From positions 1-64,000 of the forward strand of contig NC_057755.1 of NCBI RefSeq assembly GCF_004010195.1: a stretch of DNA of 64,000 nucleotides. Direction: 5' to 3'. Shown one piece after another: positions 1 to 64,000 of the stretch. The DNA comes from Chiloscyllium plagiosum. Taxonomy: Eukaryota. The notes under the pieces were generated by a model, which saw only the letters and a list, made by a program, of their open reading frames with translations, did no database searches and was not told the DNA's origin. Numbering within the stretch: the stretch's first letter is position 1; each line of letters opens with the position of its first letter. Made by a program: the position numbers and the translations under genes.

Positions 1-960
1 GATAGGATAAATAGCCAAAGTCTTTTCCTTAGTGTTGGGGAGTCCAAAACTCGAAGGGCAGAATTGATACATTTAAAAGGGATCTAATTTGTATTGTCCA
101 CATTATACTTCATTTGCCATCTCTTTACACATTTGCTTAACCTGCCAATATCTCTCTGTAGACTGTTGGTAATCCTCTTGCAACCTGCCATTTCATTTAT
201 GTTCTGTCGTCTGCATATTTCCCTACAGTAGATCATTTTTCTTCCTCCAAGCTGTTTGCCCTGTGAAACGCCAATGATCACGAGTTGCCAACCTGTAACA
301 GATTCATTTATAACCTTCACAGATGGACAACCTCGAACATCGTAGGATTTTATCTTCTGATTTAACCTTTTGTGAGGTACCCTTTACAATATACTCGGAA
401 GTCCAAATTAAACATATCTGCTGGCTCCCCCTGTCCATTCTAGTTGAGATTTCTTCAGAAAAAAACCTTAAAAATTAGTCAGACATGACTTCATTTCATG
501 ACTGCTTGACCTTCTCCTGCGAATCCTTCCTTATCTCCCTGTTTCTATTTTCAAACACAATGTCTTTACCTGAACAACAAGAGTGTTCAACTACCGCGAT
601 TCTCTCCCCCTGTCTGACGTCAGAGTGCAAACAGAACAGTGGCCAAAAGCTGTTTGACGAGAGAAGTTAGAGGTAGTATTGAATGCAAAACAAGTGGAAG
701 AAACAAGTATAGCTCTGACAATTGGGAACACTTTAGTAGTCAGCAAATGAGAACCAAGGGTTTGGTTAAGAAGGGGTAGAATGCAATATGAGAGCAAGCT
801 GGCAGAGATCATATCAAAGTAAACTTTTATGAATAAGGTTCTATCAGTATTCAAAGAAAACAAAATGGTGAACATAATTCCTTGACATTCAGAAATGGGT
901 AAAAGTACAATGGAAGAAAATAAATTTTGAGAAACTAAATTCACACTTTGAGTCATGGAA
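1..960. mobile_element. Mosaic of decayed CR1-type LINE fragments in both orientations
   Basis: CR1 3' piece at 1-85 (+). The minus-strand ORF 84-320 reads 'LQRDIGRL...WQMKYNVD', a CR1 RT C-terminal motif. Confidence 0.7.
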
Positions 961-1694
961 TCATTTATATGTAGAGCACAGAAAGAACTCGGTATAACAC
1001 ATCGATGCCGACCAGATATCCTAAATTAATGCAGTCCAATTTGGCCGATATCCCTCTAAACCGCTCCTGTTCAAATGCCCATCCAGTCATCACAAACAAG
1101 AACATGAATAACATACCCAAAACAACGGGGAACACAGGTGATAGACCACAGGTTTTTTTTCATTGAAACTGGTGTGAACTTTAAACTTCTGTCCGCAAAT
1201 AACTTCTGGCTTTTGAGACAGCTTGTGGCAAAAAGAACAGACCAAACCAGATTTGTTGGTTTTCAAGGCCAGGAACGGAGGCTAATCGTAGGATCAGTCT
1301 TTGATTTGTGTAGACAGAGAGACTACCGAGAAGAGCATCGTGTTTCAGCACATAGCAGAAGTTGGCTGTTAATGAGATCCCACAAACATGAGAATATGTT
1401 CTGGCAAGTCTGGAAGTTACGCAATGCTGAAACAGATGGCAGTTATTGAGTTGTAATTGAGTCCTCAGGAAGATGTTGCCTGTCAGGGTGGAGCCAAACA
1501 TTAAATAAATTACTTTGCCCTCCAACTTTCTCTGTGCTGAAGTTATTGGGCATTCAATAAATAGTAAAGTTATTTGTTTAAATATACAATAGGTATCTGG
1601 CAATTAATTACTCGAAAGTGCTGGGATTGATGACTTAAAATCTGATTCAGGAACATTTGAGTAATTACTGGTGTCTTCGTCCATAATGTTGGCC

Positions 1695-1860
1695 GTACTA
1701 ATTTGCCCATAATGTTCAGGGTGTGTAGGCTAGTTGCATTAGTTCGAGGAAATGTGGAATAATAGGTGTAAGGAAGTGGATCTGGATTCAATACTCATCA
1801 GAGGGTCGGTGTGGACTTGTTGGGCCAAATGGGCTGTTTGCCCACTGTAGGGATTCTATT
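1695..1860 (+). mobile_element. Old 3' fragment of an HE1-like V-SINE
   Basis: 'gggtcggtgtggacttgttgggccaaatggg...cactgtagggattcta' matches the 3' half of the intact SINE at 56211-56537. Confidence 0.7.
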
Positions 1861-4800
1861 TCTTTTATTCAAAAAAATTAATCTATGTTCATATTAACTT
1901 CTGTCCATACATATATAAAACATTGATATCTAATCAATTGCATCTCGTTGGTAGGTTAAATCCATTATAGCGTATCTGCTATTACAATCCTACGACCTGC
2001 AACATGCACGATTTGCAAATTAAGAGTCTATAACATGAGACTCCAATGGAATACTCTCATATTCTTGTTTGTAATTCGTTCAAAGAACGTAAGAGAATTG
2101 TGATCTGTGTATGCAACCATTACCGCCACATTGTTCACGACATTAACATTAAAATGTTGTCAGGCCAGTACCATACCCAATAATTCTTTTTCGATCGTAG
2201 AGTATTTTCTTTGACGGGTTTTGAGTCTGTTTGAAAAGTGACCAACTGACAGTTTAATTCCATCATCACCTTCCTGTAGTAGCACAGCTCCAACCCCTGT
2301 GTGACGAGCATCGATGGCAACTGTGAAGGGTTTCAAAATTTTCTGTGTAGCTAAATCTACACGGTGGTAAGCATTGTTTAAAATTGTCAAATGCCTCCTG
2401 GCATTGATCTGTCCACCGAAACATTGTGTTCATCTTCAGCAAATCTGTTAACAGTGCCATGACACTGCTGAAGCTTGGAGCAAACTTCTGGATGAATCCG
2501 CTTAGTCCCAAAAAATTGAAGCCCATCTTTCTTCGAGTTTGATTGTGCAAATTCCTCAACCGCATTCACCTTAGCGTTCCGTGGGGTTAACTTTCCTTGG
2601 CCGATGAAATGTCTGAAGAACGTCACCTCTGATTTCGTGAATTCAGTTTTGTGTAAGTTTGCAACTAGTTTTGTTTCTTGTAGTCATTTAAAGAGCTCTG
2701 ACAATTGTACCACGTGATCTTTCCAGGACCCAGTAAAGATGACTGCATTGTGCAAATAGACTGCACAGTTTTTTTTTTAACCCAACCACAAATCTGTTCA
2801 TGAGCCTTTGGAATTTGGCTGCCATATCTTCATTCCAATAGGCATCGCTTTGAATTGATATCGCCCTTTTGGGGAGACAAAAGCAGAAATTTCTTTCACT
2901 GTCTCTGATAAAGGGACCTGCCAATAACCACGCAGAAAGTCCAACATCGTGATGTAACTGACTTGTCCAACTTTCTCTCTACGTTCCTACAATCTCACTG
3001 TTGGATATGAATTCAATTTTGATAAAGCAATGACTTTCCGATAGTCCACGCAAAATTGTTGATTTCCATCCAGTTTGGGAACTAACCCGATCCGTGAACT
3101 CCACTCGCTCTGTCACTGTTCGATGGTAATTTCATTGAGCATCGCCTCCACTTCCTTCTGGACGTGCCTGGCGTTGAAAGGATGAAGCTTCGAGGGGTGT
3201 TCTTTTCAGAGAACAGCTCTCCATACACCTACCTCATGTAAAATAGCATTAGTCCTCTCTACTTATTCCTGCAAATGTACTCATACTATTGTAACAAACA
3301 TTTCAACTGTTTTCTTGGCTCCTTTGAGACAGACAGTTCACTCATCTATCCCACTTCTCAAGAACTTCCTCATTATTTAATATATCTTGAGACATATCAA
3401 ATTCCACAACACCTGGATTTGATTTCTCACTCTGTGGGGCAGTAAATAACACCTGTTTCTCCAATTCCTTCTCCCTATTCTGCTAAGGCTTCATCGTGTC
3501 CATATCACATACCTGCTATAGTTTCTTTCCACCTGGCATCTTTTCCAGGCAGTTCACCTGACTCAGCTTTTTCTCAATTTGTTCCGGACCACTCAACCTA
3601 GTTTGAAGGGATTCTTATCGCTGATAACAATACTAATATGTCATCCCCATGGGAAAATATATGAATCTCAGTAATTTTATCTCCCACTGCTTCATTCTAA
3701 ACTGTGGCCTCATTAGGTGCTGTTTACCTAACTCACCTACTTAAATTTATCTCTCCCTCACCTCTGATACGTAATCCAAGTGTGAGATCTCTGAATTTGG
3801 TCCTGTCAAATTCTCTTTAATTAGTTTCAAAGGACTTCTCACTTCATATCTGAATATTAACTCAAAGTGGTTAGATTCCATTTGGGGTATCTCTAATGGC
3901 AAACAGTGCGAATGGTATATTGCAATCCTGATAATTCGCGTAATCCTGGGAGTGTGCTCTCAAAATGTTCTTCACGGTCTGATGCTAACTTTTTTAAGCT
4001 TCCTGGAATTCAGGATTATTCGCACTTGATTTAAAGTTCTCTATACCTAAGCAGTCCATGACTTCCTGAAATAGCCTAGGACTAAAATTAAACTCTTGGT
4101 CTGACTGAATCTCTCTGGGTCATCCATATTACGTGAAGCATGCTATAAACTCCTCAACCACCCTTTTTTTTGGAATACTCTGTAATGGAGTTGCTTCCAG
4201 AAATCTTGTAGACACATCTAATATGGTTAGCAGGTACTGGACTTCCCATTTAGTTCTCCAGAGGGGACCCACACAATCAATCATAACCCACGTGATTGGT
4301 TCTTCAAACGAAGGAATTGTCAACAAAGTTGCTGATTTTATTACTGCCTGTGACTTACGTACAATTTGCATGTCTGACATATATGACAACTGTTAACCAT
4401 ATCCTTGCACATTCCAGCCTAATACAAAAGCGTTTGTGCCTTCGCCTGATCCTTTCGTACACCTAAGTGACATTCTATAGTAATTCATTTGCTTCCCATA
4501 ACACGTCCTATCTGTATGGTCCTGGCAACGCAATCTGTTGCACTTCGGCCCATTTCTCCTCTGCACTAACTTGCTGTCGTCTCCATTTTCATCTTCGGAT
4601 GCCACCTTTCAGATAAGAAACCTCTGGAATATTCTCTGCTTCATTTTCTGAGTGCACAGCAACATAAATAGATTTTATTGTCTCATCTTTCTGTTGCAAG
4701 TTTCTTGGCCTTTCAGGACGAACTACTTCTCTCTGACCCTCTAACTGTCCAGGTATTTCCTGCAGCATTACATCAAACGTGGCCTCCGCTAACTGAACCT

Positions 4801-5515
4801 CAAATCCTTCATCTTTCTGTTTAGTTCTTGCTTCATGCTGTGACTCATGATAGTGGGATATTGTGAATGTTCACTCTGGAAAAATATACCAGAGTATTTT
4901 TCTTTTAAGTCGTCAGTTCCCTAGTCTTTGTTGGGCTTCTTAACAATGAGGTGTGTCACTTCCACCTTGGACCCTACTAAATCGTTCCCAATAACAGACC
5001 GGATTCCTGACATTGACTCTCTGTGGTTCACTCCCACTATTATTTCCCCAGTCCTAAGTTGGCACTCCAACCTGATGTTACACAGGAGACTACTGAAGTT
5101 CTGTCCATTTATCCCACAAATTACCACTCTCTTGGGTAACAGGTCAGAAAGAGTGCAAATGCGTTCATCTCTTACTATTAGAGACTGGTTACATCCTGTA
5201 TCTCCCAAAATTACAAGGTCTTTCGCTTCTCCCTCTGTTTTATTCTGACTAACCTTTACCCACAGGCGCGAGTTCTTAATTGAGATCAGGCACTGACTCC
5301 ATACCCAGCCCCTGTCCAGGCTCTGCATTGTCCTGCAGCTTGGAGACTTTGTTGGGGTTTCCTTTGCTCCATTCACTAATACCATCGGCTTAACTTCTTT
5401 TAACACATATTTTTCCACAGTGCCATTTTTAATGACCAGCACTGTGATTTTACATTTCCCACTTTCTGGCAGTGAAAGCACATTTTCCAAGTGCTATTCT
5501 GAAACCACCATCACT

Positions 5516-5778
5516 GTAATTTTGTGTGTCCAACTCTATTAGTGAAAACACCGGAGGCCTTTCACCTACTTTTCATTCTCTTGGTCTTCTTGTTTTTTTT
5601 TTACCTGTGGTAAACAATTACCAGTGTTGTCTACTCTTTGTTAGTGGTAATTTTGTGTGTCCAACTCTATTAGTGAAAACACCGGAGGCCTTTCACCTAC
5701 TTTTCATTCTCTTGGTCTTCTTGTTTTTTTTTTTACCTGTGGTAAACAATTACCAGTGTTGTCTACTCTTTGTTAGTG
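5516..5778. repeat. Near-perfect 131-bp tandem duplication in the gag zinc-knuckle region
   Basis: Units 5516-5646 and 5647-5778 appear identical apart from one T in a T-run. Confidence 0.95.
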
Positions 5779-6994
5779 TAGCATTTCTCCTTCTCACAAT
5801 GCCAATCCCTCACAAGGTGAAATTCTTGCCAGAAGCAAAATCGTGCTTTATGCACCAATGTGTATTCATTTACCATCTCTGCTGCTCTGCTCACATTCTG
5901 AACTTCCTGTTCATCCACGTGAATTCTGATCATTTCTGGAAGTGAATTCTTAAAGTCCTCCAGCAGAATAATGTCTCATGGAGCCTCATAAGTCTGAGCT
6001 ATTTTGAATCCCGCAAACATCTTTCAAAATGACCATATTTACTTCTTTCGGTCTTAACATAAGTCCTTGTCAACATAGTTCCTTCTTTATGTTTCTAAAC
6101 CGCTGTCAATACGCTTCGGGTACCAATTCATAAGCACTCAGAATAGGTTGGTGGACCTCTTCATAATCTCTTGCCCCGTCATCTGACCTGCTGAACATAC
6201 CTCACGAGCTCTGCCGACCAGCTTAGTCTGAACCAGCATTTCCCACAAATCCTCTGACCACTCCGTCTGCCTGGCAATTTTTTTAAACGAAATAAAAAAG
6301 GTTTCAACATCTTTCAAATCAAAATGTAACTGTTTTAACAATTGAAATATCACTGCCTTCTCTCTTGATCTCCATCCTGTGAACTTTACTTCCTTGACTA
6401 AGTCACAACTTCTGACATTCAAATTCTGTCGTCTTTTCTCTTGCTTTTCTCTCTTTTCTCTCTGCCTTTCTGCTCTCTCTTTGCTCAGCTAAGAACATTT
6501 TCTCTCTTTTATTTACCGCTCTCCCTCTTTCTTCTCTATCTCTTTTTCTTTCTCTCTCCCTTTCTTTTTCGACTTTATCTCTTTGCTGATGTTCTAACTT
6601 CATTTTCCACAATTGTAATTTAAGTTTTCTGAGTCTACTGAGCTTGTCTGTTTCTCTGACACCTTTAGGTGTTTGAGTAACTCCCTTAAAATTTCAGCTT
6701 CACTTCTGTCCTTGGTCAAACCCAACTCTATTATCATTGCTAAGTCTAAATGTTAACTTTTTTTTGTCCTTCTAAGCATTCTTGACACAAATGTGAATAT
6801 TCTTTTAACCCCAGAAACTCTTTAGGAATCCTCAGAGCCATGTTTCTCACTTTTAATGTAACCAAACACAAGTCACCAAAATTAAACAATCTAGGAACGT
6901 AAGCGACAAACGATTAAACCTGCTGGGATCTTTTCTTCCCCAAATCTGTTCAAATCTGTCCAAAGCTCAGACTAGATCTGCCGAAAGCGTCCAA

Positions 6995-7012
6995 ATCCTG
7001 GACAAGCACGCA
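6995..7012 (-). promoter_or_regulatory. Primer-binding site resembling tRNA-Pro
   Basis: The minus strand reads TGCGTGCTTGTCCAGGAT, a 14/18 match to TGGGGGCTCGTCCGGGAT, 3 nt inside the LTR end. Confidence 0.7.
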
Positions 7013-7015
7013 AAC

Positions 7016-7756
7016 TGTTACAACACCGAGTGGTGAACCCCTCTGCTAATTAAATCAAACAATCAGAAAAGTTCACCCCGCCTGGTCATCTGCTAAAGTA
7101 TGAGTGACTCACTTCCACGACTTAAGGGTAAAAAAAATCTATTTATTCTTTAGCGCTAAAAGTCAACAATAAACAACAAAAATTTACAACTCTAAACCTC
7201 CTTTCGCTTAAAAGCTTGTTATCTTTCTCTCACTCTATGACAATATACAAAAAAAAATCTCCTAGTAAAATTACGTCAACTTACCTTTCAAAACTAGGCA
7301 GCGGCTATCATGGTCAGTGTCGGCATTCTTTCAGCAGATCTTTTGTGTACCCTTCAGGCTTTTGCTGCAAAGATGTTTCATGTGAAAAAGGTACTGTTGA
7401 TAGAGAGTATTTTGGATAGCAGTTTCTCTCGAGATGGCAGTTTGTCGCTATCTCTCTGGCTGTAACAATGTCTGTTTTATTTTGTGTGTTCCCAAAAGAT
7501 CAGACCACCTTATTGCTTCAATGTTGTCAAAACATGAAAATTCAAATACGGTTGCATTTTAATATTTTGGGGCATAGTTTAAACTGGTTAGTGAAATTAA
7601 AACTGTTGTGAACAAAGCAGCCAAATGTTACATATGTTTCAATTTTACACTCTGAGACTGCTGGTCAGTCACATGACAGTTGTCTGCAAACTCTCACTGC
7701 CAAAACAGCCTTCACTGTCTCTTAAAGGTACAGTACACGTGTTCAACGTGAAAACA
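7016..7756 (-). mobile_element. 5' LTR of the Gmr1-like element (about 740 bp)
   Basis: Bounded by TGTT...AACA, adjacent to the PBS, and contains minus-strand AATAAA motifs. Confidence 0.7.
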
Positions 7757-8655
7757 AATAGGGGAAATAAGGGTTTTGAGAACAAAAAGGGTTTTGAGAG
7801 TCCATGTCCATTTGAGTGCAGTATCGATTGATCAGAACGATGTCCGGACAGCAAGGGTTCAATAATGAGGCAGTGAAATGTTCCAAACCCAGGGGTGAAT
7901 TCCTCAAATTTAGAAGGGTCTTAGATGCTTAAAGCTTTCAATAGATCTGTAATGATTGGAGCTTATGTAACCGTTGAAGGTATTTTTCAGAGACGTATTT
8001 TACTTCTTTCAATAATTACCTTAATTGGAGAAGTTATACTTGATTCAGAAGCTGTATGCATGCAAGGTGGGGAATTCTATTGCGATGTGGGATTTATTAA
8101 AACCAACAATGTGTCGGCTCCATTAAACAACCAACATCCCTTCACAGAACAGCTGTTGTTAACCAGGGAAGCCACATCCCACTGTTGAGGACGACATTTC
8201 TCCGAGAGACACTCTAAAACTGGAATTTAATTTCCAAATGGACCAAGGCAAGGGAAGGATGACACTGAAATAAAATGAGATATCAAAGTTGGATAGATGG
8301 TGTTGGGGTATCAATGCTATTATATAAGTTCGCACAGTGACTCAGTGGTCAGACCTGCCACCTCATCGGGTCAGCAGGTGGTCTGGGTGGGATACACTTT
8401 GCAGGGTCGGTGTGAACTTGATGGGCCCATTGATCTGCTTCCATATTGTAATGATTCAATGATTTTATTCAACATACATTTTCCAATGTTTGCCTTTGAC
8501 TGATTGAGATCTCCATCATCCAATAAACCTCAGTCTAAAAAATACTTTTTGACAACTGGGAGTTAACACACTGCTGTCACCTGTTTGCTGAAATTATTAA
8601 CTAAATGAATTGAACCACATTGTCATGTAACAGTCCCCCAGGCGATGCCAGTAGA

Positions 8656-8661
8656 TATAAA
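8656..8661 (+). promoter_or_regulatory. Candidate TATA box of GPCR gene 1
   Basis: TATAAA about 80 nt before the ATG. It is conserved in the paralog (58583-58588) and decayed to TATCAA in the pseudogene (44342-44347, minus). Confidence 0.55.
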
Positions 8662-8736
8662 TGAAAGGCTTTGAGATTATGTCACCTCGGTATTGAATAC
8701 AGAGAGATCGCCTGCACTAAGAGATTCAGGCAAACA

Positions 8737-8803
8737 ATGACGTTCTCAATCCATCATGTGCAGAGAATATTTTACGTGACACTTCCAATTGTAACAATTC
8801 CTG
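8737..8803 (+). CDS. GPR139/GPR142-like class A GPCR gene 1, coding exon 1 (MTFSIHHVQRIFYVTLPIVTIP)
   Basis: Runs from ATG to the donor CCTG|GTAAGT, 67 nt (phase 1). It joins in frame to the acceptor at 15579/15580 and supplies the missing first half of TM1. Homologous exons lie at 58664 and 44266. Confidence 0.88.
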
Positions 8804-11099
8804 GTAAGTGCCTGGTACCATTGAAGTTGTGTGAATCTGTGTAAGGATTCTCTGCGGGTTTACACGACCATAGATCCGTGCTCATGCGAAGTACAAGAGA
8901 GTTTTAGTTAATTACATTGCCTTGGAATGAAAATGTTGGAAAAGAAACAGCTCTGAAGAAGTTGTATAAAGCACAGTATATTGGCAGTCCAGTGTGCGGT
9001 AGCTCCATGAAGGAACTTACTGCAATTCCAGTTTAGAAATAGCAATCGTAAGTCATTTCACAAAGTGAGAGATATAGGGATTCTGGTGTGAATATTACAT
9101 GAGAGTTGTTTTCTTTGGAATGGCACTGCGAGTCATATTTTGCTGAATACATGAAAGTCGTGTCCTTTTGTTTCATTTCTGGATTGTTTTGAGGTTAATG
9201 AGTATTATGCATGCACCGCGTGTTCATTGCATTTGAATCGGGATTACAAGTACGTAGTTTGATTTGTTCTAGTTTATCGTCATTTCCTTTGTTTTGTTGT
9301 GGAAACCCCAATATTTGCAGAATTACGTGTTAATGATTCAGCAAGCGATCACTGTGTTAAATCAAGACAAATCAGGTAATTATCCATCAAGTTGGATTTC
9401 TGTCTGGGATCTGGTTTCTTCTGTAATTAGTCAGCTGGTGTCAGAACAGATGTGATGCTATTAAACACAGACTAACACCTGAGCAACTGATGAATTAAAC
9501 CCACTCCTCAAATAAATTGTGCCCTAATTGTATCTGTCAAGATCCATTATATGCCCCAGATCCTGATCAGGCATCCACACTGAGAAATAATTCCATATTA
9601 GCCCTCCCAAAGTTACAACCCTCTCACTCAAACAGACAACACAAAACACCTGCGAGACCTGCAATGCAGAAACTACATGAAACACTGGGTGGCTTACAGC
9701 TGTGATGTTGTGTGCAGTACTCGTCAGCACTAAGCAGTGAGGACAAAATTGCACTGATGAGTGTTTAGAAGAGATTTTCAAGAATGGTAGTGTCATTTTC
9801 CATAAACCGAGGCAAACGATATTTGATGTGATTGGAATGGACAAAATATAAAGGGTCTTTGATGGAGACTTGTCTCCCCGATAACCGTACCGTTTAAAAG
9901 GAGACACAGAGTGAGAACAATTGTCAGGAGGATGATCGAGAACATAAGCTCTACCCTTCCATTCAGAAGAGAATGGTGCGACTGGAACTCACTGCCCAGT
10001 TTGGGTGGTAACTTGAGATGACCAAAGTTAACTCATATAAAGGGAACTCGGATGTGCACGTGAGGTGTAGAAACCCTCAACGCTGTGGACCCCGTGATGG
10101 AAAGTCGAATCAGAACAGTTAACTTGTTTATTCAGTTGATGCAGGAATGAATGACCTCTTTAATTTCCAGGAGTTTCGTGCATTTCTGTGGGCTTTCAAA
10201 AAGACTAAGGAATGTAAAAGCGTATTTGCTTGGTTGGTTAACTAGCCTGTTTCTGTGTTGTCCATATTCCGCCACTGGATCACTCTGGACTGTTAAAGTG
10301 AGTTCCAGAGGGCTGTGGTTATCTTCCAGTTGTTCCTTGAGGAAGTGTTTGAAGCTTCATAATTTTTACAATGCATGAAGCCATTTTACATGGGGAGGAA
10401 TAATATTGACTAAGGTTCGAACATAAGGATTTATCAATTCATTAGGTTAATATTGCTTACTTTTTTTGCATTATTTGTATAACAAACATAAAGGATTTTT
10501 CAGACAAGTATTGTGAAGTCTTGTACTGTCTGTGAACTGCTGAGTATTCGGATTATCACTTCAAATATTAATTGTCCCTGACTTAAACTGAACAACACAG
10601 AGTCAGAGAGACCGGATTTTTAACATATTGTATTTTATTATACAATGGATTAAAGCTGTTACATTCAGTACTTGCAAAAGTGAACTGTCTGTTTCCTTTT
10701 GCATTGCGGACTTCATTTATAAAATATCAAAAAACGCATTCCAAAAGTTTCTGAGCCAGATAATGCAGAGAATGCAACAAAAAAGTCACTTTTCCCTATT
10801 TGCATTTTGCTTTGTTTGCTGACTGAAAGTACAAGCAAAATAGGAACATTTGCGACATATGACAAATAATTGTTTACTTTCCAAAACAAATTATGAAAGA
10901 TTCAGTGAGTTATCAAATCCTCAGTTTATCATCACGGAGGCGGGCTTGGTTTGTGGTTCGTGCCTTTCATAATGAAAGAAATCTTTCTCAACTTTGTTAG
11001 CATTATCCTTCAAATAGTAACTACTTCTCAATTGCAACAACTCAAGGTTTTTGTATTACACTGACCAGGCGATTCTAGGTAATGCTCGATGGAGGGTAG

Positions 11100-11835
11100 G
11101 AAAAGATTGTGGCTATGAGGTGCTCCTTTTATGTGCTACTCTCAACTGCAAATCTTGCGCACAACCTCTCCCTCACCTCCGTCCAAGTCTCCAAAGGAAC
11201 CTTCAACATCCATCAAAGTTTTACCTGCACTTCCACACATGTCATTTACTGTATCCGTTGATCCTAATGTAATCTCATCTACATTGGAGAGACAGGACAC
11301 CTCCTCACAGAGCACTTCAGAGAACATCTCTGGAACACCCGCACCAACCAATACTGTCGCCCCATGGCCGAATACTTCAATTTACCCTCCCACTCTGTCG
11401 AGGACATGCAGGTCCTGGGCCTGCACCATCGTCACTCCCTTAACACCTGACGCCTGGAGGAAGAATGCCTCAGCAGCAACCAATCCCATTGCATCAATGT
11501 GGAGTTCACCAGTTTCCTCATTCCAGCTCCCCAAAACCTTATCTCAGTTCCCGCCTTCCAGCTCGGCACCGCTCTCCTATCCTACTTGTCTGTCTTTCTT
11601 CCCACCTATCCACCCTATACTCCCCTCTGACCTATCATCTTTACCCCCACCTCCATCCACCTATTGCACTCTCAGCTACATTCCCAATGTTCCACACCCC
11701 TCCCAGTTATGTCTCCAACTTCAAAACCCCCAACCTTATTCCTGATGAAGGGCCTTTGCCTGAAAGGTCGCTTTTCCTGCTCCTTGGATGCTGCCTGATT
11801 TCCTAGGATTTTCCAGTATCACACCCTCGATTCTA
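11100..11835 (+). mobile_element. Penelope-like element 3' fragment (GIY-YIG remnant plus terminal repeat with hammerhead motif), in the GPCR intron
   Basis: 'acctgcacttccacacatgtcatttactgtatcc' (CTSTHVIYCI), the same sequence as 53349-54516, and CTGATGAAGGGC..GCCTGAAAGGTC at 11742-11769. Confidence 0.85.
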
Positions 11836-11879
11836 TTCCTTGGAATACGTTCTGCGAAGTTATTTGGGTTTAACTGAGA

Positions 11880-14715
11880 AATAAGGAAGCAATGATCACC
11901 GAACTGAGATTGTATGGCAGAACAACACCCCCCCCTCCCCCCACCACCATCCTCCTCCCCCCGATGAACACAGTAGTCAGCGGGAATTTGAGATATACAT
12001 TTTTTAAGGAGACCTCAGTTACCTGTAACAATAATAGGGTGGGAATGGGAGGGAATTTTAACTTTCCAAACACAGTCTCAGACTTCTGTAGTGTTAAGGG
12101 TTTCGATGGAAAGGAATTTGTTAAGTGTGTAGAAGAAACATTTCTGATTCAGTATGTGGATGTACGTACTAGGAAAGGCTCGGCACCGTGGCACAGTGAT
12201 TAGCACTGCTACCTCACAACGCCAGAGACCCAGGTTCTGTTCGGTCCTCAGGCGAATGACTGTGTGGAGTTTGCACATTCTCCTCGTGTCCGCGTGAGTT
12301 TCCTCTCACGGTCCAAAAATGTACAGGCTAGGTGAGTTGGACAGGCTAAATTGCCCGTAGTATTAGGTAAAGGGGTAAATGAGGGGAATGGGTCTGGGTG
12401 GGTTGTGCTTCAGCGGGTCGGTGTGGATTTGTTGGGCCCAAGGGCTTATTTCCACACTGTAAGTAATCTAAAAACAAAACTTGATCAACTCTAAGGAAAT
12501 ACGGCAGGACAAGTGATTGAGGTGTGAGTGATGAAGCTCTTTGTGTTATTCGTTTTAATATTCCGATGGTAAAGGATAGACCTGAACTAAAAGTTGAAGT
12601 TCTGAATGACAGGAAAGCCAATGTTGATGGTACCTGGCAAGAACTTTCAAAAATTGATTGGGGCAGATGTTCTCTGGTAAAGGGACAGGTGGAGAATAGG
12701 AAGCCTTGAAAAATTAGGCAACGAAAGTCCAGAGATTATATGTTCCTGTTTGGGTGAAAAGCAAGGCAGGTAGCTTTCGGGAATGCTGAATGATGAGGTA
12801 ATTGAGGTTTTGGAAATACAAGAAAGGACGCATTTGTCAGATATGACAGCAAAGATCGAGTGAATACTAGAAGAGTATAACGGCAGTAGGAATATACTTA
12901 AGAGGGAAATCAGGAGGTTAAAAAGGAGACATGAAATAGCTTTGGATAATAAGTTCAGGAAAAACCCATGATGCTTCATATATACATTAAGGACAAAAGT
13001 GTAGCTGTGTGTGGAATTGCAGGAGATGGTGGAAATACTAATTGAGCATTTTTGCTTCATTATTAAGAGTGGAGAAAAACATGGAAGATACAGAATGTGG
13101 GGAAATAGGTGGTGACGTCTTGAAAAATGTCCATCTTGCGGAGGAGGTGGTGCTTTATTTCGCAAAAAGTATAAAGGTGGATAAATACCTAGGACCTAAT
13201 TAGATATACCCTAGGATTTTTTGGGAGCTTGGGAAGTGGTCCCAATGTTGAGATATTTGTATCATCGGTGGCTGTAGGTGAGATGCGGGTAGAACGGAGG
13301 TTGGCTCAGGTGGCGCCACTACTTTAGAAATGTGGTAAGGAAACGCCAGAGAGCTATGGACTGGGGAGCCTGACGTCGGTGGGCAAGATTTTGGAGGGAA
13401 TACTCAGGGACAGGATTTACATGTATTTTAATTGGCAAGGACAGAATAAGCACTGTCAACATGGCCTTGTGTGTGGGTAATCATGTCTCACAAACTTGAT
13501 GTGTTTATTGAAGAAGTTATGAAAAGGATTGATGAAGGCAGAACTTTGGACGTGATCTACGTGGACTTCAGGAAAGCGTTCAATCAGATTCCTCATTGTA
13601 GAGTAGTTCGTAAGGTTATATCACACTAAACTAAGGGAGACCCATCCTTTGGGACAGAAGTGTCTCGAGATAGAAAACAGAAGTTGGTGATGGAAGGTCG
13701 CTTTTCAGACTGGAGGCCGGTGACCAGTGATGAGCCACAAGGATCGGTGCTGGATCCACAGCTTTTCCTCATTCATTCAGATGAGTTGGATGTGAACACG
13801 GGAGATTCAGTTAGGACGTTTGCAGAGGACACCAAAATTAGAGTGGAAGTGGGCAGCGAAGAAGCTTCCTTCAGTGTACAACGGGATCTTAATCAGATGG
13901 GACAATTGGCCAAGGAGTGGCCGAATGGATTTTAATTTAGACGCATGTGAGGTGCTGTATTTTGGAACGGAACATCCAAAAGGACACATACAGTTAATGG
14001 TATGGTCGTGAGGAGTGTTGCTGAACAAAGAGATTTTGGATTGCAGGTTCATTGTTCCTTGAAAATGATGTCTCAGGTAGACAGGATGGTGAAGAAGACG
14101 TTTGCATACATTCCTTTATTGGTCAGAGCATTGAATATTGGAATTGAAAGGCAATGTTGTTGTTGTACAGGACATTGGTTCGGCCACTTTTCGAATATTG
14201 TGTGCAATTCTGGTCTCGCTCCAGAAGGAAGGATGCCTTGAAACTTGAAAGGGTTCAGAACGATTTATCAGGACGTTGCAAGTGGTAGGGTACTTGAGCT
14301 ATAGTAAGAAGCTGAAAAGGCTGGGTCTTTTTTCCGTGATCTATTAGAGGCTGAGGAGTGACGTTGTGAAGGTTTGTCAAATCATAAGGGGTAGGGACAT
14401 GCTAAATATACAAAGTCCTTTCCCTGGGTTGGGGGAGTCCAAAACTAGAGACGATAGTTTTAGGGTGAGTGGAGAAAAATTTGAAAGAGACCGAAGGGGC
14501 AACGTTTTCATGCAAAGAGTGGTGTGTGTTTGGAATGAAGTGCCAGAGGAAATTATGATGGCCGCTGCAATTGCACCATTTAAATATATTGGATGTTAAA
14601 TTAATACAAAGGGTTTAGAGGTATATTGATGCAAATGGGACTAGATTGATTTCGGAAATCGGGTTGGCATGGTCAATTTGAGCTAAAGTTTCTGTTTCTG
14701 TGTTGTACATTTGCT
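11880..14715 (+). mobile_element. Degenerate CR1-type (HER1-like) LINE ORF2 in the GPCR intron
   Basis: 'GGNFNFPN...EFVKCVEETFLIQYVD' (endonuclease), 'FSDWRPVTS.EPQGSVL.P.LF' and 'FAEDTKI' (RT), 'RVVCVWNEVP' (3' end). Confidence 0.9.
12178..12475 (+). mobile_element. HE1-like V-SINE nested in the CR1 (copy A only)
   Basis: Head 'ggcaccgtggcacagtgattagcactgct', V-domain 'gtgtggagtttgcacattctcc', tail 'gtaagtaatcta'. Absent at the paralogous site (about 62555). Confidence 0.88.
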
Positions 14716-15579
14716 CCAACTATACACCTACATTCACCTATTATGTTAGAGCAGTGTAACAAATGTTCCATAGTATGTGAATATCAACAGTTTAAATCTC
14801 AATTCACTTTTAGAGATGAATCCCTGTCTTTTGGTTGCAATGATACGGTCTTGTGCAGGAAGAAACCGGAGATGATATTTGAGGTCAGTGACCCACGTTC
14901 AGATGAAGTTGTTTTTATGAACAGTGATTCCATTAACTCTGTTTCTCTCTGCACAGATGCTGCCATAGCTGTTGGCTTTTGCCAGTTATATTTGATTCTG
15001 TCTCATGTTTTCATCATTCTAATATATTTCATTTATTTTATGAAAATGATTCGCTTTCCAACCTTCTTCCCAGAAGCAATTATTACAATCAAAGAACCAG
15101 AAGACGCCCTGTGTTCCATTCACTTTCTGCTGTCAAATCGATACAAAATCTACACTCATTCCAGCTTCTAGCACTAGTCTCGTAGTCTCGAATGTTATGA
15201 CGCTTCAAGTGTTCATCCAGGTAGTTTTTAAAGTTTGTGAGGTTTCCTGCTTCCACGACCCTCCCAGTCACTGATTTACCAGACCCCCACCACTCTCTGG
15301 GTGAAAACCTCTTCCTCAGCTTCTCTCGAAACCTCTTCGCTTTCATCGTAAAAATTATGCCACCCTGTCATCTGTTGATCGCATGCTCACACTTAGTCAA
15401 ACCCAGGAGTGAGCAGTTTCGAAATAGGTAGGCCACAGGAGCTGTCCAGTTCAAACTCGACATCGGAAACCTCCCAACTAACCCAGTTGGGTGCTAAGAT
15501 CTTCCATTGCTCTCTGGGCCGACGGAAGAACGTTTGATCATTAATTTATGATTTGTATTTTATCTCCTGTCTCTTTCAG

Positions 15580-16454
15580 CAAATTTTCTGGTGATTCTCG
15601 TCATCACACGTGGGAATTGCGGTCTCTCTAAATTCACAACGTGCTGCCTGTTGGCGATGGCAACATCGTATATAGTGTTCATTCTCACAAAGATTGTACT
15701 GTGGGAACTCAATAATTTTTATTTCCCAAGATGTTTCCTGGACCTCAGCCCTGTGTGCAGTGCTGTCTTTGCCTTGGCTCGGGCAGCCACGGACTGTTTA
15801 GTCTGGTTCACTGCCCTTTTCTCCTTTGATCGTTTTGTGGCCATTTGCTGTCTGAACATGAAGAGGATGTATTGGACAGAGAAAGCCTTGGCTGTGGTTC
15901 TGGCTACAACTGGCATTCTGGTCTGTTCAAAAAGCATTCCCTTCTATTTTCAGTTTAAACCGGGATGGATAATTGACAATGTTCTGTGGTACTGTCAAAC
16001 AAAGTCAATTTATTCTACTGATCCCAGGTGGCTGGGGTTTAAGTGGCTTGATATCATTTTAACTCCTTTAATCCCATTTGTATTAATTCTGTTGATGAAC
16101 ACTCTGGCGGTCAGGTACATTTTAGTGGCCAGTCGAGTCTGCAAGAGCCTGAGAGGTCAGAGGAAGGGAGGGAGTCACAAAGACGCAGAGATGGAAAACC
16201 GGCAGAAGTCAATAATTTCCCTCTTCACTATATCCACCAGCTTCATTCTTCTGTGGGTAGTGCACGGTGTAAACGTCTTATACTTTAACATTAAAGGAAC
16301 GTATCGTTGGAGGGACAGTACTCTCGTCGTTTTTACATTCATCGCAGAAATTCTGAAGGATTTTAGCTGCAGCACGAACACATTATTTTATGCAGTGACT
16401 CTGCCCAAGTTCAGAACGAAGTTCAGGAATGCGGTGCATCAACTGGTCAAGTAA
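15580..16454 (+). CDS. GPR139/GPR142-like class A GPCR gene 1, coding exon 2 (TM1 end to C-terminus; spliced product 313 aa)
   Basis: Polypyrimidine acceptor 'tatctcctgtctctttcag|C' and an open frame with hydrophobic helices. Motifs: RGNCGLS, PVC (TM3 Cys), FSFDRFVAIC, WYC (ECL2 Cys), 'LTPLIPF..ILLMN', 'D.EMENR.KSI..LF.IS.SFILLW', 'CSTNTLFY...KFR'. Confidence 0.92.
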
Positions 16455-17142
16455 AGTCTTCACTAAACGACTCAGCAAAACAACTGAGAGAGCCCCAGAG
16501 GCAGCTGCAGTGTTCTCAGTGAAGGAATTGCTCATGTACGGTCAGGATTCCATCAGCACAATCACATGGATCTGAATATAACACCCAGCGGTTTTTCAGG
16601 TGGTCGGGTAACAGGCTGGCTCAGGAACAGGCTGCTCATCCTGATTGACTGAAGGATTGACACACATACGGACACACTGACAATGAGCAGCAGCAGACCA
16701 TTCAGCCCTTCATATCTGATGCTGCTGACGGCCCAGAAAATCGTAGCTCATCAAATTGTGCCATCAAACCCGCATTTCCCTGTGCACCCGAGTAGCCCCA
16801 CCGCCCGCCAAATCATCACCCAAAACTTGAATAGGAATATATCTACATCCCCTTCAAACAATACTCAAGTACTTGACAAAGGGACAGCAGGTAAGGGAGC
16901 AAGAGGTGACTGTAAGGGGCCGGGTAAGGTTTTAAGAGATTGCAGGAATGATTCGAAATGACCGACTTGCTGTGAAAGATGGGTTCAGCTGGAACTTTGG
17001 GTCTTCACTGACTGATCTGTGGATGAGTGTTCAAGACCAACAGGAGCGTCCTTTGCATTTCCACTGCAGAGGAGGAAGGGGAGGGACAGAAACAGTCCCT
17101 CCTGCACCATGATGATTGTCAGACTCTCTCTGTTCAGATCAC

Positions 17143-17148
17143 AATAAA
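17143..17148 (+). terminator. Candidate polyadenylation signal for GPCR gene 1
   Basis: AATAAA about 690 nt after the stop, just before the sequence turns into repeats. Confidence 0.35.
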
Positions 17149-17279
17149 CACTTTATTACAATAAGGGAAAGGCTCCGGGTGCTGATGATCTCCTCATAGC
17201 AATTGGTTATTAGAGACGCACGTTGGCTTTTGAAATAATTTATTGAGTCCACCTTCTGTCTTCTCCATGCACAAGGATA

Positions 17280-17580
17280 TTGTTTTCTGTCTCTCTTTGA
17301 CTCTTTCTATTTGTGCTTTGTCGATTCCTCTCTTTCTCTCTCACGCATTGCCCCACTTCTCAGTTTCTTGCTCAGTCTCTCTCACACTCGCTCTGTCTTA
17401 CTCTGTGTTTCCCTGCCTGTATCGTTCTGTCTCTGTCTCTACCTATCTGTCTGTTTGTCTGTTCCTCTGCCTTCCTCTATGTTTATTCTTCTTGTCTCTG
17501 TGGCTAGCTCATTTTCTGTTTCTGTCTGCTCTCTCTCTCGCGCTGTCTGTGTCTTTTTCTCACATTTTCTCAGTTTAGTA
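17280..17580. repeat. Degenerate (CT)n/(CTGT)n low-complexity tract
   Basis: Pyrimidine-rich dinucleotide-derived sequence. Confidence 0.8.
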
Positions 17581-17862
17581 CCCACTCACTTGCATTGACT
17601 CAAATCCCTTCCTGATCCCTTCATTCGCTGATGCTTTGCCAGGAATTGATTTTGAAAAATACAAAGTACCGCAGATACAGCCAGCAATAATTTGACACAT
17701 TAAGTAAGTGTGCTGAACTTTGATCACCCCTCTTTCCTCTCACTATGGCTGGGCGGGAGGGGTGTTCATGTGTTTCCCTATCATTGTGTGAGGGACTGTG
17801 TGTGTCTCTCTGTGGGGGTTGGGGTTTCATTGCCTTTGTGGGAATGTCATTCTGTGTGTCAA

Positions 17863-20190
17863 AGAGTCATAGAGTCATAGCAATGTACAGCATGGAACCA
17901 GACCCTTTGGTCCAACCTTTCCATGCCGACCAGATATCCCATCCCAATCTAGTTCCACCTGCCAGCACCTGGCCCACATCCCTCCAAACACTTTCTCTTG
18001 ATATACCCATCCAAGTGCCTCTTAAATGTTGCAATTGTACCAGCCTCCATCACATCCTCTGGCAGCTCATTCCAAACACGTACCACTCTCCACGTGAAAC
18101 CGTTGCCCCTCAGGTCTCTTTTATATCTTTCCCCTCTCATCCTCAACCTCTGCCCTCTAATTCTGGACTCCCCGATCCCAGAGAAAATACTTTGTCCATT
18201 TATCCTATCCATGCCCCTCATAAATTTAAAACATCACCACTCAGCCTCCGACGCTCCAGGGAAAACAGCCCCAGCCTGTTCAGCCTCTCTCCATAGCTGA
18301 ACTCCTCCAACCTGGCAACATCCTTGTAAATCTTTTCTGATCTCTTTCAAGCTTCACAACATCTTTCCGATAGGAAGGAGACAGTATTGCACGCAATATT
18401 CCAACAGTGACCGGACCAATGTCCTGTACAGATGCATCATGACCTCCCAACGTCAGTACTCTTTACTCTGACCAATAAAGGAAAGCATACCAAACGCCTT
18501 CTTCACTATCCTATCTACTTGCAACTCCACTTTCCAGGAGATACGAATCTGCATTCCAAGATCTCTTTGTTAAGCAACACTCCCAAGGACCTTACCATTA
18601 AGTGCATAAGTTCTGCTAAAATTTGCTTTCCAAAAACGAAGCACCTCACATTTATCGACCAATGTCCTGTACAGATGCATCATGACCTCCCAACGTCAGT
18701 ACTCTTTACTCTGACCAATAAAGGAAAGCATACCAAACGCCTTCTTCACTATCCTATCTACTTGCAACTCCACTTTCCAGGAGATACGAATCTGCATTCC
18801 AAGATCTCTTTGTTAAGCAACACTCCCAAGGACCTTACCATTAAGTGCATAAGTTCTGCTAAGATTTGCTTTCCCAAAATGAAGCACCTCACATTTATCT
18901 GAATTAAATTCCATTCGCCACTTCACATCCCATTGGCCCATCTGTCCAGATTCTGTTGAAATCTGAGGTACCCTCTTCGCTGTCCATGACACCTCCAATT
19001 TTGGTGTCATCTGCAAACTTACTAGCTGTACCTCTTATACTTGCATCCAAATCATTTATGTAAATGACAAAAAGTAGAGGACCCAGTACCAATCCTTGTG
19101 GCACTTCAGTGGTCATAGGCCTCCAGTCTGAAAAGCAACTTTCCACCACTACCCTCTGTCTTCTACCTTTGAGCCAGTTCTGTATCTAAATGGCCAGTTC
19201 CCCTGTTTTCCATGAGATCTAACCTTGCTAACTAGTCTCCCATGGGGACCCTTGTTGAACACCTTACTGAAGTCCATATAGATAACATCTTCTGTTCTGC
19301 CCTAATCAATCCTCTTTGCTACTTCTTCAAAAAACTCAATCAAGTTTGTGAGACATGATTTCCCACGCACAAAACCATGTTGACTATCCCTCATCAGTCC
19401 TGGACTTTCCAAATACATGTATATCCTGTCCCTCAGGAGTCCCTCCAACAATTTGCCCACCACTGAGGTCAGGCTCACTGATCGATCGTTCCCTGGCTTA
19501 TCTTTACCACCTTTCTTAAACAGTGGCAACACGTTTGCCAACCTCCAGTCGTCTGGCACCTCACCTGTGACTATCGATGTTACAAATATTTCAGCAAGAG
19601 TCCCAGCAAACACTTCTCCAACTTCCCACAGAGATCTCGGCTGATCAGGTCCTGGGGATTTATCCACCTTTAACCGTTTCAAATCATCCAGCACTTCCTC
19701 CGCTATAGTCTGGACATTTCGCAAGATGTTACCATCTATTTCCCTACAGTCTATATCTTCATATCCTTTTCCACAGTAAATACTGATGCAATATTTCCTT
19801 ATAGTATCTTCCCCATTTTCTGTGGCTCCACACAAAGACCTCCTTGCTGATCTTTGAAGGGCCCTATTCTCTCCCTTTTGTCGTCAATATATTTGCAAAA
19901 CCCTTTGGATTCTCCTTAAATCGATTTGTCAACGCTATCTCATGTCTCCCTTTTGCCCTACTGATTTCGCTCTTAAGTATACTCCTTCTCCTTTATACTC
20001 TTCTCTGGTTTCACTCTATCTATCCTGTCTATACCTGACATATGCTTCCTTCTTTTTCTTAACCAAACCCTCAATTTCTTTCGTCATCCAGCCTACCCTT
20101 TCACTCTGACATAAGTATATTTTCTCTGGATTCTTGTAATCTCATTTCAAAAGTCTTCCCATTTTCCAGCCGTCCCTTTGCCTGCGAACT
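17863..20190 (-). mobile_element. 5'-truncated CR1-type LINE with tandem 3' tail
   Basis: 'KVDKSPGPD', 'VPDDWRLANV.PLFKKG', 'SQHGFVRGKSCLTNLIEFFEEV', 'VPQG.VLGPLLF.IYINDLD', 'KFADDTKIG'. The tail reads 'gagtcatagagtcatag' on +. Confidence 0.93.
18414..18899. repeat. 243-bp tandem duplication inside the CR1
   Basis: 18414-18656 versus 18657-18899; only three differences seen, all near the unit end. Confidence 0.95.
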
Positions 20191-20424
20191 TAATTCTTGA
20201 CTTCCAGGCAGCATTGCATAATGTGCAACAGATAATATTAGTATGGAAGACAAGAGCGCATCAAGTTAAGAAAATCTTATTTGCATGGAGAGGGGCCAAC
20301 CAGTAAAAGCCATGATATGGAAGTACTGGACTTTGACTGAGCTGGACAAGGTCAAATATTACATTACACCAGGTTAGAGTACAACAGGTTTATATGAAAA
20401 CACTAGCTTACTGTATATGAGTCA

Positions 20425-21485
20425 GAAGTATGTGTGTGTATCTATGTATGTGTGTGTGTGTGTCTGTGTTTGTGTATGTGTGTTTGATATTGTCAGCATG
20501 TCATGATGGTTCTGTGACCCCATGTGTTTGTGTGTCTCTGAGTGCCAGTTTATTATTGTGGGAGTCCGGGGTGGCTCTCTGCCTGGCTGTGCTCTTGTTT
20601 AATCAGGTGAGTTTATTGTTCAGAGTGTGTTTGGCTATCTGTCCGTGATAAAAGGTCTTTCTGTGCTCCCAGCAGGATCTCTCTGTGCACCTCTGTGGGT
20701 GTGTCTCTGTTTGTTTCTGAGAGTCGCTCTCTATCGATATTTAATTGTGGCTTGGCTCAGGAACTGTGTTTGAATTTGCTTGTGCATATGCATAAGATGT
20801 TTGCAGATTGATGTGGAATGTCTCTTACTCTGTGTACGTTTATGTGTGTGTGAGGGTGTGGATGTGATTTTGTGTCTGTGTGGAGATGTGTATCTATAGC
20901 TCAGTATGAATGTATTTCTGTGTGTGTGGATATGTGTGCATTCGGTATGCACATGGGCGTTTTCATACCTCAGTCAGTATGTCTGTATTTTTGTACGTGT
21001 GCATGCATGCGCACGCGCGTGCATGCACACTCTTGTGTGGCTTGGTTTCTCTCACCCAGTATGACTGTATTTCTTTGTATGTCGATGTGTGCGTTCTGTC
21101 CATACGCGAGTGTGTTCCTATATGCCATAGTACGTCTATGTTCATGTGTTTGTTTGTGTGCGTGCACGCATGTGTGAGCAGGTGTGCCCCCTTCTGCACT
21201 CTGATTGTATTCCTGTGTGTGTGGTGTGAGGGTGTAGGAATGTTTCTGTAGTCTTTGTGTAGGTGTGTTCCCACATTTCAGTTTTACTGTATTATTGTGT
21301 GTGTATGTGTGTGTTTGAGTCGACTGTATGTATGTGTCCATGTTTTTTTTTGGTCATTGTGTTCCTATCTCTTACTTCGACTGCATTTCTGTGTGTGGGT
21401 GTGCATCTGCTTTTACGTGTAAGTGTGTGTGAAGGCATGGATTTGTTTCTGGATCCCTATAGGTGTGGTTTTGCGTCTGTTTGAT
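20425..21485. repeat. Degenerate (TG)n-rich tract
   Basis: TG-derived low complexity. Its distal part recurs inverted at 40890-41175. Confidence 0.85.
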
Positions 21486-21954
21486 CATGAAACTCCTTCA
21501 GAAAATGGACATGTGAATCCTTCAGTGTGTCACGGTGCACAGTTTGCTCCCAATTGCGCATTTCAGCAACCTGGAAAAATCTAAATATCAGCATCTGTGC
21601 CTCCTGCACGCTGATAGCTGAACTGTTACTTCAGTTCAAGGACCTCCGTTCGACGAATGAAGCAAGACAGGGAATTTTCAATGAATGGCAGGATTCCAGT
21701 TGTTTCATCAATGTTTCAACAAAGAATGCAATATATACGTTTATTTTACGTTTGAGCAGTTTGTGTCTATTTTTAAATGTTGTTATATACGCCATGCAAT
21801 GTAGGAGCGGAATTAGGCCATTCAGCCCATCGAGTCATCTCTGCCACTTTTTTCGTGAAGGAACCATATCTCAATTCTATTGTCGTTCCTTCTCCCCATA
21901 ACATTTGATTCACTCATCAATCAGGATCCCATATTTCTCTATTTTTAATACAGT

Positions 21955-22597
21955 GATTATTGACCAGGCCGGACCCTCTCAAAATATTTCAAGATAGTTG
22001 CCCAGGCACTAATGTTTCGACTGGTTTTGAGCAAGTGTGAACTGGATATTCCCGCAGTGATGGAGCAGGTCAACATTCATCGGTTTTAAATAAAACAGAG
22101 TTTATTTATATAGAGAGTACAAATGAAACACAAACAAAAGAGAAAAGAATATAGAATAACTTAATGTATCCTAAAACCCAACAGACGATCCCAGCTTAAA
22201 TATTGCTTCAAGTTCCTGCAACAATCCCCATAAACACCACAAGGCAAAATCAATAACATGTTATTTCAGGAGAGATGTCCGAGAGAGATTCAACATGGAA
22301 CAACTTCTTGCATGTCGCTGTTCCTTTCACCAGCAGTCTGAAAAACTGACTGATTGGTAACACTAAAGCAAACTAAACCAGACCAGAGAAAAGCTGAGCA
22401 AGAAGAATTCCCACTCCCCTTTCATTGTACATGCTTTAACATTTGAAAGTCTTTTTCCTGAGGCAGTTATCCGTTAGCTATCATGAAAGTAGCCCTACAA
22501 CACATTCAAACTAGACACCCTGGAACCGCTGAATGATAAACACTGCATGAAATACACCAAAGACAACACAACCTTTGTAAATGAGCAGCATAATCAC
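21955..22597. mobile_element. Probable solo LTR inserted in a CR1 3' fragment
   Basis: Interrupts CR1-like sequence. It begins 'ttattgaccaggccggaccctctcaaaat', and the inverted paralog ends '...ggtctggcctggtccataaca' (40641). Confidence 0.6.
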
Positions 22598-22754
22598 TCA
22601 GCTAATGACATGGCCTCCACAGTCGTCTGTGACAATGATTTCCACAGTTTCACCACACTTTGGTTGAAGAAATTCATTTCCATCTCATTTGCAAAGGTGG
22701 TCCATTCACTCTGAGAGTGTGCCCTCAGGCTCTAGTCTCTGCTGCTGTGGAAAC

Positions 22755-23545
22755 AGCATACAAGCACAATCTGAAATGGGAGGACTCTTCACAAAAGGAA
22801 GCACAATGCTACTCTGAGGCTGTGAATGACAGATTCTGGGACTGCTTGAGATTGGTAGACTGTACCGTGTTCAAGTATCGAGCCGAAAACCTTAATGATC
22901 AAACCACCACCATCACGGATATCATGGGCAAATGCGTGGAGGATTGTGTATTGAAGAATTTAATCCGATTGTTTCCCAAGCATAAACATTGAGTGAACCA
23001 GGAAATCCATTCCGAACTGAAGACCGGACGGGTAACATCCAAGTGGGAAGAGCCAGGTATATACAGCGAATCCATATCTGCCCTCCACCGGACCATGAGA
23101 GATGCCAAAAGGGCGTACCAACCAGATAAGAGGCCCATTCCTACCAAACAGATTCCTGCCGCATATGGCAAGGGCGAAACAACGTTACGGGAGACAAAAT
23201 GAAGCAGAGGAAGGCAGCAGACAAAGACGCATTGCTCCCTGGGCGTTCAATGCTTTCTCTGGTTTGTTTGAGCAGAATGCCAGTGGCGCAGTGACAGCTG
23301 CCCCAACAACTCCAGAGTACCTGTTGCCTTGTTCGCCACTGCACATGTCAACACGGTCTTGCTGAGAGTCAAACCAAGGAAAACGACGGGCCTGGATGGA
23401 GACACTAGCCGTGCACTTAGATCTTGCACGGCCCAACTGGTGGATATATTCACCAATAACGTCCACCTATCCCTGCAACAAGCTGAAGTCCTCATGTTCT
23501 TCGAGAAGACCATCACTATCCCTGTACCTAAGAAAGCACATGCAA
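22755..23545 (+). mobile_element. Rex1/Babar-like LINE fragment
   Basis: 'DCLRLVDCTVF...KCVEDCV...IRLFPKHK', 'PRKTTGLDG...LRSCTAQLVDIF', 'KTITIPVPKK'. Confidence 0.75.
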
Positions 23546-24597
23546 TTTCCCAACTTGCCTTTCAACCTACTTTTGCATCAACTGCAAATTTTGCAACAGT
23601 TCATTAATTTCCTTCCTGCAAGTCCTTTATATCCTCATTATTTCATGTTTTATGTATATAATATACATTATGTATTGTTAAATGTTGGAGCTGTTTGTGC
23701 CTGCAAAAATATTGTGTATGAAAGCTGACTGTGTTTACATGCAATATTATTGTGCATTGCAACTGAAATTTTGTTTATATTGGACATATTTGAGTTTATA
23801 TCTAAATATTGCAGTTCGTATAACTGTTCATGTTTGTATGTAAATACTGTTGTATATTGTAGCTGTTATTATTTTTACATAATACTGTATCAGTTCATGT
23901 TAAAATTCTATCTTTCGTCTTCCCATCAGTAAATCAGTATATGGCCGTGTGGGGGTGCTGCTGAGCTCCTCCAGCACTTTTGGATGGATGTGCAGTCCCA
24001 GACCCCGGCCGGGGAACGCAGCACGGAGCAGCACCGGTTTTGGGGATCGATTCGGCAAGGACACCCAGTCTCTGGTTATTGTAAAGTGTAAACATATACT
24101 CTGGATACGGGATGGGGGTTGTGTCAGGATTGTAATGAGGGTAGCCAGATGGGTCTCATTGAGTACAAGTTCCCTGATTGGAGATGTTAACCTGGTACAA
24201 TGAGGGAGTCCGAGCTGACAGATATAAACAGGTGTGTCAGGGGGTCTGCTCACTTTCGGAACCAGCTTTGTGCTGGTTGAATAATAGGGATAAAGGTGAA
24301 TACAAAATGAAGGTTAATGATTGTCATACGTGATGGTCAAATAGAGCGGGTGCAATGGAGAATAATTGTGAGAAGATAAAATGGAAAATATTAGATACAT
24401 GATTAAACAGAGAGTAACTGTGAGGGTTGAATAAAAATGAAGTTAAATGGTTAAGTAGAGGGAAATAGCGAAGATCATATACAGATAACGATCTGGTTAA
24501 ATAAAGAATACCAGTGGAGGCTAAATACAGACTGAAAGTGAGCGTTGTAAATAAAAGAAGTGAATAGAGGGGATGGAATACAGATAAGGGTTTAAAC

Positions 24598-24616
24598 AGA
24601 GAGAAAGAGAGACAGA

Positions 24617-24650
<34 letters not shown>

Positions 24651-24670
24651 CAGAGACAGAAAGAGACAGC
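24598..24670. repeat. (GA)n microsatellite
   Basis: Direct inspection. Confidence 0.9.
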
Positions 24671-27639
24671 GAAAGTGAAGCACAGAGTAATCTGGAGAGA
24701 ATTAAACATTGGGGAAAGCATCAAGGATATTAGAGAAAGGATGAAATGCACAATAATAGAAATGATTTCCAACATTTGTCAGTTTTGGCGGGAGCGGCAT
24801 TTCCTTCTGATGAGCTACTAACAAGTGTTCTCATCCCTTCAAATGCTCAACAGTCAACATTGAGCCTTGCTCTCACTCTGCCCATTGATACAATTACTTG
24901 CCTCCCTGTTGTAATGCCTCCCAGGATCACTTCTCTCCACCTCACCGACTATTCCTCATTTCCAATCCAATTATCATTGAATCTCACACAAATTCCTCAC
25001 GCCTTCCCTTTCACGTGTTCCTTGGCTTTTTCAAGTAGAACAGTGTGGACTGACATAATGCCCCTCTGTTGTTCTTGTCCTCTCATGAGAGGGGATGAAT
25101 GGTATTTTGCTGTTCCCCTTTACCATCTCAAAATGAGTTAAATTGTTTCCTCCAATTCCTCTGTTAACGTTTCAAGAAGGGGTTTCGCTACAACAATAGC
25201 ATGTCTCCCCAGCTGGGTGGCAATCCTCATACAATTCAAACAAAACGAACACAATATATTCAGATCACCATAGCCTCAGAAACATTTCCAATAATTTAAA
25301 TGTCCAATGTCCTTCCCTTGTAACCAATGTTTCCCAGCCACACAATCTTCTGACCAATGATCACTCAGAGTCACCCATGGATCAGCTGTTCAATTTCGTG
25401 CACGATTTGCTGATTTCTACCTTGAGAAACTCATTGCTTTTCTACTGGTAATGATTGTCATGAGGTTCGCCAGATTGACCTTTTTGATACGAAATCCCTG
25501 ATTTGGGCTGTTAATCTTTGCCAATCAGGGAGACATAGCTGATTGTAAATGGTGAATGTCAGCGATACTGAGATGCTGAATACCTGACTCAGTGAGAGGC
25601 CACTGCTAAAGACTATGCATTTGTAAATAAATGGTGATTAATACACGATGCAACACATTGAAGGGTTATTTCACCACCAAATATTGTTTGTACCAATGTG
25701 GACCAGGACCTCGATCTTTTTTTCTCTTTACACATTTCCTCGTTACCACCCCTGTCCCACACACAGTCCACCCCTTCTCTGAAATGTGTTCAAGTTTTTC
25801 TGAAACATCCTTAAGCCTGGGTACTGTAGAGGCTATTTTTCATTCTGGATTCTGTCATGTCAGGACAGATGCTTCTAAAAGAGTCAATCAGCACTTTTAT
25901 CCTCTGCTGCCACTTGACGTTAACAAAGCACTCGCTTGAATTTGCAGAAAGGAAACAACAACAACAAAGAAGTGGGGACTGGGGAATCTATGTCCATTTG
26001 AGTGCAGCATTGATTGACCAGAACGACAGCTGGCAAGCCAGGATTCATTGATGAGGGACTGAGCTGACACAAATACTGGTTTGTATTCCTTCAATTCAGA
26101 AGGATTTAATGTGAGTAAATGTTTAAAACAAAATTATTGGAAATCGCTGGCACTGAATGAAAAGAAAGACCTCTTGTTGTTTCTTTATTTAACACATGGA
26201 AAAGCATCGAGAAATGTATTGATGCCTGAAATCTTTCCAAGGCTGAAATGAAGGGACAATTCCTCACATTTCTCCACAATATATTGATCAGGCAATGACG
26301 TGCTCACTCACATCGAAACTTCCCTTTCTCTTCTCAGCATTCCTTGTGTTTTACTGATGCAACTAACATTGCGTAATCAGCAAACGTAATACGCGATCTC
26401 ATCACGTCAGTCATTGAGAGAGATTACAAATACTATATGTCAAGCAATGTTCCACAAATACCAGCCTACGAACGTGAAAATGAAAAGTTGTTCCTTTCTC
26501 TTTTTTCTCTCCTTCAGCAGGCCTCACATGAAGAGTCATTTTCCCATCACTACAGGACTTCGGGACAATATTGGCTACCGCTAAAACGTTCCAGGAAGTT
26601 AACAAATCTAAACCGTTATCCCTCCCTGGCCTCATGTTTACATCTCCCTTCAAACTATTCTATCACTGAATTGGTCACCGATCTTAAGTTCCTTCACTGC
26701 ACATGTGCAGGACACTGCAGGGAACAGAGAATGTCTCACCCGTGTCTGCTGCTGTACAGCTCCTGTGTCCCTTGGGGTCAGCTGTGAAATATCTCAAGAA
26801 TCCTCTCATACGGATGTGTATTGATTGGAGCTCATGTAACCGTTGAGGATCAAACTCATTGAAGACGAAAATGAAGCTCCCATGGAAAATAGAATATCTG
26901 TGAGTGAAAGAGAAAAGCAACAAGAAACCATTTCTGTCTGCATCAAGATGTTGTGCTTCAGAATCCTAGTCTTAAGGATCAAGCACTTCCCTTACATGCC
27001 CCACAGATTCAGGGGCAGTGTTCTTTCGCGAACTCTACACTTTGAATTTGAGGAGATAATCAGTAATGGATGCGTTCAGTGACACCGTTACCGTCGAAAG
27101 CTCACCTTCATGATTTATGTTTCGTGATGCTGTGTGAGGTATTTCAATAGAACTACCATATTGAAAGGATTAACTTATTATATCGCACAGCATTGAGTTT
27201 AGACAAGAGCACAGATGTAAACATGCAGCGATTGAATATAACTTCTGCAAAAATACAGTCTCAATGTCATAGCATAATTGCAGCAATTTGCAGAGGATTA
27301 TCCGGTATTAAATTATCCGAATGTTGGATTTCTGTCAAGATCGTAATTTCCTGATGCTTGGCTCAACTGTGTTATTCGGCATTCGACTATCTATCTAACA
27401 ATATATTTGTATTGGGGAAGAGTGATCATAAATTGTTTATCAAGGTGGAGCATGAAGAAAATGTGTCGGTAACTCGGGTCCTGAATCTAAATAATGAATT
27501 GATGTGTAACTGTGCAACGATGGATGAGGGACCTTAGTTAAAGAGGTTCTCAGTGAACAGACAATGGCTAATGAGAATGAACCGTTTGAATGAATTACAA
27601 CAATTATTCAGGTGCCTCCGAGTAAACAATAAAAAAGGA

Positions 27640-28990
27640 AAGGTGAGAGTAGGCAGCCCTGCCTGACTCCTGAATTGATCGGGAAACTTCTGGTTCCCAA
27701 CCTTTGATTGAGGCAGCACTAATGACGTTAGTGTAGAGCAATTGGGTTGGTTCACAAATTCCCTCTCCCAAGCCCATTTCGGAGAGCGCATCACATTTGT
27801 AGATAAGTGATATCCTGTCAACGGCCTCCTCCTGATCCAGGCTGCTGTGGCAGACTTCCATCTCCCCCTGTCATGCACATAGGAAAGCGTATCCCTAAAC
27901 AGTGTGAGGCACTCAGGATCATTCTGACTGATACAGGTAAGGTTATTCAGGATAAATCACTGATTCTAAAGGTGACGTGTTCTGGTTGGCGATGACCTGG
28001 ACAGGATTTTTTAAATACATACTCATCAATAAAATTGGTCAGCAGTCATCGCTCTCCCCTTTCTGATTGTAGAAGGGGGTGGGGCGGATAACAAATTTCT
28101 TATGGAATCACACTATCTACCTGTTCGAAGCAGACTGTACTGCTCCACCAACAGGTCCTGAGCCAGTCAAGGTTTTAGAGGTGAACACAACTCGGCTGGT
28201 AAGGCATCACTTCGGGGAAATGTAGTATTATCTGAAGTCTCGAGGGCTCTGGTCATCTTATTCAGCGATAAAGGCTGGTTCATCGTCTCCCATGTGCAGT
28301 TGCCTTTGACCTCTGTGAGAAAGGACTGGAATGACTGAGGGGCCACACTGTCTGTGAACTTCTTGACGCACAGTGTGGCAAAAAAGGATTTGCTGATCCT
28401 GAGGTTCTCAGACTATGGAGATGTCATTGAGCCATCTTCTTTTTATAGGCTGCTGAGCACATTGCTCTCCCAGCGCACCTCCGAGAAGGAGAAACATGAA
28501 CATGTCTCATCTTTCTCCGCAATGTGGACTCTGGATGGGGAGATTATCTTGGAGGCTTCTGAAGTAAAGAATGAAGCACACTGACATTTCACCTTCTGGA
28601 GATATTCATGACATCAACCCCAACCGTCTGCAACAGTAGTGGGTTCTACACACTTTTCTGGAGTAATCTCCATTTCTCTCACTTCTTTATACAACCTTTG
28701 AGAATAAATATCCTCTTGTTGTTCCCCTTGACAGATTTCCATTAGTCTTTTGGAGACTCGAAGAGGAGCTTCACGTTTCTCCAACTTGTGGAACCCCTTT
28801 GTATCTCCACCATGTTTTCTGGGATCAGCAGTTTCACGTTCAGATTCCACGTTCCCTTGCAGTCCAGCAGGAGGTAGTGGTCAAATAAGAACACTAACAT
28901 GACATCAGTGGATTTTCTGAAACCAAGTCCAACCTCTATAGTGTCAATCCACAGGTGAAACACTCGGGTCCTTGGCAATCTCCCTTTCCT
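27640..28990 (-). mobile_element. Degenerate Tx1-like LINE ORF2 fragment (direct paralog of about 47520-48640)
   Basis: Minus strand 'SLDQEEAVDRIS' and 'SIQESGRAA' (remnant of GVRQGCPLS). Shares its flank 27400-27640 with 47260-47520. Confidence 0.75.
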
Positions 28991-29420
28991 CGTCAACGTG
29001 AATTTTCTTTTTCAGCTAGCGCCGGTGGCAGGGTAGACAGTGTTTCGACTCCTGAGTCCGTTCGCTTCTGATCATTAGGACGGTCACAACTTCTTTCTTC
29101 TTTTCTCTCTCGTCTTCAGCTTGGTCTTCTGTTCCTTGTGGCGGTGACGGTGGAGGAAGACGCCATCAGTGGTGTCTATAGCAGCAGCGTTGTGAACCTG
29201 GAACAGGAATCCTGGTGTTGGTAGTGGAGTCGGTGAGGTACACAATCCCATAATCTTGATTGATTACATTGAACCAGTGTTAATAAGACAGTGGTACTGA
29301 GGTATTAAACCAGGAATCTCGCAGCATTCATTGTCAAATTCAATCAAACCAGACTGATATACAAGCCTTCACCTTGATTGGTCATTGAATGGGTTGTTGA
29401 TGAGACATGGTCACAGTATT

Positions 29421-29736
29421 TAGATTAGATTAGATTACTTACAGCGTGGAAACAGGCCATTCGGCCCAACAAGTCCACACCGCCACACCGAAGCGCAACC
29501 CACCCATGCCCCTACATTTATCCCTTACCTAACACTACGGGCAAGTTGGCATGGCCAGTTCACCTGACCTGCACATCTTTGGACTGTGGGAGGAAACAGG
29601 AGCACCCGGAGGAAACCCACGCAGACACGGGGAGAACGTACAAACTCCACACAGTAAGTCGCCTGAGGCGGGAATTGAACGCGGGTCTCTGGCGCTGCGA
29701 GGCAGCAGTGCTAACCACTGTGCCACCGTGCCGCCC
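29421..29736 (-). mobile_element. Full-length young HE1-like V-SINE
   Basis: tRNA-derived head GGGCGGCACGGTGGCACAGTGGTTAGCACTGC, V-domain GTGGAGTTTG..GTTCTCCCCGTGTCTGCGTGGGTTTCCTCCGGGTGCTCC and a (TAATC)n tail. Confidence 0.95.
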
Positions 29737-30479
29737 ACTGATTTTCAGTTGAACTGTTTTTGAGATGGCAATTACAAAGGATAACTTAAAATACCAAAAA
29801 CTGTCTTATGTAACATCCTTCCTGAAATAGAAACTGAATTTAAATTATGCTAATTACGTTGTTATATTCTAATTTTGCGAAGCAAATGCATTTGCAAATG
29901 ACCTGAATAACTAACTCAAAGAAGGTCAGAAATAACACGAAATCATGTGGTTTCACATAAATTGTACAATAACCTGATGTTGTGTGATTTCCGACCTTGT
30001 CCACCCAAGTCCAAACCAGCACCTCCACATCATTGCTAAAAGAAGCCACTCACATCAGAGAGATCCCCCACATACTCCAGAGAATATCTGGACAAAGAAG
30101 GAGGAACCTTGGGAGGAGAAAGAACAGCCCGATCTGCTTTTCGACAAGATGTAATCGAGGATTTTAAACTAGTGTGTTGGCATAGACATTTCAGAACTGG
30201 AACGTTACTCGGGATATTCCAGGGAAAGACTGGTTTTGTAAAGTTGGATGTTTATCTGTCTTGTATTTCAAAGATAATAAACCACTTTTCACTATTAATG
30301 TAAAACGAGGCCCAATAAGTAAACAAGTCGATCAGATCATTCGGAAATGAAGCTTACAAGGGATATTGTCAATGTCTACAGGGAAATGGTCAACACGCTG
30401 ATGAATTATTTTACCTCAGTATTTTCCAGTTGGATAGATCAACAAGTAAATTTTCTCTAATGTCCATTGTGGAAGTAAA

Positions 30480-33400
30480 CTGCCATCCTTACCTGTTCTG
30501 AGCTGTATGTGACTCCAGCAATGTGGTTGACTCTTAACTGCCCTCTGGAATGGGCATGAAATGCTGTTCTGACGGTAAAATTCTCATTCTCTATAAGGCC
30601 ACAGACGTTTTGCTGCAGTTATAAAAAACCTGTTTTAAATCTCACTTGAAATACTGTGAGCGGAAAGAGCCAGGCACTACACCTTCAGAAGGGTATATTG
30701 ACCTTGGAGGGAGTACAGCATAGATTTGTAAGAGTGATATGTGGCCTTAAGGGATTTAGTTATGAAGTGGAACCGTACAAATCAGTCCTTGTTTCTCCAG
30801 AAACTAGGAGACAGAGTAGATAAAGATAAACTATTTCAATTGTTTGGGGTTTCCCAAACAAAGGGACATAGTCTGTGAATTTGAGCCAGTGCGATCAGGA
30901 GCGATGTTGGGAAGCACTCCAAGACTGAAAAGCTGGTGGAGTTTGTAACTCTCTTGCACAAACAGCTTAGACTCTGGATCAGTTGTTAATTTTAAATCTG
31001 ATCTAGTTTTTTTGTGTGAAGCGTAATATTAAGAGTTAAGGCACAAGTACGGGTGTTGATGTTAACTTACAGATCAGCCATTGATTGCCAGAACAGGCAC
31101 GTGGGGCTGAATGGCCTGTTGTTATCTCCGAATGACGATGAATCTCCTGCCAGACCCTTGCCAAGACATTAACATCCTTCCAAAAGTGTGGTGCTCAGAA
31201 GTGGGCAGAGACCAATTTTAACCCATTATAAGCGTTTCTCTTTCTAATAGTTCAAATCAGGTCTCCTTCCCTCAACAGTGGCTGAACAGTGAATTATAAA
31301 GGTTTCACAAAATTTCCCTGACCTTTGTGTTCTAACTGGACTTTGTATGGCTTTTTACACGCCTCCCCAATTTCCCACTTCCCAAAAATAAAAGTACATC
31401 TCTAATTCTTGGCATTAATATATCCTCACCAGAATAGGGCCACTTTATTTGTATTATCACTCCATACCAACCTGATCAAAGCTTTCTCACTTCCGACATG
31501 ATCTGCCGTTTGCTTGTCCCTTTCACTGGTTAACAGTATAACATGCACCCATAAGTATCCCACGAATAGAAATAGCTGCAATATTTCAAAAAAAAATGCA
31601 AGCAATCCTTATTTAAAGTACTGTTCAACAGCGTAACTTAAAATACCAAAAAACAGTAAGTAGCCAGAAACTTGAAAATTTCACTTTAACTCTTGTATTT
31701 AATTCAATGGACAAACCATTGCTTACTTTTCAATGATTGAATGAGTGTACTGTTAGCATAGACAAAAGCAACAGCACTGGAATAGTAGGAGGCCATTCGG
31801 CACATTCTCTGTCCTGTCCCATAGGTACAGGAAGCCATTCAGCTGTGATTTTTCTCCACAGTTGGTACCAGACTTGCTGAGCTTTCCCAGCAATTTTTGG
31901 TTTTGTTTCTGATTTACAACATCTGCAATTCTGCTGGTTTTTATTCTGTCCCTTCTCCAGCCTGTGACACAGAAAGAGGTCATTCAGCAGGGGGAAGCAA
32001 TGGCCGAGTGGAATTATCACTGGACATGTTCATGAAAGCGTACAGGTAATGTTCTGGGGAATTTGAATTCAATACAAGCCTGGAAATAAAGAGTGCAAGG
32101 ATGACGACAAATCCAATGCTGATTGTCAGTTCATTTGCATCCTTTAGAGAGGGCTACTACAATCGTTACCTGGTCATGATGGCATGTGATTGCATACTGG
32201 TAAAAATATGGTTGAATCTGAACTGCCCTCTGGGGTGGGCATTATATGCTGCGCTGACAGTGAAACTCTCATCTCATATAAGGGCACAAACGTCTTGCTG
32301 CAGTTACAGAAAAGCCTTTTTAGGTCTCACTTGAAGTACTGTGAGCAGAGCCAGGCGCCTCACTTCAGGAAGGATATTTTGGCCTTGGAGGGAGTGCCGT
32401 GTAGATTTGCAAAAATGATACGTGGACTTTATGGATTTAGTTATGAGGCGGTACTGTGCAAATTAGGCCCTATTTCTCCAGAGACTAAGAGACAGAGTTG
32501 ACAAAGATCAACTATTTCCACTGTTTGTGGATTCTAAAACTAAGTGGCTGGGTCTGTGAATATGAACCAGTGCGATCAGGAGAGATGTTCAGAAGCACTC
32601 CCACACAGAAAAGTTGATGGAGTTTGTAAATCTCTTGCACAAAAGGCATGGATTCCGGATCAGTTGTTAATTTTAAATCTGATATAGTTTTTTTTTGTTA
32701 AAAGTAGGTAATAAGGGATAAGGCACAAGTACAGGTGTATGAAGTTAGCTTGCAGATCAGACGTTGACTGCAGGAACTGGCTCGTGGGGCTGAATGGCCT
32801 GTTGTTATATTGCGCTGACGATTAATCTCCTGCATGAGCCTTACCAAGGCATCAACATCCTTCCTAAAGTGCAGTGCTCAGAAGTGGGCAGAGCTCAGTT
32901 TTAACCTTTCAAAAGCCATTCGTCTTTCAAGAGTTCAAATCAGGTCTCCATCCCCCAACTGTGGCTGAAACAGTGAATTATAAAGATTTAGCAACATTTC
33001 CCTGACCTTTATATTCTAACTGGAATTTGTATGGTTTTTTACAAGCCTACTCAACTGCCCAAAAATAAAAGTACATCACCAATTCTTGATCTTAATATGT
33101 CCTCTCCAAAATAGGGCCACTTTATTGATATTATCGCTCCTTACCAACCAGATTAAAGCTTTCTCACTTCCTAAATTATCTGCCATTTCCCTGCCCCTTT
33201 TACTGATTAACAGTATAAAATTCACCCATAAATATCCCACTAAATGACAGTGAATAGCTACAATATTTAGAATACTGCAAGCAGCCCATTTCTGAAATAC
33301 TGTTCAACAGGAGATCAGATAGCCAGAGACTTGAACATTTCACTCCAGATTTTCTTTTTAATTCAATTGACAAAGCATTGTTTAATTTTCAATGATTGAA

Positions 33401-33900
33401 CGAGTGTGCTGTCGGCATAGCACAACCAACAACACTGGAATAGGTCGAGGCCATTCAGACCGTTCTTTGCCATTTCCACTGGAACAGGCAGCCATTCCTC
33501 TGCGATTTCGCTACACGGTTGCTGAAGACTTGCTGAGTTTTCCCAGCATTTTCTGTTTTTGTTTCTGATTTACAGCATCAGCTGCTCTTCTGCTTTTCAT
33601 TCAGTCCCTTCTCCAGCGTGTCACACAGGAAGATGGCATGCAACAGGAGGAGGCAATGGCCTTGTGGAATCATCGCTGGACCGTTCATGAAGGCGTCCAG
33701 GTCATGTTCTGGGGAATTTGAATTCAATACAAGTCTGGAAGTAAAGAGTGCAAGGATGACCACAAATCTGCTGAGTATCGGTTCATTTGCGGTCGTAGCC
33801 TTTAGAGAGGGCTACTGTTGACCTTACATTGTCAGGACGACATCTGACTCCATACCGACAACAATGTGGTTGAAACTTAACTGCCCTAAAGGTAATTAGG
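30480..33900. repeat. Old tandem duplication, unit about 1.67 kb (two copies plus the start of a third), made of CR1 and other repeat fragments
   Basis: Paired landmarks: 30590/32275, 'gttcaaatcaggtctcc' 31250/32933, 'gttctgggg' 32051/33706, 'aactgccct' 30536/32221/33879. Confidence 0.85.
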
Positions 33901-34204
33901 GATGGACAATAAATGCTGGCAAAAGGCAGTCACTCCCTCATCCCATCAATGAATAAAAACGCCCCTTTTAACGTTCAAATACAGAGTAAAGAGAGGAGGC
34001 AATTAAGTTTATTGTCCGAAAGTAAAGCGGTGCATCAGAAAGCCATTTGTCCCAGCTCATGTGAGTACAAAACCAGTAGAAGGACATTACATCAGTTCAC
34101 ACTGCTCTACATGAAAAACACGAAGGCAGGAGAGAAAGGGCAAGTGTGAGGAGTGGGGGTTATATTAGATGCAATGGCAATTGGATGGGGAATGAGGGAG
34201 TGAT

Positions 34205-37200
34205 CAGATATCCCAACTGAATCCAGTTCCACCTGCTAGCATCCGGCCCATCTCCTTCCAAACACTACCTATTCATACACCCATCCAGATGCCTTTAAAA
34301 TGTTGCAATTGTATTAGCCTCCACCACTTCCTCTGTCACATCATTCTGTACACATACCACATTCTGAGTGAAAAGGTTGCCCCTTTGGTCTCTTTTATAT
34401 CTTTCCCATCTCACCCTAAACACTTTCCCTCTAGTTTTGGCCTCCCCCAGCCCAGCCCAGGGAAGCGACGTTGTCTTTTTATCCTATCCACGCCCCTCAT
34501 GATTTTGTAAACCTCGATAAGGCTACTCCTTGGACTCCAAGGAAAACAGCCCTAGCCATTCAACATTTCCCTATAGCTCAAATCATCCAGTCCTGACAAT
34601 ATTCTTGTAAATATTTTCTGAACCCTTCCAAGTTTTGCAACATCCTTCTGATGGGAAGGAGACCAGAAATTCATGCAATACTCTAAAAGTGGCCGAAAAA
34701 ATGTCCTTTACGGCCGCAACATGACCTCCCAAATCATGTACTCAATAATGTGACCAATAAAGCATGCATACTAATAGCCTTCTTCATTATCTTTTCCACC
34801 TGTGACTCCACTTTCAAGGAGTTATGAACCTGCACTTCAAGTTCTCTTTGTTCTGCAACACTCCTTAGGACCTTACAATTAATTGCATAAGTCAGCTAAG
34901 ATTTCCCAAAATGCAGCACCTCGTATTTATCTAAATTAAACACCATCCTCCACTTCTCAGCCCATTGGCGAGTCTGATCATGATCCCGTTGTATTCTAAC
35001 GTGACCCTCTTCGCTGTCCACCACATCTCCACTTTTGGTGTCATCTGTAAACTTATTAACGATACCTCTTCTGCCCAAATCAAAATCATTTATATAAATG
35101 ACGAAAAGGAGTTGACCCAACACCAATCCTTGTTGCAGTCCACTGGTCACAGGCCCCTAGTCTGAAAATGAACCCTTCAACATCACCCTCCGTCTTCTAC
35201 CTTTGAGCCAGTTCTTAATCGAAATGGCTATCTTAGCCTGTCTTCCATGAGATCTAACTTATCGAAGCGGTTTCCCATGGGGTACCTTGTCGGATGCCTT
35301 ACTGAAGTCCATATACAACATGTCCAGTATTCTGCCCTCATGAATCCTCCGTTTTACTTCTTCAAAAACACAATCAAGTCGGCGAGGCATGATTTTACAC
35401 ACAAAGACCTGACGACAATTACTAATCAGTCCTTACCTTTCCAAATACATGGATCTAGATTAGTTTGGTGCTGGAAAAGCTCATAAGTTCAGGCGGCATC
35501 CGAGGAGCAGGATAATCGACGTTTCGGGCAATAGAGGCAGGGTGCCTGCAGAGTGGAGAGATAAATGAGAGAGGTGTGGGGATGGGGAAAGTCGCATAGA
35601 GTATAATAGGTGAATGGGGGTGGGGACGGCCGTGATAAGTCAGAGAAGAGGGTAGGGAAGCTAGCAAAGAGTACAATGGGTGGATGTGGGTTGGGATGGA
35701 GATGATAGGTCATAGAGGAGGGTGGAGTGGATAGGTGGAAAAGAAGCTAAGCAGGTAGGACTGTTCATCGGGACAGTGCTGAGCTGGAAGTTTGACATCA
35801 GTTTCTTCATTTCCCCTTCCCCCAGCTCACCCATCTCCAACCTGCCAGCTCAGCACCTTTCCCATGACCTGTCCTACCTGTCTATCTGCCTTTCCACCTA
35901 TCCACTCCCCCTCCTCTCTGGCCTATCACCTCCATCCCTACTTCCATTCACCTATTGTACTCACTACTAAATTCTCCCCACCCCCACCCCCTCTCATTTA
36001 TCTCTTCACACGGCCGGCACTCTGCCTCTATTCCCAATGATGGGTTTTTGCCCGAAACGTCGATTTTCCTGCTCCTCGGATGCTTCCCGACCTACTGTAC
36101 TTTTCCAGCATTACTCTAATCGAGACTCTGGTTTGCAGTTTCTGCAGTCCTTGTTTTTTATCTTTTTCCAAATACATGTACATCCTGTCCCTCAGAATTC
36201 CCTTCAACAATTTGCCAAGCATCGACGTCAGGCTCACTGTTCTATAGTACACTGCCTTGCCCTTACCACTCTTGTGAAACAGTGGCACCACGTCAGCCAA
36301 CTTCCAGTGTTCCAGCACATCGATGACACAGATTTCTCAGCAAGGGGATTAGCAATCACTTCCCCAGCTTTTCACAGAGGTCTAGTGTACACCGTTTCAA
36401 GTCCTAAGGATTTATCCACTTTTATTTATTTCAAGACATCCAGTACTTCCTCCACAAATAATGGCGACATTTTCAAGGTGTCGCCACCTATTTCCCTAGA
36501 TTCGAGATGTTCCATGTCCTTTTTCACAGTGAACACTGTTGCAAAATACTCGTTTAGTTTCTCCCCTATTTCCTGCAGCTCCACACAAAGACTCGTCTTT
36601 GAGGGGCCTTATTCTCTCCCTAGTAATTCTTTTGTCCTTAATGTATTTGTAAAAGACCTTTGGTTTCGCCTTAATTCTATTTGCCAAAGCTATTTCATGT
36701 CCCCTTTTTGCTCTCCTGATTTCCATCTCAAATATACTCCTAATTCCTTTACACTCTTCTAAGGATTCATTCGATCTATCTTGTCTATACATGGCATATG
36801 CTTCCTTCTTCTTCTTAACCAAACCCTCAGTTTCTTTAATCATCCAGCATTCCCGACACCTACCAGCCTTTACTTTCACCCTAACAGGAATATGCTTTCT
36901 CTGAAATCTCGCTATCTCATTTCTGAAGGCTTCCCATTTTCCATGCTTCCCTTCACCGCCAAATATCTACCCCGAAACAGCTTTTTAAAGTTCTTGCCTA
37001 ATAGCAAAAAAATTAGCCTTCATCCAATTTAGAACTACAACTTTTAGAGCGGTCTCAGTACTTAAAATTAATACACTTATCCTCGCTGGCGCCAAAGTGC
37101 TCCTCCTCAGTGACGTGCCCTCCCTTATTTTCCAAAGTAGGTCAAGTTTTGTACTTTCTCTCGTCGGGACATGCACATACTGAATCCGAAAAAATTCTTG

Positions 37201-37235
37201 TACCCACTTAACAAATTCCTCTCCCTCTAAACCTT
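34205..37235 (-). mobile_element. Degenerate CR1-type LINE interrupted by a Penelope-derived insertion
   Basis: 'LLFVIYINDFD...KFTDDTK', 'WKLADVVPLFHK', 'EIRRAKRGHEIALANRIK..PKVFYKYIK'. Confidence 0.9.
35452..36164. mobile_element. Palindromic Penelope terminal-repeat insertion with 14-bp TSD
   Basis: Two Penelope 3' ends in inverted orientation. TTTCCAAATACATG occurs at 35438-35451 and 36165-36178. Confidence 0.88.
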
Positions 37236-37602
37236 ATTACTCTTTATAACCCTTTCATAATTGTTTTTTTCTATTTCCCATTATTTAATTATCTCTAGAA
37301 CCCTGTATGTAATTCACTCGCTTCCCCACTGTTTAATTCTCTCCCGATAACCATGTCTTTCCCTTCTCTCTCTCTGTATTTAAGTCTTTATCTGTGTTCC
37401 ATCCCACTCTTCAGTCCCTTGTAATTACTCCTCTCCCTTTCAGTCTTAATTTAGCCTCCACTATTATTCTTTACTCAACCCAATTGTTATCTGTGTTTGA
37501 TCTTCTCCATTTCCTTGTAGTTAAACGACTCCATTTCTTTGTATTCAACCCTCTCCCTGTTAATGTGTTTTTAATGCTGTTGCGAATTTTATATTCTCAC
37601 AC

Positions 37603-37700
37603 TTAGACAATAGGCAATAGACAATAGGTGCAGGAGTAGGCCATTCAGCCCTTCGAGCCTGCACCGCCATTCAATGTAATCATGGCTGATCATTCCTAAC
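37603..37700 (-). mobile_element. Short CR1-type 3'-end insertion
   Basis: 'tagacaataggcaatagacaataggtgcaggagtaggccattcagccc' is a tandem tail plus 3' stem-loop region. Not seen in the paralog at about 24370. Confidence 0.7.
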
Positions 37701-39984
37701 TTCCTCTCTATCGTACCCGGTCCATTTAAACTGCACACATGCTAACCATTAATCTTTACTCCGTATTCAACTTTCTCCCTATTACTCTCTAATTCGCCCT
37801 CTCACTATTGTTCTTTGTTTAATCCTCCCCACTCTGGACTTAGCCATTTCTGTTTATCTGCATTTAACCCTGTCCCTGCTATGCTGTATGCAACACTGTC
37901 CTGAATAGTGTTTATTTATTTCTTTTTCTGTCACTCAGTGTTAACGCCCCTTCCTTTTCTCCTTCCGTAAGTCCCCTGTTCAACTCCCTCCCTCCTATTC
38001 TTTATTATATCCTCTCAAGTTCCGCAAAGGTGGTAATGTATCATCAAGTCACTCTGCATTCATACTTGCATAGTACATGGGGCTGACCCAACCAATTCAA
38101 AGCTGGCTCATTGATTGAGCATAACCCCTGACAGTCCTGTTTACGTCAGTCAGCCAGGACTCCCTGATGTTAACAGGGTAATAGCCCCAAACAGGGGACT
38201 CATATTCAATGAGATCCATCTGGCTGACTTCAGTACAATCCCTGCAGTGCCCTGAATTAACCCTCTCCCTGTGTCCCTGTGATCTGGAATCTTCCGCTCA
38301 TTCCATGTATACTTCTACCCCTATTAATTTATTTTAAATGCTCTCCCTTTTCTGTCTTTAACCCTCCCCTTTTTCCTGCATTTAACTCTCTCCATATTAT
38401 TCTCCACCTCACCCCCTTCCGTAGTCTCCCCCTATTATTCTCTCCCTACTGCAATTTTTAACCATCTCTCTCTGTGTATTTATCCATCCCTCTTTTCCAG
38501 TTGCTCTTTAATTATTGCTCTCCAACCACATTTCCGTTCCAGAATGTGTGTTTAATCTCTACGATTACCAGAGACGGTTTTCCCGACATGATCATTTCGC
38601 ACATCCGCGAAAATGCGACCGTCACTGCTCTGTGTTGCCGCCCCTCTGCCCAATGCTGGGACTGCAGATCCATCCCAAAGTGATGGAGGAGCTCAGCAAC
38701 AGCCGCAAACCATCAGATACAGTATAACTGATGGGAAGTAGAAAGGCACAACTTTAACATGAACTAATACAGTTATGATGTATAAATAGGAACAGCTACA
38801 ACACACAACAGGATTTGCATAAAAAAACAGGAACAGTTGTAATGTGCAACAGTATTTCGATATAAACTCAAAATTCTTCAATACAAACAAACTTGAGATG
38901 CAATGCACAATAATATTCTATGTAAACACAATCAGCTCCAGTACACAACAATATTCATCCAGACACAAAACGCTTCAACATATCACATGAAATAATGTGT
39001 ATATGAATGACGTGCATGAAGTACGTGGATGCCCTATTGCTAAATTTGCAGATGACACAAAAAATAGGTGGGACGGCAAGTTGTGACATTATATGTGCTT
39101 TCTAGGGTACAGGGACGGTGGTAGCCTTCATGAAGGAGATGCGGTCTTCAGCTTGTTAGAGGGAGAGTTAGAAGATGGCAGTGAATTCCTCCACCATCTA
39201 GGCACATGGCCAGGACTCCATCCTGGCCCGTCGCTTTCCTTGTGCTGCCTCTCAGTCAAACTGTTTTGATATGTGCAGCGGTAACCGAAGGAACAGGTGT
39301 GCCTGGTGCTTTTGGGGCAGGCGTGACAGCGCCACTGGCATTCTGCTCAAACAGAGCAGAGAAAGGATTGAGAGCCTTAGGGTGGGATGTGTCTTTGTTT
39401 GCTATCTTTCTCTGTTGTATTTTGCATCCAGTAATGTGGGCAGGATCTGTTTAGTATGTATAGGCTTCTCACGTCTGGTACTCCCTCTTAGCATCCCTGA
39501 TGGCCCTGTGAAGATCAGATTCGGATTCCCTATTTAAGTCTGGCTCTTCCCACTTGAATCTAGCCTGTCTGGTCTTCAGTCGGGAGTGGATTTCCTGGTT
39601 CATACAAGGTCAGACTTGGGGAACACTGAGATCGACTTATTCAAAATGCAGTCTTTCACGCATTTGCAAATAATGGCCGTGACGCTGGTTAGACATCCAG
39701 GTTTTATTCTTAATACTTGAACATGGTCCAGTCCAGCAATTCCAATCAGTCCTGGATACTGTCATTCACAGCCCCAGATCGGCATTGTACTTCCTTTTGT
39801 GAAGCATCCTCCCATTTCAGCTTCTGCTTGCAACTTTTCCACATGTCAGAGAGACTACAACCTGAGGGCACAGCCTCAGAGCGAAGGGACCAGCTTTGGA
39901 ATTGAGATGAGGATAAATTTCTTCAATCAAAGGATGGCTAATCTAAGGTCATCATTGCCGTAGACGGCTGTTGAGGCCAGGACA

Positions 39985-40641
39985 TTGAGTGTGTGATGCT
40001 GCTGTTCCTTTACTCAGGTTTTGATGCCCTTGGATTTTTTTTCTTAGAATGTTTGTAAATGCAATGCTTCCAGGATGTCCAGCTTGGATGGGTTGGAGTG
40101 CCAATGTCATGTTAGCTAACAGATACTGCCGCAGGCAAAGGGATTTCAAGTGTGAAAACAATGTTTCCAATGACAGGAGAGAGTGGGCAATTCTCCCAGC
40201 TCAGTCAGATTTAGATTCGTTTGATATCAGCAAGTTGTGAGGTTCTTTTTTTAGACTGTTGTTCATAGTAACAGTTGCATGGATGAAGTTTATCCATGCT
40301 GAATCTTTCTCTGACATCTCTCCTGTAAGACCCTGAATTTGATTTTACCTTTGGTGGCAAGCGGTGTTTATGAGGATTGTTGCAGGAATTTAGAGAAATC
40401 ATTAAGTTGGTACAGTCTTTTGAGATTTCCGATAGGTTATTTATTCTTTATTCTATTCTCTTTTGTTTGTGTTTTATTTGGTAATCTTTGAATAAATGTT
40501 GTTTTCTATAAAATTGAGGAATGTTGACCAGCTCCATCACTCCCGGAATATCCATTGAAACCTGCTCAAAACAAGTCAAAATGTTAGTGTCTGGAATACT
40601 ATTTTGAAATGTTTTGAGAGGGTCTGGCCTGGTCCATAACA
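39985..40641. mobile_element. Probable solo LTR, inverted paralog of 21955-22597
   Basis: Ends in ...cataaca; its reverse complement matches 21955 onward. Confidence 0.6.
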
Positions 40642-41179
40642 AATGCATTACAACTAGAGATGTATGGGATCCTGATTTGTCAGGGATTCAACATTTATGG
40701 GGAGACGGCAGAACAATAAAATTGAAGGAACAGTTCTGCCCTCAGAGTGGAGGAGGTATAGATACTTATATTTAGATATTTTCCAGATTGCCAGAAATAT
40801 GCAATTGACAGCAATGTGTGCACCGTGACCTGCTGAAGTTTTCACTTGCACTTTATTCAGGAGAGGGAGTCTCATGTTTATACAGCGACTGAACCACACC
40901 CAGAGGGACACATAAATATACCAACACGCACAGATGCACATGCATGCAGAAACACACCCACACACAGAAATGCAGTCAACTTGAGATATAGGAACATGCT
41001 GACAAACAAAAACATACATACATGCATACACATGCAACTCACACACATGCACGCATGCACAATAACACAGTCAAACTGAAATGTGGGAACACATCAACAC
41101 AAAGATTACAGAAACATTCCCACACGCTCACAAAACGCACAGGAATACAATCAGACTGCAGAAGGGGGCACATATCTAT

Positions 41180-41889
41180 ACTGACCACCAGTTGTTCCTT
41201 TAATGTTAAAATATAAAATGTTCGCATCGTCCACGAACCACATGTATGAAGCTGATGGTTATGGTGAAGAGGGATATCACCGACTGCCTTCGTCTCTGCA
41301 TCTTTGTGACTCTCTCCCTTCCTCTGTCTTTCGGACTTGACTGGCCACTAAAATGTGCCTGACTGTCAGAGTGTTCATCAAAAGAATTAACAGGAATGGG
41401 ATGAAAGAGATTAAAATGATATCAAACCACTTAAACACCAACTACCCTGTATCAGTGAAATAAAATGAGTTTATATAGCAGTACCATGGAATTTTGTCAA
41501 CTGTCCTCCTTGCGTGAAACCGAAAATAGAAGAGAATATTTTCTGAACAGAACACCATGCCAGTTATAGCTAGAAACACAGCCAAGGCTTTCTCTGTCAA
41601 AACATTTTTCTTCAGTTTCAGGCTATAAATGCCCACAGAACGATCATAGGAGAAAAGGCGAGCCAGACGGAACAGTCTGTGGCTGCACTGGCCAGAACAA
41701 AGATAGCACTGTACACGGGGGTGATGTCCAGGAAACATCTTGACAAGTAAAAGTGTCTGAGTGGCCACAGTATGATGTTCGTGACAATGAACAGTAGATC
41801 CGACGTTGCCACAGCCAAAAGGCAGCACGTTGTGCAGTTAGAGAGGCTGTAATTTCCCCCTGAAAGAAACAAAACCACCAGGAAATTAA
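41180..41889 (-). pseudogene. GPR139/GPR142-like pseudogene, exon 2
   Basis: Acceptor 'ttctgtcttatctag|'. Reads NFLVVLFLSGGNYSLSNCTTCCLLAVATSDLL...AATDCSVW, then frameshifts, TGG>TAG at 41442-41444 and further deletions. It ends after 'ILYFNIKGT', so TM7 is lost. Confidence 0.92.
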
Positions 41890-44199
41890 CTAGATAAGAC
41901 AGAAGGTAAAATGGAAATTGTAAATTACTGATCAAACAATCTCTGCTCTTCCCAGAGAGCAATGGAAAATGTTAACACCTAACTGGGTCAGGAGGGAGAG
42001 ATCAGATGCCACGTTTAAACGTGACAGCTCGAAGCCTGACTCGTTTCAAATCTGCTCACTCCTGACTTTAATTAATTGGGATGAGACAATTGACAGAGGA
42101 GATGGGGCATAATATTAAAGGTGAAAGGTAAGCGGTTTTGAGCGGTTTGGAGGAACAGACTTTCAATCTGAGAGTGAGGGGGATCTCGTAATTCAGTGCT
42201 TCAGATATTACCTGGATGAACTCTTGAAGTGTCATAACATTCAAGATGATAAGTATAATGCTGAAATCTGGAGCACGTGTTGAGCACCTTCGAAAACAAA
42301 AACTTGATGGACCGAATGACCTCTTTGTTAGGTTCCATGATTATAAGAATTACTGCTGGAAGGCAGGTTGGGAACTGAAACATTGTAATTAAATCAATCA
42401 AAGAACCTGAAGTTGATCAATGCATAAAACAGAAACAAACGAAACTGTTGAAACTCAGCAGGTATGGCAGCATCTATGGAAAGAGAAACAGTTGTTACCA
42501 GAATGACTCTTAATCAGAACATCTTCATCTGAACATGGGTAACTAGAATCAAATCATCATCACAGCTTTCTCCCCCCACAAGACCCTATCCTTGTAAACA
42601 AAGGAGAGCTGTTCACTTCAAAGAGGGAATTAAGGTTAAAAGTTTTGATATTCATCTACTATGGAACATTTGTTCGACTGCTCTTCCCATACTTGAAGTT
42701 ACTCTCGGTGCTATATAAGTTGTTGCATGTGAGAAAATGCAGTTATTCAATGGAAAATGTGAACAGACCTAGCAAAGTTTTGTTTCATCATTCAAGGCAC
42801 CAAAAATCATCTAAGCCCCTCTGTGATGATAAAGTGAGGATCTGCTAACTTACTAACAAACATGGCATGTTTTGGTAAGTTAACAATTCCTTACAACGTT
42901 TCGCAAATATTCTAATTATGCTTAGAGTTTGAGTCAGCAAAGAACACAACTTTCAAAAAGGGAAATATAACCTTTCTATTGCATTTTTCTGCATTGTATT
43001 ACTTAAAATGTTGAAATTGGATTGTTGACGTTTCTTGGATAAAGTACATTATGCAAAACAAACAGACAGTTCACTCCTGCAATTACTGAATGTGACTGTT
43101 CCCATCCGTGTATAAAGAAAAATAATATGGTATTCGTCCAAACTCTCTGACTCCCAATTGTGTTCTGATCATGTCAATCGTAAATATAATTTAAACTGAT
43201 AAATCCGAATACCCAGCAGTTCATGGAGAGAACGTGATTTCACAATATTTCTTGAAAAAAGACTTCCACTTTCATGTGAAAAACTGAACAAGGCAAGCAT
43301 TGTTAACCTAATGATCAAATTGATGAATTCTTGTGTTCTAAGCTCAGTTAAAATTGTTCCTCCTCATGAAGAATAACTTCATGGATTGTAAAAATTGCAA
43401 AGCTACAGTCATTTCTTCAAGATGCAACTGGAAGGTAACCACAGTCTCTGGAATTCACATTAACAATCCACAGTGTTCCAGCCATTCTTTAGAACTGCCG
43501 GAAATGTACAGCAGAGAAGCAGGCCATTCAACCCAGTAAATGAATTCGCTCTAATGTTCCTCAGCATTTCTACAATCCCAAACAACCGCAGGTTAGTTAT
43601 GCCATTGAAAGAGTTCATTCATGTCTGGAACGACTGAATAAACCATCTAATTGTTCTCATCCCACTTTCCACCAGATTGACCCTTGAAGATAACTTCACT
43701 TCAGGTGCAGATCCAGGTTTTCTTTAAACCAATTGAACTTTTCCAGCTGACGCATCCCCTCCGCATGATACTGGGAAGTGAATTCCAGACACACGATCAC
43801 CGTCTGCATGAAAGTGTTAGTTCTCATGTCCCCTGTAACCCTTCCATCAAACAGTATCCCTCTTGGACCCTGAGGAATGATCATCCGTTTGGTAACAGGT
43901 CTCCATTCAAGACGCTAACTATTTGAATACCTCAATCAAATCACCTCTCTTTTTCCTCTGTTCTGGGAAAATGAAACTAAGCTATCCATCCTTCCTCAGC
44001 GCTGTGGTAATTTCTATATCGTCGGAACAGTCTTGTAAAACTCTTCAGTCCTCTACTCGGTGCAACTCTGTCCTCACCAGTCAATCTCCCTTGTGTGAAG
44101 GTGGCCTCAACAGGCCCATGCATCACTGTCAATGGCAGCATGAAACTGCAGCGAATCCTCAGACGGATTCACATCAATTCAATCATGAAAGCCACTTGC

Positions 44200-44266
44200 A
44201 AGGAATTGCTACAATCGGAACAGTCGTGTAAAACATTTTCCGCACATGATTAATATAAAACATCAT
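44200..44266 (-). pseudogene. GPR139/GPR142-like pseudogene, exon 1 (MMFYINHVRKMFYTTVPIVAIP)
   Basis: 67-nt homolog of 8737-8803 with the same leader 'gattcaggcagaaaATG'. The donor reads T|GCAAGT instead of G|GTAAGT. Confidence 0.88.
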
Positions 44267-46842
44267 TTTCTGCCTGAATCTCTTTGCGCAGGCAATCCCT
44301 CTGTTCTCAGTGCTGAGGTGATACAATCTTAAAGCCTTTCATTGATACTTACTGACATCGCCTGGGTGTCTGTTACATTACAACGTGGTTCAATCCATTT
44401 TTAAAATAATTGTGCAAACAGGTGACGACGGCGAGTTAACTTCCAGTTGTGACAGAGTATTTTTAGTAGTGAGGTTTATTGGTTCAAATCTCAATCGGTC
44501 AAAAGCAAACTTTGCAAAATGCGTCTTTGGAAAATTCAAAACATCACTACACCGTGCAAGTTGGCCAATTGGCCGATCGAAGCTACCCTGACCCGACAAA
44601 GGGATCCAACTCAGACCCAGTCCCTGACACTGTGAGATAGCAGAGTGCCACCCTATATACCAGCATTGACAAATCAACACAATACAGCCCACTTTGAAAT
44701 CGCCTTTTAATTCTGTTCGTCCTCCACTTGGCTTTGACGATTTGGAAATTAAATTCCAACTCTGAGAACTTTCTCATCAACACTGGGATGTGGCTTCCGT
44801 GGTTATCAATGGCTGTTCTGTAAACGGATGTCAGTTGGTAATGGAGATGACACATTGCATGTTTTAACAAATCCAGTATCGCAATAGATTTCCTCACCTT
44901 GCACGGATACAGCTTCTAAATCGAACATAAGTTCTTCAGTGAAGGCAAAACTTGAAACAAGTTAAATACTCACTGAAAATTGCCCTCAAAGGTTACTTAA
45001 GCTCAAATGAATACAGATCCTCCTACAGATCACTGCAGAGCCTGTAATGGTGGCTAAATGGGACTTGATGTGAAGACTGATAACGGGCAGAAAATAGAGA
45101 GCATGAATAAATATACCATTATAAGGTAGTCAGGTAGGTATTAGTGAGTCGTACAGGGACTGCTACTTGAGACACAGTCATTGAAATTCTCTATCAATGA
45201 CTGAGGTGATGCGATCATGTGTTACATTGGCTAACATAATGTTGGGTGGGACAGTATAATAATACAAAAAGGACATAAGATCACTGAGAAGGGGAAGGAA
45301 AGGTTCAGTGAATGAAAGAGCACAAAATAGTCTGTGCAATGTCATGTGGAGAAATATGAAGCATTGTTCCTTCATGTCAGTCTTGGAAAGATTTGAGGCC
45401 AACGATAAATGTATAGATTCGTAAGTTAGTCGTAAATCAAGAGCCAACAAGAAGCCTCTCTGTCCATTCGGGGCGAGTGAATTCCAATATTCTATTGAAA
45501 TATTTATTCCTCTCAGATCTTTGTAAATTTGAGGAACACAACACTGGGTTTGAACCATTTCTCACCTTGCTATACAGAAATCATTCTGGTCAATCAATGC
45601 TGTACTCAAATAGACATGAACTGTCAATTCCCCAGGTTTTTTTTCCCCTGTTCATAAAATCAGGGTCGGTGCTGTGTTAACATCAAATGACAACAGTGGA
45701 CAATCTCAAAATAGTTGTCTGACTCAGAATCCTCAGTTCTGATTTGACAGAGTCCAGGATGGTATATTGCCTCAACAGTGCGCAGGGTCAAGGACATCAC
45801 AGAACAACTTCAGCACATCTTGCGTGTGGAGTGGGATTGGGGTGGGACAGGGACTGGAGCTAGATAGTGTGCAAAGTAAAGTCCCAGACATCCCGGTCCA
45901 CATTGACACCAGCAATGTTTGGAAGCGTAATAACCCTTCAAAGTCCAGTATCCTATCATAAATCAACCTTTATTTATTTCGAAATGCATCACCTTTAACA
46001 ATAGCTGATTCAGGGATCAGCATCTCAATATCCCTGCCATTCACCCTTTGCCATCAGCTCGGACTCCCTGAGTGGACTCAAGTAACAGGCCTAGTCAAGG
46101 AACTCATATCCTATGGGGTCCAGATGGCTGACCTCCTGACAATGACATGTGGAAACAGCAATGAATTCCTGTAAGTAAAATTCTGCAAATCAGGGAAGAG
46201 AATGAAAAGCTGATCTCCTGTTACTTCGTGTGCACATTAGGGCATATGAACGTATGGCGAGCAACATTGATTCAAGGAGGAAGGTTTGTGGCGATCTCGA
46301 TTATTGGTGAAGTTTTAGGCCTGGCGCAATCTGAATGCCTCGGAATCGTGGGTTCCTGTATAACTGGATGAGCATTGCTGCTCTTCTGGGGAGCTATGCC
46401 ACCGCTGTTATGGAATATTAGATCAGATCAGTCAGATGGTTGGGAAACTGAGATTCAGCTGAGTTAACAGGGAATGGAAGCTGGGCATGGGAATTAAACA
46501 ATCTGTGTGTGAAAGGGGAAAGCAGCAGAAACACGTTCTGGATCTGGAAAGATTTTCTGCTTCAGAAACCTGGCCTTCCACATCAAACAATTCCCTCACA
46601 TGCCTCACAGATTTGGGAACAGGGTTCTTTCTGGAGCGTTTTATGTTAATTTTCGGGGAATCCTCAATAACGTAAGCATTAAGTGATGCAGATACTGTTG
46701 ACAGCTCACTAGTATTATTTATTATTTGTGATGATGCGCGAGGCATTTGATCAGAAACAGATTGGAAGAACATGTCAAAATCTTGAACTAGTTAATCAGT
46801 CAAGACCTTAAAGCCACATGGCACATTGAAATGACTAATTCC

Positions 46843-47160
46843 AGGGTGGCCTGGTAGTTCCGTGGTTTGCTCTGCTGCCTCACAGCACCCGGGACCGAGG
46901 TTGCGATTCCAGCCTCAGGTAACTGTCTGTGAGGTGCTTTCACGTTCTCCCTATGTCTCTGCGGGTTGCCTCAGGTTTCTTTCCACAATCCAAAGGTGTG
47001 CAGGTCAGTTGAATTGGCCATGCTAAGTTGCCCAATGTGTTCATGGCACGAGGTTGTTTCAATTGGCTCATGTAATGCATTTGGGTGTGATGCTTTCTGG
47101 AGTGTTGTTATGGACTTGTTTTGCCGAAGGGCCTGCTTTGTCATTGTAGGGATTCCAATT
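46843..47160 (+). mobile_element. Old diverged V-SINE copy
   Basis: 'ctgctgcctcacagcacccgggacc', 'ttccacaatccaaaggtgtgcaggtcag', 'cattgtagggattc'. Confidence 0.75.
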
Positions 47161-48642
47161 TGTCACATCTTGCAGCCCTGAGTCAATACAAGAGGACAGA
47201 TCCAAACAGGGAGACATTTTCTCATTCCTTCTTTAAAAATTGTGAACACCATGAGATTGCATTAGTTAAAAGTATTATTGACTTGGGAACAGTGATCTCA
47301 GACTCCTCGTTATTTTTAAGACGGAGCATGAAGAAATTGATTCTGAAATCCAGGTCCTGATTCTAAATAAAGAGAACAACACGGAATTGATGCATAAATG
47401 GGCAACGATGGATTGAGCAATCTCACTAAAAATGTATTCAGTGCGTAGGCATTAGGTAAACAATAAGAAAAGGACAACCATTATTCATTGCCCTCTCGTG
47501 CAACAATAAAATAGGAAAGGAGAGAGTGAGCAGCCCTGCCTGACTCTAAATCTTGTCAGGAATCTTTGTGATTCCCATCCATGTATTGAGACTGTGCTAC
47601 CGATGTTGGTGTAGAGCAGTCAGATTCATTCGCAGGTTCCCTAGCCAAAATCCAGTTCGGAGAGCACGTCCCACATGGAGGTGTGCAATATCCAGTAAAA
47701 AAGCCTTCTCTTCGTCCAGGCTGATGAGGCAGGCGTACACCTCCCCATTCTGCACACGGAGAATCGTTTCCCTGAGGGGCAATAGGGTCTCTCAGGTCAT
47801 CTTGCTCGCTACAGATGACCTTTGACAGGATTCTGGAATCTGTGTTCATCAGTCGTCCCCCTCCCCGTGCTGATTGTAGATTAAGTGGATGTTACATTTA
47901 CTCATGAAATCACACAGGCTACCTGTTCGAAGCAGACTGTTGTACATTCTCAGATGGTCCTCGTCAATCAAATCCCACAGAGGGGAATACAACTCGACCG
48001 ATAGCCATCACATCCGGGAACTTTACTCATTTCTAAGGACTCAAGGCCCGTCGTCAGCTGGTGAAGCATCTCCTGTGGGCTGCCGGCTAAGAACTCCATG
48101 ATAGAGTACATGAATGACTTGGAGGCTGTGCGGTCTGTGGGCTGCATGCCATGCAGTTTGCAGAAAAGCGTTCGGTGATCTTCAGTGGTTACTAAACCAG
48201 CTTCTTTCAGGCTACGGAGCACGGAGCTCTCCCTGTGTATCTTCTGGATGAAGAAACCTGAGCACGTCTCAACCTGTTCCGCACTGGGTGATTATCTTGG
48301 TTACTTTTCAGGCAAGAGTAAGGCTGACAGTCTCTTCACCTTCTGGAGATCGTCTGTGACATCGATCCCCATCGTCTGGAACAGGAGCACCCTCTGCACA
48401 CTTTTCTGGAGTTTGCACAATTTCCCCCGGCTGTCCCAAACTTTCAAAATCTTTGTGGATAAAGAACCTCTTACTGTTCCCCTTGACCGTTTCCCACACG
48501 TCTAATATAACCACAAAGACAGGGTTCACAGGTCTCCAACCTATGAAATTCATTTTTCGCAACGTTTTGTGGGTTTAGCTGTTTTTCATTCAGATTCCAC
48601 ATTCCCTTCCTGGCATGTAATGGCAGTGGTCAGAGAAAAACG

Positions 48643-49076
48643 TCAGTTTGAAGTGGGTGAATCTGAACGAGAACATAGGCGAAAGTGAGGACTGCAGATG
48701 CAGGAAAAGCACAGCAGGTCAGGCAGCATTCGAAGAACAGGAAAATCGACGATTCGGCAACAGCCCTTCATCAGGAAATCGTTCAGGGCAGAAGAGAACA
48801 CGTGGGGTTTGCAGTGAGAGAGACACTCACTGAGATCTTTGTAGAGAGAGGAGGAGGACTTGTTCAAGTCAGGCATCCTTGCAAGAGGATTTGCAGTGCT
48901 GTGAAAATCAACTCGGCGAAAGTGAAGACTGCAGATGCTGTAGACCAGAGTCTAGATTAGAGTGGTGCTGGGAAAGCACAGCAGGTCAGAAAACCTGATG
49001 AAGGGCACCTGTCCGAAACGTTGATTTTCCTGCTCCTGCCTGACCTGCTTTATTTTTAAGCACCACTCTAATCTTG
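48643..49076. mobile_element. Penelope terminal-repeat insertion (tandem plus inverted ends) inside the Tx1-like element
   Basis: Minus-strand end with a hammerhead motif (about 48748-48775), a second 'gcgaaagtga.gactgcagatgc' repeat, then a plus-strand CTGATGAAGGGC..GTCCGAAACG (48995). Absent at about 28885 in the paralog. Confidence 0.8.
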
Positions 49077-49679
49077 ACCGGATAAAAACAGGACATCTAT
49101 CCTTGAGCAGTTAAAATTTGGCTGACCAAGACCATCTGTATCAAGGCTGTGCTCCATTGGCAGCAGGCGGCGGAAGATACCATACAGCTTTAACCTTTTG
49201 CATCAGGAATCAGGACGTATTGTCTGGTTTGTTGTCAGCATCGCCCATCTGCATCAATGATGCAGTTGAAATCTCTGCCCAGAATGACAGGCCTGAGCAT
49301 CGCCGGCAGCAGTGGGAGCTGCTGCAGAACCTCCGGCTGCTCCCTCTTTACTATCGGGGCATACACATTAATTAGTCTCAGGGGAGCGTTCCTGTATGTA
49401 GCTTCTGCAACAAGGAGGAGCCCCATTACCACCACCTCCATAATCTTTGGAGATGGTGAAGTTGCCTCCTCACAGCTGAATACACGGGCCAAAGGAACAG
49501 TATTGTATATCCCCGACCAGACTGAAGGACTTTTGACCCTTTCCTGGAGCTGGTGGGGTGGCGAATCCTACAGTCCTGCAGAAAGTGGAGGTTTGCCTTC
49601 AAGTTGGCCATGTCATACCAGCAATTGTAAACCCCATTTAGAATTACCAAGATAACCAAACTCTGTTCACCCGCGGTCT

Positions 49680-50131
49680 GGTCACCAGGGACTCACTGCA
49701 TCCCAGTGATGTGTGGGAGAAAGTTCAGACACTCTGCACTGAGTCAGCTGTCTCCCGGGATGGTCATCTGGTCACCGGGGAGCTCCCTGTATTCCTTTGG
49801 TGTGTGGAGCCTGTCTTCACTGAGGTAGCTGTCTCTCGGTTGGTGCTATGGTCACGAGGGGACTCCTATACTCCCGTGGTGTGGGGGTGAACGTTACGAA
49901 GCTCTCCACACTGAGGTAGCTGTCTCCCGGTGGGTGGCGTGCTCTGGTCATCGGGGGACTCCTTGTGTTCCCGTGACGTGGGGGTGAAAGTTCCTACACT
50001 CTCCATACTGATATAGCTGCCTCCCAGGTGAGGCTCTGGTCCCTGGAGGACTCTCTGTATCCCCATGGTGTGGGGGTGAACGTTGCAAAACTCTCTGCAC
50101 TGAGATAGCTGCCTCCTGGGGCGGATGCTCT
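49680..50131. repeat. Diverged minisatellite, 5 units of about 80-95 bp
   Basis: Each unit reads 'ggtca..ggggactc...gtgggggtgaa.gtt...actctcca.actgag.tagctg.ctcc'. Confidence 0.88.
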
Positions 50132-53100
50132 GTGCCAGTGTCACCTGGACAAGAATGAAGCTGGGTAAGTTCCGACTCTGAGTCAGACAGAGTGACGGTC
50201 TTGCTCTCCTCCGGATATGGAACATCCTAGCTCCAAGTTTCCCAGATCTGTGGTGCAGTGGGAACTTATTGCATACCGTTGCTGCTGGTTGGGCTTCACT
50301 GGGCCATTCTGGACAACTGTTGCTTCTGGATTTGGAGTGTAATCCTCTCCTTCTCTCACGGTGAGGTGCCTCTTTATCTGTTGGTAGCCAGCCCTCCACA
50401 CATTTTCAGCTTCTGAGGAGCAGCTGGTATGTCCATCGTAGAGCTGCCTCTGTTTGTTTTACTGTGGAACAGGGTGTGGTGGTGGCAACCAATGAGATTC
50501 CCTTTTTCAGTTTCTCAGCTGTATTCACTACCCCTCCCCCCCCCCACCCCCCCCTCGCCACCCTCTTGCCTCGTTCATTTCCTCGTCCTTCATTAATCCA
50601 TCTGTTCAGGTCAAGGTTTCTGCTTGAACTATAGGGAGAGGATGAATAGGCTTCGGTATTTTCACTGGAAGCTCAAAGGCTGAGCGGTGACCTCATACAA
50701 GTTTACAAAATTATCAGTGGGATGGATACGGTAAATAGCCAAGAATCTTCCACGAGGGTAAGGGAGACCAAAAATAGAAGGGTAGCGGTTTAAGGTGAGA
50801 ATTGATGCATTTAAAAGGAATCTTATTTGTATTTTCCCACATTATACATCATTTGCCATCTTTGTACCCATTTGCTTAACCTGCCACTATCTCTCTGTAA
50901 ACTGTTTGTAATCCTCTTGCAACCTGCAATTCTACTTACTTTCTGTCGCCTGCAAACTTGCCTACAATAGATACATTTTCTTCCTCCAAGTCATAAATAG
51001 CTTGTGAACAGCTGTTTGCCCAGCACTTATCTCTGTGAAGCCCCACTGATCATGAGTTGCCATCCTGAAACAGAACCATTTATCCCCCTAACTGTTTCCT
51101 GTTCATTATCCATATCCGTATCTATACTGATGTACTACCTCTAACATCGTGGGACTTTATCCTATGATTTAACCTTTTGTGAGATACCTTGTACAATATG
51201 CTCTGGAAGTCCAAATACAACACATGTGTTGGCTCCCCCCATCCACTCTAGTTGAGATTTCTTCAGAAAACCCTAATAAATTAGTCAAACATGATTTCAT
51301 TTTGATGATGCCAATCTGACTCTGTTTGGCCTTCTCGTGTGAATTCTTCCCTATCTCCCCGTTTCCAATTTCAAACCCAGTGCCTCTATCATGAACGACA
51401 GGTAATGTTGAACTGCAGCAATTGTCTATTCCCGATTGGCACCATAGTGCAAACAGAACAGTGGTCAAAAGCTGGATTACGAGGGAAGTTACAGGAAGTA
51501 ATGGCTGCAAAAAAGTGCAGGAAGCAAACATAGCTCTGACAAGTGGGAACACTTTAGAAGTCAGCAAAGGAAGCACTAAGGGTTTGATTATGATGGGGTA
51601 GAATGGAGTATGAGAGTAAGCTGGCAGAGGTCATATCAAAGTAAACATTTCTGGATAAAGTTCTATCAGTATTCAAAGAAAACAAAATTGGTGAATACGA
51701 AAATGATTCCTTTACTGTCAGAAATGGGTAAATGTAAAATTGGAGAAAAGAAATCACTGAGAAGTTAAATTCAGACTTTGAGTCATGGAATCATCGACAT
51801 TCACAGCACAGAAACAACTCGTTCCAACGTATCGATGCCGACCGAATATCCTAAATTAATCCAGTCCCATTTAGCTTATTTCTGTCTTAATCGCTCCTAT
51901 TCATATCCCCATCCAGCCATCACAAAGGAGAACATGAACAACATACCCAAAATAACGGGGAGCACATGTGAAAGAACCTTCACTGACTTTTTGTATTTTT
52001 TTCATTGAAACTGGTGGGAACTGTAAACTTCTGGCTGAAAATAACTTGTGGCCTTTGAGACAGCTTGTGGCAAAAAGAACAGACCAAACCAGATGTGTTT
52101 CTTTGTTTGCGAAGCCAGGCCTGGCGACTAATTGTAGGCTCAGTCTTGATTTCTGTAGGCAGAACTACCACCGAGAAGAACATGATGTTCAACCAGATAG
52201 CAGAAGTTGACTGTTAATGAGATCCAACAAACATGCGAATTGGTTCTGCAAGTCTGGAAGGTACCATATGCTGAAACCGATGGCAGTCATTGAGTTGTAA
52301 TTGAATTCTAGGGATGATGTTGCCTGTCGGGGTGGAGACAAATATTACTTTGCCTTTCAATTTTCTCTGTGCTAATGTTATTCGGCATTTATTAAATAGT
52401 CAAGTTTTATTGTTTAAGATATAAAATGAGTGCCTGGAATTTAATTACATGCAAATACTGGGATTGATTACTTGAAATCTGATTCTGAAACAGTCGAGTG
52501 ATTACTGATGTCTTGTCCCATACTGGAGTATTTACTAATTTGCCCATACTGTTTAGGGCGTGTAGGCTAGGTCCATTAGTTCGAGGAAATGTAGAGTAAT
52601 AGGTGTAGGAGAGTGGGTCAGGTGGGATACGCTTCAGAGGGTCGGTGTGGACTTGTTGGGCCAAATGGCCTGTTTCCTCAATGTAGGCATTGTAATTTTT
52701 AAATTAAGAATAAATAATTCAATTTCATATAAACTTCATTCCACACACATATACAAAACATTGATATCTAATCAATTGCATCTATAGTTTGTAGGTTACA
52801 TCCGTGATAACGAATCTGCTATTCCAATCCTACGACCTGCAAAATGTAAGATTTGTAAATTAAGAGTCTGTAATATGAGACTCCAATGAAATAATCTCAT
52901 ATTATTGTTTTTAATTCGTTCCAAGAATGTAAGACTCTTGTGATCTGTGTATGCAACCGGCTCCGCCACATTGTTCGTGACATAAACAATATAATGTTGG
53001 CAGACAAGTACCAGATTCAATAATTCATTTTTGCCCTCAGAGTGTTTTCTTTGTTGTGTGTTGAGTCTCTTTGAAAAGTGACCAACTGGCAGTTTGATTC

Positions 53101-53348
53101 TATCATCACCTTCCTGTAGCAGGGGAAGATGCCAGGGGAAGGTGGCAGGGGAAGGTGCCAGGACGCGAGGGTGGGTTGTAGAGGGGCGTGGACCTGACCT
53201 GACAACTCCAACCCCTGTGTTACGAGCATCGATGGCAACTTTCAAGGGTTTCAAAAAATTCCATGTCAGTAAAATTGGTGTAGTGGTTAACGTTGCTTTT
53301 AAATTGTCAAATGCCTCCTGGCCTTGTTCTGTCCAACAAAACATTGTG

Positions 53349-54516
53349 GTAACAACAATGACTGCAAATGCTGGAAACCATATTCTGGATTAGTGGTGCT
53401 GGAAAAACACAGCAGTTCAGGCAACATCCGAAGAGCAATAAAATCGACGTTTCGGGCAAAAGCCCTTCATCAGGAAGACAGGCAGAGTGCTGAGGTGGGG
53501 GAAGGGGAATGAGGAAACTGTTGAAGTCCACATTGGTGCCCTGGGGTGGAAGTGTTCCGAGACAGAAGATGGTGCGTTCTTCCTCCAGGCGTCTGGTGGT
53601 GAGGGAACGGCTGTGAAGGAGGCCCAGGACCTCCATGTCCTCGGCAGAGTGGGAGGGGGAGTTGAAATGTTGGGCCACAGGGCGGTGTGGTCGATTGGTG
53701 CGGGTGTCCCAGAGATGTTCTCCAAAGCGCTCTGCTAGGAGGCGTCCAGTCTCCCAAATGTAGAGGAGACCGCATCGGGAGCAACGGGGATTCCATAAAT
53801 GATATTGGTGGATAGACAAGTAAGACTTTGATGGATGTGGAAGGCTCCTTTAGGGCCTTGGATTGAGGTGAGGGAAGAGGTATGGGCGCAGATTTTGCAA
53901 TTCCTGCGGTGGCAGGGGAAGGTGCCAGGACGGGAGGGTGGGTTGTAGAGGGGCGTGGACCTGACCACGAGGTCACGGAGGGAACGGTCTTTGCGGAAGG
54001 CAGAGAGGGATGGGAAGGAAATATATCCCTGGTGATGGGGTCCGTTTGGAGGTGGCGGAAGTGTCGGCGGATGATTTGATATATGCGAAGGTTTGTAGAG
54101 TGGAAGGTGAGCACCGTGGCATTCTGTCCTTGTTACGGTTGGAGGGTGGGGTCTGAGGGCGGATGTGCGGAATGTGGATGAGATGCGTTGGAGGGCATCT
54201 TTAACTACGTGGGAAGGGAAATTGCGATCTTTCAAGAAGGAGGCCATCTGGTATGTTCTGTGGTGGAACTGGTCCTCCTGTGAGCAGTACGGTGGAGGGG
54301 GATTAATTGGGAATACGGGATGGCATTTTTGCATAAAATAGGGTAGGAAGAGGTGCAATCCAGGTAGCTATGTGAGTCGGTGGGTTTGTAAAAAATGTTG
54401 GTGTCAAATTTAACGTCCGGGTGGAATGTGTTGCTGAAGTTGATGAATTGCTCAACCTCCTCGCAGGAGCATGAGGTGGCGCCAATGCAGTCATCAATGT
54501 AACGGAGGAAGAGGTG
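53349..54516 (-). mobile_element. 5'-truncated Penelope-like element (RT C-terminus, GIY-YIG endonuclease, hammerhead-bearing end) with 7-bp TSD
   Basis: 'FLRYIDDCIG', 'FYKPTDSHSYLD', 'CSRCGLLYIWETGR.L.ERF.EH', 'LGTL.PQG.NVDF'. CATTGTG occurs at 53342-53348 and 54517-54523 but only once in copy A (2422). Confidence 0.92.
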
Positions 54517-56210
54517 CATTGTGTTCTTCTTCAGCAAATCTGTTAACAGTGCCACGACACTGCTGCCGCTTGAAGAAAAGTTGCAGTATAATCCATTAGT
54601 CCCAAAAATTAAAGCACGTCTTTCTTCGAGCTTGATTGTGGAAATTCCTCAAGGCCTTCACCTTTGCGTTCCGTGGTATTAAACTTCCATGGCCAATGTT
54701 ACGTCTGAAGATCGTCACCTCTGCTTTCGTGAATTCAGTTTTGTTAAAGGTTGCAACTAAATTTGCTTCTCGTAGTCGTTCAAAGAGCTCTGCCAATTGT
54801 ACCATGTGATCTTTCCAGGATTCAGTAAAGATGCCTGCACAGTCCAAATAGACTGCAGAGACTGTTAACCCAGCCACAACTCTGTTCATGAGTATTTGAA
54901 ATTTGGCTCGTGTATCTTCATTCTATTAGGCGTCACTTTGAATTGATTTCGCTCATTTGGGAACAAAAACGCAGAAATTTGTTTCACTGTATCTGATAAA
55001 TTTATCTGCCAATAACCACGCAGTGAGTTCAACTTTGTAATATAACTGGCTTGTCCAACTTTATCTCTACATTCTGACAATCCTTTTGTTGGATACAAAT
55101 CCAATTTTTTTCACAGCGTTGACCTTCCCATAGTTTACGGAAAGTTGTTGAGTCCCGTCAGATTTGGGAACTAACACAATCAGTGAACTCCACTCGCTCT
55201 GACACGGTTGGATGATATCTCCATTGAACATTGCCTCCACTTCCTTCTGGACCTGCCTGGCTTTGAAAGGATGAAGCTTATAGGGGTTTTCTTTTATCAG
55301 AACAGCATTTCCAACATCTACCTCATGTAAAATAGTATTAGTCCTCTCGACTTATTGGTGTATATGCCCTCATACTGCTGTAACAGATATTTCAACGTTT
55401 TTGTTTGATCCTGAGACAGATAGTTTACTCACCTATCCCACTTCTCAAGAACTTCATTATTTGATATATTTTGAGGCATATCAAATTCCACAACGCCTGG
55501 ATTTGATTCCTCACTCTGCGGGGCAGTACCTAACACTTATTTCTCCAATTCCTTCTCCCGATTATGATCAGGTTTCAACATGTTCACATCACATACCTGA
55601 TACTGTTATTTTCTATCCGGCATCTTTACCAGGCAGTTCACCTGACTCATTTTTTAAAACATTTGTTAGGGACCACTAAACCTGGTTTTGAAGGGATCTC
55701 TTATCACTGGTGATAATGTCAATATATTATCTCTTCGCGAAAACGTCTGAATCTCAGTGTTTTTATCTGCCACCTGCTTCATTCCATAACATCCCTCTTT
55801 AGGTGCAGTTTACCTACTGAAATTAATGTCTCCCTCACCTCTGATACATGATTCAAGTGTTAGATCTCCGACTTTGGTCCTGTCAATTTCTCTTTAATTA
55901 ATTTCAAAGGGCCTCTCACTGCATATCTGAACATTAACTTATAATGAGTAGATTCCATTTGGGGCATCTCTAATGGCAAACACTACAAATGGGATACCGC
56001 TATCCCAATAATTCGGGTAATCCTGAGAGTATGCTCTCAACATGTTCTTCGGAGTCTGATGCCACCTTTGGAACATATAAGGTATTCAGGATGATACGCA
56101 CTTGATTTAAAGTGCTGAATACCAAAACTATCCATGACTTCCTTAAATAGCCTAGGAGTAAAATTAGACCCTTGGTCTGACTGAATCTCTCTGGGTCGCC
56201 CATACACGGT

Positions 56211-56537
56211 GGGCGGCACGGTGGCACAGTGGTTAGCACTGATGCCTCACAGCGCCAGAGACCCGGGTTCAGTTCCCGCCTCAGGCGACTGACTGTGTGG
56301 AGTTTGCACGTTCTCCCCGTGTCTGCGTGGGTTTCCTCCGGGTGCTCCGGTTTCCTCCCACAGTCCAAAGATGTGCAGGTCAGGTGAATTGGCCATGCTA
56401 AATTGTCCGTAGTGTTAGGTAAGGGGTAAATGTAGGGGTATGGGTGGGTTGCGCTTCGGCGGGGTGCTGTGGACTTGTTGGGCCGAAGGGCCTTTTTCCA
56501 CTCTGTAAGTAATCTAATCTAATCTAATCTCTAATCT
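56211..56537 (+). mobile_element. Full-length young HE1-like V-SINE inserted in the Gypsy integrase
   Basis: Near-identical to 29421-29736, with a (TAATC)n tail and TACACG on both sides. Absent from copy A (about 4130). Confidence 0.95.
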
Positions 56538-56930
56538 ACACGTGAAGGACGCTACTAGCTCCTGAACCCCTTTTGATGGAATACTCCATAATGGAATTGC
56601 TTCCAGAAATCTGGCAGGCACATCTATTAAGGTCAGCAAGAACTAGTCTCCACGTTATTTCTCAGGAGGGGACCTACACAACCAATCATAACCAGTTGAA
56701 ATGTGGGATTTGGCAACAAAGATGCTGGTTTAATTACTGCCTGTGGCTTATCTCCCAGTTGGCATGCATGACGCGTATAGCAAAATTTAACCACAAGCTT
56801 GTGCATTCCAGGTGAATAGAAATACTTTTGGACCGTACCTAGGTCTTTCCTACAGGTAATTCATGTGCTACCCGTAACACTTCCTGTCTGTATGGTACTG
56901 GCAACACAATCGGGTGCACTTCGGCCCTTG

Positions 56931-56987
<57 letters not shown>
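56931..56987. repeat. (AT)n(GT)n microsatellite
   Basis: Pure repeat, not present in copy A. Confidence 0.95.
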
Positions 56988-56988
<1 letters not shown>

Positions 56989-58012
56989 CTTTTTGTGTCT
57001 CGTCTTTCTGTTGCAAGTTTCTTAAACTTTCAGGACTAAACACTTCTGTCTGACCCTCTAATTATCCGGGTGTTTCCTGCACCATTACGTTCAAGGCCTC
57101 CACTAACTGAAACTCTACTCCTTCAACTTTCTCTTTAGTTCTTGCTTCATGCTATGCCTTATGATTATGGGATCTTGTTGCTGCACAGTCTGGAAAAAAT
57201 ACCAGGGTATTTTTCTTTTAACTCCTCAGTTCTCTGTTCTTCGTTGGGCTTCTTTACAACAAGGGGTACCACTTCTACCTTGGACCCTGCTAAATCGTTC
57301 CTAAGTGCAAACTGGGATCCCTTGAGCTAACAATCTGTCAGTCAGTCCCACTGTTACTTCCCCAGTCCTGTGTTTGCACTCCAGTCTGATGTTAAACGGG
57401 GGAATGCTAAATTTCTGTCCATCTATCCCGCACATTACCACTCTCTTGGGTAACAGGTCAGGGTAACAAATGCTTTCATATCTTACTATTATCCCAAAGT
57501 TGCAACTTTCTTTTCCTTTTCCCTCTCTTTTTTCGAGTAAGCTTTACTCACAGAGGCGAGTTCTTTATTGAGATCAGGCACTGACTCCATTCCCAGTCCC
57601 TTTCAGCAGCCGTTATCATTTTTAATTAGCAACGCCACCCCCCTCCTATATTACCACCCTCCCTAATCTTACTGAAACATCTGTAACCAGGAACCTCCAA
57701 CAACCATTCCTGTCCCTCTTCTATCCACGTTTATATTTGATTGAGAAGCAGTGTGCGTGCAAAATGAGAGATTCTATTGCGATGTCGGATTTATTAAAAC
57801 CAAAAATGTTTCGTCTCCATTTGCCAACCATCATCCCGTCAAAGAACCGCCGTTGACATCCAGGGAAGCCAAATCCCGGTGTTTAGGAGAACATTTCTCA
57901 ATAACCAGAAATTAATTTTCAAATGGACCAAGGCAAATGAAGGAAGACACTGAAATAAAATGAGATTTCAAAGTTGGATAGATGGTGTTGGGGTGCCAAT
58001 GCTATTATGTAC

Positions 58013-58240
58013 GAGCGGAAAGTGTATTGCTGGAAAAGAGCAGCAGGTCAGGCAGCATCCAAGGAGCAGGAGAATCGACGTTTTGGGCATGAGTCCTTCT
58101 TCAGGAATGGTTCCTGAGGAAGGGCTCATGCCCGAAACGTCGATTCTCCTGTTCTTTGGATGCTGCCTGACCTGCTGCGCGTTTTCCAGCAACACATTTT
58201 CAGCTCTGATCTCCAGCATCTGCAGTCCTCACTTTCTCCT
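58013..58240. mobile_element. Short palindromic Penelope-end insertion with TSD, upstream of GPCR gene 3
   Basis: Inverted arms of about 95 bp around 58108-58110. AATGCTATTAT occurs at 57998-58008 and 58241-58251 but only once in copy A (8313). Confidence 0.92.
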
Positions 58241-58663
58241 AATGCTATTATATATGTTGGCACAGTGGCTCAGTTGTCAGACCTTCCACCTCATAGGGCC
58301 AGCGGGTGGGTCTGGGTGGGACACCTTTGCAGGGTCGGTGTGGACTCGATGAGCCCATTGATCTGCTTCCACATTGTTAGGATTCTATGATTTTATTCAA
58401 AATGCAGATCCAATGTTTGCCTTTGACTGATTGAGATTTGTACCATGCAATAAACCTCATTTCTAAAAATACTCTTTGACGACTGGGAGTTGACTCACTG
58501 CTGTGACCTGTTTGCTCAAATTCTTGAATAAATGAATTGAACCACATTGTAATGTAACAGGCCCCCAAGCGATGCCAGCAGATATAAATGATAGGCTTCG
58601 AGATTATGTAGCCTCAGTATTGAGTACAGACAGATTGCCTGTACAAAGCGATTCAGGCAGAAA

Positions 58664-58730
58664 ATGACGTTCTCAATTCGTCAGGCGCGGGGAATATTTT
58701 ACGTGACCCTTCCAATTGTAACAATTCCTG
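58664..58730 (+). CDS. GPR139/GPR142-like GPCR gene 3, coding exon 1 (MTFSIRQARGIFYVTLPIVTIP); exon 2 outside the window
   Basis: Intact ATG, 67 nt, CCTG|GTAAGT donor and upstream TATAAA; 60/67 nt identical to 8737-8803. Confidence 0.8.
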
Positions 58731-61549
58731 GTAAGTGCCTGGCACCATTGAAGTCGTGTGAATCTGTGTGAGGACTCTCTGCGGTATCACTCTGCCACTG
58801 GCACTGAAACATGGGCATGCTGTGCCCAAACATCACACAGTGGCAGAGGATCAGTAATTTAGGCTCAGATTAAGTACACACCGTGGAAACCCCATCATCG
58901 CAGATTCCGCAGGAATTGGTTGGGGAATTGTTCATTTCTTCTGGGAACCATCCAGAAATCTCCATCTCAATTGGAGCCTATGGAGAGTTTCGGTGGAATT
59001 AAGAAAGGGTCTCACTTTGGAAAACATAAGCGGCGGTATTTTTATGTCTAGAGAACAAAATCAATTAGTTTGAGTTTGTTTTGTTTGAGTGAATAAGCAG
59101 TGGGCCCCTTCTCTGTGCATCTGAAGTTAATGGTTAACTTGGAGTTACTTTTCTAAACACAGACATTTGTTTTCAATATTGCGTTTGGGTTTGGCTACAG
59201 GCTGATTGGCATTGTGCATGAGTGAACCGTTGTTAATTTTTGATGCTTGCAACCCAGCATTGTATTAATGGAGACTGAAAGATTTGTTGGAGAGTTCTGG
59301 AATTTGCGATTAAAGAAGAAACCCATAACTGAGAAAAGTTTAATTTCCTTTCAATCATTTTGGTCATTTCTTTCAGTTCCTGGAACTGAATGGATGTATA
59401 GATATGTGCTCATGCGAAGAACAAGAGAGTTTTAGTAAATTACATTGCTTAGGAATGAAAATGATGTGTTCGTCCCAGACAGAAGTGTTGGACAGGATAA
59501 AGCTCTGAAGAGATTGTTTAAAGCAATGTATATTAGCACTTTAGTGTGCGGTAGCTCCCTGAAGGAATTCACTTCAGTTCCAGTTTAGAAGTGGCAGACA
59601 CAGTTCAGATCACAAAGTGAGAGATACAGGGATTCTGGTGTGAATATTACACGAGAGTTGTTTTCTTTGGAACGGCACTGCGAGTCATGTTTTGCCTAAT
59701 ATATAAAAGTCGCGTCTATTTGTTTCATTTATGGATTTTGTTGAGGTTAATGTTAATGATTATTATACATGCACTACGTGTTCATTACCTTTGAATCTGC
59801 GTTACAAGTAGGAATTTTGTTTTTTTCTAGTTTATCGTCATTTCCTTTGCAATAAACCTCTTTTGTTGCGGAAACAATATTTGCAGCGTTGCGTGTTTCT
59901 GATTCAGCACGCGATGACTGTGTTCAGGTAATCATCTATCAAGCTGGATTTCTGTCTGCGATCCGGTTTCTTCTGTAATTAATCAGAATAGATCTGATGC
60001 TATTAAACACAGAACAACTCCTGAGGAACTGACAAACTGTTCAAATAGATTGTGCCCTAACTACATCCATCAAGATCCATTATATGCCCAGATCATGATC
60101 AGACAACCATACTGAGAAGTAATTCAGATTACCCCTTCCAAAGTCACTACCCTCTTTCACACACAGACAACACAAAACAAATTCCCTCACCGCCTGCCAG
60201 ACCTGTAATGCTGAAACTGCATGAAACATTGGGTGGCTTATAGTTGTGAGTTTGCGTGCAGTACTGGTCATCACCAAGCAGTGAGGACAGAATTGCACTG
60301 AGAAGTGTTTAGAAGAGATTTTCGCGAATGGTCGTGTCATTTTCCCTAAACAGAGGCAAATGATATTTGTCGTGATTGGGATGGATAAAATAAACAGGGT
60401 CTTCGATTGAGAGTTGTCTCCCCGATCGCGGGACCATTTACAAGCAGACACACAAGGAGAAAAATTTACGGGAGGATGATCGAGAACATGAGGCCAACCA
60501 TTTCGTTTAGAAGATGATGGTGCGACTGGAATTCACTGCACAGTCTGGGTGATAGTTTGAGGTCACCAAATTAACACATTTAAAAGGAACTCGGATTTGC
60601 ACGTGAAGTGAATAAATCCTCAACGCTATGGACCAGGTATTGGATGCTAGGCTCAGAACAGGTAGCTTGTTTATTCAGTTTATGCAGGCATGAATGACCA
60701 ATTTCAGTGTCAAAACGTTTGTGCATTTCTGTGGCATTGCAGAAAGACGGAGGAGTGTAAACGTATATTTGCTTTGTTGGTTAACCGTGCTGTCTGTTTG
60801 CACAACTGGAACACTGGATTGTTAAAGTGAGTTCCAGAGAGCTGTGGCTATCTTCCAGTTGTTCCTTGAAGAAATGTTTATCGCTTCATTATTTTTATAG
60901 TGCAAAAGCAATTTTACATGGGGAGGAATAATATTGACTAAGATACGAACATAAGGTTTCATCAATTCTTTCTGTTCATATTGCTTACTTTGCTTGGTTA
61001 TTCGTATAACAAATATAAAGGATTTTTAAAGAGGTATTGTGCAATCTTATACCGTCTATGAAATGCTGAGTATTCGGATTAGAGCTGTCACATTCAGTCC
61101 TTGCAATAGTGAACTGTCTGTTTTGTTTTCAATTGAGGACTTTATTCATAAAATATAAACAAACACATTCCAAAGTTTTGAGTCAGATAATGCAGAGAAT
61201 CCAATAAAAAGGTCACATTTTCCTCTTTGCATTTTGCATTATTGGCTGACTGAATGTACAAGCTAAATTAGAACATTTGCTAAGCATGAAAAAGAGTTGT
61301 TGACTTTCCAAAACAAATTATGAGCGATTCAGTGAGTTATCAAATCCTCCGTTTATCATCACAGAGGGGTGCTTAGATTGTGTTTCGTGCCTTTAATAAT
61401 GAAACAAACCTTTCTCAGCTTTGTTAGCATTATCCTTCAAAAATAACACTTCTCAAGTGCAACAACTCATGGTTTTTCTGTTACCCTGACCAGACGATTC
61501 TAGGTAATTCTATATGGAGGGCAGGAAAAGGTTGTGGTTGTGAGAGCCG

Positions 61550-62250
61550 CTCATTTCCTGAGCTACCCACAATTCCAAATCCTGCACACACCTTTTCCCC
61601 CCACTTCCGTCCAAGACTCCAACGAACCCTTCCACATCCATCAAAGTTTCACCTGCACTTCCACACTGAATCCGTTGATACTGATGCAATCTCTTCTCCA
61701 TTGGCGAGACACGATGCCTACTCGCAGCGCACTTCAGAGAAAATCTCTGGAACACCCGCACCAATCAACACCACCGCACCGTGGCCGAACACTTCGATTA
61801 CGCCTTCCACTCTGCCGATGAAAAGCAGGTCCTGGGCCTGCACCATCGCCACTCCCTTACCACCCGACGCCTGAAGGAGGAATGGACCCGGAAGACCAAT
61901 CCCATTGCATAAATGTGGATTTCACCAGTTTCCTCATTTCAGATCCCTCAACCTTATCCCAGTTCCAACTTTCCAGCTCAGCACCGACCTTCTGTCCTAT
62001 TTGTCTATCTTCCTTCCCACCTATTCATCCCATCCTCCCTTCCAACCTATCATCTTTACCCCCAACTCCATCCACCTATCTCACTCTCAGCTACCTTCCC
62101 CAGTGCCACCCCTTTCCCATTTATGCCTCCATCCCCAAGGCACCCAACCTCATTTCTGATGAAAGACCTCTGCCTGAAACGCCGCTTTTCCTGCTCCTCG
62201 GATGCTGCCTGATCTGCTGTGCTTTTTCAGCATCACAATCTCGACTGTAT
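61550..62250 (+). mobile_element. Penelope-like 3' fragment (paralog of 11100-11835)
   Basis: 'FHIHQSFTCTST' and a decayed CTGATGAAAGAC..GCCTGAAACG at about 62157. Confidence 0.85.
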
Positions 62251-62289
62251 TCCTCGGAATATATCCTGGGAAGGTATTCGGGCTGAACT

Positions 62290-64000
62290 GAGAAATAAGG
62301 AAGCAATGATCACCTTATTGGAATTTTATGGCAGACCCCCCACCTACCCATTGTTGTCAACGGGAATTTAAGATAAACATTTTCTAAGGAGATCTCAGTT
62401 GTCTGTAAGAATAATAGGGTGTAATGGGAGGGAATTTTTACTTTCCAAACACAGAGTCAGACTTCCATAGTGTTAAGAGTTTAGATAGAGTGGAATTTGT
62501 TAAGTGTGTAGAAAAGAAAATTCTGATTCAGTATGTGTATGTACGTACGAGAAAAGGTGCAAAACGTGACCGACTTTAAGGAAATAAGGCAGGGCAAACG
62601 ATTGCGGCGTGAGTGGCAGAGATCATTGGGGTGAGCGAGAATAATACTCTTAGTTTTAATATTCTGATGTAAAAGGGCAGACCAGGGCTAAAAGTTGATG
62701 TTCTAAATTTCAGGAAAGCCAATTTTGATTGTACCGGGCAAGAAGTTTCATAAGTTGACTGGGGACAGATGTTCTCAGGTCAAGAGACAGGTGGCCAATG
62801 GGACCCTTGAAAAATGAGGCAACGAGAGTGCAGCGACTGTATGTTCCTGTTCCGATGAATAGCAAGTCGGGTAGCTTTAGGGAATGCTGGATGATGAGAG
62901 AAATTGGGGTTTTGGTAAGAAATAGATGGACGCATATGTCACATATAGACAGCAACTATCGAGTGAATACTTAGAAGAGTATAAAGGCAGTAGGAATATA
63001 CTTAAGAGGGAAATCAGGAGGTCAAAAAGGGGGCATGAGACAGCTGTGGCAAATAGGGTTCAGGAGAAACCAATGGCGTTTCATAAATACATTAAGGACA
63101 AAAGGGAAACTCAGGAGAAAATAGGATCCCTTAAAGATCAGGAAGGCAGCCTGTGTGTAGATCTGCAGGAGATGGGGGAAATACTAATTGAGTATTTTTG
63201 CATCATTATGTACTGTGGAGAAAGACATAGAAGATACAGAATGTGGGGAAATAGATGGTGACATCTTGAAAAATGCCCATATTACGGAGGAGACGGTGCT
63301 TCATGTCTTAAAATGTATGAAGGTGGATAAATCTCCACGACCTGATCAGATGTACCCTCGAACTCTTTGGAAGCTAGGGAAGTGATTGCTGGGCCATTGC
63401 CGAGATATTTGTATCATCGCTGGTCGTAGCTGAGATGCTGGAAGTCTGGAGGTTGGCTCAGGCCGTGTCACTATATAAGAAATTTGGTAAGGAAACGCAG
63501 AGGAAGTATGGACAGGTGAGCCTGGCGTCGGTGATGGGCAAGTTGTTGGAGGGAATTCTCAGGGACAGGATTTACATGTACTTTGGTTGGCAAGGACTGA
63601 ATAAGCACAGTCAACAGCGACTTGTGTTGGGTACTCATGTCTCACAAACTTGATTGTGTTTTTTGAAGAAGTTACGAAGCGGATTGATGAAGGCAGAACT
63701 TTGGACGTGATCTATGTGGACTTCAGGAAGGCGTTCAACCAGATTCCTCAAGGTAGAGTAGTTAGCAAGATTAGATCACATTCAACTAAGGGAGAGCCAG
63801 CCTTTGGGACAGACGTGGCTCGAGGTAGAAAACAGAGTTTGGTAATGGAAGATCGCTTTTCACACTGGAGGCCTGTGACCAGTGATGTGCCACAAGGATC
63901 AGTGCTGGATCCACAGCTTTTCCGCGTTCATACAGATGACTTGAATGTGAACCCGGGAGATACAGTTAGGAGGTTTGCAGAAAACACCAAAATTAGAGTT
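62290..64000 (+). mobile_element. CR1-type LINE (paralog of 11880-13845)
   Basis: 'LKREIRRSKRGHE', 'KVDKSPRPDQMYPRTL', 'KLLEGILRDRIY'. Confidence 0.9.

Follow-up and report, generated by a model that had tools for sequence, protein, structure and literature searches.

A two-exon class A receptor gene and its copies in Chiloscyllium plagiosum belong to a large cartilaginous-fish family that may serve ligand sensing

The window analysed here, a stretch of 64,000 nucleotides from the shark Chiloscyllium plagiosum, had been described in a first-pass annotation as a cluster of orphan G-protein-coupled receptors (GPCRs) resembling GPR139 and GPR142, shaped by gene birth and death. This raises the question of what these genes are, from which receptor they descend, and which ligands a set of such receptors would serve.

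Gene A (8737-16454), annotated as a two-exon gene, indeed carries an open frame and GT..AG splice sites; its splicing is deduced from the DNA and from homology (Table 1). The coding sequence of 942 nt has no internal stops and would specify a protein of 313 amino acids, which matches Pfam 7tm_1 with 38.4 bits (cut-off 30.5; E 1.2e-09). Hydropathy analysis gave seven peaks, two of which overlap at TM3, the TM7 peak being under threshold. In the structure model (pLDDT 66.7), TM2-7 and H8 are helical, and Foldseek aligned the model with NTSR1 at a TM of 0.77. N1.50, a D/ERY-type motif, the C3.25-ECL2 cysteine pair, W6.48 and N7.49/Y7.53 are all present, and these marks are near-invariant across 120 family relatives. 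Judged by sequence and model, gene A encodes a class A (rhodopsin-like) GPCR.

The 67-nt first exon is found in all three copies (A, B and C), as had been stated. Copy B, correctly recognized as an inverted pseudogene, carries frameshifting deletions of 4, 11, 2 and 2 nt and one in-frame stop in exon 2; its 3' end (TM7) is missing along with approximately 4.9 kb found in A (16300-21183). Both sodium-site residues, D2.50 and S3.39, are kept in B. Copy C was put forward as a third paralog, but only its exon 1 lies in the window; because exon 2 would fall past the window end, C can be called neither a gene nor a pseudogene. The proposed origin by segmental duplication agrees with the alignments, in which substitution-only identity amounts to 84-87 % for the direct duplication and 72-81 % for the inverted duplication of A and B, well past chance level (blastn E 0.0). 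The proximal upstream region of gene A is identical to that of C at 367 of 422 bases and to that of B at 206 of 255, and it may act as a promoter. Special conservation of this putative promoter was considered and set aside, as 87 % is too slight an excess over the 84-85 % of the flanking DNA. The supposed gene-less upstream remnant does match distal upstream DNA of B (884 of 1221 aligned bases; 72 % substitution-only identity), and a tblastn search within the window gave no coding match near it, but it may be a repeat instead. Two other blocks (27447-28858 and 47323-48608) were rejected as parts of the cassette; they are without a receptor match and look like retroelement pieces.

Table 1 Features of the receptor locus, in order of position in the window
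Feature	Position	Strand	Characteristics	Remark
Proximal upstream region of gene A	8313..8736	+	TATA-like box 8656-8662	Common to copies B and C (three-way alignment)
Gene A exon 1	8737..8803	+	67 nt, phase 1, GT donor; codes for a short N-terminus and the larger part of TM1	
Gene A intron	8804..15579	+	6776 nt, GT..AG; retroelement fragments inside	Predicted
Gene A exon 2	15580..16454	+	TM1 end to stop; frame open; D2.50 = Y, S3.39 = L	
Polyadenylation-type hexamer	17143..17148	+	First one 3' of gene A	Candidate only
Gene-less remnant	25280..26556	+	Resembles B distal upstream DNA 45041-46315 and 7798-7917 upstream of A	
Inverted duplicate	37365..45627	-	Duplicate of about 7794-24610, bearing pseudogene B	
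Pseudogene B exon 2	41193..41889	-	Frameshifted; TM7 end gone	End at 41193 approximate
Pseudogene B exon 1	44200..44266	-	67 nt; GC donor (not GT); -1 base altered	
Direct segmental duplicate	50792..63999	+	Duplicate of 54-13844, at least 13 kb, bearing copy C	
Copy C exon 1	58664..58730	+	67 nt, GT donor	Within direct duplication block

The term intact, also used for gene A, applies no further than its frame and splice sites: Y and L stand in place of D2.50 and S3.39, positions that are D and S in 120/120 family relatives. The D2.50/S3.39 sodium site is frequent, not universal, in class A GPCRs. Gene A departs from near-invariant columns at six positions, the most among 121 sequences (next 4; median 0), and its private departures number 14, against 1-6 for the five relatives nearest to it. 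It is possibly in decay: that it is an early-stage pseudogene is about as likely as that it still works as a receptor whose sodium site has changed.

A search for relatives gave 668 matches among 2295 candidates. The best 120, which are best matches and not a random sample, all come from sharks or rays and are 50-69 % identical to gene A; a chimaera member is nested within the family in the tree. By these comparisons, the copies described here are members of a cartilaginous-fish family of hundreds of GPCR genes (sharks, rays, chimaeras), in line with the lineage expansion that had been suspected. Gene A falls among carpet-shark members that form a subclade and have a shortened C-terminus. Of the best 120 clusters, 71 are from a single shark species, Heterodontus, and 32 of these 71 lie on one 74.5-Mb contig; together with the duplications and the pseudogene in the window, this agrees with clustering under birth and death. 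The family models share the short N-terminus and intron position of gene A, and W6.48 is present in 120/120 and P6.50 in 0/120 members. Their RefSeq and UniRef labels, such as 'probable G-protein coupled receptor 139', 'neuropeptides capa receptor-like', 'opsin BCRH2-like' and 'vasopressin V2 receptor-like', are automatic naming only. Pfam gives only 7tm_1 (E up to 0.1), and OR, TAAR, V1R, V2R, T2R and MRGPR receptors are absent among the identified nearest relatives. A full-text search of mainly open-access papers yielded no description of the family; GPR139 terms had no match in 24 supplement files of PMC8455134, and term searches of PMC7677710 and of the supplements of PMC10529500 and PMC13188829 gave none either. 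The family is likely a set of chemical sensors that has been overlooked so far.

The family profile scores 423-741 bits with family members, 123-181 bits with two single-copy vertebrate orphan groups and 58.6 bits with human GPR139 (PDB 7vug, 9m42). The annotated likeness to GPR139 holds in that the latter is the best PDB match of the profile (E 4.7e-15), as it is for the profiles of both single-copy groups, and in that it shares W6.48 and the lack of P7.50; the nearest kin, however, lies elsewhere. It is an orphan GPCR that amphibians and sturgeon apparently keep as a single copy (e.g., XP_069092602.1 of Pleurodeles; rows P0252 and P0400-P0419), joined to the family with a support of 100/99 in a 44-row tree and an SH-aLRT of 89 in a 76-row quick tree, trees which contained no true GPR139 or GPR142. 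The hand-chosen 44 rows comprised 25 family, 5 amphibian/sturgeon, 8 second-group and 6 invertebrate-type sequences; monophyly of the family with its deepest row received 88/72 only. An amphibian query gave 25 matches, with roughly one cluster for each species first, followed by sturgeon and by shark family members at 32-33 %. The amphibian/sturgeon orphan, 26 % identical to gene A, has the end-of-ICL3 motif of the family but differs from it in the number of clusters per species and in its invariant pocket. In amphibians it keeps F3.33, W6.48 and N7.39 of GPR139 in 22/22 sequences, with N2.50 in 22/22 and L3.39 in 21/22. The next clade out is the second single-copy group (coelacanth XP_005988539.1, teleosts, sharks, amphibians, turtles), with family-profile scores of 134-178 bits and genomic ORFs interrupted at the family's TM1 position. 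The shark members that it has of its own (P0356, P0367) rule it out as the source of the expansion; it is possibly one of the GPR210 sets that appear in part of PMC6504862. Distant matches of the family include invertebrate FMRFamide-receptor-like/Srw receptors.

Residues of the GPR139 amino-acid site were defined by mutagenesis as F3x33, H5x43, W6x48 and N7x38 (available text of PMC5430874). In the family these occur in 11/120, 5/120, 120/120 and 0/120 members, respectively, gene A having R, D, W and E. With one of the four residues retained, the site is not kept family-wide.

Ligand diversification was examined by comparing per-column entropy at 26 predicted pocket positions and 145 other TM positions in 71 paralogs of one species and 22 amphibian orthologs, two sets whose mean identities were alike (78 % versus 77 %); the pocket list and the residue numbering are taken as given here, 4.50 being placed approximately. 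In the paralogs, pocket entropy was 1.52 versus 0.55 at the other TM positions (p 3e-07) and 0.78 at 62 non-pocket positions of the extracellular half (p 3e-04), a statistic that takes positions in related sequences as independent and that differs from a dN/dS test. The pattern was reversed in the amphibian orthologs (0.29 versus 0.53), and pocket conservation in the second single-copy group was not significant (p 0.3). Ten pocket sites, picked after entropy was seen, gave 69 distinct strings in 71 paralogs, 1 in 22 amphibian orthologs and 11 in 22 sequences of the second group. Entropy in the cytoplasmic half of the family was 0.38-0.50, with 0.45 in ICL1 and 0.43 in ICL2. These values support a predicted pocket that diversified among paralogs and was fixed among amphibian orthologs, as would be expected of a ligand-diversifying repertoire, and they strengthen the earlier suggestion of such a repertoire.

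The reading preferred here, with a probability of about 0.62, is that the family is a sensor repertoire for many different outside ligands, grown by repeated segmental duplication; the larger part of this probability falls to a sensory organ and the smaller to an immune or barrier tissue. A single orphan receptor, apparently still single-copy in amphibians and sturgeon, would have given rise to the family. Each copy would hold the same G-protein coupling through the conserved cytoplasmic face and would use its variable predicted pocket for a ligand of its own, a small molecule or peptide that most likely comes from the environment or from microbes. Copies would be born and lost, much as olfactory, TAAR and MRGPR clusters gain and lose theirs, and we infer a chemosensory role, with a sensory or barrier epithelium as the proposed site of action. 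In the shark nose, microvillous neurons bearing V2Rs have been described as predominant (part of PMC10116579), which counts against a sensor repertoire.

The repertoire could be real but act in leukocytes, mast-like cells, skin or gut, after the manner of MRGPR or formyl-peptide receptors (FPR); this sub-case is a serious one, if rather unlikely. The MRGPR and FPR families are known for clusters, pseudogenes and a variable pocket, the very signature seen here. According to the available text of PMC8455134, cartilaginous fishes have no MAS1 relatives, which leaves the role of these receptors vacant, and olfactory studies explain the nose by V2Rs (parts of PMC10116579 and PMC6368271). The distant invertebrate kin, being neuropeptide-type and candidate chemosensory receptors, argue against an immune or barrier role.

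A largely neutral expansion is improbable. In that case the gene would have been carried along in DNA rich in retroelements and prone to duplication, and the majority of copies would be silent or in decay. Such an expansion would fit the state of the three copies (B dead, A without invariant residues, C known by exon 1), the 62-69 % identity of gene A to its closest relatives (none above 69 % among the matches listed), and the finding that 52 of the 120 database models start with the matching 21-26 residues of an exon 1-type N-terminus, a proportion that may reflect weak transcript support. Against this stand full-length open frames in sharks, rays and a chimaera, 60 columns conserved at 97 % or more across the 120 paralogs, and variation that is gathered in the pocket rather than evenly spread. 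Even against a pseudogene, the pairwise dN/dS of A and B is 0.55 (0.39-0.81), so that purifying selection acted on the pair during some of its history; the value for exon 1 of A and C is 0.86, on 7 changes only.

It is likewise improbable that the receptors serve diversified endogenous peptides or metabolites of sharks in neuroendocrine or reproductive signalling. Receptors for peptides (neurotensin, CCK, ghrelin, galanin) make up the other fold and profile matches, and GPR139 responds to Trp and Phe (available text of PMC5430874), yet the number of different pocket strings within one species and the fast turnover fit poorly with such ligands, unless these are pheromone-like. Orthology of gene A with GPR139 or GPR142, as the automatic names and the leading place of GPR139 among the PDB profile matches might suggest, is most improbable and already contradicted by the comparisons made with GPR139, as had been anticipated: gene A alone has no PDB match at E 0.001 (phmmer), 7vug ('class A orphan GPCR'; GPR139 according to the profile search) ranks only 18th in Foldseek at 18 % identity, a search that gives no ligand clue because GPR139 is not singled out, the scores of the two single-copy groups exceed that of GPR139 two- to threefold, the site residues differ, and hundreds of paralogs speak against a one-to-one relationship.

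A sensor repertoire would bear on a 'relative paucity' of GPCRs in cartilaginous fishes, noted in part of PMC8455134, and on their very small OR, TAAR and V1R sets of 5-8 genes each (parts of PMC6368271 and PMC10116579). The family clusters counted in Heterodontus, at least 71 distinct ones, outnumber these three sets combined. If the family is sensory, the picture of a receptor-poor shark nose or skin changes; if immune, it would be a missing innate-sensing system. The amphibian sister gene, whose pocket residues resemble those of GPR139, gives a way to approach the ancestral ligand in Xenopus.

The preferred reading, that of a sensor repertoire, finds its parallels in the OR, TAAR, V1R, T2R, MRGPR and FPR families and in the invertebrate Srw/FMRFamide-receptor-like expansions, which likewise form clusters with pseudogenes and have pockets that vary in paralogs and are fixed in orthologs. 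Most of these vertebrate families are intronless. The present family differs from them in its ancestry and in its conserved phase-1 intron in TM1. The invertebrate FMRFamide-receptor-like/Srw receptors include candidate chemoreceptors (part of PMC11682238). Tentatively, the family might even be the largest chemoreceptor family of cartilaginous fishes, unrecognised and of hundreds of genes, which would explain good chemical sensing in sharks with few known olfactory receptors; it would then have been recruited from a GPR139-like orphan, in convergence with nematodes and molluscs, whose Srw-type chemoreceptors may have been built from related peptide receptors.

A search with exon 2 of gene A, one of three receptor copies in the window, yielded 668 protein matches among 2295 candidates. 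The best 120 of these 668 all come from sharks or rays, and 71 of them belong to one species, Heterodontus francisci, with 32 of the 71 on a single contig (hand count), which bears out the first-pass annotation in its proposal of lineage-expanded receptors. Among the matches listed, the nearest named relatives of gene A are from carpet sharks. When 50%-identity representatives were searched exhaustively, 190 matched. This large class A receptor group of cartilaginous fishes (the family) is likely to be older than the chimaera versus shark/ray split, since its deep members come from sharks and chimaera (nine of the ten looked up; the remaining one is unnamed). Automatic annotation already lists the genes with a misleading label, nearly all of the best 120 being called "probable GPR139"; no account of the family turned up in full-text literature searches. 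One study (PMC8455134) describes cartilaginous fishes as poor in GPCRs. The true short first exon is present in 52 of the 120 models, which fits both low or restricted expression and silence. Many of the models carry intron or retroelement sequence as their N-terminus, and some resemble fusions of neighbouring copies.

Orthology between gene A and GPR139 is rejected, as had been suspected from the DNA. The family profile scores 58.6 bits against human GPR139, compared with 123-181 bits against an orphan group of amphibians and sturgeon and 134-178 bits against a second group (coelacanth, bony fish, sharks, amphibians, turtles), both with about one cluster per species. GPR139 is the top PDB match for the family and both orphan groups, and from this a wider grouping is tentatively drawn. 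In a tree of 44 rows, taken from the family, the two orphan groups and invertebrate-type receptors, the family and the amphibian/sturgeon group were joined at 100/99; support for the family alone was 88/72, or 98/94 when its deepest row was left out. This long-branched row (P0186, Scyliorhinus torazame XP_072342220.1) is a candidate one-to-one shark ortholog of the amphibian gene. The latter (P0252, P0400-P0419) is an apparently single-copy orphan GPCR kept in frogs, salamanders, a caecilian and sturgeon; no teleost or amniote was among its 25 matches in a word-indexed search, which does not imply absence there. The second group (P0239, P0256, P0356, P0367), which has shark members of its own, likewise bears the GPR139 label in error; W6.48 is missing from all 22 sequences compared, and the group is perhaps a GPR210 set. 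The extra GPR139/142-like subtypes GPR210A/B were named in bony vertebrates, and sharks go unmentioned in the accessible portion of that paper (PMC6504862).

Gene A has a stop-free frame of 313 residues, GT-AG boundaries around an intron of 6776 nt as read from the DNA, and an exon 2 predicted to adopt a class A receptor fold. The earlier description of it as intact holds for its frame and splice sites. In the protein, 6 of 60 near-invariant columns are altered, the highest number among 121 sequences (median 0); two of the altered residues, D2.50 and S3.39, are retained in all 120 relatives and even in pseudogene B. These departures suggest early decay. The conserved amphibian gene likewise lacks the sodium site (N2.50, L3.39), so a functional change is possible, and the two readings are about even. 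The dN/dS ratio is 0.55 (0.39-0.81) for A versus B and 0.86, on 7 changes, for exon 1 of A versus C. Copy B is the inverted pseudogene that had been reported, on the minus strand with a GC donor, frameshifting deletions, one in-frame stop and no TM7. Of the third paralog, copy C, exon 1 alone lies inside the window. The gene-less upstream block was confirmed and is a probable remnant; no coding sequence was found around it.

The proposed segmental duplication agrees with block identities of 84-87% (A-C) and 72-81% (A-B), so duplication took place at least twice, at different times. Two LINE-like copies occupy matching intron places in A and C and are therefore older than the A-C duplication. 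The upstream blocks share CCAAT-like (A and B), forkhead-like and TATA-like words, useful for a family promoter-motif search. As a piece of the family the window is unremarkable and in part decayed; what merits attention is the family as a whole, together with its sister gene and the pocket signature.

Receptor copies, repeats and mobile elements in the window
Feature	Positions	Strand	Remarks
Gene A exon 1	8737-8803	plus	67 nt, phase 1
Gene A exon 2	15580-16454	plus	Pfam 7tm_1 match above cut-off
Copy C exon 1	58664-58730	plus	carrying direct duplication extends past window end
Gene-less block	25280-26556		72% identity to distal upstream DNA of copy B
Upstream regions of the three copies	8477-8736, 58405-58663, 44267-44521		hold short blocks common to all three
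Decayed LTR-retrotransposon-like piece	4921-6488	minus	presumed class, from motifs; no match in Pfam search
Decayed LTR-retrotransposon-like piece	52796-54922	minus	RT/RNase H match at 52799-53389
Several decayed LINE-like copies	12475-14711, 17882-20189, 34202-37236, 62474-63999		weak RT match
Related pair of blocks	47323-50405, 27447-28858		
Presumed Tx1/L1-type endonuclease-like motifs	49235-49567		no match in Pfam
Short tandem array	49677-50119		
Head-to-tail duplication, ~1.7 kb	30520-32229 / 32205-33887		80% identity

Entropy was compared between 26 TM2-7 positions, which we take to be the standard pocket list, and 145 other TM positions, a comparison that measures variability, as distinct from positive selection. 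Among the 71 paralogs of one species it was 1.52 in the pocket versus 0.55 elsewhere (0.78 in the non-pocket extracellular half); among 22 amphibian orthologs, with equal mean identity (78% versus 77%), the order was reversed (0.29 versus 0.53). The second ortholog group showed no significant difference (0.71 versus 0.90, p 0.3). At ten variable pocket sites, picked after the data were seen, 69 of the 71 paralogs differ, and one string is found across the 22 amphibian orthologs. Conservation within the family is highest in the cytoplasmic half and ICL1/ICL2. Of four GPR139 residues defined by mutagenesis (PMC5430874), the amphibian gene retains three, whereas W6.48 alone is kept throughout the family.

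Judged from sequence, a founding receptor with an amino-acid-like or peptide ligand would have multiplied, its copies retaining the G-protein interface while the pocket diversified, with a repertoire covering many ligands as the outcome (probability roughly 0.6). That such a repertoire acts in a sensory organ is a tentative suggestion; the shark nose, described as V2R-dominated (PMC10116579), counts against it. No GPCR is among the top 50 genes of a brain-plus-olfactory library, which says little because known olfactory GPCRs were absent too, in the part of the paper at hand (PMC11979771). Action in immune or barrier cells is a somewhat less likely alternative. A diversified many-ligand repertoire of this kind would work like the known birth-and-death receptor repertoires, from which the family differs in ancestry.
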